DNA of 64,000 bases, taken from IMG/VR virus record IMGVR_UViG_3300025133_008097, positions 32,001-96,000 of that record; one strand, given 5' to 3'. The notes under the pieces were generated by a model that worked only from the letters and a program-made list of their open reading frames with translations, searched no databases and had not been told where the DNA came from. The DNA is from a virus. Numbering within the stretch: the first letter of the stretch is position 1; each line of letters begins with the position of its first letter. A program made the translations under genes and the position numbers. This document shows positions 1 to 64,000 of this stretch, piece by piece.

Positions 1-27
1 AACAAAGCGAGCCACTTGTTTGTGTAA
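1..27 (+). CDS. 3' end of an upstream gene (truncated by window edge)
   Basis: Frame 1 is open from base 1 to TAA at 25-27, directly before the AAGGAAAGGAG RBS of the next gene; tight gene packing suggests it is coding. Confidence 0.4.
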   Translation, partial: NKASHLFV

Positions 28-41
28 GGAAAGGAGTTGTT

Positions 42-1013
42 ATGGCGATTAATGATGCATATGATGCCGATGTCTTAAACGACGTAGAAAGACAGCACTA
101 TGATGCTTTGGATGATATCGGTAAAGCTCGGTTTATTGGAGTAGGGTACCAGGGACGTAAACTTTATGATTGTCCCAAATACGATGTAACGCAGGACGAC
201 AAAGTCATTCAGAATGGTAATTCCTTTATTGTTCTTGGATACGACCGGCCACACTCTCGGGCGAGTGGATTCGGCGCAACGGGTAACAAGTGTTCGTCGA
301 TGGATATTGTGGTGGGGAGACTAGGGTACCAGGCCCGTTCTCATACACCTCTGGGCAAGGAAAAAATAGTAAGTCCTAACTTTAAAAAGGACGCTGCCCG
401 TATTTATATTAGTCAACGAGCGGCTGTTGATGATATCAAGTATTTTGGTTTGGCCAAAGGAACCGTGGGTAATGTAAAAATGGGCGCCCCCCGATCAACG
501 ATCGCTCTCAAGGCCGACACTTTACGTTTCATTGCTCGGGAAAATATTAAGTTTGTTACCAAGACAGACAAAAAGAACTCTCAAGGAGGAAAGCTTGCTA
601 ATGCGTGGCAGGGGCAGTACGGCATAGACCTGATCGCAATGAATGATGACTCGGATATGCAACCCATGGTTAAGGGAAACAACCTAAGAGAATGTTTGAG
701 CGAGATGATGGATCACATCAACGAACTCCGTGACAAACTGGTAACAGTGTTGGACTATCAGCGTAACTTAACCCAAACGCTTCTTACCCACACACATCGT
801 ACAATGTTTTACGGGTTAACCTCAGCTCCCGACTTTGAACAACTGATGCCCAAAGGTATTGAGTCAATGCTGAATACGGCCATGAATGTTGAGATCCCTG
901 CAATGTCGGACGACCTTATGAAGTCAACAGAAATTGTTAAAAACTATTTATGTGCACCCGGCGGAATGCGCCACCGAAAATATATCTTGAGTAAATATAA
1001 CAATACGAATTAA
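42..1013 (+). CDS. putative baseplate central spike/hub-associated protein
   Basis: 323-aa ORF with RBS AAGGAG. Beta-rich middle and an HxH motif (THTH, nt 789-797) like the metal-binding tip of contractile-tail spikes; lies upstream of gp25/gp6-like genes. Confidence 0.5.
   Translation: MAINDAYDADVLNDVERQHYDALDDIGKARFIGVGYQGRKLYDCPKYDVTQDDKVIQNGNSFIVLGYDRPHSRASGFGATGNKCSSMDIVVGRLGYQARSHTPLGKEKIVSPNFKKDAARIYISQRAAVDDIKYFGLAKGTVGNVKMGAPRSTIALKADTLRFIARENIKFVTKTDKKNSQGGKLANAWQGQYGIDLIAMNDDSDMQPMVKGNNLRECLSEMMDHINELRDKLVTVLDYQRNLTQTLLTHTHRTMFYGLTSAPDFEQLMPKGIESMLNTAMNVEIPAMSDDLMKSTEIVKNYLCAPGGMRHRKYILSKYNNTN
943..950 (+). promoter_or_regulatory. putative late promoter motif ACTATTTA
   Basis: Matches the recurrent CTA[AT]TTA motif; 66 nt upstream of the ATG at 1016. 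Confidence 0.4.
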
Positions 1014-1015
1014 TT

Positions 1016-4000
1016 ATGGCGACCACATCCTCTAAAGGCAATACTCTCGATTTTGACAGCATCAATGTATTTAAGAAATTTTCTTCTTATATGCCTTGGT
1101 ATGATAGCACTGGGGGTCACTATTCTGTTATTGTGCAGCCGGCTGCCATAGAATCCACAATAGAATTAGATGATACCGCGGCCCTCAAGGAGCAAGCAAT
1201 AGATGCTTTTATAGAATTCTACTTGCCAGAGTTCTATCCTTTTCTATATGAAAACGGCACCGGGAGTGACTTTTTAGCTACTTATACCACCATCCGATCA
1301 GAAATTTCGGACAGCTTAGTGTTCGTTAAAAATAGTGCGACTGAATCACCTTTTCCTAGTACCACAAAGTTTTTGTTTAGTACCACCTCTGGTGAAATTA
1401 ATTTTAAGCTGATTCGCTTGGGACTCTTGTCCCATGGGATGACACAAGAAGAGACCACCGCCAATATACAATCCATTGCTCGCGAGCTTCTGGTAACACG
1501 CGCCCGAAATCGAGACTGTCCTGACGATTTCGATAGTGGCCTCCCCTCATACAGTTCGGGGCTGCCATCTTTTGCTACGGCACGCACTTATTTTAACAAC
1601 CAACAAGGAATCTCCGCCTCCCCTGGTACTGCGACTCAAATGTCTTTGGGAACACTTACCGAGATTATAAATGATCTCCAAATCGCACTACGATCATATG
1701 AGCAGCAGGTTAACATGTTCCCAGCACCACTTCGGATTCCCTTAAGTTTGCCGGCAATTAGATCGGACCTTAAGCGACTTCTGGGGACATTAAAAATATA
1801 TATAACGAAAGACATTAACCTCTCGGGCTATGTTGTCTCTCCCTTTGGAGACGATGATACTTTACGACTAGAGTGGGATCCCCAACAGCAGATTCAATCT
1901 ATAAGCTATGAGATTGACATGGGAGATGATGCGGTGGAAGAACCTCTGAAGATAGGGCTCTTCTCTTTAGTGAAATATGGTGCGGCTACAAAAGATCGGT
2001 GGCTAATGGCAACCATAGCTAATCAATATGCGATTCGAGAAGACTTTAGATCTAATAACACCGCATTGGGCCCAGGCCTGCCCTCGTTTCTTGAGTTTGT
2101 GGAAAACACCTACAGGGACCTCTTGGTCGACCCTTCTGCAAACCCAAGCGCCGGGGAAACAGCTATCAATTTCACCGGCCCCCCCATTCCTGGCGTCAAC
2201 GCGGACTTATATAGTAAGGTTTTCAACGGCCGCGACCCAGATAGTCCCATCGATCTTGCCAACCCCTCAGCTTTGGCAGAAAAGATTAGTACCTTTATGA
2301 CCTCCGAAGAGGTAGGGAAGATTCAGGCCGCCCTCCAAAACCCGGTGCTCCTAACTGCCATGTATAATGATTCTAAGTCGAAATCTTATACGACGAATTT
2401 TCCTCTTCCGGAAATTATTGACGAGGTAATAGAACTTATTAACGCTGCTCAAGGGATAAGTGTCCAAACTGAAGAGAGGAGAAGGATCAAAGAAGAAATC
2501 TCAGCGATAGAATCTGAAATCACTTATTATGAAGAAAATGTCATCACGCTTTTTAATGATGGAACTATGGGGGGCACAGAAGATGACCTCGCTGCGTACG
2601 CCGATCTAAAAGTAGATCTACAAAATGCCCGTAATAGACTATCAAAAGCCAAACAAGGCGGGTCATCTGCAGCAACTTCCACACCAGGCGGCGGGACGTG
2701 CGAAGGGTCTGAATGTGCCGAGGGTATTGTTGATCGGGTTTTGTCGTTATTAGGCCTCGCTGATTTAATTGCAGAGGCGCTTATTTGTACAACGATGGGA
2801 ACAACCTTTTCCCTGGAGCGAATCAACCAAGCAATCGATCTAGGATTTAGTATTAAGGATTTCGTGGAAGATTACGGTTCTCCTGAGCTACCGCGTCCCA
2901 TGCTTATAATGCCGGATATGCCGTCTATTAATATTTCATTTTCGATCACTGGGGACCCTCCTCTCTGGAAACAGATCCGCGATATAATACTTCAGACATT
3001 GGCCGAAGTAGCCTTTGATATTATTAAAGGCATTGCTGAACTTATCAAGCACAACTGCGATAACTTATTGAATCGTCCCGAAAACGAGGGTGAGATAGAT
3101 TTAGCGAGTGCTGTGGCAAACAATCCTGTAGGTGGCAGCGCGGGGAATGGTCTTGACCCAACCTCACAAGACTTGGTTGACGAGGCCTTTGCCGCACACG
3201 GATTTGATCAAAATACAGGCTACGCTTATTTAAGTGCAATCGGCAGCCGGCTGACTCCTTTAGAGATATGTCGACTGTTCCACTCCCCTGATGCTGTCTC
3301 AGATGAGACCATCGAGAAAATTCGTTTAAGCAATCTTGAATTCGACGAAGAGAACATCCGAGCAATGCAAAGTCGAAACGAGATTCTAGGGTTCTTCCAG
3401 AGCATGGCCCAGATTGCGGATGTGTTTCAAATTTGCAATGACATTATTAATAATGTGGACATACGAGCTTCTTTTGAAAACTATTGTTTATCTTGCGACG
3501 ACATAGCATCCTTGGCCGATCAGGCCAGCATCCAGAAGCTCGCCGACTTCCTAAACGGCGACGGCATTCCAGTAGACGTCCCAGAGATTGATTTCTTGTG
3601 CCCCGAGAATGACAAGTTCGTGCCCAATCCGATTGTGAGTAGGGTAATACCTCAAGTGTATAACACTCTGATTGAGAATGTTAAGATGCAGTTTGTATAT
3701 TCGTTGGAAGCAGCCCGAGTTACTCTTTTGGAGCCCTTTGTTTCGGTTAATGAAAACCCAACCCTGCAGGCAGCCATAGGTGCGATTCCTCCCAAGATGC
3801 GACCACCAACCCCTCCCGCTATCGACCCAGCCTTCTTATCTATTTTGGTAGACCTTCTAAACACATTATCTAACGCTCAAATACAGATAGATCCAGATAT
3901 ATGTCCGGATGTAAACGTGGCAAAGTTTGGAGTCGACGTTGACGACTTCTTACCAATGTTGGGGGATTTAGCCGATATTTTGAACAATGCTTTGTCGATC

Positions 4001-7000
4001 CATGGAGGAACCATATCCGATGTGCAAACCAAACTGACAGAGATTCAGGATACTTTTGATAATTCCAGCGCCAATTCTATTCCCTATGTTACTTACGTTT
4101 TTCCCAAAGCTTTTAAGCGCGCTTGGGCCTCGAAGTCCCGGCAAGCTGTACCAGATTATCTAGATATAGATGGAACCGGCGATGCCAGCCGCAACGGCCG
4201 CTGGGCTGTTCGAACAAAATATCCCTATACGCCCGGCAATCCTTTGATTGGAAACCCCGGGAGCGCGACAACATATAAGTCCAACCTGAGAAATGACCGT
4301 CATTCGTCGGCCCTAGGCCGCCTCCAAATGAGATATTTCTTTCAAAACGACATGGGCTCTCTCTCAAATGAGTCCATAGCAATCCGATTTTCTTCTAATG
4401 ACGATATTGGACACGGGCGCCCCATAGTGCAGCTGCGCTACCCCGCCGGGCTTCTTGAGGGCGTCAGCGCTGCTGGTTACATCGAGATAGAATCCCCGGA
4501 TGAATCTTTTTCGCCCTTCTATCCCGCAGCCGGGGGGAGTGCTGGGACCAATCAGGCAGCCATTGATAGTAAATTGTCAGGAATGGGAACCGGCCCAGCC
4601 TTTAATCCCTATGCTTTTAATTTTACATATCCTCTCCTTCGGCAGCTGCAAACTCTAACTCCTGGTGCGATGAAGTGGCAGGACAGAAAGTATCTTGAGG
4701 ATAAACTACAAAAACAGGTATACCCCACAGCACTTAACGGTTTAATAGAGCGTACCTTTGATTATATTTATACTCGCGGTATTTTTAATATGCCGAAGCT
4801 GATGGCACTTAACCTCTTTAAAGATAACTCAAATTGCCGGCCCACCGATGTGGGAGACCTTCTCGACGTCCGCGGAATTATTGATCAAGGAAAGAAAAAT
4901 TTTAGACAGTCAGCTTGCCGAGATCCTGGCACCACACAAGAAAGAGTAAGTGACGCCTTAAAATTGTCACTTATAAATTTACTCATTCAGGTCCATATCG
5001 TTGAATTTTTAGTTAAAAACATTTTTGTTTTTGGAGCATTTAATTTTGGCGAGATTATGGATAAGTCAATTCTCAGAACCATGATGTTTAAGACCGTCGT
5101 CGCTCAGGTTGAAGATCAGTTAACTGCCGGCCGCCCCGACTTAAAAGATTTTATTTATGATCATTTTGCTATCGTAATGGAACGCAGTTCTTTGGGCCCC
5201 GATGCAGGATACCCGGCGCGCCAAGACGACGGGATTGCTCACTCTTATGCTCGCCCCCGATCGGCGGACCCGGACCTAAAAGATGGTGCTGATATTTCAT
5301 CTGTGGATTTTTCTAAGCTTGTGAACTTTTTGGTAGCGGAAAGAATCAATCATACGCTTGAAGAGTGTGGAGAAACTGTTAACACGCTTCAGTCAATTAA
5401 TAACGTGCTTAAGGGCGCCGGCGCGAACGAAGCCTGGGAGGATGTTTTTATTAAAGATATTATAGGTGTACGCGAGTGCCCATATGGTCGTACTTCTAAA
5501 TCCGAGAATGGTAGGATCTTTTTAAGCAAATATGTATGGTGGGACAGTATTTCTAATTGGAGTGATTTAGGAGCGTGCACGGTTGATATTCCATGGAATA
5601 AATTTTCGGACGATCCTACCGTGGAGAACAGTGTTCGCTTGGCGGAAAGAAATGCCTGGGACGCCGGCCACTCCGCTCTAGTCTCCGGTCTGGGGAACGG
5701 TGTGAGTCAAGAGATTATAGACGGCGCCGTCGAAAATTATATAATTAATCATGGCCCGCGCCCCTCTTCAATCACTAAGCGGCGCATTGGCTCCTTGCGA
5801 GAGATACTGGGGGATGCTAACGGTGGTGCAATGCCTATTGAAACTCCGCGAGCTATTGATTTTGTAGATCTTATGGAAGGGATTACGGGCCCTCGCCCAG
5901 TATTTGAGGGCCTCGCCTATGGTTATAAATTGATATTTAATTATCCCTATGAAGATTCCGATTATGCGGGTGGTGCAAATTTCGATTATGATCAAGATAA
6001 TAGCTTTTTTATAGAATCGTTTAAGACAACAGGCGACTCTAGAGATATAATGCGCCTCGCAATGCAAGTGCAGAAAAAGGGAGCCACTGGGGCTCAGGGA
6101 GAAGAGATGAATGCTATTCTCGATTCGGTCCAATCGGATATGATGCCCCAATCAGGCGCCAACAACGCAGGGTCCCAAGTACTAGGCGAACTGCTCACAA
6201 TTGAAATGAATTCTGTCGGGACTCTCAATGCAAATACAATTGCTGATGTTATTCTTGCTGGAAACTGGGAGCCTCCCCCCGGAATGGTCTCCACTGGAGG
6301 TAGTATAGAAGATAACGTAGATGCCGGCCTTTTCCAGGTCGAAGTAGATACTCACCCCCCAACAAACCCTTGGTCAGAAGATGTTAATGCGACTACTGCG
6401 TACTCTGTTATGCAGAACTTCAATAATCACTCAACAGATCGCTATCTAGAAACAATAAAGACCCATCCGGAGTTTTCGCGGTTCATGAACCAGACATTTA
6501 ATCCGGAACTTATTATGATGGTCCCCCTTCTTTATAATTTTGGTTTGACAAGTCACTTCTTCCCCGGCATCGAGAGAGACTTTCAGACCACTAAAAACGT
6601 TATTCTTAAGTTATTTGAAACAGTTGGAAACACTAATAAAACTCCTTCGATTATTCAACGGAATGCGGCCGACCGCCTAACCGATAGTTTTGGTTCATCA
6701 GGAATGAGCGATATGGATGAGAACATCCGCGAATATATCTTGAAAGCTTTAGCTTTGGCTCCCATCAAAATTTTGAAGGGTGTCGTCGAGTTAACCGACC
6801 CGCACGTGGCTATTTCTAAAATCATTAGAGATATCACCGGCCAGGCCTTTCTTCTAGTCTCGAATGCGATCGATACGGGAATCAGCCAGACGGCGGCCGG
6901 GATCACACCTTCCCCCGCCGATCCGGCATCGAGCATGCTAAAGGGAGTCCTAGAAAAGATGTCAGGAGAAGACTTGCTTGCCCTTGGTTTGTGCGGACTT

Positions 7001-7279
7001 AGTTCGCTTAATGCCCAGGCTGCCGCGGCCCTTCCCGATCCCCCCGGCCCTCTAGAGGCGCCCCTGCTAGGCCCTCGTCTTACTCTCGACGGCGTGGACT
7101 TTACCGGCTCGATCGCGGGAATGTTGATGATGCCGCCCGGGCCCATGGGACTTATCTATTTGCTTATCATGATCCTAGAGGGCTTGGGAGACGATCTGGA
7201 CGCCGCGGCAGAAGGTGGTACTACTAGCGCCGACCGCCAAAGCAATGTATCGGACGGTCAAACTCCAAATGTTTGTTAA
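1016..7279 (+). CDS. large hypothetical virion/baseplate-region protein (2087 aa)
   Basis: Long uninterrupted ORF between spike-like and gp25-like genes. Has a coiled-coil segment (~aa 490-550), scattered Cys and a hydrophobic C-terminal helix; no family recognised. Confidence 0.75.
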   Translation: MATTSSKGNTLDFDSINVFKKFSSYMPWYDSTGGHYSVIVQPAAIESTIELDDTAALKEQAIDAFIEFYLPEFYPFLYENGTGSDFLATYTTIRSEISDSLVFVKNSATESPFPSTTKFLFSTTSGEINFKLIRLGLLSHGMTQEETTANIQSIARELLVTRARNRDCPDDFDSGLPSYSSGLPSFATARTYFNNQQGISASPGTATQMSLGTLTEIINDLQIALRSYEQQVNMFPAPLRIPLSLPAIRSDLKRLLGTLKIYITKDINLSGYVVSPFGDDDTLRLEWDPQQQIQSISYEIDMGDDAVEEPLKIGLFSLVKYGAATKDRWLMATIANQYAIREDFRSNNTALGPGLPSFLEFVENTYRDLLVDPSANPSAGETAINFTGPPIPGVNADLYSKVFNGRDPDSPIDLANPSALAEKISTFMTSEEVGKIQAALQNPVLLTAMYNDSKSKSYTTNFPLPEIIDEVIELINAAQGISVQTEERRRIKEEISAIESEITYYEENVITLFNDGTMGGTEDDLAAYADLKVDLQNARNRLSKAKQGGSSAATSTPGGGTCEGSECAEGIVDRVLSLLGLADLIAEALICTTMGTTFSLERINQAIDLGFSIKDFVEDYGSPELPRPMLIMPDMPSINISFSITGDPPLWKQIRDIILQTLAEVAFDIIKGIAELIKHNCDNLLNRPENEGEIDLASAVANNPVGGSAGNGLDPTSQDLVDEAFAAHGFDQNTGYAYLSAIGSRLTPLEICRLFHSPDAVSDETIEKIRLSNLEFDEENIRAMQSRNEILGFFQSMAQIADVFQICNDIINNVDIRASFENYCLSCDDIASLADQASIQKLADFLNGDGIPVDVPEIDFLCPENDKFVPNPIVSRVIPQVYNTLIENVKMQFVYSLEAARVTLLEPFVSVNENPTLQAAIGAIPPKMRPPTPPAIDPAFLSILVDLLNTLSNAQIQIDPDICPDVNVAKFGVDVDDFLPMLGDLADILNNALSIHGGTISDVQTKLTEIQDTFDNSSANSIPYVTYVFPKAFKRAWASKSRQAVPDYLDIDGTGDASRNGRWAVRTKYPYTPGNPLIGNPGSATTYKSNLRNDRHSSALGRLQMRYFFQNDMGSLSNESIAIRFSSNDDIGHGRPIVQLRYPAGLLEGVSAAGYIEIESPDESFSPFYPAAGGSAGTNQAAIDSKLSGMGTGPAFNPYAFNFTYPLLRQLQTLTPGAMKWQDRKYLEDKLQKQVYPTALNGLIERTFDYIYTRGIFNMPKLMALNLFKDNSNCRPTDVGDLLDVRGIIDQGKKNFRQSACRDPGTTQERVSDALKLSLINLLIQVHIVEFLVKNIFVFGAFNFGEIMDKSILRTMMFKTVVAQVEDQLTAGRPDLKDFIYDHFAIVMERSSLGPDAGYPARQDDGIAHSYARPRSADPDLKDGADISSVDFSKLVNFLVAERINHTLEECGETVNTLQSINNVLKGAGANEAWEDVFIKDIIGVRECPYGRTSKSENGRIFLSKYVWWDSISNWSDLGACTVDIPWNKFSDDPTVENSVRLAERNAWDAGHSALVSGLGNGVSQEIIDGAVENYIINHGPRPSSITKRRIGSLREILGDANGGAMPIETPRAIDFVDLMEGITGPRPVFEGLAYGYKLIFNYPYEDSDYAGGANFDYDQDNSFFIESFKTTGDSRDIMRLAMQVQKKGATGAQGEEMNAILDSVQSDMMPQSGANNAGSQVLGELLTIEMNSVGTLNANTIADVILAGNWEPPPGMVSTGGSIEDNVDAGLFQVEVDTHPPTNPWSEDVNATTAYSVMQNFNNHSTDRYLETIKTHPEFSRFMNQTFNPELIMMVPLLYNFGLTSHFFPGIERDFQTTKNVILKLFETVGNTNKTPSIIQRNAADRLTDSFGSSGMSDMDENIREYILKALALAPIKILKGVVELTDPHVAISKIIRDITGQAFLLVSNAIDTGISQTAAGITPSPADPASSMLKGVLEKMSGEDLLALGLCGLSSLNAQAAAALPDPPGPLEAPLLGPRLTLDGVDFTGSIAGMLMMPPGPMGLIYLLIMILEGLGDDLDAAAEGGTTSADRQSNVSDGQTPNVC

Positions 7280-7316
7280 AAAAACATTTTTTTGATATTT
7301 ATTAGGAGGGCTCATT

Positions 7317-7700
7317 ATGTCATCTGGACTTGCACCACGATTACCTGTTACTACTAGTAGATTTGATTTGATACAAGATTATGAAGCCCTCGTGGCTCAA
7401 AATCTTAAAATGCTTATTCTTACCAACCCGGGAGAAAGGATCATGGATATTAATTTTGGGGTGGGAATGCGTAAGTATTTGTTTGAGATGAACGATGATA
7501 CAACATATGCCTCGATCGCTAGCAAAATCAGGAGCCAGGTCACCCGGTATCTCTCTTTTGTGGAGATCCTTAAAATTGAATTCAACACACGCGAAGATAA
7601 CCCGGATTTGTATCCTCACACCGTGCGCGCAACTATAACTTTTAAGATTGTGCCGCTGCAAGTGACAAGCTTGCTGCAAATTGATACAAATACGAACTAA
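7317..7700 (+). CDS. baseplate wedge/sheath-initiator protein, T4 gp25/GPW-like
   Basis: QNLKMLILTNPGERIMDINFGVGMRKYLFE matches the gp25 family pattern (L.T.PGER...P.FG..L..YLFE); 127 aa; AGGAGG RBS. Confidence 0.9.
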   Translation: MSSGLAPRLPVTTSRFDLIQDYEALVAQNLKMLILTNPGERIMDINFGVGMRKYLFEMNDDTTYASIASKIRSQVTRYLSFVEILKIEFNTREDNPDLYPHTVRATITFKIVPLQVTSLLQIDTNTN

Positions 7701-7703
7701 TTA
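7696..7703 (+). promoter_or_regulatory. putative late promoter motif ACTAATTA
   Basis: Motif 15 nt upstream of the ATG at 7719, followed by a GGGGAGG RBS. Confidence 0.45.
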
Positions 7704-7718
7704 TGGGGAGGTAGATAC

Positions 7719-9509
7719 ATGGCTAAGAAGTTACAAGCAATTAATTACACCAGTAGAGACTTCGCCACAATTCGGCGAGATCTTGAAAATTTTACAAAAA
7801 GATACTATTCTAATACCTATAAAGATTTTAATGAGGCGAGCTTCGGATCCCTAATGTTAGATACTGTTGCCTACATTGGCGACATCCTATCCTTCTACGT
7901 AGACTATCAGGCCAACGAAAGTTTTCTAGAAACAGCTATTGAATACAATAATGTGGTGCGCCTATGTCGCCAACTAGGGTTTAAGCTTAACCCAAACCCC
8001 TCTTCCTATGGTGTAGTAACACTATATATCAAAGTTCCAGCGTCGGTGAGCACAATGGGCCCTGATCTTAATTATGTCCCAACACTTCAAGCCGGCTCAG
8101 AATTTTCGTCCGAGGCGGGGGGATTTTATACTCTTCTAGACGACGTCGATTTTAAGAAACAACAGAATCAGATCGTTGTTAGTGACGCAACCACTGCTGG
8201 GGCCCCCACGCATTTTGTAATCCGCGCCCAGGGCCGAGCCACAAGTGGACGAGTCGGCAGAGATAAGTTTACTATAGGCGATTTCGAAAGGTTCCGACGC
8301 CTTCCATTGTCGATTTCTAAAGTCAACAACATCGTGAGTGTGTACGACCTCGCCGGCCATCGCTACTACGAGGTTGACCACTTATCGCAAAATATCATAT
8401 ATAAGGCCGTCCGCAATACAACTGCCACTAGGGCAACCGTACCCAATATCCTTAAGCCCTTCCCGGTCCCGCGCCGATTCACGGTAGATTTCGTCGATGG
8501 ACAAACTGTACTGCAGTTTGGATATGGTTCAGATTCTCAGTTAACGTCGGACGCTGTTACAAATCCAGCCAATCTTATGCTGGACATGACTGGCCGCGAC
8601 TATGTGACCGATGTGGGATTTGACCCCAACAATTTGATGAATACCGACAAGTTCGGTATCGCACCATCCAATACGGAACTAATCGTGGCGTATCGATATA
8701 ACACTACGACTGATGTGAACGCTCCTGTTAATTCTATTACCAAGGTCAATCGTCCCAAGCTTGTATTCGAACGCGAGAGTGTTCTCGATAGTAAGAAGAG
8801 AGGAGGCGTAGTTACTTCTGTTCAGGTTGTGAATGAAGAACAGTTTGTTGGGAGCGTCTCTCTGCCTAATTCTGAGGAGATTAAACAACGAGCGTACGGT
8901 TTTTTCGCGACACAGAACCGTGCCGTGACAGCGGAAGATTACAAATCCATTTGTTATGCAATGCCAGCGAAGTTTGGTTCGATCAAGAGAGTGTCAATCG
9001 CCCGCGACTTTGATGCTTTTAAAAGAAACTTAAATTTATACGTTATATCTGAGAATATGAGTGGGAAGTTAACCATTCCGAATGCCACCTTGAAGAATAA
9101 TCTTAAAAATTGGATCTCACAGTATAAAATGATTAATGATACTGTTGATATATTGAATGCAAAAATTGTTAATTTTGGAATTGAATTTGAAATATCAATT
9201 GATTTAAGTGCGAACAAATTTAATGTTCTTAATTTGGCCAGCAGAGCCTTGGGCAAAAAGTTTGGCCAAACATATGATATTGGTGAACCCATTCTTATCT
9301 CAGATGTTAATAGAGTCTTGAACAAGGTCGAAGGTATATTGGACGTAGTCAGCGTAAAAATTGTAGAAAAGAGTGGTACCACATACGGAGGAGACTCTTA
9401 TGATTTTAATGCCAATCGAAGCGCCGATTCTCGCCGAATTTTAGCGCAAGAAAATGTTATTTTTGAACTTAAGTTCCCCGGGAACGACATTAAGGGGAGC
9501 GTTATCTAA
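7719..9509 (+). CDS. baseplate wedge protein, T4 gp6/P2 gpJ-like
   Basis: N-terminal NYTSRDFATIRRDL...DFNEASFGSLMLDTVAYIGDILSFYVDYQANESFLETA and the QNRAVTAEDY motif are typical of gp6/baseplate J; follows gp25. Confidence 0.88.
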   Translation: MAKKLQAINYTSRDFATIRRDLENFTKRYYSNTYKDFNEASFGSLMLDTVAYIGDILSFYVDYQANESFLETAIEYNNVVRLCRQLGFKLNPNPSSYGVVTLYIKVPASVSTMGPDLNYVPTLQAGSEFSSEAGGFYTLLDDVDFKKQQNQIVVSDATTAGAPTHFVIRAQGRATSGRVGRDKFTIGDFERFRRLPLSISKVNNIVSVYDLAGHRYYEVDHLSQNIIYKAVRNTTATRATVPNILKPFPVPRRFTVDFVDGQTVLQFGYGSDSQLTSDAVTNPANLMLDMTGRDYVTDVGFDPNNLMNTDKFGIAPSNTELIVAYRYNTTTDVNAPVNSITKVNRPKLVFERESVLDSKKRGGVVTSVQVVNEEQFVGSVSLPNSEEIKQRAYGFFATQNRAVTAEDYKSICYAMPAKFGSIKRVSIARDFDAFKRNLNLYVISENMSGKLTIPNATLKNNLKNWISQYKMINDTVDILNAKIVNFGIEFEISIDLSANKFNVLNLASRALGKKFGQTYDIGEPILISDVNRVLNKVEGILDVVSVKIVEKSGTTYGGDSYDFNANRSADSRRILAQENVIFELKFPGNDIKGSVI

Positions 9510-11038
9510 TGGCTTTTAAAAGATATACGGCGAGTGCTGACACGACTCTCACCAACGCATTCGAAGCTAACCTGACTACACGCGGCACTGGATCTAATAT
9601 GGGCTACGCTGATTCAGTAGAGGTTTTTTCCATCTACGGGCAGACGTCTAGCTCGGCAAACGGACAGAGCCAAGAACTCTCACGCACATTGATAAAGTTT
9701 CCCATAGACTCTATTAGCACTGACCGCTCTGCCGGCAACATTCCTGGCAGCGGCAGTGTTACTTTTTATTTAAAGATGTTTAATGCCAAGCATCCGTGGA
9801 CATTGCCTCAAGATTTTACTTTAGTAGTCGCCCCCGTTTCTTCTTCTTGGATCGAAGGCACCGGCTTGGATATGGATGACTATTCCGATCTTGGAAAATC
9901 TAATTGGTTTTCTGCTTCGACAAATACTTCTTGGACCCACCGCGGCGGTGATTACCGTACCGGATCATCAGGCCCCGTGTATAAGCAAACTTTTTCATTA
10001 GGGTATGAAGATTTAGATATCGATGTAACCCATGTTGTAGAGAGGTGGATGCAAACCTCTGGGACGACTCTCCACTTTGATAATTATGGATTTGGAGTGA
10101 TGCTCACTTCGAGCCAAGAAGCCTATGCCGCGGCAGCTACCACTAACGGCGTCATAGAGAATACCGGCGGCGCAGCGCAATCTTATTATACGAAGAAGTT
10201 TTTTGCCCGATCCAGCGAGTTTTTCTATCGACGTCCGCGCATTGAGGCTCGGTGGGACTCTCGGGTTCAAGATGACAGAGGAGCTTTCTATTATAGCAGT
10301 TCCGTCGCCCCCGGTGTCGATAATCTCAATACGCTCTATCTCTATAATTATGTGCGAGGCCGGCTCACTAATATTCCGGGAGTAGGTCTTGGAACTCTAT
10401 ATGTTTCTTTGTTTTCCGGAAACGCGGCCAACACACTTCCTGCCGGGAATGCAATGGTGTTACATAATAGCGCTACCGTTGTAACGGGCGGTTATGTGAG
10501 TGCGGGGATTTATTCGGCATCGCTGTGCATGACATCTTCGTCTGCCGGCGCACCAACCAAACTGTTTGATGTGTGGGCTTCGTTGCCTACAGGGTCAACG
10601 CAGTACAAGACGGGCTCTGTCATTACTAGTACTTTTAAATCATTTGAGGGCGCCCCCACATTTGATCGTGTCACCTCTATGAAAGAGTTGCGATCTTCGT
10701 ATAGCCCCAATCAAACGACTCGTTTTAGGACATTCGTGCGAGATCGTAATTGGAGTCCCACGATTTATACTGTGGCCACCCGCAACAACCCCACAGAGGT
10801 AATCGAGAGCGCATCCTATAAAGTTGTCCGGATGGCCGATAACCTAGAAGTAATTCCTTATGGTACTGGCAGTGATTATGCGACTTATTTATCATTTGAT
10901 GTAACCGGGAATTACTTTGATTTAGATATGAGGAACCTTGAAGAGGGATATATGTATGGAATTAAACTTGCCTACTATAATGATAGTATTGGCAGCTGGA
11001 TAGAACAGCCCGAAACCTTCAAATTTAGAGTTGAATAG
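9509..11038 (+). CDS. virion structural protein with DNRLRE-like beta-sandwich N-terminal domain
   Basis: ADTTL...SRTLIKFPIDSI...FYLKMF...VAPVSSSWIEG resembles the DNRLRE-domain pattern; TAATG-coupled to the gp6-like gene. Confidence 0.5.
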   Translation: MAFKRYTASADTTLTNAFEANLTTRGTGSNMGYADSVEVFSIYGQTSSSANGQSQELSRTLIKFPIDSISTDRSAGNIPGSGSVTFYLKMFNAKHPWTLPQDFTLVVAPVSSSWIEGTGLDMDDYSDLGKSNWFSASTNTSWTHRGGDYRTGSSGPVYKQTFSLGYEDLDIDVTHVVERWMQTSGTTLHFDNYGFGVMLTSSQEAYAAAATTNGVIENTGGAAQSYYTKKFFARSSEFFYRRPRIEARWDSRVQDDRGAFYYSSSVAPGVDNLNTLYLYNYVRGRLTNIPGVGLGTLYVSLFSGNAANTLPAGNAMVLHNSATVVTGGYVSAGIYSASLCMTSSSAGAPTKLFDVWASLPTGSTQYKTGSVITSTFKSFEGAPTFDRVTSMKELRSSYSPNQTTRFRTFVRDRNWSPTIYTVATRNNPTEVIESASYKVVRMADNLEVIPYGTGSDYATYLSFDVTGNYFDLDMRNLEEGYMYGIKLAYYNDSIGSWIEQPETFKFRVE

Positions 11039-11048
11039 TATTTAGGAT

Positions 11049-14000
11049 ATGAGCTTTAAAAATTTATTTGACAAAGCGGAAGCGCGGACAACCTTAGCCA
11101 ACCAGTCAGCACAAGAGGTTGGCTCGGCTATTGAGTCCGAAGCGTTTCAGACACAGGACATCATCAAGGAGGAGAGATTCATCCCCGCGGTGGACTATTC
11201 TTCGGCGTCTAGCTTTGCTCGGTACGGCTCAGCCGAGATGTACTATCGAGATTCCATAGATCGTATTATTCAACAGTACCCTTACGACGGATCACTACGA
11301 GAGAGACTCCAGTGGGAGAATGATTCTACTGAAATCGACCTTTATTTATATGACAATCTATATCCTCGTTCGACCGGCTATATTTTGTTATCCGCCGATG
11401 GATGGGGCGCCCAAACATCAGCGGCCGACGGCTACGGTCTCCCGACATCCCCAGAATATATTTATCTGAAGGGTGGCCCCCACGCCAACCCCAACGGTAT
11501 GGAGAAACTACATCTTCAGTTTACTGGGTCCAATTACTACGATACTGGGTCCAATAGGGGATCCAACCTTAAATACGACCTTTCTGGCTCCGGCGTTACC
11601 GTGGAATTTTGGATGAAAAAAGACGCGTGGACAGGCAACACTACCAAAGAGGTAGTTCTCGATGTTTGGAATGGAAATACGATAGGGAATGGTGATTACG
11701 GCCGCCTTCGCGTGGCCCTAGATTCGGCCGCAGATGGTGGCGCGCCATTTCTAGTCACTCTCAAATCAGGCTCAAAGGGCGTCATCGATCAATCAGTAGG
11801 CAGCTCTGTAACGGTGGCTGACGAGGCCTGGCACCATTACGCTCTTACTTTCATGTCTTCCGAGACCGGAATCGACACGCGGCTTTATGTTGATGGGAAT
11901 CTAAACCAGAAAACGAAGCTCGGCTCTGACGCGCTCAATCAAGTCACGGGAGCATTACAAGGAAATATCGGTGCCTTAGTGACGACGACAGCGGGAGGTG
12001 GAGCGCAATATGCAGGAAAACTCTCGGCTTCCCTCGACGAGTTTAGGTATTGGAAGACGAAACGCACCGGCAGAGACGTCGGTCGCTTCTGGTTTACGCA
12101 AGTGGGTGGGGGCACGAACGATGACCCGATGCCGTTCGAAGATACCACAGTAACTGCCAATACTGATTTAGGCGTTTACTATAAGTTTAATGAGGGCATT
12201 ACTGGAGTTACCGCGACCGATTCTAACATTTTAGATTATTCCGGGCGAGTCACCAACGGTGCCTGGACGGGCTACTCTAGTAGTTCTCGTAATACAGGCT
12301 CGGCCATTATTTCATCCAGCGCGGCAATAAAGGAGTTCCAAGATCCAATTATCTATCCTTTTCATCCTGAGGTTGCCAGCTTACGCACAAGCCTAATTCA
12401 ATCTGGTTCGGAGCATGATGCGGATAACACCGCTATGATGTACAGTACCATACCCAGTTGGATCACTGAAGATGATTTCGAAAGTGGTGAACACGTCCGG
12501 AAACTCACACAGATTCTGTCTAGCTATTTTGATACCTTGCATCTTCAGGCCGAGTCGCTTAATAAATTAAAAGATATCGATTATGTTAGTGGGTCCAATA
12601 AGCCTACTGTTTATGGACACAGGCTTCTCTCCTCACACGGGCTTGTTACTCCCGATTTATTTGTAGACGCGAGCGTGTTGGAGAAACTGGGAGACAGGAG
12701 CGAAGATAGAGTTTTTGAAAAATCCCTATCCGAACTTAAAAATCTTATTTATCAAAACATTTATAACAACTTAAGTTATATCTATAAGTCAAAGGGCACG
12801 GAGAAGGCGTTTAGAAATCTTATTCGCGCTTTTGGAGTGGATGATGACCTGATAAAGATCAACATGTATGCCAACAATGTTGAATTTGATTTCACCACCA
12901 ATCGAAAAAACAAGGCAATAGCTAAGAAGTATGTTAATTTTAACACCATTTCCAATAGTGATGCTAGCGTTTTTCAGTTACGAAACCCGGGCGACACAGC
13001 CAACACGACAGGGTTTATATCCTCTAGTACGAATCTTACCGGCGGATATGCCGTTACTCTAGAGAGTGAGGTCTACTTTCCTAAAAAGTTTAGTCGCAGC
13101 GATGATTGGTATACCGATACCAACATCATTTCCTCATCCTTGTTTGGCGTCCACGCTACAACAACACAGCCGACCGATACTCCTGGCTCCGAACCAGCAC
13201 AGACGGATACCACTATCCCGGTAGACAACGCGACCAACTTTCAGGTGTATGCTGTTCGAGATAGCGTGGATTCTCCAAATATTCAGTTTATATTAACTGG
13301 CTCGGATGGAGGCTATGTGCCCCGGCTCACAAGCTCTTTGTTCTTGGATGTGTATAATAACAATCAGTGGAACGTGGCCGTAAAGATTAGGCCTCAACGA
13401 TATCCTTGGGTAGCTCAAGTTAGCGACGCTAGTAATGCCGGTTACTTTGTTGAGTTCGAAGGAGTCCACGTCGAAGCGGGGATTATTCTCAATAGCTTTA
13501 ATGTTACGGGCACCATCGCCGGCGGCGTCTCAGGCCTCCCAGCATTTATGAGCGGCTCCCGCCGTGTGTTCTTGGGCTCTAACAAAACCAACGTTACCGG
13601 AGCAACCCTTCAGCGAAGCGACACCAAGATAGGGTCATGTAGGCTCTGGCTCGATAACCTTACCACTGAAGAGATGCAAGCGCATGCTCTAGATCCTCAA
13701 AACTATGGTCGAACTAATTCCGGGATGTATGCCTTCCCGTTCCAGTCTTCTGCTAGTTACGGAGATATTCCGGCCTGTGATACTCTTCTGTTGAATTGGA
13801 ATTTTAACCAAAATACTGGATCAAATGCGGACGGAGGGTTTAGGGTTGCTGATCTTTCCTCCGGATCGGCCTCTCGATCGGGCAGTGCGGGATGGCTTAG
13901 TAACCTTCTTTATATGCAGCACCCTGGCTCCGGCTCGGAGTTCGAGGCATCGAGCACTTCTGTCACAGATAAAGATTTTGTAATAACGTCAAAACAAAAT

Positions 14001-17000
14001 CTACCAGAGGCCCTAGAGTCTTCCGATATGATTACTGTTTTGTCACAACAAGATGATGTTGAATTCACGATCGACTCGCGTCCAACCAATTACTTCTTAG
14101 CTTTCGAGAAGAGCATGCAACAAGCGATCTCAGAAGAGATGATAAATTATTTTGCTTCGTTAAGTGATCTGAATACCCTTATTGGCGCGCCAGTTAATCT
14201 ATATAGGCCCCACTATAAAGGTCTTAATTTTGTTAAACAACAGTTTTTTGAAACCGTCTCAAATGACGAGATCGATTTTGAGAAGTTCTTTGAATATTAT
14301 AAATGGATCGATGATGCATTAAGTACTTTCTTGGCTCAATTGGCTCCCGTATCTTTGGACTTTGATCCTAACATTCGTACTCTAATTGAGAGTCATATCC
14401 TTGAAAGAAGTAAATATCAACATAAGTTCCCCTTCCTGGCCAAGTCAGAACCTGATATATCTGGAACGATTGGGACAATCGCCTCTCCCATAACGGTCAA
14501 CTCTATTATTAATGACGCCCAGGGGACTGGTATTGAATCAGCCCACGCGCCCACGAAGCGAGTCACCGGGATGCCGAACACTTCACTGCTTAATAGTTGG
14601 AAGTATGATCATGCGCCTCTCCCCACGGCTTCTTGGGTCGACGGCGCTCGCCCACAGCAGGACGCAGGCTCTTTGGCCTGGTGGCAAAACCGTGCCGTAC
14701 GAGGTGGTGACGCCGAACTCATGGTTTTAAATGCCACCGGAGGCATGCCTTCTGGTGCTTTGGCTGACCGCCAGGTCCTCCTTAACGCGATCAAGGCCTC
14801 CAACAGTCGCACCCTTAACCGCCCCTATAAATTCAGCGGCGGAGGCTCTGTGGTCCTTGGAGGCGTCGCACAGCACATCAATAAGCGCAAAGACTTTGTG
14901 TATGATGCGACAACTCCCATGGGCCCCGTCGTCGGAACCTCTAGCGTACCACAGAATATTATGGTCGCCGTCTCCGGAGATGTTGAGCAACTTATTAACA
15001 CCAGCGATGTTTACTTCCCTTCCCAGAAGAGCCGCCTTGGATTCGGTATAAATCCTTCCATTAATATTGGCAACACTTCATCGGTTCAGTTTTATAGTGA
15101 TTATCCCATTGTGGGCGACGGCGCCACCCTTGCGCCCTTCAGCCTCTACAGCTCTTCAATTGATGATGAGCTAGCAACCGAAATGAGCGCCTTTACGGGT
15201 AGTACTATCATTACGAATATGCACGCTGATTTAGCCTCAACACGGACGGATATTCCGATGCAGGGCCCCTTTACAGAGAAATTTGTGGGCGGCCGAGAGC
15301 ATCGCCACATTCGTCTTAATGAATTTAGTTCAAAGAATCCGGCCTTTAATGGCCTAGACACTAGAGAAAATCGCCCGGAAGGTTTCCGGGTGATGATGGG
15401 CTACGAGTTAACCGGCGCAACGGGAACTACGAGTCCTTGGAAGTCGACCCCCGGGCGCCTACAAGTCGTAGGCCCTCAGTATCCCGAAATAGATACGGCC
15501 GCAGGAATATCCAATCTTTCTGATAGACCCAAAGCTAATCTTTCGCGGGTGGAATATGCCAAGCGCCCCGTAAACATCAAGAACATCAAGATGACAACCG
15601 GCTCCCTAAGCCAGTCTATGTCTGGCACAATCGATCATAATAGAATTGGTAACTACTCCAAGAACTATGAGGTTATTCAAACTGCTGGTCGTTCTCAAAA
15701 CGATCCATTCTTCCAAGATCAGTCGTTCGATTTTGCTCTTTATCCCGAGACCCTTGCAACAAGAGGCCGATTTCCGTTGGAAAACCCGCGCCATGGCGCC
15801 CTTTATTTCGCGGACGGTACTAATTCTACATACGCGGACGGCACGTTGGTCGGCTCTGGTACTTTCTTGGATACAATTATGGGAGGCGCCGAAGCGGCCC
15901 TCAAGCCGCATGCAGTCTCGATGTGGATATATGCGGACTCGTCAGGAACCGATGATAATATATTCTTTAGTGTGGCTGAAAACGCCGTTTCGACCGGCCG
16001 CTACTTTCGAATCTTCAACGTCCAGAGTGATCCTTATCTGTACGCCTGGCTAGGGACCGATGCCGTCTGCCAAAGCACGACTGGCCAATTTCAACAGGAT
16101 GCGTGGAATCATATTGCTTTTGTTACATCTGGTGGCGTCGACCATGGCGGAGACCTCAGTACGTATTGGTATATCAATGGAGTTGATGCCACGAATTCCT
16201 CCACGGCAGGAACCCCTAAGGCCATCACCGCGGACCAGAAGATGTGGTTGGGAGTCTATGGGTACAACATGGCCTACGACTTTTACCCGGGTTATGTATG
16301 TGATTTTGCTATTTGGGAGGCTTGTTTATCCCCAGACAACGTACAAGAAATATATAATAAGGGACGACGTTGGGATTTAGAGTCCAGCACCATCTCTAAT
16401 CAGCTAGCACTCTGGTCTTCCTTTGGCTCTTCGAATCTCAGTTCTGATTGGCGCCGCAATCCAAACGGCAACAGCCCTGCTGGTTTTAATGGCGGCAAGT
16501 ATGGGGGAGGCAACAACACTTGGCGAGTCGGCGGTAGTGAAGAATACCGAGAGTTGAGTGGCGCACTGAACCTTATGTGGACCGGCGGCCAGACACAAGT
16601 CCTTAGTGGCAACCTAGATTATGCTATCCCCGCGCGCACCGGTTCGGACTCCAATCAATCTATCATCGTTAATCGCTTTAATGCGCCCGGCGGCTGGGAT
16701 GTTTCATCTCAGGGTTATATGGACCCCGCGCATGAAGAGTATTCTGTTTATAACGCGTTGCCGTTCAGAAATCGCCATGTGATTAATTATGGCGTATCCG
16801 GAAGTGCCAGTGCGCCTCCCTCGGGCTCCACTATCATCGTTCAGGATCAGATCGATCGCCCCCGGGGCTTAGATCAGCTCTGGACGCTCCACACGGGCCG
16901 CTACGGCGCCGACGCTGCCTTCGGAGAGGTAACGCTCGCAGAGGTCCAGCAGAACGCCAACCTGACCGTTACAAAGCCCTCCTTCCATAAGATTCAGAGG

Positions 17001-20000
17001 AACGCGAAGAAGCGCGTCGTTATTACGGGCTCCTTCGTTGCTCCCCCCGCCGCAACAGATCAGCCTCTTTCCACCGGATCGAGTTATGACAATCTTTTTG
17101 TGCAGCACCCAGTTCCCCGCGCAGATAGGAATTACGCCTGGATAACAGCATCGATGTTTCCTCATGCTGCCTTTTATGGGTACGACCAAAAGGTTTTGCC
17201 CTTTAGTGGTTCCACCAAAGTTTATGAGTTAGCAAGAGCAATTGTTACAGGCCCCAGCGGCTCGTCCGGGTCTTCTTATGTAACCGCCTCGTACCCGTTT
17301 GGCACCGGCTCAGACGTAGACAAGTCCACTTATGCACCGTCCGTTGAGCCTCCCTATACCACGTTGTATGTAAGTGGTAATATCAACTTCGCCGGCTTCG
17401 CGTATGATGAATATGCTACCCGCTATGTTAATTTAGAGACTCATACCTTAGAGCCTCCGATATATATGCCCAACAATCACTCCTATTTGATGTCAGGAAG
17501 TGGTGAGGATGCTTTTGCGGAAACCTCTCTTTATAAAGCAGGAGGCCCGGGCGCTTGGAGAGAAATGGGCGCACGTAACGGAACAACCCTCCCCTCCAGC
17601 AACGCTGCCTTTACCGTGGCTTGGTGGCAAAAATTTGATTTGACAGGAAGTACGGGAATCGTGAACCAGGATGACGACCCTGGCGCCGACCTAGATTATA
17701 TGACTCCATGGCAATGGACAAACCGATGGGGCACATCTTCGAGGCGTAGATTTTGGTTCAAGTGGTATGGAGGTCTGGCCGTACCCTATTTCTTTATAGA
17801 TGGACCGTACGCTTCGCTGGGTGTCGGCGACGGAGAAATTCGGCCCACCAGCGCCATCAACTACTTGCGCTCGGGCCTATGGTATCATCTCGCTGCTACC
17901 TTTGATGGTATCGACCCCGACGGCGCCAATACCGAAGATCATATGAAAATATATATTAATGGCCGCGCCATAACAACAACAGTGGAAGAGGAATTGAAGG
18001 CGCCCTATGGTATTGATGGCCCCCTTTGGATTGGCGGGTCCAGACATAACTGCCACCCCTTTGTAGGAAATTTAGATGAAATGCAGGTCTATAATCGCGA
18101 CCTGTCGGCCCCTGAGATCCGAGATCTCTTTGAGCGCGCCGGCACAAACTTCTTTGGCGCCCCAAACCTCAAAGACAGTATGATGTCATGGTGGAGATTC
18201 GGCACCACTCCTGGCGACAGTGTCTCCGTAATCCAAGACACGATTAGGAATAATGACGCCATACAGTACTATACTAGTGGCGTAGTCTCAATTTCGGATG
18301 CCGTCCCCGCCTCTGGATCCGATGGCGCGCAGGGGAATTTGGACGTTTCCGTGGTGACTCCCACGGGCCCTGGTTCATATAATGCTAGCGCCTCCTATGG
18401 TCTGTATGCTATCACCGGCGCATTTTGGAGTAATTCATCTATCACTTTCAATCAGACAATGCTAAACCTTAACGGGCCATATCAGCATCCCAGCTGGAAG
18501 CAGATTCGCACAGGCGAACACCCCGTCGCTCGAAAGATGAGAGAAACTAATCGCATCTCGGTATCTGATCGGCCGCCTATGGTTGCAATATATCGCGCTG
18601 GCGCTGCTGATCCAATTAATGTCGTCCGCGCGAAGAAACCTCAGGGATTTACCGATTATGTTGAATCGCCGGTCGTCAGTCGTTATAAGCCACTGGTAGC
18701 GGCCTTTGAGGACTTATCTGAAAGTCCAGTCCCCGGCACCCGCGTTCAAATGAAGGTGGCGTGGGGAAACAATATTACTTATTTTACCCATAATGGGCTC
18801 AATAGCCGCCTCAACTTAGAAGTGGATCCCGCCGAAGAACAGGCGTATAACGGCGTCCGACAATTCATCAATAGCGAGAGTGAGAATCTGGGGGCCTATG
18901 TCTCTTACGGAGAACAAATATATCCAGCTGAAGCGAATGCATACAGGCAACAAGTGCGCTCGCGACTACATTATAAAATCGACAATATATGGGCCAACAA
19001 CAGAGCTGATCGGACATATCCTGTGACAAATTCACAGGGGTATTGGGACAATATCGGCCGCGCCCAAGATGGTGGGCCTGAGTCCCCTTGGCCACTTGAC
19101 ACTCCTATGTATATTACGTCTACTACATCATCGACCGGGTATCGTCCGAGCTATGTTACGGCCTTCTCTTTCCTCAACTCCGGAGGCGGCTTCGTTCGAT
19201 CTACCGCTTCTGTTTTTCTTTCAGGAGGCCTGGGCCCCGATGGCATCTCCTTCTATGGCGGCTTTAGTAACACCGGAATGCTACCCGGGAATTTTGCATC
19301 GAATATGCATAATTCCGTTGGTAGTGGAACTGGCTCCGGCGGCGGCGAGCTTCAAAACACTTATAATTTCTGGATGAGAAAGCCCGGGCCAACAGCGCGC
19401 GTAGCCGGCACCACGGACTCCCTAGGCGGCTGGATGACTGGCACCCTCCACCCAGCCGCCTCTTATATCCGTCCTATTCTCGAAGTCGGCCGCGCCGTCG
19501 TTCCCGGCGAAGCTGCCGAACTCGGTGGTCGCCGATTTGCCGCGTCCCTACAAGTCGGCTTTCACCCATGGGTGGCACCACAACAGAGCGGTCTTTCCCC
19601 GTACCGCCCCTATGATGAATATGCTCAGAACTTGCGTACTGCTGGTAAGGAGTACAGCATCGTCCCGGAATTTAGAATTAGCGAACATTTGGAAAACTAT
19701 TTTGGTTCGACCAGAAAAGAGCGCGCCACAAATGGCTTTTTATCCAGATTAACAAATCTTATAGAATTAACAGGTGCGACGGCGGCCGCAGACTCTAACG
19801 CCCGATTTTATAAGACCTACAGTAACAGTGATTTCTTAGAATTGTTTAAGATTGTGGATGAAGACTTCCGCGAAGAGCGAAAACCTTCTCGTTCCCGATC
19901 AGAAGACGACCCCGAAGCTCCAACTCTTCGCTCTCTGGACCTCCAACGCCATGGCACAACCCTTAAGGCATCCGCTTTCCTTTCCTTCTTGCCTTATAAG

Positions 20001-22700
20001 GGCTTCTATCCTGTAGAACGAACTGTTGCATTGGCTTCTTATTTTTCGCAATCGATGGGAACGTTTTTGCCGGCAACTCGCAGCGCCCCTGGCGTAGATG
20101 TGGACGGAAACACCACGGTCCCCGTTCGCGATGGTGTCTCGGCTCCCTGTTCCACCGCTAATGAGACATTATCTAAGATTCTACTGCAACCTCTGTTCGC
20201 CCCGGGCATCTTGTTTAACACTATCAAGTCTGGCATCGCGGTGAGTAACTATGTTATCCGCAACACTGCATCCGACCCCGGCCGAGATCGCCCTGCTTCG
20301 CTTTTTAATGTGGCTCCCAGCGCCGCCGGACATCATCGATACAGCCCGCTCCAACACACCGCAATGAACTCTTATTGGAATTGGACCAATTACTTCGCTA
20401 ATCCCATTTCGGTGCCATATCGTTACGGACACCTCACTCCAATAGATGATTATCACGAGTATAATTTTAACAGCTCCGCATCGATTCAGTCGTCATCCGT
20501 TTGTTCCGCGTCCTTTTTTCCTTTAAACTTGGGAACGAGTGCCTCAGCCGGAGCCTTTGCGGTCCAGGCCATCGGCATCGTCCCGCCCTCTGGCTCCAAT
20601 ACAACTGCATCAGCTGCTATTTGGCCAACTAATCGCTCGGGGTTTTATCTGCATAAGCTGCCTTTTGAGGCAATCCGACGCCCTCAGGATTATCTTTCGG
20701 CCCGTGGCCTCGCCGGCAGAGCATCACTGCACCGACCCCCGAAGTGGCAATACGGAGTGTTGCTGGGGACCGGTAGCTCGGACGCAGGTAACAACCCAGC
20801 AGTAGGCCTCGGTTCGGGTTGGTTGTATGACGAGGGTTGCGCAAGCTTCTCCTCTAGTATGGCAATGAGCGTTTACTTTAATGGAGTACTCGCCAATGAC
20901 AATCAGAACAAGATTCGCTGGCCTGGACAAATGAGCAGCCCGCTTTACGAACTGGCCATTGACAATTTCTTGTGTGAGACACTAAACTTCTTCCAAGATG
21001 GTCTAACAAGTTTCGTGTCAGCAGAGGAGACGGAGTTTAACCCAGTTAAGAAAAATCACTATTATGGCATGAGGGTGAATCTATATCGTACTACCGATGA
21101 TGAAGGTAATCCAAATTTTGGTATGTATAGTCGGGCCAGTGCATTTGGCGCGCCCCTTAAGGCCTCGGGTTCCCGCGGCGGAAACATTACTTATTCTCAT
21201 TTAACGCCCCCATACTACAATGGAGGAGCAACCGCAGATATCATTTATAAAGCCAGCTATAGCGATCGTCCGGCCCTGCAGGACATTATCTCACAGGTGG
21301 TTATTGAATACAATCGAGACGTCGAAACAAACTTAGTGGCCGGGACGTTTGGTTCAGATGGCCCGAATGGTTATCTAAGCAGCTCTTATATTGGCAACGT
21401 TACCGGTGCACTTCACACCGATTATGTTCACAATCAGATGCAAATTAGTGCCAGTGTTAATTTGTTGGATAAGATCTTGGCCGTCCCTGCAGGTCCGGGC
21501 GCAACAGCCAAGCCTCGATGGCTCATCCAATCTAAATTTGAAACCCCGGTTCTCAACTTTTATGATACCCCCTCACTGCCACATGGTACCTCTTCAATGG
21601 GAGACGCCGGAGGCCAGAGCGGAGTAGGGTGTATTAATGTGACTTCATCAACCGCCCCATTCCAAATTCGCGGGATGTGGCACCAGTACGGCCAAATACC
21701 AAGTGGCTCAGAAGGACTATTTTTGGGGGTTCAAGATCTTCCGACGAAATACTCATCATCTTATTATAGCGGCTCGATTGAACTCAAGTCTCTCAGATCG
21801 GTGGTAGGGTTTCAAAACGCCGGCGACCAAAGAGTTGGTCAACTAGCAGAAGCAAAAACTGTTAGAGAAGCAGTTATATGTGTGCCCTTTACTGTTAAGA
21901 ACAACCGGCGCCAATTTTTTAGTCTTCCTCCAACTCGAATGCTACACCGCGCCCGAGCATTCGCAACGCGTTCCCGGAACCGCCAAATCCCGGCACAACG
22001 AAGTTCTCGCTTCGATAGCCTAAGGAACAGAGCCGCAGTCTCTGCCCAGAAGTGGGATCAATATGGTGATGCATATGATAGGCAGCTTTCTATTTTAACA
22101 AGTTATGTGTTGCCCCCAACCTTGGACTTTTTTACCAACCCAAGTGTGCGCCCAGTTTATTTTACTGCTTTTGAATTTAGCGACACCTTTAGCCAAAAAG
22201 ATCTTCAAAACATGTGGCAAAATCTACCGCCGGAGAGCAACCAGAAATTTAAAAAATTGGAAAGCTCAGTTCATATTTCAGAATTTTGGACAAGCCGATT
22301 CTTTGGCCCGGAGAACGGCGGCAATGTTCAGTGGATGGTTTTCAAGGTTAAACAAAGGGCTGCAAAAGATTATGATATTTTCTCCAAACAGGGGCTCACG
22401 CAGGACACTCCTATCACTTCGCCGTCGATTCGATCGCCATATACGTTCAACTGGCCTTATGATTATTTCTCCTTAGTTGAACTACTTAAAATTGATGAAA
22501 ATATGGAATATGTTTCGGGAGAACTTCAAGATAGCATAGGGGCCTGGGAAGAAATGCCCCCTCAGCCACTACTTGGTGCATCCCCCGATGAGCCGCGGTC
22601 GGCTAGAGGAAGCCGAGAGGGCGAAGCTAGCGCCGGTGAAGAGGTCGCGCTCCTTAATGAAGAGGCCTCCGAAGGCACATCCCGACGACGGAGAAAGTAG
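11049..22700 (+). CDS. giant baseplate/fibre protein (3883 aa): gp7/P2 gpI-like wedge segment plus 3-4 LamG (concanavalin A-like) domains
   Basis: IYKSKGTEKAFRNLIRAFG (KGT at nt 12792-12800) matches the gpI/gp7 wedge motif. LamG patterns (TVEFWMK..WHHYALT..LYVDG..LDEFRYW) occur near nt 11570-12200, 15790-16360 and 17600-18130, with a degenerate copy at ~13050-13720. Confidence 0.75.
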   Translation: MSFKNLFDKAEARTTLANQSAQEVGSAIESEAFQTQDIIKEERFIPAVDYSSASSFARYGSAEMYYRDSIDRIIQQYPYDGSLRERLQWENDSTEIDLYLYDNLYPRSTGYILLSADGWGAQTSAADGYGLPTSPEYIYLKGGPHANPNGMEKLHLQFTGSNYYDTGSNRGSNLKYDLSGSGVTVEFWMKKDAWTGNTTKEVVLDVWNGNTIGNGDYGRLRVALDSAADGGAPFLVTLKSGSKGVIDQSVGSSVTVADEAWHHYALTFMSSETGIDTRLYVDGNLNQKTKLGSDALNQVTGALQGNIGALVTTTAGGGAQYAGKLSASLDEFRYWKTKRTGRDVGRFWFTQVGGGTNDDPMPFEDTTVTANTDLGVYYKFNEGITGVTATDSNILDYSGRVTNGAWTGYSSSSRNTGSAIISSSAAIKEFQDPIIYPFHPEVASLRTSLIQSGSEHDADNTAMMYSTIPSWITEDDFESGEHVRKLTQILSSYFDTLHLQAESLNKLKDIDYVSGSNKPTVYGHRLLSSHGLVTPDLFVDASVLEKLGDRSEDRVFEKSLSELKNLIYQNIYNNLSYIYKSKGTEKAFRNLIRAFGVDDDLIKINMYANNVEFDFTTNRKNKAIAKKYVNFNTISNSDASVFQLRNPGDTANTTGFISSSTNLTGGYAVTLESEVYFPKKFSRSDDWYTDTNIISSSLFGVHATTTQPTDTPGSEPAQTDTTIPVDNATNFQVYAVRDSVDSPNIQFILTGSDGGYVPRLTSSLFLDVYNNNQWNVAVKIRPQRYPWVAQVSDASNAGYFVEFEGVHVEAGIILNSFNVTGTIAGGVSGLPAFMSGSRRVFLGSNKTNVTGATLQRSDTKIGSCRLWLDNLTTEEMQAHALDPQNYGRTNSGMYAFPFQSSASYGDIPACDTLLLNWNFNQNTGSNADGGFRVADLSSGSASRSGSAGWLSNLLYMQHPGSGSEFEASSTSVTDKDFVITSKQNLPEALESSDMITVLSQQDDVEFTIDSRPTNYFLAFEKSMQQAISEEMINYFASLSDLNTLIGAPVNLYRPHYKGLNFVKQQFFETVSNDEIDFEKFFEYYKWIDDALSTFLAQLAPVSLDFDPNIRTLIESHILERSKYQHKFPFLAKSEPDISGTIGTIASPITVNSIINDAQGTGIESAHAPTKRVTGMPNTSLLNSWKYDHAPLPTASWVDGARPQQDAGSLAWWQNRAVRGGDAELMVLNATGGMPSGALADRQVLLNAIKASNSRTLNRPYKFSGGGSVVLGGVAQHINKRKDFVYDATTPMGPVVGTSSVPQNIMVAVSGDVEQLINTSDVYFPSQKSRLGFGINPSINIGNTSSVQFYSDYPIVGDGATLAPFSLYSSSIDDELATEMSAFTGSTIITNMHADLASTRTDIPMQGPFTEKFVGGREHRHIRLNEFSSKNPAFNGLDTRENRPEGFRVMMGYELTGATGTTSPWKSTPGRLQVVGPQYPEIDTAAGISNLSDRPKANLSRVEYAKRPVNIKNIKMTTGSLSQSMSGTIDHNRIGNYSKNYEVIQTAGRSQNDPFFQDQSFDFALYPETLATRGRFPLENPRHGALYFADGTNSTYADGTLVGSGTFLDTIMGGAEAALKPHAVSMWIYADSSGTDDNIFFSVAENAVSTGRYFRIFNVQSDPYLYAWLGTDAVCQSTTGQFQQDAWNHIAFVTSGGVDHGGDLSTYWYINGVDATNSSTAGTPKAITADQKMWLGVYGYNMAYDFYPGYVCDFAIWEACLSPDNVQEIYNKGRRWDLESSTISNQLALWSSFGSSNLSSDWRRNPNGNSPAGFNGGKYGGGNNTWRVGGSEEYRELSGALNLMWTGGQTQVLSGNLDYAIPARTGSDSNQSIIVNRFNAPGGWDVSSQGYMDPAHEEYSVYNALPFRNRHVINYGVSGSASAPPSGSTIIVQDQIDRPRGLDQLWTLHTGRYGADAAFGEVTLAEVQQNANLTVTKPSFHKIQRNAKKRVVITGSFVAPPAATDQPLSTGSSYDNLFVQHPVPRADRNYAWITASMFPHAAFYGYDQKVLPFSGSTKVYELARAIVTGPSGSSGSSYVTASYPFGTGSDVDKSTYAPSVEPPYTTLYVSGNINFAGFAYDEYATRYVNLETHTLEPPIYMPNNHSYLMSGSGEDAFAETSLYKAGGPGAWREMGARNGTTLPSSNAAFTVAWWQKFDLTGSTGIVNQDDDPGADLDYMTPWQWTNRWGTSSRRRFWFKWYGGLAVPYFFIDGPYASLGVGDGEIRPTSAINYLRSGLWYHLAATFDGIDPDGANTEDHMKIYINGRAITTTVEEELKAPYGIDGPLWIGGSRHNCHPFVGNLDEMQVYNRDLSAPEIRDLFERAGTNFFGAPNLKDSMMSWWRFGTTPGDSVSVIQDTIRNNDAIQYYTSGVVSISDAVPASGSDGAQGNLDVSVVTPTGPGSYNASASYGLYAITGAFWSNSSITFNQTMLNLNGPYQHPSWKQIRTGEHPVARKMRETNRISVSDRPPMVAIYRAGAADPINVVRAKKPQGFTDYVESPVVSRYKPLVAAFEDLSESPVPGTRVQMKVAWGNNITYFTHNGLNSRLNLEVDPAEEQAYNGVRQFINSESENLGAYVSYGEQIYPAEANAYRQQVRSRLHYKIDNIWANNRADRTYPVTNSQGYWDNIGRAQDGGPESPWPLDTPMYITSTTSSTGYRPSYVTAFSFLNSGGGFVRSTASVFLSGGLGPDGISFYGGFSNTGMLPGNFASNMHNSVGSGTGSGGGELQNTYNFWMRKPGPTARVAGTTDSLGGWMTGTLHPAASYIRPILEVGRAVVPGEAAELGGRRFAASLQVGFHPWVAPQQSGLSPYRPYDEYAQNLRTAGKEYSIVPEFRISEHLENYFGSTRKERATNGFLSRLTNLIELTGATAAADSNARFYKTYSNSDFLELFKIVDEDFREERKPSRSRSEDDPEAPTLRSLDLQRHGTTLKASAFLSFLPYKGFYPVERTVALASYFSQSMGTFLPATRSAPGVDVDGNTTVPVRDGVSAPCSTANETLSKILLQPLFAPGILFNTIKSGIAVSNYVIRNTASDPGRDRPASLFNVAPSAAGHHRYSPLQHTAMNSYWNWTNYFANPISVPYRYGHLTPIDDYHEYNFNSSASIQSSSVCSASFFPLNLGTSASAGAFAVQAIGIVPPSGSNTTASAAIWPTNRSGFYLHKLPFEAIRRPQDYLSARGLAGRASLHRPPKWQYGVLLGTGSSDAGNNPAVGLGSGWLYDEGCASFSSSMAMSVYFNGVLANDNQNKIRWPGQMSSPLYELAIDNFLCETLNFFQDGLTSFVSAEETEFNPVKKNHYYGMRVNLYRTTDDEGNPNFGMYSRASAFGAPLKASGSRGGNITYSHLTPPYYNGGATADIIYKASYSDRPALQDIISQVVIEYNRDVETNLVAGTFGSDGPNGYLSSSYIGNVTGALHTDYVHNQMQISASVNLLDKILAVPAGPGATAKPRWLIQSKFETPVLNFYDTPSLPHGTSSMGDAGGQSGVGCINVTSSTAPFQIRGMWHQYGQIPSGSEGLFLGVQDLPTKYSSSYYSGSIELKSLRSVVGFQNAGDQRVGQLAEAKTVREAVICVPFTVKNNRRQFFSLPPTRMLHRARAFATRSRNRQIPAQRSSRFDSLRNRAAVSAQKWDQYGDAYDRQLSILTSYVLPPTLDFFTNPSVRPVYFTAFEFSDTFSQKDLQNMWQNLPPESNQKFKKLESSVHISEFWTSRFFGPENGGNVQWMVFKVKQRAAKDYDIFSKQGLTQDTPITSPSIRSPYTFNWPYDYFSLVELLKIDENMEYVSGELQDSIGAWEEMPPQPLLGASPDEPRSARGSREGEASAGEEVALLNEEASEGTSRRRRK

Positions 22701-22709
22701 AGGCATAAG

Positions 22710-23747
22710 ATGGAGTTTTTCAATAAAAAAGAAGACGTCCTAGATGTTCAACTCACCGAGTATGGAAAATACCTCTTATCTCAGGGGAGGATGAAGCCGG
22801 CCTATTATGCTTTTTTTGACGATGAGGTGTTATATGATCTCTCGGCTAGTGGAGACCAGAACGAAGCGCAGAAAGATGTAGATCGAAGAATCCGCTATGA
22901 AACTCCTAATTTACGACCGCAAAGTAATACAACGGGAGTGGAAACCCGCGTAAGGCAATTTCAAAAAGCAGTACAAAAGAATGCCAACAAGAAGGCGCTA
23001 ACAGTCAATTCTATCGACTTTGCCGATGCTTTCGAAAACGTTCCCCACTTTGATCAGAAGTTTTTTGTGGCCACAGACCCCTTAGGAAGCAGTGATCTCA
23101 AGTCGACGTATGACCCGGCATGGGGAGTAAACCTTCTTCATAACGAGATATCTTCTAGCACCGATTATTATACTGTTAATTTAACGAGTAGTGCAGCAAC
23201 GTTGAATAACGGCGTGATTAAGGAAATCCCTCAGATCAATATTACGTTGGACTATAAGACTTTTTATACAAAGAACACCATGGCCGGCCCAGACTTTGAG
23301 ATTCTAGCTTCTTTGAATGCAGAAGGAATTAATTTAGCGTTGGAAAAAAATTATATCTTAATAGACGTCCAAGAGCACAATACAAATTATGAAAAAGAAA
23401 ATTTTTATATAGAGGTATTTGAGTCGGGAAGCGATGATATGCTTAAGCAGATGTGCTTTACTAAAGGGTTTAAAAAGCCAGACGCCGATAGTGCAGACAG
23501 TTATCTAGATCTTAGCACAGATTGGGAAATCCCCGGACCATCGATTACTCGCCAGTTCTGTATCGACGAAAATACTATTAACAATAATGGTCCTACTTGT
23601 CAAGATCCTTATGGCGACAGCTCGGCTGGCTTCGCCGCCACGCGCGGTGGCGGTGGCGACGACGATCAACGCTTTGAAATTGAGACCGGCCCGCAGATCT
23701 ATTCTACTGAAGAGGATAGTACCAAGGATGAGGAGCCCTGCGACTAA
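22710..23747 (+). CDS. baseplate/fibre-attachment protein with gpH/DUF3751 N-terminal-like motif
   Basis: N-terminus DVQLTEYGKYLLSQGRMKPAYYAFFDDEVLY is paralogous to the N-terminus of the 30792 ORF. Confidence 0.55.
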   Translation: MEFFNKKEDVLDVQLTEYGKYLLSQGRMKPAYYAFFDDEVLYDLSASGDQNEAQKDVDRRIRYETPNLRPQSNTTGVETRVRQFQKAVQKNANKKALTVNSIDFADAFENVPHFDQKFFVATDPLGSSDLKSTYDPAWGVNLLHNEISSSTDYYTVNLTSSAATLNNGVIKEIPQINITLDYKTFYTKNTMAGPDFEILASLNAEGINLALEKNYILIDVQEHNTNYEKENFYIEVFESGSDDMLKQMCFTKGFKKPDADSADSYLDLSTDWEIPGPSITRQFCIDENTINNNGPTCQDPYGDSSAGFAATRGGGGDDDQRFEIETGPQIYSTEEDSTKDEEPCD

Positions 23748-26728
23748 TGGGAAATATTTCATCCACAATATTTAATAATCCGTTACCCGCGGTATTGGTA
23801 AAAGAGGTTCTGCTAAGAGGGGATCAAACCAACCGAGCGATAACGAAGATAGATATCAAGCTCACACTTCAAAATATGAAGCTGGAAGATGGTGAACCGT
23901 TTTCTTTGTTTGTCGCTCTGGTAACCGACCGAGATGCATTAGCAGCGCTGCAAAAGAATCCGTCAGCTCTTCAATATGAAATATCTACACCGAACTCCCC
24001 AAGTGTAAAAACCGGTCGTATGCTGAAGAAATATATTGGCGTAGAAGACTTTTTCGTAGATAAAAAAATAAGACACCTACTCAATACTCGCGATGGCGCC
24101 GGCGTGACCACCAAAGAAATTTCAGTTGGGATGGATATTTTTGCCACCCAAAACCAAGATCTGTGGATTTATTGCATCCCCTATCAATCAAGTAAGGGAG
24201 CCGATGATAAGGTCAAACAAGTTATCGGCAAGCACAGATTCCAATTCGGCGCGCATGTAGTCGAGCCCATATTTGCGGGAGGCGCCCCCCCCACAACCAC
24301 ATATTTGTATACACTAGCCCAAGGAGGTAGACATTTCGGCCAGAAAGGCGACGTGTGGCCCGGAGCGGTTACTTTTCATAAGAACTCTTATTATGTCAAA
24401 CCTGTTTTCCGCGCACTTGGCCCCAAGCTCAAACGATCCCAGGTAAGTAATCAAAAAATTAAAGATCTTAGAGTGCTAGAAATTATTGATGGCCTCGATT
24501 TAGATAATTTTGTATTTAACACCAATAATATTAATCGCAGTAATGTTAAAAAATATGAGAAAGTAAAGGGCCTCTTGGGGAAGAAATATTTTTCTCCATT
24601 CCAGTATTGTCGCGACAGCAAGGGTGCCTTTAAGCTATTTTTAGGGATGGACTACAACACTTACATTCAGGATAATGCGCGCCTGGCGAATCTATTTGCC
24701 AACAAGGGATCTCTTAAGTCCTGTTTTACGATAAACGAAGTATCGGTTTATCGGGAAAGGAAAAATGAAATTTCTGAGGGGAGCAAACTGACCGCACAAC
24801 CGATTGCCCCATCTTCGGACTTCTTCGTCGAGCCGCCTAAGTTTGTTGGGGATTTGAGTTCTGCAGTAGCGACAATTGATATGGGTTTAGGCGATTTCTT
24901 AAATTTTGTTATTACAGACAAAGCGATGAAGAAGGAAGAAATATCTAATTTTGAATATACCATTACTTTTGAATTTGTAGATTCAACTGCTCAAGCTGTT
25001 AAAAATATTGTTGATAGATTAGAAATGATCTTCACTGAATTCCAATCATTTATGTCTAAGTTTGAGGGCCTCGGAAAAAAGAATTACGATATAGAAGAAT
25101 ATTTGAGAGTAAATGCTGACACTATTAAGTCGGACGACTCATGGGTTCGCTTAATTGATGAATTTTTGGCTTCAATTTTATTTATATTTGGGCCCGAGAC
25201 TTTCGGAAACGAGACCCCTCTCGTATGGAAAAAAAATCTAACAACCATGATAAATCCAATGTGTGCCACAGACGAAACTTTTCGGGAATTTACCGAGACC
25301 ATAAAAGGATATATTGGAGATCTGCGTAATATTGTGTCTCTCCCTGTCGTGGGCAGAAGCGATAAAAAGTTTAGTACTCGGTCCAAAGTAGCTCAAACCC
25401 AAGAGATGGTCCGGAAGATTAAGTATACGTATAAATCTCAGAAGGTTAAAAAAACCACGGATGCGGACGTTGGCTTTGATTACTTGGGTATAGCTAAGTT
25501 TTTAAAGGAGAGTGGCACTGGCCTCTCGGGGATTGAGCTTGATGATTTTGAAAAAAGAATGAACTTAGAGATCAATAAGTATAAGGTAGCCAATCCTAAT
25601 GTCACCTCTATTAATAGGTATGGGTTCTTATCTCCTTATCGCATATACACTCCCTACGAAACTCAGGATACCTTTGGGGACCACCTAGAGCTAGCCGATG
25701 GTCTTATAATTTTAGAAAATAATAAGAATCCCTCTATTTCACAGTTCATAGCTGATGGATCCCCGCAGGAAGTAGATCTTAAAATCTCCACGATGATGTC
25801 GATTCTGGGCACCAGCGGCATTTATATGGAGCCATTATTTACTGGACTGACAGAGCATGTCGCCGCTAAGCTGTCACTAAGAGACGAAGAACAATCTGAT
25901 TCTGATGATTATTTTGATGTAGACGCCTTTACTCTAGAAGGCCAAAGTGCAGAAGACCACGTTAGTGGCAGTAGCGGTGTTAGATTTAGAGATCTCCAAG
26001 GCCAAAAAAGTAAGATGTTGATGTTAGAATCCGACTTAGCCGAGAAAATGGTCGATGGTATCGCTCAGAATTTTACTGATTTTAAACTTCTTCCAAGACC
26101 CGGATCGGCGGGCTCCTTGGCGCATGCGCGGATACATCAAAACCTTGAAGAGTTTAGGGATACTAACTCATTTGAAAGAGACATTTTTTATAATTCTTTG
26201 AAAAAGATAGAAACATTGACGGGATATTTTAACGATAATATTCGTCGTCCTAAATGGGAAGTCCTAACCGCAGGCCAGCTTGCGCAGCTTAAAGAGACTG
26301 ACAGATCAATACTTTGTCGTTTGTCGCCGTGCCCTCCGGTAACGAGTGCTCCCACTCGTTATAATCTGGGTGCTTATAACCATTTATTTGTTTTGGGCGA
26401 CGGCTTTGCCGGCCAGAAACAAATGCGCGCTAACTATCTTAAAAGGTATAAGGGCTACCTCACTCGAATGACAGCTCTTAACCAGAGTGTCGCAGCCAAC
26501 ATTGCTCGCCCCGAAGCAAACTATGGACCAGAATATTATGTTGCGTCCGCGCCGTCATCCGCGGCCAATAAGGGAGTCGGGAAAAAAGTAGAAAAGGATA
26601 AAAAGGCTGCCTCTAAGAAAGGAAAAACATCTAAGCTCACACAACGAAGGGCACAATCAATGGCGGCACTTGAAAACACAGACGCAGCTAAGAACACCGG
26701 CAAAAAAGGTCGTCGAGGAGGATATTAA
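23747..26728 (+). CDS. hypothetical virion-module protein (993 aa), basic C-tail ending TGKKGRRGGY
   Basis: Long ORF TAATG-coupled to the upstream gene; Lys-rich C-terminus; no family recognised. Confidence 0.7.
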   Translation: MGNISSTIFNNPLPAVLVKEVLLRGDQTNRAITKIDIKLTLQNMKLEDGEPFSLFVALVTDRDALAALQKNPSALQYEISTPNSPSVKTGRMLKKYIGVEDFFVDKKIRHLLNTRDGAGVTTKEISVGMDIFATQNQDLWIYCIPYQSSKGADDKVKQVIGKHRFQFGAHVVEPIFAGGAPPTTTYLYTLAQGGRHFGQKGDVWPGAVTFHKNSYYVKPVFRALGPKLKRSQVSNQKIKDLRVLEIIDGLDLDNFVFNTNNINRSNVKKYEKVKGLLGKKYFSPFQYCRDSKGAFKLFLGMDYNTYIQDNARLANLFANKGSLKSCFTINEVSVYRERKNEISEGSKLTAQPIAPSSDFFVEPPKFVGDLSSAVATIDMGLGDFLNFVITDKAMKKEEISNFEYTITFEFVDSTAQAVKNIVDRLEMIFTEFQSFMSKFEGLGKKNYDIEEYLRVNADTIKSDDSWVRLIDEFLASILFIFGPETFGNETPLVWKKNLTTMINPMCATDETFREFTETIKGYIGDLRNIVSLPVVGRSDKKFSTRSKVAQTQEMVRKIKYTYKSQKVKKTTDADVGFDYLGIAKFLKESGTGLSGIELDDFEKRMNLEINKYKVANPNVTSINRYGFLSPYRIYTPYETQDTFGDHLELADGLIILENNKNPSISQFIADGSPQEVDLKISTMMSILGTSGIYMEPLFTGLTEHVAAKLSLRDEEQSDSDDYFDVDAFTLEGQSAEDHVSGSSGVRFRDLQGQKSKMLMLESDLAEKMVDGIAQNFTDFKLLPRPGSAGSLAHARIHQNLEEFRDTNSFERDIFYNSLKKIETLTGYFNDNIRRPKWEVLTAGQLAQLKETDRSILCRLSPCPPVTSAPTRYNLGAYNHLFVLGDGFAGQKQMRANYLKRYKGYLTRMTALNQSVAANIARPEANYGPEYYVASAPSSAANKGVGKKVEKDKKAASKKGKTSKLTQRRAQSMAALENTDAAKNTGKKGRRGGY

Positions 26729-26730
26729 TT

Positions 26731-29421
26731 ATGGGGGCATATTCTAACTTCTCTTTATTAGTTGAAGAGGACAACATAGGCATCAAACTAAGAGCATCCA
26801 AGAAACAATCGCCTTACTTTTTACATCCTCTGGTGCGCAATAGGTGGGGCACAAAAGACCTCCTCCGCGGCGCCCAAGGATATTATTTTGCCAAAGGGAG
26901 CTATAAGGGGCAGCCGCGGCTATTTGATTTTGTTAATCACCCATGGTACGGCCCCCGTATTAATCGCCCTCTGCAAGTTCCTGGCGGAGGAAGGTTTACT
27001 GATTCATATTTTACACTGTATGCCAACGACACGCCCTGGAATCAGGCGCCCACCAAAAAAGTGAAGAGTCAACTTGAAGATTATCTCTCAAAGCCTCAAA
27101 CGTCTGCACGAAAGGGTGATCCAAACTTTTATCAGTATTTGGCAGGAAATATTAGTGAGACGACATACTATAAGAGTAAACAACAGCCTATAGTTTCGCC
27201 CCTCTTAAAATTAGATACAAACTTTACCGATCACCATACGCACTACTATTATCCGCCCACCTCCAAAAGAGTGCTAGAAAAAAGTGATTATAATTTACAA
27301 GTAAATTCTTATTATAATTTTTATCTTGATACCTCTCCTCCCTATGAAACGGTAACGTCCAACGCCGGCGCCGGCGCAGAACTAGTGCTCCCCAATTTGT
27401 ACATGCTGGAATCTGACATACATAACACCGCTAGTGTAAACTACAGCGAGCAACTTACTTTAAACAATGCTAGTAATTTTTATGATGGACCGCAACTGGA
27501 TGTGTGGTTCTTAAAGCAAAACCAAACGAGTGCTGAGGGTAGCCAGTCGTATTATCAGCAGTTTTCTGAGACGCTAGGGCAATTGAACCGCTCTGGAGCC
27601 ATAAAAAAGGTCAAAGGGGCGTTTAAAAGAAAGTTTCGAAATGTTGTAGTTCTCTATCCTGATCTGGATATACTTAAAAAGTACATCATCAGGGATGACA
27701 AGGGCACACCAGGCGATACATCTGACGATGTGAAATCTACTTCTTTTTGTCCTTTTTATAATGAAGTTGTTGTTGGCTTTGACAAGAACGATGTTTTGGG
27801 GATTGGGGGTAAGCCTGGAGCACAGTCCTTTTTTACTTCGTTGTTTGCCTCCAAACTTGGCGCCGATGAGGTAAGAAGCTTTATAGTGATCCTACAATTG
27901 TATATCGTGGAGATGATGAGCGCCGGAAAGGTCGACCGCTTTCGGGGACAAAAATGGAGTCGGGAAGTAATTTCTCCCACCGGCGCCTGGCGCGCCTCCT
28001 TAACCAAGCTCGATGATAAGAGTGATGTGGTCTTTAAAATGCATGAGTTCCTCTATCGGTTAAGAAATAAGGAGTTGGACTATTTGTTGGATGTTTATAA
28101 TAAGTCTAAAGAAGAGGCGTCTCCAAATTCAAATTATACTATTCTGCGAGAGTGGGAAAAGGGAGGAGAGCTATTTCAGCTAAATATAAAAGATGCGATT
28201 AAAGTTGCAAACAGTGATGAGTTTGAAGAACTTCTAGAAGATAGAAAAAGAAATCTTGTTCAAGTATATAGGAATGCCGCAGCCCCCAGTGAGACGCTAA
28301 TGTATCTCATTGAAAAAAGAGTAAAGCCCACGGCAAAAGGTCTTCACGGCCCTCTTCTGCAGACAATGATTCTTTCAAAGGATGTTGTTTTTAGTGAACT
28401 GTTAAGATATATTGATACCCAAGTTAAATATGGAATAAGATATAAATATGAAATAAAACAAGTACGGGTAGTATTCGGAAATGAATATAGCTATGATAGT
28501 GTGGGCTTTGACTTCGGCCCCTCTAGGACAGGGGAAGGTCGTGCCGTAGGAAACGCTCTAGGATTTTATAAGCCGCCCGGGAACGCAACGGTTAACAACG
28601 AAGCTCCGAGTCTGCAATATGCATATCAGACACGCGGCAATCCTCAACGACGAGGAAAGTCTCAAGCAGGGAATTTTATATTTAGTCTTCCGAAGGCCAC
28701 GGTACAAAAATTAAAAAAGGAAAAGGTGTTGCCATCCTCTGTAAAAGGCGGAGTTACTTCTCCTGCAATTCAATACTATCGGGCAATACAAAAGGGAGTA
28801 GCCGATTTTTCTGGCTTGGTGGTAGAGCTGCATGCCGGCACCACCGCGAACAGCGGAATGACTGCACACACCATAGAGATCCCGTCAGACCTACAAGGCT
28901 CGTCGCGAAGGCTAACCAAGGCATTCAATGCCGACGACGAGCCTAATACTAACGCCAGTCCAATGCCCAATTACAAATATGCAATCGATCTTTTAAGTGG
29001 CGATGCTGTGGGAAGCCAGACAGAATTAGACCAAACAGTTAGAGAAATAGAGATTTATTTCCGAGGCATTATAGAGAGAAATGACCGCCAAAAGGTTAAC
29101 AAACTCTTGGAGTCTATGAGGAATATCCGCGATAATTTTGCACAGCCATTACCGGGGACACCCTCAGTGGTGGTAAGTGATGTTAGGTTTAATGCAGCCA
29201 CCACAATATATAATATGGTAGACAACAAGGTGCGAGACTTACTGAGTGTTGTTCCATCGGAGTCAGATATGAAAGAGGTGCCGACTCGCATGCCCCCCAT
29301 CCTGAAAGAGATTTTGGAGTCGGAGGGCGACGATCCGGCACAGCAAAGATCTATGGCCACCACATTTGGGGGCCCTAGAGGAAATAAGCGCAATACTCGG
29401 ATGAAGTTGAGGAAGATGTAA
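26731..29421 (+). CDS. hypothetical virion-module protein (896 aa)
   Basis: Long ORF. YIDTQVKYGIRYKYEI resembles the Y.D..V..G..Y.Y strand of FN3/Ig-like folds; basic C-terminus. Confidence 0.7.
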   Translation: MGAYSNFSLLVEEDNIGIKLRASKKQSPYFLHPLVRNRWGTKDLLRGAQGYYFAKGSYKGQPRLFDFVNHPWYGPRINRPLQVPGGGRFTDSYFTLYANDTPWNQAPTKKVKSQLEDYLSKPQTSARKGDPNFYQYLAGNISETTYYKSKQQPIVSPLLKLDTNFTDHHTHYYYPPTSKRVLEKSDYNLQVNSYYNFYLDTSPPYETVTSNAGAGAELVLPNLYMLESDIHNTASVNYSEQLTLNNASNFYDGPQLDVWFLKQNQTSAEGSQSYYQQFSETLGQLNRSGAIKKVKGAFKRKFRNVVVLYPDLDILKKYIIRDDKGTPGDTSDDVKSTSFCPFYNEVVVGFDKNDVLGIGGKPGAQSFFTSLFASKLGADEVRSFIVILQLYIVEMMSAGKVDRFRGQKWSREVISPTGAWRASLTKLDDKSDVVFKMHEFLYRLRNKELDYLLDVYNKSKEEASPNSNYTILREWEKGGELFQLNIKDAIKVANSDEFEELLEDRKRNLVQVYRNAAAPSETLMYLIEKRVKPTAKGLHGPLLQTMILSKDVVFSELLRYIDTQVKYGIRYKYEIKQVRVVFGNEYSYDSVGFDFGPSRTGEGRAVGNALGFYKPPGNATVNNEAPSLQYAYQTRGNPQRRGKSQAGNFIFSLPKATVQKLKKEKVLPSSVKGGVTSPAIQYYRAIQKGVADFSGLVVELHAGTTANSGMTAHTIEIPSDLQGSSRRLTKAFNADDEPNTNASPMPNYKYAIDLLSGDAVGSQTELDQTVREIEIYFRGIIERNDRQKVNKLLESMRNIRDNFAQPLPGTPSVVVSDVRFNAATTIYNMVDNKVRDLLSVVPSESDMKEVPTRMPPILKEILESEGDDPAQQRSMATTFGGPRGNKRNTRMKLRKM

Positions 29422-29424
29422 AAT

Positions 29425-30747
29425 ATGGCAATCAAATCAATTAATTGGTGGCTAGACATCGAAGAGTATGAGGGAAATGCTCTGGCCAACTCCTTTTCTG
29501 CAGGCCCAATCGTAAGATCTTGGGACGAAACAAATGCGGCAGATCCTCAGAAGTTCATGACAATTCAGGAACTGGTCGATGAGATAAATGAATTGTTTGT
29601 GCACGCCTGGGACGAGGGCAATGGCGACACTCAAAACCTATATGAAGTTATTCCCACCTTGGTTTCCACTAGCGAGACTGTGCAAGGCAGCACCGCCGGG
29701 CAAGCTACCATTCGGTTTGAGTTTATTCGGAAGTATCCCATTTATGCCCCCGGCGCCGCGGCCCAGAAAACATTTAAAATAGCTCTAGAGAGCGGCCCTC
29801 ACGGAGCTGCCACGCTGCAGCCCCAATCCCCTAAGCTTCCCGCTGCTAGAGTAGCATATACCAACGAAGAAAGCGTGCAAGGACTCACGCTCCCCTATTG
29901 GTCTGAGAATACCGTAATAACAGATAAACCTCCTATCGCTCCTGATGTGGTTTTTGTACCCTTCTTGGGAGTGAGCAATAAGATTTTATTGTTGCTTGAT
30001 GGCAATATGGGAGACTTGAATCTGAAGCCCATAATAATAAAGGATACTGATAGCTCTTTTATGGTCGAGGAACTTTTTTCCCAACTTAAATTGTCTGTAC
30101 CCCAATCTGATGTGCGCAATTATGTAAAAACTAAAGATGTTGAACTAAACTATCGCAGCGACGATCCTATAAGAAGCTATCAAATCTTTAGACTGCGGAA
30201 AAAGCCCACTTCATACGAGGACTTTAATACCCCTAGAAACCCGATCGCGACAATCTCGGAAGTCATAGCGCCCAACAAACCATCTACACCAGCGACACAC
30301 TTAAGCACCATCCGGCCCAACACTAAATATTATTATTGTGTGAGAGGGATCGATATCCATAATAACATTTCTAACCCTACAGAGGTGTTTGAAGTAGAAA
30401 TGGTGGACAATAATGGTCAAATTTTTTATACTATGAAGACCTACGATATGGTTCCTGCACCCCCGGATAACTGCACCATGACGGGCCGGCGCTTCATTTA
30501 TATTGCACCGGCACCACAACAGGCGGTCTTCGACAGAGAGACATTTATGAGTTCGAACGCTATAAAAGATAAACCAGAGAATATAAAAATAACTGATTTA
30601 CCGCCGGAAAATGTGTTAGGATATCTACCAGAAGATGCTTCACCGGTGTGGGATAAAAAATTCAAGGTTAGAGTAACCAGCTCAAAAACTGGTAAGAAAT
30701 TTGATTTGAACATTACTGTTAAAAACAGTGGAGTTAATAATCCATAG
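29425..30747 (+). CDS. hypothetical virion protein with FN3-like segment
   Basis: DKPPIAPDV...YQIFRL...IRPNTKYYYCVRGIDIHNNISNPTEV is an FN3-like pattern; same frame as the upstream ORF, 3 nt after its stop. Confidence 0.65.
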   Translation: MAIKSINWWLDIEEYEGNALANSFSAGPIVRSWDETNAADPQKFMTIQELVDEINELFVHAWDEGNGDTQNLYEVIPTLVSTSETVQGSTAGQATIRFEFIRKYPIYAPGAAAQKTFKIALESGPHGAATLQPQSPKLPAARVAYTNEESVQGLTLPYWSENTVITDKPPIAPDVVFVPFLGVSNKILLLLDGNMGDLNLKPIIIKDTDSSFMVEELFSQLKLSVPQSDVRNYVKTKDVELNYRSDDPIRSYQIFRLRKKPTSYEDFNTPRNPIATISEVIAPNKPSTPATHLSTIRPNTKYYYCVRGIDIHNNISNPTEVFEVEMVDNNGQIFYTMKTYDMVPAPPDNCTMTGRRFIYIAPAPQQAVFDRETFMSSNAIKDKPENIKITDLPPENVLGYLPEDASPVWDKKFKVRVTSSKTGKKFDLNITVKNSGVNNP

Positions 30748-30766
30748 GAATAATTGCTATTTTGTA

Positions 30767-30774
30767 ACTATTTA
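30767..30774 (+). promoter_or_regulatory. putative late promoter motif ACTATTTA
   Basis: Intergenic, 17 nt upstream of the ATG at 30792, followed by an AGAGGAG RBS. Confidence 0.55.
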
Positions 30775-30791
30775 AGAGGAGAGGAAAAAAT

Positions 30792-31745
30792 ATGGGATTC
30801 TTGCAAAACGATGGCGACATCATCTTAGATGCCGTCTTAACTGATACCGGAAGGATGAGGCTCGCCAAAGGCGATGGGAGCTTCAAAATTTCTAAGTTCG
30901 CCTTGGGCGACGACGAAATTAATTATAGCTTGTATGATAAGAACAACACTAGCGGTTCGGCATACTATGATTTAACAATTTTACAAACGCCAGTGTTGGA
31001 GGCATTTACGAACAATACCTCAACCATGAAGTCGAAATTAGTTTCAATTAATAGAAATGATATTTTATATCTTCCTGTGTTGGAACTTTATACTACTGCA
31101 GGGAAGGGTTCTGCTAAGAATGCGAACGGCACCTTCAATGTCGCTGTTGATAAAAACACCGTGGATACTCTCGTGACGCCAGGTACCGGTATCCTAAATG
31201 GATTTAAGCCCAACGATGATGCTTCCCGAATAGAAGTCCACCAGGGGCTCGATACAACCGAACTCTCCAACGAAGAGCCTCTCTCTCGTGACTTGGTCGA
31301 GGTTGCCTACATTGTTGAAATTGACAATAGGTTTGGAGCTATTTTTCCACCGCCTGGCGGAGTCTCTAGTAATGTGCTAGAAACAGACACCCAAAGCCCT
31401 GCGGCAACACCATCATTTATTGATGATGATAACATTGCGTCTTATTATTTTACTTTACGCAACACCAATGGCTTTGTATCTAACCTAGGCGGCACCGAAG
31501 ACTCCTCCATCGCCGGTCCCCGCGGCACAAAACTAGGATTGAGAATTATGTCGAGTCTCGAATTGCGAACCAGTGACTATTTGTTTACCCAGCTTGGTAC
31601 ACTAGCAACATCGGCTCTCACCAACGATGCCGGGACGAATCTCAGTTCCGCCAATTATCGATTCATTGACACAAGCGTTCGTATAACGGGCGTTAACACA
31701 GGGTATAGGATTGACATTCCAGTTCGGTTTGTAAGATCGGTATAG
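30792..31745 (+). CDS. baseplate/fibre-attachment protein with gpH/DUF3751 N-terminal-like motif
   Basis: DAVLTDTGRMRLAKGDGSFKISKFALGDDEINY resembles the first half of the P2 gpH N-terminal domain (T..G...LA....I...A.GD). Confidence 0.6.
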   Translation: MGFLQNDGDIILDAVLTDTGRMRLAKGDGSFKISKFALGDDEINYSLYDKNNTSGSAYYDLTILQTPVLEAFTNNTSTMKSKLVSINRNDILYLPVLELYTTAGKGSAKNANGTFNVAVDKNTVDTLVTPGTGILNGFKPNDDASRIEVHQGLDTTELSNEEPLSRDLVEVAYIVEIDNRFGAIFPPPGGVSSNVLETDTQSPAATPSFIDDDNIASYYFTLRNTNGFVSNLGGTEDSSIAGPRGTKLGLRIMSSLELRTSDYLFTQLGTLATSALTNDAGTNLSSANYRFIDTSVRITGVNTGYRIDIPVRFVRSV

Positions 31746-31760
31746 GAAGAAGGATAAACC

Positions 31761-32906
31761 ATGGCCACCACATTTAAATCTCTACGTTCGAAAGACGTTG
31801 TTTCCACTCGGACGATGCTTCACGAAGCGATCCCGGTTACGGGAACGATTGTTTCCGGAACGTACAATGATCTAAACATCAAAAACTATGCTCACGGAAT
31901 ATTCCAGTCAGTTTTTGATTACCCATACTTAAGTTCGTCGGCGAATCATATTTTTGATATCACCGCTGGCTACTCGAATGGCTCCGCGTGTTCTGCCTCG
32001 AACAACACTCAGAATTCTAAAAAGGTTAATATTTATAATGAGTTGGCCCAGATTTTAGTCGGGTTTGACGAAACCGGATCTGTGAGAAAGTTTGATGAAG
32101 ATGGTGATCTTACTGGCGGCACGAAGCTCCGCGAGTGTTACTTTCTTAATTTTTCGCGGCTTCTTCAAAAAGATGAGATCAAGAAAGGAAGTTTTACTCT
32201 GGAGCTGGGAACAAGCGCCTCAGCTAATTCCTTTGCAACGCGTATCATGTTGCAAGATGTGAGTGCGTCCGATCAATATAAAGTTAACTCCCCCGCCGGC
32301 GAATACGGAATTCTTTATGCCAACAACTCTGCCGGATCTACATTGAAGAATCCTGCTGCCACGACTACATCTATCAAGGCCGGCCTGATTTTTTATCAAG
32401 CCGGAATCGTGGCAATTACCGCTTCCCTGTTTTCAGGCTCTGTAGAAGGTAGCGCGCATGCGACCGGCCTGGACGATCCGGGCCTGTTATCTCAGTCTCT
32501 TACTGGTGTACACCTATCTCCAAACTATACGGCGGACGATCTTCCTTTAGTGAGTGGCTCCAACCCGATCCAGTCAGTTTTAAGTGGCGCTGCCATCTCA
32601 GGCAATTGTGATGTTCTGCGTCGCAGGATTTACAACATTCAGTTTAATAATACTACAGAGCTTAATTCAACCATTTACTTCTGTCGTGCAAATCATAATG
32701 AGTTCAACTATTCGGCGAATCCTACATATTTAAGCGCCAGTAAATTGGTTGTTAAGAATAACTCTCAAGACACCCCGGTTTCTTATGCTACTTCGGTTGG
32801 GCTTTATTCGCCCGATAACGAGTTAATGGCAGTTGCAAAACTGTCGGAACCAATGAAGAAGGACCCGTCTAATGAATTCACGGTTCGGGTACGGTTGGAT
32901 TATTAG
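31761..32906 (+). CDS. baseplate/fibre-attachment protein with gpH/DUF3751 C-half-like motif
   Basis: C-terminus SVGLYSPDNELMAVAKLSEPMKKDPSNEFTVRVRLDY resembles the second half of that domain (ELGLYD..G.LIAVA). Confidence 0.6.
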   Translation: MATTFKSLRSKDVVSTRTMLHEAIPVTGTIVSGTYNDLNIKNYAHGIFQSVFDYPYLSSSANHIFDITAGYSNGSACSASNNTQNSKKVNIYNELAQILVGFDETGSVRKFDEDGDLTGGTKLRECYFLNFSRLLQKDEIKKGSFTLELGTSASANSFATRIMLQDVSASDQYKVNSPAGEYGILYANNSAGSTLKNPAATTTSIKAGLIFYQAGIVAITASLFSGSVEGSAHATGLDDPGLLSQSLTGVHLSPNYTADDLPLVSGSNPIQSVLSGAAISGNCDVLRRRIYNIQFNNTTELNSTIYFCRANHNEFNYSANPTYLSASKLVVKNNSQDTPVSYATSVGLYSPDNELMAVAKLSEPMKKDPSNEFTVRVRLDY

Positions 32907-32914
32907 GACATGGC

Positions 32915-34177
32915 ATGCCCCACTTCTTTCGTAAGTTTCGCCGTAGCGATGTTTACATTAATACGATAAAGACTTACCCTGAAGTAAAGTTTTCAATTTA
33001 TGGGGGAGCCGCTTATTACAATAATGCACCCATAGTCTCGGGGGCCTTCACAGGGTCGGTGTTATTAAGCAACCCTTCCGGCGCAATCAGCCTCTACGAA
33101 ATGAATGTAGATCGTTTTGAGACCGAAGGTCAGGCGTTTGGTCCCAACAATGTAGAAAATAATAATTTAGTTCGACCATGGGTTTCTAAGGACGGCTCTA
33201 GAATGGCCTTCCGAACTACTACGAAAGCTGGTTTTAATGCCGCAAGCGTGGGGGACATTATGTATTCCACTTTTCCTCTTACTGCTTCTATTAAAAAAGA
33301 CTTTTATGCCTCCTCTGATGCGAGAAGCGTCGCGCCGTCATTTACCAAGAGCGGCGGAACCGGAATCGCGGTTTCTGCTAATGGGTCCGTTACTCGAATC
33401 CTAGCCCTTAAAAATACGATTAATTATTACAACTATGTTAATCCTGAATTCACTTACTCCAATACAGCACGAAATTTCGATAGTGTAGATGTTGGCCTCA
33501 TTAGTGTTCCAAGTATTTTTTATGGCAGCAGGTTTAAGAAAGGCACTATAAATCTTAAGTTTTATTATACGGGCTCTTTGTTTGCTCAAGCCCGCGATAC
33601 TGCGCAAAATGGAGTGTTGTATGAAACAATGGGCCCCCGGACGGGAAGCCCAATTGGTTTGGTTCTCTATCGTGAGGGAATGATTATATTGACAGGAGCA
33701 TATGACCTGGCCTCAGGCGGCGAGACAGATCTTTACCAAGGCGCCACCGCCGGCCAGAAGAGTCCCAAGTGGGTTTACTTTGGGGCAGGCGCCCAACAAG
33801 CCGGCGTCTCTCCTCCCTACTCTTCTTTCTTAATGGAAATGAGCGGTACGGCGGATGTGCAGACCGTTACAATGTTCGCGACAGCACCCAAAGGACAGCT
33901 AAATCACTCAAATAATCCTAGTTATGTTCAGTTTTCAACCGCGAGTCATGTTACTACTGGGTCGCATGCTTATCTTCAAGACCAGAAAAGAGTCATTAAA
34001 AATATTGTGTCCTCCTCCTATATCACCCCAACCGCCTCCTTTCAAAAAACAACGTATATTTCAAAAATTGGAATTTACGACGAGAACGAAAACTTGATCG
34101 CAATTGCAAAGCCGGCCACCCCGATTAAAAAAGAAGCAGACCGCGATTTTACGTTTAAGCTAAAAATAGATATATAA
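32915..34177 (+). CDS. paralogue of the 31761 ORF, baseplate/fibre-attachment protein
   Basis: C-terminus SKIGIYDENENLIAIAKPATPIKKEADRDFTFKLKIDI aligns by eye with the 31761 C-terminus; both N-termini start with F[KR]..R..DV. Confidence 0.6.
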   Translation: MPHFFRKFRRSDVYINTIKTYPEVKFSIYGGAAYYNNAPIVSGAFTGSVLLSNPSGAISLYEMNVDRFETEGQAFGPNNVENNNLVRPWVSKDGSRMAFRTTTKAGFNAASVGDIMYSTFPLTASIKKDFYASSDARSVAPSFTKSGGTGIAVSANGSVTRILALKNTINYYNYVNPEFTYSNTARNFDSVDVGLISVPSIFYGSRFKKGTINLKFYYTGSLFAQARDTAQNGVLYETMGPRTGSPIGLVLYREGMIILTGAYDLASGGETDLYQGATAGQKSPKWVYFGAGAQQAGVSPPYSSFLMEMSGTADVQTVTMFATAPKGQLNHSNNPSYVQFSTASHVTTGSHAYLQDQKRVIKNIVSSSYITPTASFQKTTYISKIGIYDENENLIAIAKPATPIKKEADRDFTFKLKIDI

Positions 34178-34192
34178 ACCTTGTCGTAGTTT

Positions 34193-34201
34193 TGGTACAA
34201 T
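34193..34201 (+). promoter_or_regulatory. extended -10 sigma70-type promoter (TGnTACAAT)
   Basis: TGGTACAAT in the 30-nt intergenic gap, ending 6 nt before the ATG at 34208; no RBS in between. Confidence 0.55.
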
Positions 34202-34207
34202 GACTCT

Positions 34208-34741
34208 ATGATTTTAGGACTCGACATATCCACTAGTATAACTGGTTACACCATATTAGACCATGAAGGCAACATCGTCGCCTGTGATCACATTGATTTA
34301 CGCAAAGAGAAGAATTTCTTTAAGAAGGTGCGGACTATAAATTCACGCCTAGAGACGATAGCCCATGCATATGAGGTAGAACAGGTCTACATTGAGCAAT
34401 CGCTCCAGTCTTTCCGCTCCGGTTTTTCATCAGCCCAAACCCTCTCCTTGCTTTCAAAAATTAATGGCATTGTCTCGTGGTTATGTTATAATATGTTTTA
34501 TGGCGAACCCAAGTACTTAGCCGCCACTTCTGCTCGCAAACTATGTGGGATCAAAATCCCTCGCGGCCAGAAAGCAAAAAAGGTTTCATTACAGTTTGTA
34601 CTTGACAACGTGCCTGGTTTTGAGATAGAATATACAAGACATGGAAATCCAAAGGCTGGTTATGCCGACCGGTCGGATAGCTATGTTATTGCAAGGGCAG
34701 GCTGGATCCGTGAAAGAGAAGAAGCTAAAGATACTGACTAA
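34208..34741 (+). CDS. ruvC: RuvC-like Holliday junction resolvase
   Basis: MILGLDIS (catalytic D in strand 1), VYIEQ (catalytic E) and C-terminal DRSDSYVIA (two Asp); RNase H-fold RuvC layout, 177 aa. Confidence 0.8.
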   Translation: MILGLDISTSITGYTILDHEGNIVACDHIDLRKEKNFFKKVRTINSRLETIAHAYEVEQVYIEQSLQSFRSGFSSAQTLSLLSKINGIVSWLCYNMFYGEPKYLAATSARKLCGIKIPRGQKAKKVSLQFVLDNVPGFEIEYTRHGNPKAGYADRSDSYVIARAGWIREREEAKDTD

Positions 34742-35645
34742 TGTGTTGGGGACCGGCTACCGGACCAACAATGAATATCTTTTTAAATGCCCCTACTGCG
34801 AACATCACAAGCGCAAATTCTCTGTAAATCTAGATAAGGGCTACTATAAATGCTGGGTGTGCGACACCCGTGGCAAGAATATCTATCGTGTTGTTCGCCG
34901 TTTTGGCACGAACCACGACAAGTCGCAATGGCGAGATTTCACTTCTGAGATTGATTTTGATCAACTCGAAGATTTATTCGGCGAGAAAATAGAAGAAAAA
35001 CAGATACTTGAGATGCCCGAAGGGTTTATCTCTCTCGCAAACAGAGAGATGCCACCTACCGGCTTTGCTGCAATGAACTACCTACGCCATCGCGGCATCA
35101 CTAAGCAAGACATTGTTTGGTGGAAGATGGGATACTGCACCAAGGGAGAATACGAGGGCAGAATCATAATTCCATCGTTCGATGATGAAGGAGACTTGAG
35201 CTATTTTGTATCCCGATCTTATGATCGATCCTATTATCCTAAGTATAAGAACCCTCCGGCAAGCCGTAATATTATATTCAACGATTTGTTTGTGGATTGG
35301 AGTTCGGACATTATCCTGGTCGAAGGGATTTTTGATGCGATTAATGCAGGCCGTAATGCGGTCCCTATTCTTGGCTCTACATTAAATCAGAACTCTGTCC
35401 TGCTTCGTAAGATCGTTAAAGAGGACGCTGGAGTGTATGTTGCACTCGATCCCGACGCCACAAAGAAAGAGCTTGAGATTATAAAGACTTTGTTGGATTT
35501 TGATATTGAGGTTTGGAAGGTAAATATCGGCGACAACGAGGATGTTGGCTCGATGAAAAAGGAACAATTCCAGAAATGCTTGGAAAATGCGACCCTTATC
35601 ACTCCAGACAACTATTTATTGTTGACACTTGCCATGTCTGTCTAG
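34710..35645 (+). CDS. DNA primase (zinc-binding domain plus TOPRIM)
   Basis: CPYC...CWVC zinc motif, RIIIPSFD...RS...KYKNP, TOPRIM ILVEGIFD and ALDPDA. Start moved to the in-frame GTG at 34710; the track starts at 34641. Confidence 0.88.
   Translation: MKEKKLKILTNVLGTGYRTNNEYLFKCPYCEHHKRKFSVNLDKGYYKCWVCDTRGKNIYRVVRRFGTNHDKSQWRDFTSEIDFDQLEDLFGEKIEEKQILEMPEGFISLANREMPPTGFAAMNYLRHRGITKQDIVWWKMGYCTKGEYEGRIIIPSFDDEGDLSYFVSRSYDRSYYPKYKNPPASRNIIFNDLFVDWSSDIILVEGIFDAINAGRNAVPILGSTLNQNSVLLRKIVKEDAGVYVALDPDATKKELEIIKTLLDFDIEVWKVNIGDNEDVGSMKKEQFQKCLENATLITPDNYLLLTLAMSV
35611..35618 (+). promoter_or_regulatory. putative late promoter motif ACTATTTA
   Basis: Inside the primase 3' end, 34 nt upstream of the ATG at 35653 that opens the small-gene cluster. 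Confidence 0.5.
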
Positions 35646-35652
35646 GAGCCCA

Positions 35653-36018
35653 ATGAAACTAATAATGGAAAACTGGAAGAAGTTTTTGTCTGAGAGAGTA
35701 GAATTAGAAGATCTGCCCATCGGACCACAGCCTCTTCGGTTGCACAAAGAAGCCAATGCCCAGATTATTTTGGCTAAGGATAATCCGGGTCTTTTTGACC
35801 GGTCAAACGATCAATTTTGGTCCGAGGATCCCGGGAAGATCGAGTACTATAAAGAAAGGGGCCGGGACATCACCCAAGACGACATCGACCGCGGCTTCTT
35901 CCGCGGGTGGAATGACGAACTAACGGTTGTAAATCAGGATGGCGAGATAGTGGTGGGTAGCATCGAAAGCGAGTATGCTGACCTCGACCTCATCGTCGTA
36001 GCGCCGGCGCCCCAGTAA
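35653..36018 (+). CDS. small hypothetical protein with MKLIMENWKKFLSE leader
   Basis: AGGAG RBS at 35644-35648 supports ATG 35653 rather than 35629; amphipathic leader ending in LSE. Confidence 0.7.
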   Translation: MKLIMENWKKFLSERVELEDLPIGPQPLRLHKEANAQIILAKDNPGLFDRSNDQFWSEDPGKIEYYKERGRDITQDDIDRGFFRGWNDELTVVNQDGEIVVGSIESEYADLDLIVVAPAPQ

Positions 36019-36020
36019 AA

Positions 36021-36515
36021 ATGAAAATCTCAACTGCCCGCTTAAAGCAAATCATCCACGAGGAACTCTTTTATCGAGAGTTTCATCGCAAGACAGAACA
36101 ACTCACGGAAGTAGAGTCAGAAAAACAGCGCCGTTATATGTGCGCAATGAAGGATTCGGACGACCGCCCGGAAGGCCTCTCGAAAGCAGAAGCAGAAGAA
36201 ATGTGCACCGGACCAATGAAAGAAGCCAACCCGGCCCATCCGCGGGGATGGGAGCCACTCCCTCGTGGAGGCGACCCCGCGGCAAAGTTCCTTCAGAAGC
36301 TCAAGGCGGAAAAAGCAGCGATTGCGGCTGCAGCTGAGAGAAAAAAAAGAGGAGAAGCCTCGACACCAGCTAGCACCACCAATCTCAAGCGCTTTGATCG
36401 CGCCGCTCCTGAAGAAAAAGATCCGGAAAATGTTGGACTTGATACGCTGGAGATGACGGAAAAAGAGTATGAACAGTGGCGCGCCCGAGGATTCTTCGAT
36501 AAGGATAAGTTTTAA
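36021..36515 (+). CDS. small protein with conserved leader MKISTARLKQIIHEEL (putative capsid-internal protein)
   Basis: Leader shared with several other ORFs; highly charged body. Confidence 0.7.
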   Translation: MKISTARLKQIIHEELFYREFHRKTEQLTEVESEKQRRYMCAMKDSDDRPEGLSKAEAEEMCTGPMKEANPAHPRGWEPLPRGGDPAAKFLQKLKAEKAAIAAAAERKKRGEASTPASTTNLKRFDRAAPEEKDPENVGLDTLEMTEKEYEQWRARGFFDKDKF

Positions 36516-36529
36516 AAGGAACAAATAAA

Positions 36530-36877
36530 ATGAAAATCACCAAACAAAGACTAAAAGAGATTATCAAGGAAGAGCTTAATGAAGCCTCCAACCCGGAATG
36601 GGAGTCGGCCGACAAGATCCTCAGAGGTCTAGTATATCTGGCACAGGACCTAGAGGACAGCTCCAACGCTGACCCAGCAGGGCTTGCATTCGCAATCGTC
36701 GGAAAACTCCGCGAAGCCGTTGATGCTATGGAGCGACGCTTAAACGAGAAGTTTGCAGAGGTAGAAGACGAGGTTTCGGACGAAGAGGCTCTGGTACTCA
36801 AAGGGCCCCAGTTCGATCCACTTGGAGACTCTCTCCCTGCGCGCCGCCAGCGAGCATCAGTCCGGGGTCGGAAATAA
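36530..36877 (+). CDS. small protein with conserved leader MKITKQRLKEIIKEEL (putative capsid-internal protein)
   Basis: AAGGA RBS; first 16 aa identical to the 36877 ORF. Confidence 0.75.
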   Translation: MKITKQRLKEIIKEELNEASNPEWESADKILRGLVYLAQDLEDSSNADPAGLAFAIVGKLREAVDAMERRLNEKFAEVEDEVSDEEALVLKGPQFDPLGDSLPARRQRASVRGRK

Positions 36878-37347
36878 TGAAAATCACCAAGCAAAGACTT
36901 AAAGAGATCATCAAGGAAGAGCTTTCCACAGTTCGCGAGAGCGACTGGTATGATGACGAAAACGAGACCCGCGCCGACAGGAAGTATGCCGACCGCGACG
37001 CCGGATTGGGAGATCTCCAGTCGGACGAAAAGTTCACAGGCGGTTCCCCCGAAGAACGGCTGCTCACGCTTATGAGAGCAAGAGAGGTTCTTGCGGCAAT
37101 GAGTGAGGAAGATTTGGAAGAACTCAGTCTTAGCCTCGACGGCGAAACTACCAGATGGCTTCAACACCTCCTCGCCAACCCGATGTATGCCCCCATGGAG
37201 GAGAAGTTCGAACGAAGGCGCTACGGCCAGTCCGCGAAAAAACCAAAGCCGAAGACCCCACGTGACGAGAAAAATCTGTCACAGCGTGAAAAAGATGCGC
37301 TCAATAGCGCCACCGGCAAGAAGAACCAAGGCCGCGGAGGCTACTAA
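36877..37347 (+). CDS. small protein with conserved leader MKITKQRLKEIIKEEL and C-terminal TGKKNQGRGGY
   Basis: TAATG-coupled; acidic body and basic tail. Confidence 0.75.
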   Translation: MKITKQRLKEIIKEELSTVRESDWYDDENETRADRKYADRDAGLGDLQSDEKFTGGSPEERLLTLMRAREVLAAMSEEDLEELSLSLDGETTRWLQHLLANPMYAPMEEKFERRRYGQSAKKPKPKTPRDEKNLSQREKDALNSATGKKNQGRGGY

Positions 37348-37348
37348 A

Positions 37349-37627
37349 ATGAAGATTTCAAAAGCAAAGCTACGACAGATCATCAAGGAAGAGTTGGGAA
37401 CTCTGCGGGAGGAAGACCCAGCGGAGGAAACAGCGCTTAATAGTCCGCGGCAGGCTGGTAGGGAGTGGGCTATTAAGAATCTTCGCGTCGCCATCAACCG
37501 CGCTGCGGGAGCCGGACTGAGCAATGACGAAATCCGCAAGGTCATAGAGGATAAGATAGAGAGCGGCACCGAGCACGGACGCTTCACATCTACCGGACCT
37601 TGGGCTCCGGAATATAGGGATAAATAA
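37349..37627 (+). CDS. small protein with conserved leader MKISKAKLRQIIKEEL
   Basis: True start at ATG 37349, 1 nt after the upstream stop; the track's 37103 start overlaps the previous gene in another frame. Confidence 0.75.
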   Translation: MKISKAKLRQIIKEELGTLREEDPAEETALNSPRQAGREWAIKNLRVAINRAAGAGLSNDEIRKVIEDKIESGTEHGRFTSTGPWAPEYRDK

Positions 37628-37636
37628 AAATAACAC

Positions 37637-37664
37637 TTGACACCACCTCCCCATCCTGTATACT
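37637..37664 (+). promoter_or_regulatory. sigma70-type promoter TTGACA-16 nt-TATACT
   Basis: Consensus -35 (37637-37642) and near-consensus -10 (37659-37664) in the gap before the GTG at 37691; AGGGGA RBS follows. Confidence 0.75.
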
Positions 37665-37690
37665 AGTATCATAGACTAGGGGATAACTAC

Positions 37691-40600
37691 GTGTATAAAA
37701 TAGCACACCTTGCGGACACGCATATAAAGAATTTAAAATTTCATTACGAATACAAGAAGGTATTCGAACAACTTTACGAAACACTACGAAAAGAAAACGT
37801 AGATTACATCGTACACTGCGGCGACATCGCCCACACCAAGACACAGATTTCACCAGAGTTCGTTGAGCTTTGCTCCGACTTCTTCGCAAATCTAGCGAAA
37901 ATCGCGCCAACCTACATCATCTTGGGCAATCACGACGGCAACTTAAAGAATAGCACCCGTCAGGACGCCCTGTCGCCAATTGTGAAGGCTTTAAACCTAC
38001 CGGACCTACATCTGCTCAAGGAAGCCGGAGAAGTCCTTGTAGGGCCGCACATCGCCCTTAACGTGCTATCCGTCTTTGACGAGGATAATTGGGTGATGCC
38101 GACCGACCCGGAACGAATCAACATCGCACTTTATCACGGCTCTGTATCTGGCGTCAAAACCGACACCGGCTGGGTGATGACTCATGGCGATCACGACGTA
38201 GGAATTTTCGGTGGTCACGACTATGCTATGCTTGGCGACATTCACAAGACAAATCAAATCCTCGACACCGAAGGTCGCGTGAGGTATTGCGGCTCAACCG
38301 TCCAGCAGAATCACGGCGAGACAAATGACAAGGGATTTTTGATTTGGGAAATTGAAGACAAAGACAAGTTTCGCGTGAGTCACCATGTTTTGCTCAACCC
38401 CAAGCCATTCGTAACAATCGAACTCACGCCAAAGGGGCGTATGCCTAAGGGCACTAAGATCCCTCCCACGGCTCGACTTCGCCTCGTGAGCAATAATAAT
38501 CTACCGCTTGATGTTATGCGTAAAGCTGTAGAGGTCGCTAAGCATCGTTTTAAGCCCGAGAGTATTGCGTTTCTTAATCGTGCAGCCGGCGAACGCGGTA
38601 CAGTTGAGATCGGTACTGGCTTTAAGGTAGAAAATCTGCGAGACAAGGGCGTACAAGAGAATCTAATCCGTGAGTATCTCGTTGAATATCAGCCGAGCGA
38701 GAACATGCTTGAGAGAGTCTTCGAACTAAATCGGAAGTACAACTCACAGATTGAAGAGACAGAAGAAGTCGCACGAAACGTTAATTGGAATATTAACAAG
38801 TTTGAGTGGGATAATCTCTTTAACTATGGTGAAGACAATAGTGTAGACTTTACTAAGCTAAATGGTATTGTGGGGATTTTTGGCAAGAACTATTCCGGAA
38901 AGTCTAGTATTATTGACGGAATGCTTTATACGATGTTTAATACCACCTCCAAGAATGAGCGTAAAAACTACAACATCATCAACCAGAATAAAAAAGACTG
39001 CCGCGGCTGCGTGGAGTTACAAGTAGGTGATAAAGTATATACGATTGAGCGCAAGTCGGAGAAGTATGTTAAAAAGTTAAAAGGCGAAGTCACCAACGAG
39101 GCGAGGACCTTCTTAGATTTCTCGGGCCTCGATGCGGTAATGGGAGAAGAATCGAGTCTTAACGGTACCACCCGTACCGAAACAGATGCACATATTCGTA
39201 AGCGTTTTGGCACAGTAGAGGACTTCTTACTAACTTCGATGTCAAGTCAGCTCGATAGTTTATCTTTTATTAAGGAGGGATCCACGCGCCGCAAAGAAAT
39301 TCTTGCTAAGTTCTTGGATTTAGACATTTTTGAGAAAAAGTTTAAGTTGGCTCACGAGGACGGCTCGGACTTAAAAGCCGTTCTGCGACGCGTGGGAGAT
39401 ACAGATTATAGTAATGACATAGCATTAGCCGAGGTCCAGCACCTCGAAGCCAATCGCGCACTAGATAATGAAGTTGCGGCATGCGATCAACTCAGAGAGG
39501 GCCTGAGCGTGGCAGAGAAGGAATATGCAACACTCACAGTGCAGATCGATTCCATTCCCGCTGAGCGCTTGGATATTAAAAATCTCTTGGAAACTCGCTC
39601 TTCTCTGGAAAAGAAGGTTGAAGGGACTGATGTTAGCATTGTAGAACTTAAGTCGCAGAATCTTGACTATAACGAAAAGCTAAAAGACTACGACGACTTT
39701 TTGACAACTATCGATATCGAAGATCTTTTGGCTCAAAAGCAAGAGTTTGATGAGTTCAAGCAAAAATATGATGATACCCTTAATAAGGCGCGCCTCTTAG
39801 ATAATGATTATAAGTCTATGAGCAAAAAACTAGACTTGTTGGATGAAGTACCATGCGGGGATAAATATCCCACGTGCCAGTTTATCCGGGACGCTCACTT
39901 GGCCGCGGTTGAACTGCCCTCCTTGGAGGTTGAAATTGTTGACAAGATTGAAGAGGCCAAAGGATATAAAAATATGACAATCTCTGTGGACTCGTTTCAA
40001 ATGATTGAGCTTATTGAGCGTTATAATAATACCATTATTAAAAAGAACAATATTGAGATTGAGAAGCGCGATAACAAAGTCTCTATCGAGAAGCTATATG
40101 CGAAGATAAAAAGCTATCGAGACGCTCTTCGAACAACGAGTGAAAAGATTGAGTTATATGAAGAAAAGAAAGATTTAATTAAGAACATAGAAAGTCTTAT
40201 TAACTCTCGTGACACGGTGGAAAGAAAAATAAAAGAGATGAGAGGAGAGCTTCTCGATGTCGAAGACTCGATTAATCTACACCACCGACAGCTTGGATCT
40301 ATGGAACAAAAGGTTGAAGACCTTAAGGAAAAAAAGTTAGAGTTAGATGAAATACGGGAGGAATACGCAGCCTATGATTTGTTCATGCGCTGCACTCATT
40401 CTAATGGGATTGCTTACGATATTATCAAAAAGCGCCTACCAGTTATTAATGCTGAAATAGCGAAGGTATTGTCAAACATTGTTGACTTCGATGTCTTCTT
40501 CCAGGAAGACGGCCGCAAGCTCGACATCCTGCTCAAGCATCCAAAGCACGACCCGCGGCCGATTGAGATGGGCTCCGGCGCCGAGAAAACTGTTACCGCG

Positions 40601-40843
40601 ATGGCTATTCGCCTGGCTCTGCTCTCCGTGTCATCACTACCTAAGGGAAATATTTTTATTCTCGATGAGCCTGGAACTGCCCTAGATGCAGACAACATGG
40701 AGGGGTTCATTCGAATCCTTCAGCTTATTAAGATGTATTTTAAAACTGTCATTCTTGTCTCTCATTTAGATTCTCTTAAAGATATCGTAGATGTGGAAAT
40801 TACCATTGATAAGACAAATGGTTATGCCCGGGTCAGTCAGTGA
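37691..40843 (+). CDS. fused SbcD-SbcC (Mre11-Rad50; T4 gp47-gp46-like) nuclease-ATPase
   Basis: Metallophosphoesterase motifs ADTH, CGD, GNHD, YHG and GDIH are followed in the same ORF by Walker A GKNYSGKS, a coiled coil, signature MGSGAEK and Walker B ILDEP. Confidence 0.92.
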   Translation: MYKIAHLADTHIKNLKFHYEYKKVFEQLYETLRKENVDYIVHCGDIAHTKTQISPEFVELCSDFFANLAKIAPTYIILGNHDGNLKNSTRQDALSPIVKALNLPDLHLLKEAGEVLVGPHIALNVLSVFDEDNWVMPTDPERINIALYHGSVSGVKTDTGWVMTHGDHDVGIFGGHDYAMLGDIHKTNQILDTEGRVRYCGSTVQQNHGETNDKGFLIWEIEDKDKFRVSHHVLLNPKPFVTIELTPKGRMPKGTKIPPTARLRLVSNNNLPLDVMRKAVEVAKHRFKPESIAFLNRAAGERGTVEIGTGFKVENLRDKGVQENLIREYLVEYQPSENMLERVFELNRKYNSQIEETEEVARNVNWNINKFEWDNLFNYGEDNSVDFTKLNGIVGIFGKNYSGKSSIIDGMLYTMFNTTSKNERKNYNIINQNKKDCRGCVELQVGDKVYTIERKSEKYVKKLKGEVTNEARTFLDFSGLDAVMGEESSLNGTTRTETDAHIRKRFGTVEDFLLTSMSSQLDSLSFIKEGSTRRKEILAKFLDLDIFEKKFKLAHEDGSDLKAVLRRVGDTDYSNDIALAEVQHLEANRALDNEVAACDQLREGLSVAEKEYATLTVQIDSIPAERLDIKNLLETRSSLEKKVEGTDVSIVELKSQNLDYNEKLKDYDDFLTTIDIEDLLAQKQEFDEFKQKYDDTLNKARLLDNDYKSMSKKLDLLDEVPCGDKYPTCQFIRDAHLAAVELPSLEVEIVDKIEEAKGYKNMTISVDSFQMIELIERYNNTIIKKNNIEIEKRDNKVSIEKLYAKIKSYRDALRTTSEKIELYEEKKDLIKNIESLINSRDTVERKIKEMRGELLDVEDSINLHHRQLGSMEQKVEDLKEKKLELDEIREEYAAYDLFMRCTHSNGIAYDIIKKRLPVINAEIAKVLSNIVDFDVFFQEDGRKLDILLKHPKHDPRPIEMGSGAEKTVTAMAIRLALLSVSSLPKGNIFILDEPGTALDADNMEGFIRILQLIKMYFKTVILVSHLDSLKDIVDVEITIDKTNGYARVSQ

Positions 40844-41545
40844 CTACAATCCAGGATATTCGAATCCGTAAATCTGTAAGAAGTAAAATTTAAGAGCACG
40901 GTTTTTAGCGTCGTCATCGCCCACATACCAGTGCCAAGCAGTAAGGTTGGCAATGCCGGCAATTGCTGCCAAGGTTCTTTTGATGTCTTCTTCGATCCAT
41001 TCAATTTGCTCATCAGTGGGATCGTCGACAGACAAGTCTAGATCAATGGCTATGGAATATAATACGTACCAATTTTGATTGTCATACGCCTCTTTAGCTC
41101 GCATAAAGATTCGTTCTAGTCTAAGGATCTCCTTCTCAGAGAACCCGCTGGCCCGGACCTTATCTGGGTGCGTCTCGGCAGCTATGCGTCGAAACAACTT
41201 TTTAAGTTCCACCTCTTTTTTTATCTTGGGAACAGCCTCTTCGTCTTCGTCTTCTGGCTCGCTGTCCGTTGGCACAAGATCCGTACAGTCGGATTCGTTG
41301 CTTTCTTCTATAAGTTGTGGGGGCTCTTCTTCTGCTGGCTGCGGGGGCGCCTGAGGGGTGACGGCAACCTGTTCGGCTAATCTGGTTTGTTCTTCCTCCG
41401 GGAGTTCTCTCACTAGTCGCGAAACCTCCTCCTGGAATTCCAGGATGGCGTCCTTAGAGAGTTCTTGATGATACTCTAAATCAGCATGCACAAACTCTGC
41501 ATTTTTGAGGGTTTTTTTCAATTTGTACTTAAGTTGTTTAGACAT
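40844..41545 (-). CDS. J-domain (DnaJ-like) protein
   Basis: ELKKLFRRIAAETHPDK...FMRAKEAYD is the J-domain helix II-HPD-helix III pattern; AGGGGAG RBS on the minus strand; only minus-strand gene accepted. Confidence 0.8.
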   Translation of the reverse strand: MSKQLKYKLKKTLKNAEFVHADLEYHQELSKDAILEFQEEVSRLVRELPEEEQTRLAEQVAVTPQAPPQPAEEEPPQLIEESNESDCTDLVPTDSEPEDEDEEAVPKIKKEVELKKLFRRIAAETHPDKVRASGFSEKEILRLERIFMRAKEAYDNQNWYVLYSIAIDLDLSVDDPTDEQIEWIEEDIKRTLAAIAGIANLTAWHWYVGDDDAKNRALKFYFLQIYGFEYPGL

Positions 41546-41559
41546 ACTTCTCCCCTCTG

Positions 41560-41569
41560 TCTAATTAGT
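41560..41569. promoter_or_regulatory. palindromic bidirectional late-promoter-like motif (CTAATTAG)
   Basis: Centre of a 39-bp divergent gap; reads TCTAATTA on plus and ACTAATTA on minus, 17 and 16 nt from the two start codons. Confidence 0.55.
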
Positions 41570-41584
41570 GTAAAGGAGTAGAGC

Positions 41585-41770
41585 ATGAGACACATTATAG
41601 ATAAGGGACTAGAGAAACTAGTTTCCCGAAAGTTGTTAGCGTGGACAACGGCCACGAGCTTGTTGTTGTTTTCTGATCTGACATCCAGCGATTGGGTAAT
41701 CATTACTACAGTTTATATTGGAGGCCAGACCATCATCGATGCAGTTGCGAAGCTTAAAGGTTATAAATAA
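41585..41770 (+). CDS. small two-TM membrane protein, holin-like
   Basis: 61 aa with two hydrophobic segments and a basic C-terminus; AAGGAG RBS. Confidence 0.5.
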   Translation: MRHIIDKGLEKLVSRKLLAWTTATSLLLFSDLTSSDWVIITTVYIGGQTIIDAVAKLKGYK

Positions 41771-42180
41771 TGACCTGGATAAAATTTAGAACGGGTGCAA
41801 AAAAAGCGTGGCTTTGGGCGAAGAAGTTTTGGTGGGTGATAGTTATCGGCCTCCTCTTCTTATGCGCGTGTTTTCTAGGGGCGCTTACTCGAAACGGCGC
41901 ATTGCTCGCCGGAGTCCTAGATTTAATGGAAGCGAAGAGAGACCAGCACGACCAGGAGATGGAGACTCTCACCCAGATCCACAACGAGGAAGTCTCTGCG
42001 AAAAATGCGCGCCTTGAAGAACACCTTAAAAGGCGCGCCGAACTAGAAGCAGAATTTGCCAAAAGAGGCGAAACCCTCGATAAACAAAAAGAAGCGGAGC
42101 TTAAAAGACTGATTGACGAGAGTTATAATGATCCCGAGAAGCTAGCTAAAGAGTTGGCGGAAGCTTTTGGATTGAAATAA
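41770..42180 (+). CDS. membrane-anchored coiled-coil protein (i-spanin-like topology)
   Basis: N-terminal TM (WWVIVIGLLFLCACFLGAL) followed by a charged coiled coil; TAATG coupling. Confidence 0.45.
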   Translation: MTWIKFRTGAKKAWLWAKKFWWVIVIGLLFLCACFLGALTRNGALLAGVLDLMEAKRDQHDQEMETLTQIHNEEVSAKNARLEEHLKRRAELEAEFAKRGETLDKQKEAELKRLIDESYNDPEKLAKELAEAFGLK

Positions 42181-42641
42181 TGATTAGAAAAATATTATCC
42201 CTTTACTTAATAGTCTTTTTGGCCTTCCCGGTGGTAGCCTTCGCAGAGGAAGAGTCTTCTCCGGATTATGTAGTTCTCCCCATAGAGGCGGGCGACATCG
42301 TGCCATTCGATGGAGTTCTTTTATCTCTCGATGCTGCAGCAAAGATTGTAACCGAGAAAAAGTTCGAGGGAGCCGAGTGCGATCTGCGCATCAGCTATGA
42401 GCTTCACATGCAAGGAGAGAGATTTCAGCTGCAGCTTGATTACAAAGATATTGAAATTCACTCCTGGAAGGATAAATACGAGTCCATGATGATTCTCAAA
42501 GTCGCTGAAAACGATCGCCTAACAGAGCTAGTTTTAAAGCAGAAGCCTGCCCAAGGTCCGCTTCTTGTGGCATTGGGTTTTGGCATCGGTACACTTACAT
42601 CTTTGGGAATCTTTGCTTTATCTACCGAAATAGTTAAATGA
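42180..42641 (+). CDS. exported protein with signal peptide and C-terminal TM helix
   Basis: MIRKILSLYLIVFLAFPVVAFA signal peptide; coiled coil; C-terminal GPLLVALGFGIGTLTSLGIFAL; TAATG coupling. Confidence 0.55.
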   Translation: MIRKILSLYLIVFLAFPVVAFAEEESSPDYVVLPIEAGDIVPFDGVLLSLDAAAKIVTEKKFEGAECDLRISYELHMQGERFQLQLDYKDIEIHSWKDKYESMMILKVAENDRLTELVLKQKPAQGPLLVALGFGIGTLTSLGIFALSTEIVK

Positions 42642-44848
42642 CAATCTCGCAAGCCGATTCCCGCGGAAGGCTTTTGCGCTTTCTTATCGATAACCTGGGA
42701 CAGGAAATATCGAGCGGGAGCCTTGCGGGTTCCGGTAGTTTTGTTGCGGTAAACTCGGACGATGAGCTTGTCTTAGCGCGGCCTTTAACCGGCGCCGGTA
42801 TTTCGTGGGACGGTTCAACCGCAAACGGCGTTGCTACCTATAAGGATGCCGACGAGGCAACTGTTGAATCAAACCTCACTTTTGACGGATCCACCCTTAC
42901 TGTTACGGGCGATGCTAGTATCTCGGGCGACGTGCACATTGGCCAATACATCTATCACATTGACGATACTGACACCAAAATCGGCTTCGGTACCAATACT
43001 CAAATCTATACTTGCCAGAACAGCGAACGCCTTAAATTAAACTCCACCGGCGTTGGTATGATGGGAGCCACACCGATTGCGGGACTAGCTATCACAGGAG
43101 ATTTAACTATCTCGGGAGATACCACACTTGGAGACGCGTCGGGAGATTCGCTTACCATCAATGCTCAAACTATCAATCCAGCTAATATTGACACCGGCAC
43201 CGACAACTCGGTTGTAGTCTATAACGGCAGCAGTCTGGTGACGGACGAAATCGATTCTCGCGTCTGGGGGTCCACTCTTGTCGATGCTTCTGGAACCCCT
43301 GCAGATAATCAGGTGGGAATCTGGACGGATGCCAACACCATGGAAGGCAGTTCAAACCTGACTTTTGATGGCACTGATCTTACGGTTGCGAACGATTTGA
43401 TATTAGGCAGCGACATTATTCACTCTGGTGATACTGACACCAAAATCGGCTTCGGTGCCAATACTCAAACCTATACTTGCCAGAACAGCGAACGTCTTAA
43501 GTTAAACTCCACCGGCGTTGGTATGATGGGAGCCACACCGATTGCGGGACTAGCTGTCACAGGAGATTTAACTATCTCGGGAGATACCACTGCCACCTCC
43601 GGGTCCTTTAGCGATGTCACCCTCACCAGCCACACTGGTATTATAGGAACGAATTCCCACAGAACCATAATCCACAACAACAACGGAGGCTACCTAGAGG
43701 CTAAAACAGGTCATGCTACTTATGGTTTTATAATTAGGGACTACAACAGCGAAGGCTGGGCTAATATAACTACCAACAATGGGCTGCTTCAGCTAGCTTA
43801 TAACAATAACAGCACAACTGATGGCATTTTTCTTAACGATTCCGACAACGTTGGTATCGGAGACAGCTCCCCCTCCTATAAGCTGGATGTGAATGGAACA
43901 CTTAGAGCTACAGGAGATATGTATGCAGATGGCGAGCTGACCGTCACCTCCGACCTCGACGTCCGCGGCGACACCTTCCTCGACGGAGCGATCATCCTCG
44001 GAGGGCAATCGTCCCTCGGTACCGGGATGCGAGCAGAGTTTCGAAACACCGGAGGCCAGACATATTCAAGCTTCAATGGTGTCTACTGGGAATCCTGCAT
44101 AGCGAACAACTCCCATGCCCGGACTGTCTTAACGAATGAGGCGTACGAAGACAACGACGTAGTTGGACCCGGGATCTATTCGAGTAATATTTATTGGTTT
44201 TGGAAGTACACGGCCGCCGCCACCACATATCGCGTGATCACCTCGGGAACTTCTTTTACTTTTACAGGACAGCACTTAACAGTTCCAATGGATTCAGCCA
44301 TTAGTTCGTCATTGTCTGATTACGTGGGACTTATAGCGGTGTCGTCAGGCAATCAGATGCGGTGGGATGAGATAAAAGAAGAGTGGGTTACTGGATCAGA
44401 AGCTGTGACTATTAATGAAACACTTCCTCGCATTGAATTAGCTACGAGCCGTGCCGATAAAAGAGTGTTTGGAGTTATAAGCAATCGTCCTGATAATTAT
44501 GTTGTCAACAGCGAGACAAACGAAATCGAAGAGGACCAGGACGGCATGGCTTATTCCTGGAACGATTTAAAGCAAACTCAGATTCGAGTCAACTCTTTAG
44601 GAGAAGGCGCTATCTGGGTATGCAACATCAATGGCAATCTAGAAAATGGCGATTATATTACAAGCTGCGAAGTTCCGGGATTGGGAATGAAACAAGACGA
44701 CGACCTACTTCACAACTATACAGTGGCCAAGATTACGCAGGCTTGCGATTTTAGGATTAACGCCTCTAACTATAATGTGGTAGAATTTGAACATAGCGGC
44801 AGCACCTACAGAAAAGCATTTGTCGGCTGCACCTATCACTGTGGATAA
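42638..44848 (+). CDS. tail fibre-like protein with internal duplication and chaperone/autocleavage-like C-terminal domain
   Basis: G/T/S-rich beta repeats, the VGIGDSSPSYKLDVNG fibre motif, and a C-terminal NGNLENGDYITSC...GLGMKQDDD...VAKIT...VGCTYHCG domain typical of fibre C-termini. Confidence 0.7.
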   Translation: MTISQADSRGRLLRFLIDNLGQEISSGSLAGSGSFVAVNSDDELVLARPLTGAGISWDGSTANGVATYKDADEATVESNLTFDGSTLTVTGDASISGDVHIGQYIYHIDDTDTKIGFGTNTQIYTCQNSERLKLNSTGVGMMGATPIAGLAITGDLTISGDTTLGDASGDSLTINAQTINPANIDTGTDNSVVVYNGSSLVTDEIDSRVWGSTLVDASGTPADNQVGIWTDANTMEGSSNLTFDGTDLTVANDLILGSDIIHSGDTDTKIGFGANTQTYTCQNSERLKLNSTGVGMMGATPIAGLAVTGDLTISGDTTATSGSFSDVTLTSHTGIIGTNSHRTIIHNNNGGYLEAKTGHATYGFIIRDYNSEGWANITTNNGLLQLAYNNNSTTDGIFLNDSDNVGIGDSSPSYKLDVNGTLRATGDMYADGELTVTSDLDVRGDTFLDGAIILGGQSSLGTGMRAEFRNTGGQTYSSFNGVYWESCIANNSHARTVLTNEAYEDNDVVGPGIYSSNIYWFWKYTAAATTYRVITSGTSFTFTGQHLTVPMDSAISSSLSDYVGLIAVSSGNQMRWDEIKEEWVTGSEAVTINETLPRIELATSRADKRVFGVISNRPDNYVVNSETNEIEEDQDGMAYSWNDLKQTQIRVNSLGEGAIWVCNINGNLENGDYITSCEVPGLGMKQDDDLLHNYTVAKITQACDFRINASNYNVVEFEHSGSTYRKAFVGCTYHCG
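42965..43590 (+). repeat. 161-bp direct repeat (42965-43125 and 43430-43590)
   Basis: Copies differ at 5 positions by manual comparison, all transitions; offset 465 nt, in frame. Confidence 0.95.
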
Positions 44849-44849
44849 A

Positions 44850-45233
44850 ATGAGTAAAGACCAAGATTACATAGCCAAACTAGAGCGCGCCATCTCCCAG
44901 AAATATGGTGATGAGACAGTGAACAATCCTAAAAGATTTTGGGATGACCAAAAAGAAAAAGAATACCTCGCACAGTCTCAAGAGGAGCACCGTAAATTTT
45001 CTAAGATTGCCGAAACCAAAGACAAAGTCGAACAAGATGGATTTTTAATAAATAAAAAACTACTTAATAGAGATGCAAATCGAAGCTGTCCTGTTTGTAA
45101 AACATATTCTTTTCATCCCCAAGATGATTTGTATATGAATAAGTTTGAATGTTGTCAGACTTGTTATATAGCATGGGTTGAAGGACGAGAAGAGAGATGG
45201 CTAGGTGGCTGGAGGCCAAGCGGTGAGAATTAG
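44850..45233 (+). CDS. hypothetical zinc-binding protein
   Basis: CPVC...CCQTC motif; start moved to ATG 44850, 1 nt after the upstream stop. Confidence 0.7.
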   Translation: MSKDQDYIAKLERAISQKYGDETVNNPKRFWDDQKEKEYLAQSQEEHRKFSKIAETKDKVEQDGFLINKKLLNRDANRSCPVCKTYSFHPQDDLYMNKFECCQTCYIAWVEGREERWLGGWRPSGEN

Positions 45234-45480
45234 CAATACAGAATTAGAGAAGATCATCAAAGAAGAAATTAACGAGGGCTTGAGGACTTCAATGAGGCGC
45301 GCCCGTTCTGCGCAAGAAATAGCCGATGCTCTGAAACAACTTGAAAAAATAATGATTCACCTTCTTGACCAAAAGAGGCGTTCCGATCCTGGAACCCCCG
45401 AACACGATGGCGCCAAAGAGCAGATGGCCCGCATTGCGGAACTGGCTCAAGAATATGCATATAGGAACGAGATGCAATGA
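45223..45480 (+). CDS. small protein with leader (M)RISNTELEKIIKEEINE
   Basis: In-frame GTG at 45223 preceded by GGAGG at 45211-45215; variant of the conserved leader. Confidence 0.7.
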   Translation: MRISNTELEKIIKEEINEGLRTSMRRARSAQEIADALKQLEKIMIHLLDQKRRSDPGTPEHDGAKEQMARIAELAQEYAYRNEMQ

Positions 45481-45752
45481 GAATTTCTAAATCCCGTTTG
45501 CGCGAGATCATTTTGGAGGAGCTGGAGGAAACCCCAACTCCAGAGCTCATCGAATCAGAGATTCTGTCGGAGAACATGTTAGCTACGTTAGCCCCCAAGA
45601 TAATGGAGTTTATCATTAAGAATCCAAAAATGCTGCAGCTGCTTTCTAATGCAATGCTGCCAGCAATTATGAAGGCTATGGGTGGCGACGAGAAGACAGG
45701 CGGGGCATCTGATATGCAGTCGATGATGGCTAGCTTAACACAAGAGGAGTAG
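45477..45752 (+). CDS. small protein with leader MRISKSRLREIILEELEE
   Basis: ATGA-coupled; conserved leader. Confidence 0.75.
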   Translation: MRISKSRLREIILEELEETPTPELIESEILSENMLATLAPKIMEFIIKNPKMLQLLSNAMLPAIMKAMGGDEKTGGASDMQSMMASLTQEE

Positions 45753-45756
45753 AACA

Positions 45757-46275
45757 ATGGCAACAGTATATGAAATCATACAGGGAATCAATCAGGCGGC
45801 AGCAAATGCCTATGATGGGTCCGAAGCCGAAGTCGGCCTACAGCGAGAGAAAGGCGACCCCATCCTAGACCGCCGCGTAATGGATGGCTTCACCGTACGG
45901 TTCATTGGGCCTATCCTGCGAATCTCTTACCAATCAGAAGTCCGACTCCGGGATGTGAAAGAAAAGGGATTTGAGAACGATATCCTTGCACACCTAAAAG
46001 ATATTGTTAAGTTTCTTAAAAAAGAGTATAAAGCTATCACCGGGAATGCCCTTACTTTAACTAAAGAAGGGGAGCACAACATTCTAGTCCAGCGTATGTC
46101 TAACTATCGCACAGATGTCCAGGCCCAGTGTGATTATCGCATCGGTGGCCTCACCGACACAGATGAGGTGAAAGCTGGCGATAAAGATAAGAAGCTCGAC
46201 ACCGCAATCAAGGATTGGTTGTCCCTCGGCCCTAAAGGTAAGCGACCCAGTAACGATACTCGTAAAGGAAAGTAA
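45757..46275 (+). CDS. hypothetical protein immediately upstream of TerL
   Basis: 172-aa ORF with GAGGAG RBS; no family recognised. Confidence 0.7.
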   Translation: MATVYEIIQGINQAAANAYDGSEAEVGLQREKGDPILDRRVMDGFTVRFIGPILRISYQSEVRLRDVKEKGFENDILAHLKDIVKFLKKEYKAITGNALTLTKEGEHNILVQRMSNYRTDVQAQCDYRIGGLTDTDEVKAGDKDKKLDTAIKDWLSLGPKGKRPSNDTRKGK

Positions 46276-46283
46276 GGGGTGCC

Positions 46284-47870
46284 ATGGCTAATGCCCTTAC
46301 AAAAGAGGAGATATTAAAAGAAGTTGTAAAATCGGGCAAAAACCCAGTACATTTTACGACCAACTATTGTCGCATCTCTCACCCTCAAAGGGGCCTCATT
46401 CCGTTTAAGGCTTTTGACTATCAGCAGCAGCTCCTTACAGATTATAATGATTATCGCTTTAACGTCATCCTTAAAGCACGCCAATTAGGAATCTCTACCA
46501 TCACAGCTGCCTATGTTGGGTGGCTGATGCTTTTTCACCGTGACAAGAACATCTTAGTTGTGGCCACGAAGCTTCAAACTGCGACAAACTTGGTGCGCAA
46601 AGTTAAAGCCATTATTAAGAACTTACCAGATTGGCTGCAAATCTCTCCGATTATGGTAGATAATCGAACTTCTTTCGAACTAAACAATGGATCTCAAATT
46701 AAGGCAGCCTCCACCTCCGGGGATGTGGGTCGCTCAGAAGCACTCTCTTTGTTGGTTATAGACGAGGCCGCCCATGTTGAAAAACTAGGAGAATTGTGGA
46801 CCGCTCTCTACCCTACCCTGTCCACGGGCGGTCGTTGTATCGCCCTCTCTACTCCCAATGGCGTTGGCAACTGGTTTCATCAAACTTGTGTTGAAGCTGA
46901 GAGCGGCACCAATGATTTCTTTATGACCACTTTAATGTGGGACGTACACCCTGATCGTGATAAGACCTGGTTTGAAAAAGAGACCATGAATATGTCGCGA
47001 CGCCAGATAGCTCAGGAGCTTGAGTGCAATTTCAATGTGTCGGGCGAAACGGTGATACACCCAGATGATCTCCATTGGTATATGGAGCGCGCCACGGCAC
47101 CCGAATATCGGACAGGGTTTGATCGCAACTATTGGATTTGGAAACGATTCGACCCAGAAAAGCCGCACCTCATCGTCGCCGATGTCGCTCGGGGTGATGG
47201 GAAGGATAATAGCGCATTTCATATTTTTGAACTGGAGTCGATGGAAATAGTGGCCGAATATATTGGGAAGCCCACCCCTGATGATTTTGCCGACATTCTT
47301 TATAATGTGGGCGGTGAGTATGGGAATCCGATGTTAGTAATAGAAAACAACAATATTGGATATGCAGTACTTAAAAAGTTATTAGATAAAGGGTATCCTA
47401 ATCTATACCATTCTAGTAAGGGAGATCACCAATACGTCGATCCAATAACAGCTCAATGGCACTCAAGCGCCATTCCGGGCTTTACAACTTCCTCGAAAAC
47501 GCGACCCCTCATCGTTGCCAAGATGGAAGAGTTTATGAGAAACAAACTAATTAAGATTAATTCGAATCGTCTTTTGTCGGAAATGAAAACTTTTATTTGG
47601 CACAATGGGCGGCCAGAAGCAATGAGGAGTTATAACGACGATCTAGTTATGTCATTTGCAATCGGTTGTTGGGTGAGAGATACAGTAATTGTGGAGAGTC
47701 AGAGAAGTGTTGAATATAGCAAACAGTTTTTGTCTTCGATATCTACATCGGACACACAGATTTCTACAACCATTCCCGGTATGAAGGGGCATAAAACAAT
47801 AAAAGAAAAGGATAGGGCTGCTCACGCGAATATATTCAATGAGCAATATATAGCCCTTATTAAAGGATAA
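46284..47870 (+). CDS. terL: terminase large subunit (T4 gp17-like)
   Basis: Walker A KARQLGIST, Walker B LLVIDEAA, coupling motif ALSTPNG, nuclease DVARGDGKDNS and DDLVMSFAI. Confidence 0.97.
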   Translation: MANALTKEEILKEVVKSGKNPVHFTTNYCRISHPQRGLIPFKAFDYQQQLLTDYNDYRFNVILKARQLGISTITAAYVGWLMLFHRDKNILVVATKLQTATNLVRKVKAIIKNLPDWLQISPIMVDNRTSFELNNGSQIKAASTSGDVGRSEALSLLVIDEAAHVEKLGELWTALYPTLSTGGRCIALSTPNGVGNWFHQTCVEAESGTNDFFMTTLMWDVHPDRDKTWFEKETMNMSRRQIAQELECNFNVSGETVIHPDDLHWYMERATAPEYRTGFDRNYWIWKRFDPEKPHLIVADVARGDGKDNSAFHIFELESMEIVAEYIGKPTPDDFADILYNVGGEYGNPMLVIENNNIGYAVLKKLLDKGYPNLYHSSKGDHQYVDPITAQWHSSAIPGFTTSSKTRPLIVAKMEEFMRNKLIKINSNRLLSEMKTFIWHNGRPEAMRSYNDDLVMSFAIGCWVRDTVIVESQRSVEYSKQFLSSISTSDTQISTTIPGMKGHKTIKEKDRAAHANIFNEQYIALIKG

Positions 47871-47873
47871 CCC

Positions 47874-49835
47874 ATGGCAGGCAAAAACGGAAGTAACCCG
47901 AGAAATCCAGATTCTCCATTATTTAAGAGATTAACTAGATTATTCTCGGGCCCCATTGTAAACTATCGAGCTCAAATCGCTCGACAAGAACGCCGTAATG
48001 ATTTAGATAAGTATCGATATCGTTTCCGTTCACTGAGCGGTCAAGAGTTCAAGCGCGCCACAGACAATCTTTCCAAGAATTATAATCTCTTGTCATCGCA
48101 TGCGATGCGCAACCAGAACCGCGGGGAGAGATACCAAGACTTTGATCAGATGGAGTATATGCCAGAGATCGCTTCAGCAATGGATATCTATGCCGACGAG
48201 ATGACGACGTCTAATGAGTTTGACCAGCTTCTTACAATAGACTGTCTTAATCTTGAAATTAAGACCATTTTAGAAACTCTTTTTTATGATGCATTAAACA
48301 TCGAGTTTAATGCTTTTGGTTGGGCCCGCTCAATGGTTAAGTTTGGAGATTTCTTTTTATATTTGGATGTCGACGAGCAGATCGGCGTCAAATCAGTTAT
48401 CGGATTACCCAGTTCTGAATTAGAGAGACTAGAAGGACAGGACCCGACAAATCCAAATTATGTACAGTTCCAGTGGAACGGCGCTGGTATGACCTTTGAA
48501 GATTGGCAGGTCGCTCATTTTCGTATTTTAGGTAATGATAAGTATAGTCCTTATGGGACATCAGTCCTGGACTCCGCCCGCCGCATCTGGCGCCAGCTTG
48601 TGTTAATTGAGGATGCCATGATAGCATACCGCGTAGTGCGTGCCCCCGAACGTCGGGTCTTTAAGATTGACGTAGGAAATATTCCACCGCAGGATGTCCC
48701 CCAATACATGGAGAAGGTGAAGACCGAGATGAAGCGTAACCAAATGGTGAACGCTTCTACTGGTCGCGTAGATTTGCGTTACAATCCTCTATCTCTAGAA
48801 GAGGACTATTTCATTCCGATGCGGGGCGGGGTGGGCTCCGATATTACTTCGCTACCTGGCGCCAAATCTTTGGATGATATTGAGGATGTTAAGTATTTGA
48901 GAGACAAGCTGTTCGCAGCCCTTAAGGTGCCGCAGTCTTACCTCACCAACCTAGACGGAGACAACGAAGACAAAACTACGTTAGCTCAAAAGGACATTCG
49001 GTTTGCCCGAACCATCCAGCGCCTTCAGAGAGCCCTGATTTCTGAACTAGAAAAAATCGCAGTTGTTCATCTTTATACTATTGGCTTCCGGGGCGAGGAC
49101 CTGGTGAGTTTTAAATTAGCTCTCAACAATCCCTCCCGGCTTGCGGAATTACAGCAACTGGAGTATATGCGTACCAAGTTTGATATTGCAAACTCGGTTC
49201 CCGAAGGGGTCTATAGCAAGCGTTGGCTTTCCAAAAACATTTTGGGAATGTCGGACGAAGAATTCTTGCGCAATCAACGAGAGTCCTTTTATGATAAGAA
49301 ATATCAGCAAGCTCTCGAAGGAGTACAAGAACAAGCGGCCGCAGACGAGATGGGCGGGGGTCTAGGCGGCGATCTTGGAGGCGACCTCGGAGGAGACCTC
49401 GGAGGAGATCTCGGTGGCGAAGACCTTGGAGGCGCCGCAGGAGGCGAAGAAGGGGGCGCCGAAGGAGGTGAAGACTCTGCACTTCTGACAGCTCCTGCTC
49501 GCCGCGAGGATCGACCTGGCCCGGCCCAAGATAGAATCTCGCGCCGACCAGACGGCCGTCGCGCTGGCGGCCCTTCGCGTCGCCATCTTCGAAGTCTTGT
49601 GGCCCCCGAAGTTCCCACTGGTCGAGCAGAGAAACGACGCGTCGGCCATTCCATTGGTCGCGTTGGTGTACCCGATCTTCGAGCCTTAGTTAGTCTACAA
49701 GAGAATGATGCATCTATTTATACTAAGGACGAGGCAGTATTAATGGAAAGTACCACCAACATCCAGCGACTTATAGCTCAACTGGAGAGCAAAGAGAAAG
49801 AGGCGGAACAGGATGAAACACAACAAGAAACGTAA
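47874..49835 (+). CDS. portal protein (T4 gp20-like)
   Basis: EDAMIAYRVVRAPERRVFKIDVGNIP...YNPLSLEEDYFIP.RGG...DVKYLRDKLFAALKVP matches the gp20 core; follows TerL. Confidence 0.96.
   Translation: MAGKNGSNPRNPDSPLFKRLTRLFSGPIVNYRAQIARQERRNDLDKYRYRFRSLSGQEFKRATDNLSKNYNLLSSHAMRNQNRGERYQDFDQMEYMPEIASAMDIYADEMTTSNEFDQLLTIDCLNLEIKTILETLFYDALNIEFNAFGWARSMVKFGDFFLYLDVDEQIGVKSVIGLPSSELERLEGQDPTNPNYVQFQWNGAGMTFEDWQVAHFRILGNDKYSPYGTSVLDSARRIWRQLVLIEDAMIAYRVVRAPERRVFKIDVGNIPPQDVPQYMEKVKTEMKRNQMVNASTGRVDLRYNPLSLEEDYFIPMRGGVGSDITSLPGAKSLDDIEDVKYLRDKLFAALKVPQSYLTNLDGDNEDKTTLAQKDIRFARTIQRLQRALISELEKIAVVHLYTIGFRGEDLVSFKLALNNPSRLAELQQLEYMRTKFDIANSVPEGVYSKRWLSKNILGMSDEEFLRNQRESFYDKKYQQALEGVQEQAAADEMGGGLGGDLGGDLGGDLGGDLGGEDLGGAAGGEEGGAEGGEDSALLTAPARREDRPGPAQDRISRRPDGRRAGGPSRRHLRSLVAPEVPTGRAEKRRVGHSIGRVGVPDLRALVSLQENDASIYTKDEAVLMESTTNIQRLIAQLESKEKEAEQDETQQET
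49353..49433 (+). repeat. GGDL tetrapeptide tandem repeat in portal C-terminal extension
   Basis: Encodes GGGL-(GGDL)x4-GGEDL-GG with synonymous variation between units. Confidence 0.9.
49713..49720 (+). promoter_or_regulatory. putative late promoter motif TCTATTTA
   Basis: Inside the portal 3' end, 92 nt upstream of the ATG at 49813. Confidence 0.35.
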
Positions 49836-50625
49836 TACTGCATTTATTTATGAAGCTCTTGTTAAAGAGTTTACAAAGGCGGTGCTAGAGACCAATCTTC
49901 CCCGTAAAGATATAGCCATGGCAATTCTTAAGGAACATTTTTCGAAGGGCACTCTTTTGGCTGAAGAACTGCAGTTGTACCAGACTTTACTCGAAACTAA
50001 AAATGTGAAGAGTGATTTGGCGGAGCGTCTTCTTAGTGAGACCCGGGCCGCACGAAAGGCTCTCAACGAGGCAACCCTTTTTGATGCTCAGTCTAAAGTG
50101 ATTGCTGCAATTAATAAAAATCTAGGCTCTGAAGTTTGGGCAAATTTTGTTCCCAACTTTAAAACCTTGGCGTCTATTAGTTCGATTTTTAATACCAAAG
50201 CTACCGTTAAACAGAAGGTATTGTTTGAACAAGCACTTATAGATCGTATGACGCGCCGCCATGAACCCCACACAGAAGATCTGAAATCGATAGATAATTT
50301 GACTTATCGATCCTTTATTAAAAAATTTAATAATAAATATAGTGGACTTTTAGAGGAACAAAAAGATTTTCTTAATAGATATATTACCTCATTCGCGGAT
50401 GAGGGGTTTGAGCTGCGTGTCTATCTCAACGAGGAAATTGCAAGACTTAAAAGTCTAATTAGTAAAACGGTTGAGGATAGCACTGCTGATACGCTCATTC
50501 GCGAAAAGTCACAAAGTGTGGTGACGTATTTAGAAAATATTAGAAAGCGCGAGTTTGTGCCGGATGATATTACTAAGCTGCTGAAGACTCAGGCCTTGGC
50601 AAAGGAACTGGTAAACAATGATTAA
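49813..50625 (+). CDS. hypothetical head-module protein (helical)
   Basis: 270-aa ORF overlapping the portal end, with GAGGCGG RBS; basic N-terminus MKHNKKRNT. Confidence 0.75.
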   Translation: MKHNKKRNTAFIYEALVKEFTKAVLETNLPRKDIAMAILKEHFSKGTLLAEELQLYQTLLETKNVKSDLAERLLSETRAARKALNEATLFDAQSKVIAAINKNLGSEVWANFVPNFKTLASISSIFNTKATVKQKVLFEQALIDRMTRRHEPHTEDLKSIDNLTYRSFIKKFNNKYSGLLEEQKDFLNRYITSFADEGFELRVYLNEEIARLKSLISKTVEDSTADTLIREKSQSVVTYLENIRKREFVPDDITKLLKTQALAKELVNND

Positions 50626-51124
50626 GATCAAGGTCGGCGGCCCCCAAGCAACAGTTGAACTCAACGCGCGAAAGGCGCTGGATGGGTCGCTGCTGGTTAT
50701 GGATCATAAAAAGATTGATATCGCCGTTATACCAGAAAAGATGAAAGTAGTCACCTTCCCTAAGACCACGGCTACGGAAGATGTGTATGATTACCAAAAT
50801 CGCCTACTGGAATTGTTGGCCGACAAAGGAATTATCGATCGCGGAAGCATTCAGGGGGGGAATGTATTTCGATCCCTTGAGGGGGCTGTATTTCCTAATG
50901 AAGAGGTTAACTCATTGCAGGCCGCAGTTTATGTGATTGCGGAATTCATCAATTATGAAGCCAGTATCGAGAAGGTAGCAGATCAGTACGAGCAAGAACT
51001 CGAAGATATGTACACCCATCCGTCCGACCGAGATTCGACGGAGTACGGCGAAGTCCCGCAATATGCGGAGAAAGGGTCTATGCGTCCTGGGTATTATTAC
51101 TATCCGTTACGCTACCGATATTAA
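50618..51124 (+). CDS. hypothetical head-module protein
   Basis: 168-aa ORF overlapping the upstream stop; Tyr-rich C-terminus. Confidence 0.7.
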   Translation: MIKIKVGGPQATVELNARKALDGSLLVMDHKKIDIAVIPEKMKVVTFPKTTATEDVYDYQNRLLELLADKGIIDRGSIQGGNVFRSLEGAVFPNEEVNSLQAAVYVIAEFINYEASIEKVADQYEQELEDMYTHPSDRDSTEYGEVPQYAEKGSMRPGYYYYPLRYRY

Positions 51125-51445
51125 ATGGAATTAATACATTTTATACTTGCCGCTTACGGCATGACATTCATCCTTATACACGGACATATCTTTAATAAGA
51201 TCCGGCCACCTTGCAAATCGATGTGGGGCTTCGGCCGTTTGTTCCATTGTCATTTGTGTATGGGATTCTGGGTTGGAGTGTTTCTTTGGGGCGTAAGTCC
51301 ATATACAGAACTATTTAGTTTTAGCAATCAGCCCATGACAGCATTCATGTGCGGTTGCATTAGTGCTGGAACATCATACTTCTTAAGTATGTTGGTCGAG
51401 GACTACGGGATCCGAGTGGTCCATAAAGGAGGTGAGCAATCATGA
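51125..51445 (+). CDS. small membrane protein, DUF1360-like
   Basis: Three hydrophobic segments with LFHCHLCMGFWVG, matching the L..CxxC.G.W pattern of DUF1360. Confidence 0.55.
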   Translation: MELIHFILAAYGMTFILIHGHIFNKIRPPCKSMWGFGRLFHCHLCMGFWVGVFLWGVSPYTELFSFSNQPMTAFMCGCISAGTSYFLSMLVEDYGIRVVHKGGEQS

Positions 51446-51492
51446 AAAAATGGATGATCCAACCAGTTCGACGTTGCTGCTCCGGCAGTTGA
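51442..51492 (+). CDS. 16-aa peptide MKKWMIQPVRRCCSGS (not in ORF track)
   Basis: TAAAGGAGGTGA (51424-51435), a near-full anti-SD complement, lies 6 nt before the ATG; ATGA overlap with the upstream stop. Confidence 0.6.
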   Translation: MKKWMIQPVRRCCSGS

Positions 51493-51513
51493 CTACTTTA
51501 AAGGAATAATATA

Positions 51514-52266
51514 ATGGCACGCAGAAAAAATGTAAAACGAATAGACCCAAGATACTTCTTGCACGAGACAGTTAATCGTGAGGAAGAACCCTTAGAGGAG
51601 TTTTTGGGCTTCTCGAAGAAAGAGAAGCTCGCGAAGAAGGTTAAGAAAATCCTTGCGATGATCGACAAGGCCGGGGGAAAGTACAACAACCGGCCAGTCC
51701 ACGACTTCATCAAAGAACCTTTTGCTATAGCTATAGCCAAGGGCGCCAATCCGCGCACCGCAAAGATGAGCTACCCGGAGGCTCTGGATGCCTTCGACCT
51801 TGAGCAAGAAGAACTTCAAGCTTTGAAACAAGTTTATGTGGACGAAGTGGGGGCAGCGAAAGAGCGAGAGGCAGCGCGCGCCAAGGACAAGCGTATGTCT
51901 GCCCAAAGAGACCAGCGAAATATCGATGCAATCAGTCAGCGAGACAAGGACGCCCGGGCCACAGCACAAGGCGCCGAAGACCTTAAAGATGTCTTCAGAA
52001 GTTTTGACAGGGCTCGCGGTTCACTCAAAAAGAATATGAAATCGGGTCAGCCCGGTCTTGCCAAAGAGCTTTTAAGAAATGCAGAGATGGTTCAGAAGTA
52101 CGCTCAGGGTCGCGACAAGCAGGAGCTTGCCAAGGTAATGCAGGCTCTGGAGAAGTTTGCCGGCGAGGCTGGGATTGAACAACGCCACCGCGATCGTCCG
52201 AGCACTTCTAGAACGGGCGGCTATGGTTCCTCAGCCACCGACAAGTATCGGTGGCATAAGGAATAA
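51514..52266 (+). CDS. hypothetical charged helical protein (possible capsid-internal protein)
   Basis: AAGGA RBS; leader MARRKNVKRIDPRYFLHE followed by PLEE; K/E/A-rich. Confidence 0.7.
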   Translation: MARRKNVKRIDPRYFLHETVNREEEPLEEFLGFSKKEKLAKKVKKILAMIDKAGGKYNNRPVHDFIKEPFAIAIAKGANPRTAKMSYPEALDAFDLEQEELQALKQVYVDEVGAAKEREAARAKDKRMSAQRDQRNIDAISQRDKDARATAQGAEDLKDVFRSFDRARGSLKKNMKSGQPGLAKELLRNAEMVQKYAQGRDKQELAKVMQALEKFAGEAGIEQRHRDRPSTSRTGGYGSSATDKYRWHKE

Positions 52267-52269
52267 ACA

Positions 52270-52875
52270 GTGGCACAACTCCTACGAGAATACTATGAAC
52301 TATGCGAAGGCGGTATCTGTCAGGATCTGCTGACGGAAGCCGAAAAGCGTTTCGTCAAAGAAGGCGGAATGATGCTCACCGGCAAACTTCAGGAGTGTGA
52401 TGTTCAGAACGGTAACGGTCGAGTATACCCGGCGCCGATTCTCACTCGGGAAGTGAAGAAGTATGCGGGGATAGTGCAAGACAATCGGGCCCTAGGAGAA
52501 CTAGATCATCCTGAGTCTTCTATTATTAACCTCACCAACGTTTCTCACATGATGACGGAAGTTTGGATGGACGGCCCGAGCGTGATGGGGAAGGCTAAAG
52601 TTCTCAATACACCATCAGGTCAGATACTCCGTTCTCTGGTGGAGTCAGGCGTTAAGATCGGAATCTCTTCTCGTGGTATGGGCTCGGTTACTGAACAGCA
52701 GGGCAAAACGATGGTAGAGGATGACTTTCAATTGATCTGTTTTGATATTGTATCAGAACCGTCGACGCCCAACGCCTTTATGGGACTTTCTGAAAGTAAG
52801 TTAATGAATGAAAATGTGGCGCGCAACAACCGGATCGTAGCGCTACTCAACGATATTATTGGAGAAGGGTCATGA
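52270..52875 (+). CDS. prohead core protease (T4 gp21-like)
   Basis: GTG start; QNGNGRVY, ALGELDHP (His), KIGISSRGMGS (Ser) and FDIVSEPSTPNA motifs of the gp21 family. Confidence 0.95.
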   Translation: MAQLLREYYELCEGGICQDLLTEAEKRFVKEGGMMLTGKLQECDVQNGNGRVYPAPILTREVKKYAGIVQDNRALGELDHPESSIINLTNVSHMMTEVWMDGPSVMGKAKVLNTPSGQILRSLVESGVKIGISSRGMGSVTEQQGKTMVEDDFQLICFDIVSEPSTPNAFMGLSESKLMNENVARNNRIVALLNDIIGEGS

Positions 52876-54023
52876 TGACTGAAGAAGAGATTGCAGTTTT
52901 TGAGGGGAAGATAGCGAATTGGTTTTCGGGAGCTTTTAGTCAAGGCCGCCGCAAAGGATCACCCCCGGCAATGCCTAAGGCTTCCGGCGGAGCACCCTCT
53001 CCCACGACACCAGATCCCGATCCGGGCCCCGGCCCGGGCACTGATCCAGGTCCAGACCCCGACCCCGGGCCAGAGCCCGGGCCAGAGCCCGGGACCACCG
53101 AATTAAGTAAAGATGCTCCTCTTTCTATAACTAAGCGCCAGCCGCAACTTCGCGTGGGCCCCGGTAATAACCCCCAACAACAAGCTGCCGGCGGACAAAA
53201 AGAGGCGCCCCTGGTGATGCAGCTGCAAAAGCTTGGCCTATCACAGCCCGTCGCCCAGCAGCTTGCTAAGACAATAGCGCAGTACTTTAAGCGGCGCACT
53301 GATATATCAGTTCCTGTCGCTGAAGAAATTGCGGCTTTGATGATGCCGGTGCTGGTGGAGCAGTTAGTTAAGGGTCTCATGAATGAGGCGCGCCCCGAAT
53401 ATCGAAAGCGATTTGACAGCTCTTTAAGAGGAATCAAAGCCGCTAAAGCAAGACTTACGAAGGCGGAGAAAGAACATGAGGCCTCAGCAGACAAACGCTT
53501 TACTCGTGATGAACTTCGTGCCGCTAAAGCTAATTTTGAAACGGCCGCGGCAGGATATGAGGCTATTGAGAAAGATTTAGAGGGACTTAAGCACTCCGAA
53601 AAAGGCGCCAAAGCTGCAAAAGCTTTGGACAAGCAGCGTCAAGGCGCACGCATTCGTGGGATGGGTGGCAAGGATACTGGCCATGCGGGTTCATCTCGGG
53701 CTAAAGGTATCATCGACAAAATTCTCACCCGTTTCGTTGCGGACAACCAGCAGCTTCTGGCGAAGGATGAAAAACTACAGGCCATTTTCTCGGGTGACGA
53801 CGATGGTCGCGCACTCAATGCGTTGCGCAAATCTATCATTAATTTGCTTCGACGTCAAATGAAGCGCCGCGGCTACGATGCCGCTGAGATTAAAAAGTTA
53901 GTAAACGAATCTGTTTTAATGGTGGGCAGGTTTATACTAGAAGAGATGACAACTAACGAAAAAATCCGAATGCTGGAAGAGAATCGACTAAATCGATGGA
54001 AAGTATTATCAGGCATTAAATGA
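52872..54023 (+). CDS. hypothetical protein with Pro-rich (PD/PG/PE) linker
   Basis: ATGA-coupled to the protease; PDPDPGPGPGTDPGPDPDPGPEPGPEPG tract; ends LEENRLNRWKVLSGIK. Confidence 0.7.
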   Translation: MMTEEEIAVFEGKIANWFSGAFSQGRRKGSPPAMPKASGGAPSPTTPDPDPGPGPGTDPGPDPDPGPEPGPEPGTTELSKDAPLSITKRQPQLRVGPGNNPQQQAAGGQKEAPLVMQLQKLGLSQPVAQQLAKTIAQYFKRRTDISVPVAEEIAALMMPVLVEQLVKGLMNEARPEYRKRFDSSLRGIKAAKARLTKAEKEHEASADKRFTRDELRAAKANFETAAAGYEAIEKDLEGLKHSEKGAKAAKALDKQRQGARIRGMGGKDTGHAGSSRAKGIIDKILTRFVADNQQLLAKDEKLQAIFSGDDDGRALNALRKSIINLLRRQMKRRGYDAAEIKKLVNESVLMVGRFILEEMTTNEKIRMLEENRLNRWKVLSGIK

Positions 54024-54454
54024 AAAAATCAGACCTAAAAAGAATCCTCAAGCCTCTTATTCGAGAGTGTGTAAAAGAGGTGATTTTGGATGAGGGAGTT
54101 CTTGCCGGAGTAATTTCAGAGGTGGCCGTGGGCCTAACTGCCACCCACTCAACTGCCCCACCCATTGTGGAACAGGCAGACCCGGTCCGGGAGCGACTGC
54201 AGCAGAATGCTTTTTCCAACAAACAGAATAGCACATTAAAACAGCAAAAACAGCAGTTAATGCAAGCGGTGGGAAGGCAAGCCTATAACGGCGTCGATCT
54301 CTTTGAGGGGACCACCCCGGCTCCTGCGCAGGGAAGTGTGACTCAGCCCGGAGGGGACCCTTCGCATGCGGGGGTAGATATTAGCAGCTTGTTTGGGTCA
54401 GTCGGAAAAAATTGGAATGCTCACATGGACAATGTGAAGGAAGATACACAATAG
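54020..54454 (+). CDS. hypothetical protein with leader-like N-terminus MKKSDLKRILKPLIRECVKEVILDE
   Basis: ATGA-coupled; amphipathic N-terminal helix related to the conserved leader. Confidence 0.7.
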   Translation: MKKSDLKRILKPLIRECVKEVILDEGVLAGVISEVAVGLTATHSTAPPIVEQADPVRERLQQNAFSNKQNSTLKQQKQQLMQAVGRQAYNGVDLFEGTTPAPAQGSVTQPGGDPSHAGVDISSLFGSVGKNWNAHMDNVKEDTQ

Positions 54455-54458
54455 AATT

Positions 54459-54680
54459 ATGGCCACCAATGTTAGCGTCCAACAGCGACGCAATGAAACA
54501 TCTGAGCGATTAATCAGGCGATTTATTAAAAAAGTTAAAAACGAGAAGATTCTCGAAACCTATCGGGATCGAACAGCTCACTATATTAAACCATCAGTTA
54601 AGCGAAAGCTGAAACAGAAGAAGGCCCGGAAGGCTCAGGAGAAGCTCGAAAGGCGTAAACAACAAAAAATGTTTCGTTAA
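54459..54680 (+). CDS. rpsU: phage-encoded 30S ribosomal protein bS21
   Basis: 73 aa, very basic. V.V..R.NETSERLIRRFIKKVKNEKILETYRDR...YIKPSVKRK matches the bS21 pattern (V..ENE..E.ALRRFK+.....G+L.E.+.R..YEKPS..R+). Confidence 0.88.
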   Translation: MATNVSVQQRRNETSERLIRRFIKKVKNEKILETYRDRTAHYIKPSVKRKLKQKKARKAQEKLERRKQQKMFR

Positions 54681-54694
54681 AGGGCGGCCCTACG

Positions 54695-54702
54695 ACTAAT
54701 TA
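54695..54702 (+). promoter_or_regulatory. putative late promoter motif ACTAATTA
   Basis: Intergenic, 18 nt upstream of the ATG at 54721. Confidence 0.55.
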
Positions 54703-54720
54703 ATTACGGAGAGATTTATA

Positions 54721-55158
54721 ATGCCACCATTTCAATATAAAGCCGGACTTCATAACGTAGGGTCCTATCAGGTGTCGGGCCGCCCATGGGCAACCGGCAG
54801 CATCAACTGTCGCAAAGATACGATGGAGATCGCCCAACTTGATTTTCCTACTGTTACATCCTTTGTTGTTATTTCTAATATGGACAGCGCCAACAATAAT
54901 GTTCGCGTTGGATTTTCAAGTGGAGGCGTCGCCGGGTTAGGCGCCGCCGGGAACAATAACAATTACTTGGAACTCCCCCCCACGAGTGGGTCGGGACCCC
55001 TGCACTTGGATCTTAAGTTGACTCAACTGTTTTTAAGTGGATCCGATAATGTTTCGGTGATCGCTGGCCTGACGGGTATTGAAAGTGGATCAATTGATAC
55101 CAATCCCAATAATTCTCCAAATGGCCCCAATTGGTCTGGCTCTGCCGGTATTGGCTAA
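54721..55158 (+). CDS. hypothetical virion protein (beta-rich)
   Basis: 145-aa ORF with GGAG RBS, between bS21 and the neck gene. Confidence 0.7.
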   Translation: MPPFQYKAGLHNVGSYQVSGRPWATGSINCRKDTMEIAQLDFPTVTSFVVISNMDSANNNVRVGFSSGGVAGLGAAGNNNNYLELPPTSGSGPLHLDLKLTQLFLSGSDNVSVIAGLTGIESGSIDTNPNNSPNGPNWSGSAGIG

Positions 55159-55273
55159 TGGGAACGTTGGGGCTATGGTAAAAGATGGTATGCGACACGA
55201 ACGTTACTCAATCAGGGAGGCACGTATCTTACAGACTATCTAGTTATCATGAGCAACTAAGCGGGGTAACTGA

Positions 55274-58180
55274 ATGTCTGATCCGGTAAATAAGTGGGAC
55301 CAACCTGAATCTGCGCCCCCTCCCATGTTCTTTGGGAAAAAAGAGCGCGACTTAGTAAAGCAGGTAAACGACGAACTCGCGGAACGCGTTGTAGGCCAAA
55401 CTATAGCCTACTACTCAGTGAGTCTCGAAGACTCTGAATTTCATCCCATTTATGGCGAAGCAATTGATAAGGTTACATTACCGCCCGTTCGTGTTTATGC
55501 GTACGTTACAGTTGAAAACGAACAAAGTAATGAGCGCTATGGTTATGAGTATCAAACGAAGCTCACCGTCAACTTTAATCGCAAGCGCCTAACAGAAGAT
55601 CAAAACCTTTTCGTCCGGGTTGGTGATTTCGTTCAGTACGGCGACGAATTCTATGAGGTTGTTAAAACGTATAATGACACTCGTTATTATTTTGGCCAGA
55701 TAGAGCATAAGTTTCAAATTTCGGCAGAATGTATAAAAGCCCGCGAGGGTGTTTTCCGCATTCGGGGTTCAATGAAGCCCCAACTTGTCACTACTGCGCC
55801 GGGAGTAAAGGCCGCGGTCGAGCCAGCCGCAGCCCCCCCACCCGTCGTTCCTCGCGCTCCTAATAATGCTGAGTATCTGGTGCTTACAGCCGATTCGGGC
55901 CTTACCAAAGAGCGTATTCTCACAGCCGGGGACAACATCACCTTTACTGATGGTGGCGCAGGTGGAGCCCTTACAATTGCGGCAACGGGCGACCTAGCTG
56001 TTTCGTCTTCGGCTCTGGTCTATTCGGCCGTGGGACTTCAAAGTTCGGGATATCTCAAAGTTACCGGATCAACGACCCTAGCTGGCCTTCTTTCTTCTTC
56101 TGCCGCCGCGCGACTTGTTGGCTCTTTGTCCTCTTCCGGAGACATTGCCACTACGGGCGCCATCCATGCGACCACTTATTATGGTGACGGCTCCAACCTA
56201 GCGGGAGTGGGGTCCAATGCATCGGGCTCAGCGCGCCAATATTCCGCAACTGGAATAGAAACCTCTGGGTATCTGAAAGTTACTGGTTCCGTTACTCTTG
56301 CCGGCTCGCTCTCCTCGTCCACAGGGGCGACTTGGGCCTCTTCGGTTTCCTCCTCTGGGGATGTCGCCATTACGGGCGCCCTACACGCGGCTACCCTATA
56401 CGGCGATGGTTCGGGTCTCAGTGGGATCATTACCTCTGTGTCCGGAACTGCTCGTCAGTATTCCGTCACCGGTGTAGAAACCTCAGGTTATCTGAAGGTA
56501 ACTGGTTCTAGCACATTGGCTGGTGCTCTATCTTCCTCAGCCGGCGTCGAGATTGTGGGCGCCACTATGGTGGGCGGCGCTCTCAATGTTTCGGGTACGG
56601 TTACGGCAGCGAGCATTGCTAGCGGCTCCCTGGCGGGAAGTGGGAGCTTCATTGGACTCAACAGCTCCAATCAGCTTGTGCTTACTGGGGCCGGCGAGCC
56701 TGTCTCTGGAACGATACGACACTATTCCGCCACGGGGCTAGAAACCTCAGGATATTTGAGGGTGACGGGTTCAACTACATTTGGGGGGGCTCTTTCTTCT
56801 TCTGCCGGCGCCGCCTTGGTTGGATCTCTCTCTTCATCGGGTGATATGGCGGCTAGTGGAAACATTCATGCGGCCGCCTATTATGGTGATGGTTCTAATT
56901 TGGCTGGCGTCAGCAATGCTTCCGGGTCAGCCAGACACTATTCTTCGACAGGACTCGAAACATCGGGTTATTTGAAGGTTTCGGGCTCCTCCACTTTAGC
57001 CGGCACCCTGTCATCGTCCGCGACCGCTGTATGGGCCGGTTCGGTTTCCTCCTCCGGCGATCTTGCTGTTACTGGCAATGTGCACGCGACAGCTTATTAT
57101 GGTGACGGCTCTAATTTAGCAGGAGTCAGTGATGCGTCGGGCTCCGCTCGACATTATTCCTCTACTGGGTTCGAAACATCGGGCTACCTGAAGGTAACCG
57201 GGTCCAGCACTCTTGGGGGCGCCATCTCATCCTCTGCTGGTGCGGTCCTGGTGGGGTCAATTTCTTCGTCTAACGATCTTGCTGTTACTGGCAATGTGCA
57301 CGCAGCGGTTTATTACGGCGACGGGTCCAACTTGAGCGGCATTGCAGGGACAGCTTCCGGCTCCGCTCGACACTACTCTTCTACCGGGGTAGAGACTTCG
57401 GGATATTTGAAGGTCTCGGGGTCCACAACTTTGGGGGACTCTCTTTCTTCCTCTGCGGGGGCAGTTTTCGTACAATCCCTCTCGTCTTCCGGCGACGTCG
57501 CCATCACTGGCAATATGCATGCTGCGGTCTACTATGGTGATGGTTCTAACTTAAGCGGTATTGCGGGAACCGCGTCCGGATCGGCGCGCCATTATTCTGC
57601 GACCGGTCTTGAAACCTCGGGATACCTCAGGGTGACGGGATCGACCACGTTGGGAGGAGCCATCAGTGCATCCGCTGCAGCCCGTTTGGTCGGGTCCCTC
57701 TCTTCATCAGCCAATGTAGCCGTGACAGGAAATGTTCATGCGACAACCTATTATGGCGATGGCTCTCAGTTGACAGGAATCGGCGCTGCGTCGTTCTCAG
57801 GCTCTGCTCGAATATATTCTGCAACTGGGCTCGAAACGTCAGGGTTCATGAAAGTGTCGGGCAGCGCCGAATATGGCGGGGGCATAATGCATAATCTTAC
57901 GGCAGTTACGGCGCCGACTTATAGCATATTAGCTACCGACTATTATATAACGGCAGACACATCGGCCAACACAATTACGTTAACGCTGCCAAACACCAAT
58001 ACCGATGAGACCGGCCGCACCTTTATAATCAAAGATGTCGGCGGAAATGTTGCAACAAATCCTATTACCATAGACGGCTACCAACTAGAGACAATTGATG
58101 GTCAAGCATCTTTTGAACTCAGTTCACCATATGGAGCGGTGAGCCTTTTTACCGATGGCGCGAGTTGGTTTATTTACTAG
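55274..58180 (+). CDS. neck/head-completion protein (T4 gp14-like N-terminal domain) fused to Ser/Gly-rich fibre repeats
   Basis: N-terminal ~160 aa (ELAERVVGQTIAYY...IYGEA...VGDFVQYGDEFYEV) resemble gp14-type neck proteins; followed by repeats and a C-terminal domain shared with the next three ORFs. Confidence 0.7.
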   Translation: MSDPVNKWDQPESAPPPMFFGKKERDLVKQVNDELAERVVGQTIAYYSVSLEDSEFHPIYGEAIDKVTLPPVRVYAYVTVENEQSNERYGYEYQTKLTVNFNRKRLTEDQNLFVRVGDFVQYGDEFYEVVKTYNDTRYYFGQIEHKFQISAECIKAREGVFRIRGSMKPQLVTTAPGVKAAVEPAAAPPPVVPRAPNNAEYLVLTADSGLTKERILTAGDNITFTDGGAGGALTIAATGDLAVSSSALVYSAVGLQSSGYLKVTGSTTLAGLLSSSAAARLVGSLSSSGDIATTGAIHATTYYGDGSNLAGVGSNASGSARQYSATGIETSGYLKVTGSVTLAGSLSSSTGATWASSVSSSGDVAITGALHAATLYGDGSGLSGIITSVSGTARQYSVTGVETSGYLKVTGSSTLAGALSSSAGVEIVGATMVGGALNVSGTVTAASIASGSLAGSGSFIGLNSSNQLVLTGAGEPVSGTIRHYSATGLETSGYLRVTGSTTFGGALSSSAGAALVGSLSSSGDMAASGNIHAAAYYGDGSNLAGVSNASGSARHYSSTGLETSGYLKVSGSSTLAGTLSSSATAVWAGSVSSSGDLAVTGNVHATAYYGDGSNLAGVSDASGSARHYSSTGFETSGYLKVTGSSTLGGAISSSAGAVLVGSISSSNDLAVTGNVHAAVYYGDGSNLSGIAGTASGSARHYSSTGVETSGYLKVSGSTTLGDSLSSSAGAVFVQSLSSSGDVAITGNMHAAVYYGDGSNLSGIAGTASGSARHYSATGLETSGYLRVTGSTTLGGAISASAAARLVGSLSSSANVAVTGNVHATTYYGDGSQLTGIGAASFSGSARIYSATGLETSGFMKVSGSAEYGGGIMHNLTAVTAPTYSILATDYYITADTSANTITLTLPNTNTDETGRTFIIKDVGGNVATNPITIDGYQLETIDGQASFELSSPYGAVSLFTDGASWFIY
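56003..57880 (+). repeat. 8 full plus 1 partial ~72-aa repeats (SGSARHYS.TG.ETSGYLKV.GS...HA..YYGDGSNL.G)
   Basis: Units counted in the translation; nucleotide sequences strongly diverged at synonymous sites. Confidence 0.9.
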
Positions 58181-58365
58181 ATCCAAAAAGATACATATAA
58201 ATATGTTTTGTTGAGGTCTTTTGGTACGGCCATTACTATATGTTATAGAAAACGGAAGTGGCTACTCGTATATCTGTTATGTTTTGCTTCTTCAGATTGT
58301 GATTACAATCTATTGATTTTATGACTTTTTCACCCGTTTGCCATTAACATAGGAGGATTTTTCCA

Positions 58366-60885
58366 ATGGCTTACAAATTTCAAAAGGGCGCGTTCCACGC
58401 GGACGGCCTTATTTCAGGCTCATCGACGGTAAAAGCCGTTGGGTCTCTTTCATCTTCTGGCGATATTGCCGTTACAGGGGCGGTCCATGCTGCCCAGCTG
58501 TACGGTGGTGGCGCTGGTATCACTGGCATCTCTTCTGATGCTGTGGATGTTACCTCGTCTACTGGTGACCTTGCTTATCCGATCGTCTTCACTGAAGGTG
58601 CTCAGACCGCTGGTACTTTGGGACTTGGTCTAAACACAGCACTGAACTACAATCCAAGCGACGGGGTAGTTTCATCTTCAGCCAAGGCACAATTTGTTGG
58701 TAACTCCATCTTTGGTGGAACACTTGGCGTGTCGGGCGCAATGACTCTCGCCGGCGGCCTCTCCAGCTCTAATAATGCACAATTCGTTGGCTCTGGCATG
58801 TTCAATTCAACTCTTGCTGTGTCGGGCGCAATGACCATTGCGGGCATTTCCGGCTCCGGCCACGCTGAATTCGTTACTGGTGTTCGCACTGCAGGAGGCC
58901 TTGCTGTCTCCGGGTCAACGACACTGGCAGCTGGCGTGTCTAGCTCTGCTGATGCACGATTCGTTGGCAATGTTGAGTCGAGTGGTCAAATTGAAGCATC
59001 CGGTTCGGTCCTCGGCTCGGAATTCAAGACTAACGATGTTACCTATGGTGACTCGGGTATCACCATGGACACTGATGGCGGCAATCTCTTGTTTATTAAC
59101 AATGATGCAGACCAGCAGATTTACCTGAAAGTTGGTTCAGACACGGCTGCCACTAGTGTGACATTTATTAATGCAAGTAGCACCCCCCTCTTCGGAGTTG
59201 ACGGCACGGGGCAGATGCAGGCCGCGGCCATATCTGGCTCCGGCGTGCTGCAAGTGGTTGGTAACTCCATCTTTGGTGGAACACTTGGTGTGACCGGCGC
59301 TGTGGTGGCCAAGTCTACTGTAAGTGCTTCTTCAACCTTACAGGTTGTCGGCACTGTTAATTCGATCGGTGCAATGGCGTCCAGCGGTTCCATTACTGCT
59401 GGTTCTTCGTTCATCATCGGTTCTGCCGATTTGAACGAAGCCGACATGGAGAAGCTTGACGGTATTACGAATGGTGCCGGCGCAGCCAACAAGGCTCTTG
59501 TCCTTGATGCCAATGCGGATGTTGCTTCCGGTCTTCGATCTGTGACAGCTTCTGCTGACCTGAGGGCTGCAAACGTTCACGCTACGCAATTCTATGGTGG
59601 TGGTGCTGGAATTACAGGCATTACTTCTGATGCTGTTGATGTTACTGCGTCTCTTGGCGCAAGTCTGGTTTACGGCATTGTTGGAACCCAGGGAGTTCAG
59701 AGCGATGGAACACTTGGTCTAATCACCACGGTTTCGGGAGCTTCTTTCAATCCGTTGGATGCTACGTGGGGAAGCAAGCTGCGTCTCTCCGGTAATGTAG
59801 GCGGTTACCAGACTAGTGACATTCAGTTTGGTGAAAAAGCTGGAATAGGATTTAAGAATGATGAGGGTCTTCTATTCCAGATTACTTCCTCGGAAGCAGG
59901 GATCGATATTTCCTCTTCCCAGGACGCCGGCATCGCCCTATATGGTGGAGATGGCGAGCAAGCAGGGGTCGGTATTTATGGAAGCTTTTTCTCTGTCTGG
60001 AACTCCGACGACGACGAGGTGTATAAATTCGCTGTCGAGAGCAATGACGGCGCTGTCTCTGGCGCTGCTGGTGCTCAGTTTGTTGGCAACTCTATTTTTG
60101 GGGGGGCCCTGTCGGTAAGTGGTGCGACTACCTTATCTGGCAAGCTTTCGAGTTCTGCTGCGATGGAAATCGTTGGTCAGGTCGACGTAGTTGGTAGCCT
60201 TAATGTGACCGGCTCGTCCGTTCTCAACGGCGGTATCGACGTCAACGGTAGCAACTTTACTGTTAGCACCGCTGGTGCAGTGACTGCTGCGTCTACTATT
60301 CGGATGTCGCAGGGCAATTCGCTCTCCTTCAACGGTGCAACTAACACTGCGAAGATTACCAATCAAGGGCAAAACCTAGATATTAACGCCCCCGGTGCAA
60401 TTGTTCTCAATGCCGGGACGTTTGTGTCCAGTTCGGATGGTGCTCAGTTTGTTGGCAACTCTATTTTTGGGGGGACCCTGTCGGTAAGTGGTGCGACTAC
60501 CTTAGCTGGTAACCTTTCGAGTTCGGCTGGACTACAGTATGTCGGTGCAGCGCTTCTCGGAAGTACACTTGGTGTCTCCGGAGCTGTTAGTATGGATGGA
60601 GGTGCAAACCTCAAGGTGAAGACATACACGGGAGCTGCCAGTATTGGAACGGCAGCTATCGTTCACGTTGTGAGTGGCGGAACTGCCGCGCTTACTATGA
60701 CCCTCCCGGCCATTGGCACGTCCGGCCGTTGGTATGCGGTTAAGCGTCACAACAACATGAGCGGAAACGTGGTTGTTGATGGTAATGGTGGCGAGTTGAT
60801 TGATGGAAATACAAGCATTACTTTGAGTACTGCTGGTGCATCAGTCTACCTCGTAGATGACGGAACGCAATGGACAATTCTCTAA
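58366..60885 (+). CDS. Ser/Gly-rich fibre/decoration protein (MAYK family)
   Basis: AGGAGG RBS; repeated AQFVGNSIFGGTL.VSGA.TLAG.LSSS; shares the C-terminal domain. Confidence 0.7.
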   Translation: MAYKFQKGAFHADGLISGSSTVKAVGSLSSSGDIAVTGAVHAAQLYGGGAGITGISSDAVDVTSSTGDLAYPIVFTEGAQTAGTLGLGLNTALNYNPSDGVVSSSAKAQFVGNSIFGGTLGVSGAMTLAGGLSSSNNAQFVGSGMFNSTLAVSGAMTIAGISGSGHAEFVTGVRTAGGLAVSGSTTLAAGVSSSADARFVGNVESSGQIEASGSVLGSEFKTNDVTYGDSGITMDTDGGNLLFINNDADQQIYLKVGSDTAATSVTFINASSTPLFGVDGTGQMQAAAISGSGVLQVVGNSIFGGTLGVTGAVVAKSTVSASSTLQVVGTVNSIGAMASSGSITAGSSFIIGSADLNEADMEKLDGITNGAGAANKALVLDANADVASGLRSVTASADLRAANVHATQFYGGGAGITGITSDAVDVTASLGASLVYGIVGTQGVQSDGTLGLITTVSGASFNPLDATWGSKLRLSGNVGGYQTSDIQFGEKAGIGFKNDEGLLFQITSSEAGIDISSSQDAGIALYGGDGEQAGVGIYGSFFSVWNSDDDEVYKFAVESNDGAVSGAAGAQFVGNSIFGGALSVSGATTLSGKLSSSAAMEIVGQVDVVGSLNVTGSSVLNGGIDVNGSNFTVSTAGAVTAASTIRMSQGNSLSFNGATNTAKITNQGQNLDINAPGAIVLNAGTFVSSSDGAQFVGNSIFGGTLSVSGATTLAGNLSSSAGLQYVGAALLGSTLGVSGAVSMDGGANLKVKTYTGAASIGTAAIVHVVSGGTAALTMTLPAIGTSGRWYAVKRHNNMSGNVVVDGNGGELIDGNTSITLSTAGASVYLVDDGTQWTIL
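60069..60529 (+). repeat. 92-bp direct repeat (60069-60160 and 60438-60529)
   Basis: 5 mismatches by manual comparison; in-frame offset 369 nt. Confidence 0.9.
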
Positions 60886-60908
60886 GATAAAACTTAGATA
60901 CAAAACTC

Positions 60909-60944
60909 AAGGGCGTCTATTCTTCGGAATAGACGCCCTTTTGT
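60909..60944 (+). terminator. Rho-independent terminator
   Basis: Perfect 14-bp stem AAGGGCGTCTATTC/GAATAGACGCCCTT with a C(UUCG)G tetraloop followed by a T-tract, just after the 58366 ORF stop. Confidence 0.9.
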
Positions 60945-60953
60945 ATTTAGGAA

Positions 60954-60961
60954 GCTATTTA
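60954..60961 (+). promoter_or_regulatory. putative late promoter motif GCTATTTA
   Basis: Directly after the terminator, 25 nt upstream of the ATG at 60987. Confidence 0.55.
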
Positions 60962-60986
60962 TTGATGTACATTTGGAGACAAGATC

Positions 60987-62111
60987 ATGGCATACAAGGT
61001 TCAATTAGGCGCCGCACATCTAGACGGGCTCGTATCAGGCTCGTCTACTATTAGAGCAGTCGGCTCTCTATCATCCTCAGGGGATATAGCGGTAACTGGC
61101 AATCTTCACGCAGCAATGCTGTATGGGGACGGTTCGGGCCTCAGCAATATCTCCGCCGATGGAATTGATGTTACCAGTTCTGCTGGAAACTTAGCTTATA
61201 ACCTTGTTTTTACTGAGGGAGCCCAGACTGATGGTTCATTGGGCCTTGGTCTAAATACCAATCTTAATTACAATCCTGGCACTGGTCTTATTTCTAGCTC
61301 TGCTGGGGCTCAGTTTGTGCAAGAGGCTATCTTTGGTGGTACGCTCCATGCTACAGGGGCGATCTCCGGAGCCGTAGGCCTGCAGGGACAAAGTCTCACT
61401 GTAGGCAATGGTGGACTCCAGGTTTCCGACGATGCAGATCTTTCTAGTTCGGCGGGAATGGAAATTGTTGGAAATACCGTTTTAGTCGGCACTCTCAATG
61501 TGACGGGTGCGCAGACCTTAGGGGGGGCAGTCTCTAGTTCTGCTGGTGCGGTATTTGTTCAATCCTTGTCTTCCTCTGCGAATGTCGCCGTTACAGGAAA
61601 TGTTCATGCGGCGACTTACTATGGTGACGGCTCCAACCTAACCGGTGTCGATTCGGCGTCCGGCTCCGCTCGCCAATACTCTGCCACCGGCATGGAAACG
61701 TCAGGATATCTTAAGGTATCGGGATCTACTACCTTAGCTGGCGCCCTCTCTAGTTCAGCCGGAGCACAGGTGGTGGGCAACGTCCTCCTCGGCGGCCAGT
61801 TGGGAATTAGCGGAGGCATTCAGTTTCAGGTTACCACGGTCACTACTAACACTCACCTCACGGCCTCGACTGCGACTACCTATCAGGTGGTGAGCGGAGG
61901 CACTGCAGCTATTACGATGATGCTGCCGTCTGCTAGCGCGGGCGAACATTATCAGTATGCCATCAAACGCCATGCACTGATGAGCGGGAATGTGGTTATT
62001 ACTGGGTCTGATGTCGCAGACGTAATTGATGGTGAGGCTCGCCTCGAACTAGAGACTGCCGGCGCTTCGGTATTTCTTATTAGTGATGGCACCCAATGGA
62101 ACATCTTCTAG
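60987..62111 (+). CDS. Ser/Gly-rich fibre/decoration protein, paralogue of the 58366 ORF
   Basis: First ~110 aa align closely with the 58366 ORF; carries one neck-fibre repeat unit; shares the C-terminal domain. Confidence 0.7.
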   Translation: MAYKVQLGAAHLDGLVSGSSTIRAVGSLSSSGDIAVTGNLHAAMLYGDGSGLSNISADGIDVTSSAGNLAYNLVFTEGAQTDGSLGLGLNTNLNYNPGTGLISSSAGAQFVQEAIFGGTLHATGAISGAVGLQGQSLTVGNGGLQVSDDADLSSSAGMEIVGNTVLVGTLNVTGAQTLGGAVSSSAGAVFVQSLSSSANVAVTGNVHAATYYGDGSNLTGVDSASGSARQYSATGMETSGYLKVSGSTTLAGALSSSAGAQVVGNVLLGGQLGISGGIQFQVTTVTTNTHLTASTATTYQVVSGGTAAITMMLPSASAGEHYQYAIKRHALMSGNVVITGSDVADVIDGEARLELETAGASVFLISDGTQWNIF

Positions 62112-62114
62112 GAT

Positions 62115-63353
62115 ATGGCTTATAAGTTTACAACGGGCTCCGTTGAGCGGGGCGACATCTATAATCAAAACGATGCCCAGCAAAACACTTATATAGACTG
62201 GAGCGAGGACGCCATCGGTCTGGTAGCCGGGGGAGCGCTGACTCTAGCGGTGTCTGGGGCAGTCGTAAACGTGTCCGGCTCGGGTACCCCCTTGCGCGTC
62301 GATGGCGCCATCAGTTCTAGTCGTGCCCTTTATGGAACAGATTTGGTATTAAAGACCAATGACTCCAGCGGAATTGCTACACTTTATATCGAAGGCACCA
62401 ATGGCACTGAAATCATTGGTATGACCGGCGGCGGCATGAACATTCTCGCCCAGGGCGGCGATATGCACCTCGTAGCCGGCGCCGACGGCGCGATCAACTG
62501 GGGTACCGACAATACGTATTGGAAAATGAGTTTAAGCACCGACGGTGATCTCAGCCTCCCATCCATGTCTGCCGCCAATACCAAGGGACGGATACATGTT
62601 TCCGGAAGCGACAGCGACAATCTATTCTATACCAATTCGGACAGCAATGATGACGTTTTCGTTGTCTGCGGCGACGGCAAAGTCGGCATCGGCACGGCGT
62701 CGCCCCAAGCTCCTCTTCATATTACTGGAAACCTCGAGCCAGCCCTTCTTATTGAAGATGGCAATATTCATTTAAGTGGTACCCATCCGTATCACCATCC
62801 AGAAATTCAGTTTATTGACAATGCCCATATTGGTGTTGCTGGTCTTAAAATAAGATATAACAATAGCAACGGTAGTAGTTACTTTGAAAATATGTTTAAC
62901 AACACAAATGCCGGTATCTTTTTCACCACTCGCGAAGCTGGAACCGCTGATAACGTTTTGTCCCTGGTTGCAGGACAGGTTGGTATAGGTACAACAACAC
63001 CCAACTCCACCTTTCAAGTTAGTGGCTCGCAGGCCGGAAATTATACAGCCATTACTGATGACATAACGTTAAATGAAACCCACTACACAGTAGATCTTAC
63101 TGACACCGATGATGCAACCGTAACTCTTCCAGCTGCTAGCGGAGTTACTGGAAGAACATATCACATTTTGACTACCGGCAATGGCGAGCAGACACTTACG
63201 ATTACCGGCTCTGGCGGTCAGTTTATGGGTTCCAACCAGGATTCGGGCCCAGAGGATTCAATCGAAATCGACGGCGGCGCGCAGAGCGTTACACTTCTGA
63301 GTACCGGTACGTATTGGTTTATTTTAACAGATAACAGGCAGCAGGGACACTAG
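62115..63353 (+). CDS. fibre/decoration protein (MAYK family)
   Basis: VGIGTASP/VGIGTTTP fibre motifs; shared C-terminal TLPAA...GRTY.I domain. Confidence 0.7.
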   Translation: MAYKFTTGSVERGDIYNQNDAQQNTYIDWSEDAIGLVAGGALTLAVSGAVVNVSGSGTPLRVDGAISSSRALYGTDLVLKTNDSSGIATLYIEGTNGTEIIGMTGGGMNILAQGGDMHLVAGADGAINWGTDNTYWKMSLSTDGDLSLPSMSAANTKGRIHVSGSDSDNLFYTNSDSNDDVFVVCGDGKVGIGTASPQAPLHITGNLEPALLIEDGNIHLSGTHPYHHPEIQFIDNAHIGVAGLKIRYNNSNGSSYFENMFNNTNAGIFFTTREAGTADNVLSLVAGQVGIGTTTPNSTFQVSGSQAGNYTAITDDITLNETHYTVDLTDTDDATVTLPAASGVTGRTYHILTTGNGEQTLTITGSGGQFMGSNQDSGPEDSIEIDGGAQSVTLLSTGTYWFILTDNRQQGH

Positions 63354-63388
63354 AAATCACATCTATTAGTCATTTCCTCATCTTACAC

Positions 63389-63396
63389 ACTAATTA
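63389..63396 (+). promoter_or_regulatory. putative late promoter motif ACTAATTA
   Basis: Intergenic, 34 nt upstream of the ATG at 63431. Confidence 0.55.
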
Positions 63397-63430
63397 CATT
63401 TGATTACGTATCAGAATTTGGAGTAATTCT

Positions 63431-64000
63431 ATGTCTTCGTTGTTAGAAGAAGCTATTGTTGACGCTAAAGCGCTTAAGGAAGCGGCATTAAAAAATGCCG
63501 AAACTGCTGTATTGGAAAAGTATTCAAGCGATGTAAAGCGCGCCCTAAACACTTTGTTAGAGCAGGAGGAAGACCCAACGGATATGGGCGACCTCGGTGG
63601 CGACTTGGACATGGGCCTTGGAGGCGGCGATGTTGCGCCCCCCACTGAACCGGGTGATGCATCCTTTTTAGAGGAAACTCCCTACGCATTTCAAACTGAG
63701 GAGCTTGATGCTCCTGCAGCGGATGAAATTGTAGAAATCGATTTTGATGAATTGAAGACCCGTCTCGAAGAAGAAGAGGCCGAAGGAGAAATGGGATCCC
63801 CGGATGACATACTCGGGTCCGAAGACGTTGCAATGGAACTTCAGGAAGATGGGTATATTACGCCCCGCGAACTCGAAGATGACAGCGATGAAGATGTGGC
63901 GTCAGAGTTAGCCGAAGACGAAGATATTGAACTTTCGGAAGAGATGATTGATTCTTTGGTCAGCGAACTTCTTAATGTTGATATGAATCCAGAACTTCAG
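63431..64000 (+). CDS. probable prohead scaffolding/core protein, 5' part (runs off window; absent from ORF track)
   Basis: GGAG RBS; open to window end: MSSLLEEAIVDAKALKEAALKNAETAVLEKY... then very acidic with many L/I-x-E sites; position typical of the gene before the major capsid protein. Confidence 0.7.
   Translation, partial: MSSLLEEAIVDAKALKEAALKNAETAVLEKYSSDVKRALNTLLEQEEDPTDMGDLGGDLDMGLGGGDVAPPTEPGDASFLEETPYAFQTEELDAPAADEIVEIDFDELKTRLEEEEAEGEMGSPDDILGSEDVAMELQEDGYITPRELEDDSDEDVASELAEDEDIELSEEMIDSLVSELLNVDMNPELQ

Follow-up and report, generated by a model that had tools for sequence, protein, structure and literature searches.

Why should small, otherwise unrelated proteins of one virus begin with the same short peptide? 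The question is raised by a stretch of 64,000 nucleotides from an uncultivated marine T4-like phage, the window (positions 32,001 to 96,000 of the IMG/VR virus record IMGVR_UViG_3300025133_008097), in which eight small and otherwise unrelated proteins carry one of three N-terminal tags. Six of them have the type-1 tag, one has type 2 and one has type 3. The type-1 genes, with the scores of their leaders against a type-1 profile, are the following.

36021..36515, + strand: type-1 leader protein, 164 aa (22.7 bits; cargo in a 24-member single-linkage cluster)
36530..36877, + strand: type-1 leader protein, 115 aa (40.2 bits; cargo a singleton)
36877..37347, + strand: type-1 leader protein, 156 aa (38.9 bits; cargo in a 4-member cluster)
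37349..37627, + strand: type-1 leader protein, 92 aa (36.7 bits)
45223..45480, + strand: type-1 leader protein, 85 aa, with a GTG start and GGAGG about 8 nt upstream (11.6 bits)
45477..45752, + strand: type-1 leader protein, 91 aa (29.8 bits)

The original prediction had seen a common leader on these six dissimilar proteins, and this was borne out. The window and the complete 116,840-bp contig, translated in six frames, each contain the motif [MV][KR]I[ST]xxxL[KRE]xIIxEE[LI] exactly six times, always on the + strand and at a start codon, with no internal match. A profile made from 164 unrelated leader instances separates the six window leaders (40.2 to 11.6 bits) from the next match on the contig (5.3 bits). 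The post-leader parts of the six proteins showed no significant pairwise similarity to each other and no match to a Pfam or PHROG family. The leader extends over about 22 residues, with the consensus MKITKxQLKxIIKEE[LI] followed by xxx[LIVM]xE. It begins at Met1 in more than 98% of cases, at a median of 7 codons past the preceding stop and with a Shine-Dalgarno-like block at -13 to -8. An I/L-x-E ending followed by a second such site had also been described, and indeed I-x-E ends at residue 14 in all six window leaders and a second site (LNE, VRE, LRE, INE or LEE) follows in five, 36021 having none before LTE at residues 28-30. When the search specified residues 1-9 only, I12 was conserved in 92% and E14 in 96% of type-1 leaders, and 149 of 155 instances had an [LIVM]xE ending at residue 14. 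A second [LIVM]xE ending at residue 21 or 22 is present in about 50% of instances as compared to a background of 1.8%. It should be noted here that composition alone can give rise to [LIVM]xE in an N-terminal segment rich in E and K.

An unbiased screen of shared N-termini recovered the type-1 tag on 461 ORFs with 334 unrelated bodies in the DNA examined, and in metagenomes at least 11,737 protein clusters are headed by it. A search of isolate genomes across 185,579 species gave no profile-supported copy; the type-1 tag is virus-only. The same screen brought out two further tags, each of which has one representative in the window, and a conserved protein whose N-terminus resembles a leader.

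35653..36018, + strand: type-3 leader protein of 121 aa, its unrelated body preceded by the 14-residue tag MKLIMENWKKFLSE
51514..52266, + strand: type-2 leader protein of 250 aa, its unrelated body preceded by the tag MARRKNVKRIDPRYFLHETVNR
54020..54454, + strand: g54020, a conserved protein of the head module whose N-terminus is leader-like (the genome G001 and 16 of the first 120 loci have orthologs)

The tag on 51514-52266, of the pattern MARRKNVKRIDPRYFLxE, was absent from the original list. In the screen type 2 accounted for 53 ORFs with 32 unrelated bodies; altogether 77 ORFs in 59 loci carry it, and 73 type-2 cargos fall into 42 clusters. Only the first 22-26 residues or so are common to them, with the consensus MARRKNxKRIDPRYF[LM]xE, and in 92% residue 18 is the Glu of an [LM]-x-E. 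The leader at 35653 had been taken for a relative of type 1 but belongs to a separate 14-residue family, MKxLxENWRxxLxE, with 27 members and 25 unrelated bodies in the screen. Its consensus is MKL[LI]xE[NS]W[RK]x[YF]LxE; L12-x-E14 is found in every member and conservation ends exactly at E14. The N-terminus of g54020, likewise listed as a related leader, bears only a weak likeness to type 1 (hhalign probability 52%, 10 columns), and its 55 family members form one body cluster. g54020 was thus rejected as a carrier of a modular tag, being a conserved head-module protein of a single family. The remaining 50-odd shared N-termini in the screen are ordinary orthologs with one or two body clusters each. 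Pfam, PHROGs and the searchable literature yielded no description of the three tags, nor was a cultivated phage found that carries them. As the tags are K/R/E-rich and show no hydrophobic stretch, a Sec/Tat signal peptide was rejected; no hydrophobic core follows the charged N-terminus, and a TM-like segment occurs in only 2 of 152 cargos.

The head module has the following genes.

46284..49835, + strand: T4-type large terminase and portal (PF03237; PF07230, E 4.7e-78)
49813..50625, + strand: 270-aa head-module protein rich in [LI]xE, conserved in 31 loci
52270..52875, + strand: prohead protease of the Peptidase_S77 (T4 gp21) family (PF03420, E 1.7e-30; phrog_207)
52872..54023, + strand: untagged 383-aa gene in the variable slot between the S77 gene and g54020

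The gp21-like protease expected at 52270 is supported both by its Peptidase_S77 match and by a match to the T4 gp21 structure PDB 5JBL (E 1.6e-15), with the His in GELDHP and the Ser in GISSRG at aligned positions. By analogy with T4, it may cut after L/I-x-E. Such sites are abundant in two products of the module, the 49813 protein having 12 [LI]xE sites (4.6 expected) and g54020 having 5 (0.9 expected). Their sequences make the former a candidate scaffold or core protein and the latter a candidate prohead core protein and protease substrate. The product of 52872..54023 is probably not the scaffold: homologs were found only in the loci L272 and L338, and its [LI]xE count is as expected. The major capsid protein of the clade has, just before its conserved core, an invariant LL[RK]E and then a linker prone to indels.

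Leaders and protease are linked in both directions. Of 49 long leader records 32 have S77, as do all ten that are at least 79% complete, while leaders are present in 25 of 29 S77-selected loci of 15 kb or more. All 71 leaders in those loci lie on the protease strand, 30 of them in the two slots flanking the protease gene, which they often directly adjoin. Of 51 type-2 genes, 42 are found no more than 2.5 kb upstream of S77, on its strand. The slot now occupied by 52872..54023 holds a type-1 leader gene in 18 of 61 relatives and is empty in 12, and 45477 is in a variable slot, g44787|g45757, that immediately precedes the large terminase gene and holds leader genes in many relatives. Comparative evidence thus supports the view that the tags are confined to phages with an S77 protease, whereas T4 and Mel-JY01 have S77 and no tag. 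The co-occurrence could reflect the shared ancestry of one large clade. The modular tag of the original prediction therefore stands, with hundreds of unrelated bodies, a strictly N-terminal position, a fixed L/I-x-E and S77-carrying phages, while its particulars for 35653 and 54020 do not.

The late-type motif reported before the first leader cluster also found comparative support.

35611..35618, + strand: promoter-like motif ACTATTTA; the first gene of leader cluster 1 follows after 41 nt

Upstream of leader ORFs in 120 loci no 7-mer is as strongly enriched as CTATTTA, which was seen 23 times where 3.8 would be expected; 21 of the 23 copies lie 26-59 nt before the ATG. In the genome of the window it occurs 14 times on the + strand and never on the - strand; in G001 the ratio is 30:4. 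It also precedes the 49813 head gene (by 99 nt), a sheath-like gene and a gene for a 2087-aa structural protein. (A)CTATTTA is thus common to structural genes and leader clusters; cluster 1 nonetheless abuts the primase gene. Four of the six type-1 genes lie between the primase gene and a Mre11/Rad50 gene, and early co-transcription of cluster 1 is possible since a gap of only 7 nt separates it from primase.

Taken together, the data suggest, with somewhat better than even probability, that the three tags are capsid-targeting propeptides removed by the S77 protease, as with the capsid-targeting sequence (CTS) of T4, in a non-homologous and far larger system. The tagged proteins would be made late in infection alongside structural proteins, and the tag would bind some conserved part of the prohead core during assembly, so that any attached protein could be built into the prohead. 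The gp21-type protease would then cut after the Glu of an [LIM]-x-E that lies within the tag or closes it, at E14 in types 1 and 3 and at E18 in type 2, often with a second site a few residues on, and would release the mature cargo inside the head. Core binding, cleavage, presence in the virion and any delivery to the host are here predicted from sequence. This reading draws on the modularity and N-terminal position of the tags, selection on the peptide, the register of the cleavage motif, the LL[RK]E of the capsid protein, the linkage to the protease, the shared promoter-like motif, a cargo domain common to two tags and the virus-only distribution. That all three families should each have an [LIVM]xE by chance is, however, only modestly improbable, by our estimate a few percent. 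Since the address would be a short self-contained module, new cargos might be gained by recombination at the tag. This would explain the variable islands of tagged genes, the cargo domains that switch tags and the rare in-frame ORFs of the form leader-cargo-leader-cargo. One such domain, that of 37349, has a counterpart of 63% identity that forms the C-terminal part of a protein with a type-2 tag in the locus L284; the domain thus stands behind both type-1 and type-2 tags, which hints indirectly that a tag may suffice to load a foreign protein. The acidic cargos, the primase-adjacent cluster 1 and the lack of homology to the T4 CTS go against the capsid-propeptide reading.

A rival account accepts the entry into the prohead and the cutting of the tags but takes the cargos to be disposable core or scaffold fillers, or structural proteins, and not effectors. 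We regard it as unlikely, though it deserves serious consideration. Many cargos are small, acidic (median pI 5.1 for a mostly acidic set) and predicted to be helical or disordered, like scaffold proteins; tagged genes fill slots next to the protease, the place of the core genes gp67/68/22 in T4; and a leader-like N-terminus is seen in the conserved head protein g54020. Fillers do not, however, sit easily with the extreme diversity and turnover of the cargos, 176 of 193 cargo clusters being singletons besides the metagenomic spread, or with slots that can be empty. Some cargos have recognisable domains foreign to scaffolds (PGDYG, zinc ribbons), and the pattern looks more like that of accessory arms-race genes.

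The tag could instead be retained as an interaction or oligomerisation segment, or as a chaperone, degradation or regulatory handle unrelated to capsid loading. This is rather improbable. Type 1 is predicted to be helical, and in a low-confidence AF2 model the leader of 36530 forms a separate helix of residues 5-18; the predicted cleavage is read from sequence, and cluster 1 lies among replication genes. On the other hand, an oligomerisation helix needs no start at Met1, which nearly all the tags have. The tags are also structurally dissimilar, type 2 having Asp-Pro and type 1 a hydrophobic moment no better than that of shuffles, which leaves the earlier description of the leaders as amphipathic unsupported for type 1. 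The three tags share only their position and [LIM]-x-E, and the tight two-way linkage to the protease and its flanking slots would be unexpected.

It is very improbable that the tag is a recognition leader for a modifying enzyme such as a radical-SAM/SPASM protein, as in RiPP precursors. The resemblance lies in a conserved N-terminal leader, a hypervariable remainder and many paralogs per genome, and the genome of the window encodes two radical-SAM enzymes. These lie more than 40 kb from any leader gene, however, and Radical_SAM (PF04055) is found in only 4 of 49 leader records and 2 of 10 near-complete genomes, as compared to S77 in 10 of 10. Unlike RiPP precursors, the tagged genes have no linked maturase, and the bodies are whole proteins of 25-360 aa (four or more Cys in only 4 of 152), not short Cys/Ser/Thr-rich cores. 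Least credible of all is an element acting at the level of nucleic acid, as a translation-initiation enhancer or recombination cassette with the peptide incidental: the first codons are A-rich and the leader cassettes of 36530 and 36877 are identical at 45 of 48 nt, yet the other leader pairs in the window are only 52-71% identical in DNA and every synonymous codon is used across 170 instances (all six for Leu8; for Glu15, GAA 85 and GAG 85). Because synonymous codons vary so freely, the type-1 tag is selected at the peptide level.

Within the capsid-propeptide reading a bolder version can be put forward, tentatively. A large and entirely uncultivated marine lineage of T4-type phages (about 150 to more than 300 kb) might pack more than 10,000 distinct and fast-evolving protein families into its capsids, to be co-injected with the DNA, by means of a few interchangeable N-terminal tags that S77 would clip after their recognition by a conserved part of the prohead, the cargos sometimes arriving as protease-jointed polyproteins. 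If this is true, the tags would be a sequence-searchable index of phage-delivered effectors of host takeover and anti-defence in the ocean.

Short loading peptides are known from cellular systems. In encapsulins a short terminal peptide suffices to load diverse cargo into an HK97-fold shell; it is usually C-terminal, binds the shell directly and is not removed by a protease, and the shells are cellular nanocompartments, not virions. The classic portable capsid-loading signal is the CTS of T4, which has been described for only a few T-even coliphage proteins and whose cargos include an anti-restriction protein. The internal proteins (IPs) of T4 are basic, unlike the mostly acidic cargos described here. 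To our knowledge, the binding partner of the T4 CTS in the prohead core is still not defined.

In the giant phages phiKZ, 201phi2-1 and SPN3US, inner-body and ejection proteins have N-terminal propeptides that are cut by gp21-like proteases; the paralogs gp53 and gp54 of SPN3US have the same first 15 residues while their bodies have diverged, and a targeting role was proposed by the authors. As is predicted for the tags, the protease family cuts after the Glu of a three-residue motif and a propeptide can have multiple sites. The giant-phage propeptides differ in being mostly longer than 100 residues with the motif A/S/G-x-E, and their shared N-terminus is limited to paralogs and not portable over hundreds of bodies.

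The closest parallel is T4 itself, where gp21 cuts after L/I-x-E, CTS residues 8 and 10 govern processing, and the IPs of T-even phages are a diverse set in which the CTS alone is conserved. Like the CTS of IPI, IPII, IPIII and Alt, the tags are short N-terminal segments, here putative propeptides, on unrelated and polymorphic small proteins; they end in L/I-x-E, at which cleavage is predicted, in a genome with an S77 protease, and their genes lie dispersed over variable regions beyond the head module proper. Neither the leader HMM nor the profile gave a match to the T4 IPs or the T4 genome. IPII and IPIII start with MKTYQEFIAE, to which the tags have no detectable homology, so that the tags are analogous to the CTS, or very distantly related at most, and stand outside the T-even CTS sequence family. 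The tags are also longer (14-22 aa as compared to 10), three distinct tags occur in one genome, and tagged genes reach 26 or more per genome, as against three or four in T4, with at least 11,737 cargo clusters overall and rare in-frame multi-cassette ORFs. If the tags work as in T4, capsid loading by a clipped tag is a widespread strategy that environmental T4-type phages use heavily, each genome having tens of cargos, and a simple sequence rule picks out more than 10,000 proteins of unknown function as candidate virion-delivered early effectors. Tags that stay near-invariant while head proteins diverge would then offer, through covariation or co-folding, a handle on the prohead receptor, and could be used to engineer cargo loading outside the T4 model.

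The type-1 leader, the N-terminus MKI[ST]xxxLKxIIxEE, has six occurrences in the contig as a whole. All are on the plus strand and coincide with start codons (36021, 36530, 36877, 37349, 45223 and 45477), and there is no internal copy. The rest of these six proteins (body or cargo) is dissimilar, as originally predicted: the bodies share no significant similarity with each other, and none matched a Pfam or PHROG family. The additional sites that had been described (LNE, VRE, LRE, INE and LEE) are present. The predicted gp21-like protease at 52270 is a prohead protease of the Peptidase_S77 family (PF03420, E 1.7e-30); it matches the solved T4 gp21 structure 5JBL and has His (in GELDHP) and Ser (in GISSRG) at the aligned positions. 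The AF2 model of the 36530 protein, made without an alignment, was of low confidence (pLDDT 62.6), and a separate leader helix was all that it showed.

It is known from the T4 literature that gp21 cuts after L/I-x-E, and that in the 10-residue capsid targeting sequence (CTS) of IPIII targeting requires residues 4 and 7, and processing residues 8 and 10. The first search pattern imposed IIxEE, and the leader was therefore rescanned with residues 1-9 only, which removed the circularity and gave 155 distinct instances.

Conservation of leader residues in the 155 instances of the residues 1-9 rescan
I11: 85% conserved
I12: 92% conserved
E14: 96% conserved
E15: 84% conserved

In 149 of these instances [LIVM]xE ends at residue 14. 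A second [LIVM]xE ending at residue 21 or 22 is present in about half of the proteins, as against 1.8% per position in the cargo.

The leader is widespread. A back-translated pattern, for which less than one chance match was expected in IMG/VR, detected it in at least 171 ORFs of at least 120 loci, nearly all at ORF starts. Positions left free by the pattern were also conserved (K5, Q/R7, K/R9, K/R13 and L/I16); information reaches background beyond residue 22-23, and the residues that follow are enriched in G, D and P. The cargos are highly variable, since 236 of them formed 193 BLAST clusters, 176 being singletons. Searched exhaustively with the leader profile, 1.84 billion representative proteins yielded 11,737 clusters at E <= 0.001, with no functional name among the matches listed, and leader matches in the ESM Atlas were unnamed Uroviricota clusters only. 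PF19753 (DUF6240), assigned to two database matches, is not the leader; its score is marginal and it covers an acidic body region. When one genome per prokaryotic species was surveyed, profile-supported copies were found only on MAG contigs with inconsistent taxonomic labels and in no isolate genome. On MAG contigs leader genes reach a density of 16 in 8 kb, and a single 306-kb contig holds at least 26. Large phage contigs that combine numerous leader genes with an S77 protease (loci L152/L167/L176 on NHDW01000006.1, L156/L165 on PBIO01000025.1, L141/L148/L168 on PBLX01, and database protein P0019) carry the MAG labels Methylococcaceae TMED69, Halobacteriovorax SP2999, Legionellales SP228 and Euryarchaeota. 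Such leader-rich contigs are probably mis-binned jumbo-phage DNA. No match to the 22-aa leader consensus was obtained in 50,697 cultivated phage records by tblastn, whose sensitivity is limited by the short query, and the leader profile matched neither T4 nor Microcystis phage Mel-JY01. The literature searched on the leader motif, and on CTS in connection with metagenomes or with marine T4-like phages, contained no description.

Two further tags were identified. One of them, type 2, came to light because matches to the ORF at 51514-52266 were all short, near-identical and N-terminal. This tag, MARRKN[VTK]KRIDPRYF[LM]xE[TK][VT]xR, heads 77 ORFs of 59 loci. In 92% an [LM]xE closes at residue 18, with more sites at residues 23-31; the bodies are again diverse (73 in 42 clusters), and the genes lie nearly always within 2.5 kb upstream of the S77 gene. 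When 6,363 ORFs were screened without bias for N-termini common to unrelated bodies, three such families emerged: type 1 (461 members in 334 body clusters), type 2 (53 members in 32) and a third, MKxLxENWRxxLxE (27 members in 25, plus variants); all the remaining shared N-termini were ordinary orthologs. Conservation in this type-3 family ends exactly at E14 of L12-x-E14. The protein at 35653 belongs to it, so that the original prediction of a related leader there was right in spirit, the tag being a separate one and not type 1. The same could not be upheld for 54020, a conserved head-module protein of a single family (55 members, one body cluster). Its N-terminus is only weakly similar to type 1, the protein has [LI]xE sites in excess, and it may belong to the core. 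The family also shows strong conservation of a C-terminal motif, AYNGVDLFEGT...DPGVDISSL. A cargo domain of the 37349 protein recurs in a second phage, there preceded by a type-2 tag, which suggests that the tags are interchangeable. Besides types 2 and 3, the subtypes KSQLKQIIKEEL and KRQLRRIIKEEKARL were distinguished.

Some single ORFs contain 2-5 in-frame leader-cargo cassettes (loci L110, L082, L107 and L027; database proteins P0001, P0002, P0004, P0011, P0019 and P0121), and their internal leaders usually keep Met or Val. These ORFs are real but rare (4 of 247, with 180 high-scoring representatives in the database search); a gene-calling artefact was ruled out as ORFs were taken from stop to stop. 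They may be polyproteins with protease joints, or stop codons may have been lost recently.

The contig around the window (116,840 bp, viral in IMG/VR) is 52% complete by CheckV. The window carries genes for a large terminase and a portal of T4 type (PF07230, E 4.7e-78, for the portal). The gene for a gp23-type major capsid protein comes immediately after the end of the window. The portal is only 36-43% identical to those of the nearest cultivated phages, indicating an uncultivated lineage with a T4-like head; Mel-JY01 has the head-module gene order in common with the window. In the capsid protein of the clade an invariant LL[RK]E and an indel-prone linker immediately precede the conserved mature core, as expected at the propeptide boundary of a gp23-type protein. 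Gene-order maps (g, gene family named by window start) showed that relatives keep the backbone order primase, Mre11/Rad50, g42180, g44787, g45757, TerL, portal, g49813, g50618, g51125, S77, g54020, S21. Leader genes interrupt nearly all of its junctions, and the two clusters of the window lie in the primase/Mre11-Rad50 and g44787/g45757 junctions.

Features of the window
1016-7279 and 11049-22700 (+): giant ORFs of 2087 and 3883 aa with a baseplate-wedge-like gene between them; counterpart of the larger in the complete genome G001, 3543 aa long and with CTATTTA ahead
37637-37664 (+): near-consensus sigma-70-type promoter TTGACA-16-TATACT, directly after the first leader cluster
37691-40843 (+): one 1050-aa fusion of Mre11-like phosphoesterase and Rad50-like SMC ATPase, after that promoter
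40844-41545 (-): 233-aa protein, DnaJ-like by eye, with a weak PHROG match only; sole sizeable minus-strand gene of the region, location variable among relatives
47874-49835 (+): portal, with a C-terminal extension of about 180 residues past the Pfam domain (residues 85-469), comprising a Gly/Asp-rich (GGDL)n-type repeat and an Arg/Pro-rich stretch
52270-52875 (+): S77 protease
52872-54023 (+): protein of 383 aa, its N-terminal region of low complexity and rich in Pro, Gly and Asp; in a variable slot after the protease, homologs in just two relatives; rejected as a gp22-like scaffold (slot empty in 12 of 61 relatives, no [LI]xE enrichment)
54459-54680 (+): 73-aa ORF resembling ribosomal protein bS21, kept at this position in 8 loci of the clade; in Mel-JY01 the gene at the matching place after the protease is annotated as RpsU/S21

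The leader and the protease go together. S77 was present in 32 of 49 leader-bearing records of at least 37 kb and in all ten that were at least 79% complete (145-290 kb); every record without it was at most 68% complete. In the reverse test 80 relatives were chosen by protease; 29 of their loci measured 15 kb or more, and leader ORFs were present in 25 of these. All 71 leader ORFs of the loci so chosen are on the protease strand, 30 of them in the two slots flanking the protease gene.

A late-type motif had been noted before the first cluster, which begins 7 nt past the primase gene. This motif, (A)CTATTTA at 35611, is the top enriched 7-mer upstream of leader ORFs among the matches listed (23 against 3.8 expected), 21 of these 23 being 26-59 nt before ATG. 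It is strongly strand-biased (14:0 in the genome of the window, 30:4 in complete genome G001) and also stands ahead of sheath-like, tube-like, head and giant structural genes. A late promoter fits these data, which is not proof.

The cargos, mostly acidic and small, may be delivered effectors or disposable core proteins. The strict Met1 position of the tag, and the structural differences among the three tags (type 2 has Asp-Pro, and type 1 is not significantly amphipathic), agree poorly with a generic oligomerisation helix. The leader had been called amphipathic, a description that was dropped because the hydrophobic moment of type 1 is not significant. An element acting at the RNA or DNA level is excluded: synonymous codons of the leader are free to vary, so selection acts on the peptide, and a nucleotide cassette (45/48 nt) is common to the adjacent 36530/36877 pair alone. 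An SD-like block precedes the ATG. A radical-SAM or RiPP-type leader is rejected, as PF04055 occurs in just 4 of the 49 leader-bearing records and 2 of the 10 near-complete genomes.

The original observation is confirmed and extended. Judged from sequence comparison, the proposed mechanism is well supported, and the tags are rather likely to be capsid-targeting propeptides clipped by the protease; that the cargos are injected effectors is a more doubtful proposal. The nearest known system is the CTS/internal-protein system of T4, in which, according to T4 reviews, the proteins are diverse and the CTS alone is conserved. The present tags appear to agree with the T4 CTS on every feature tested except sequence relationship. 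They are not relatives of MKTYQEFIAE and hence not members of the T4 CTS sequence family. The system goes beyond T4 in scale, with three tags, tens of genes per genome and more than 10,000 clusters, and in its rare in-frame multi-cassette ORFs.
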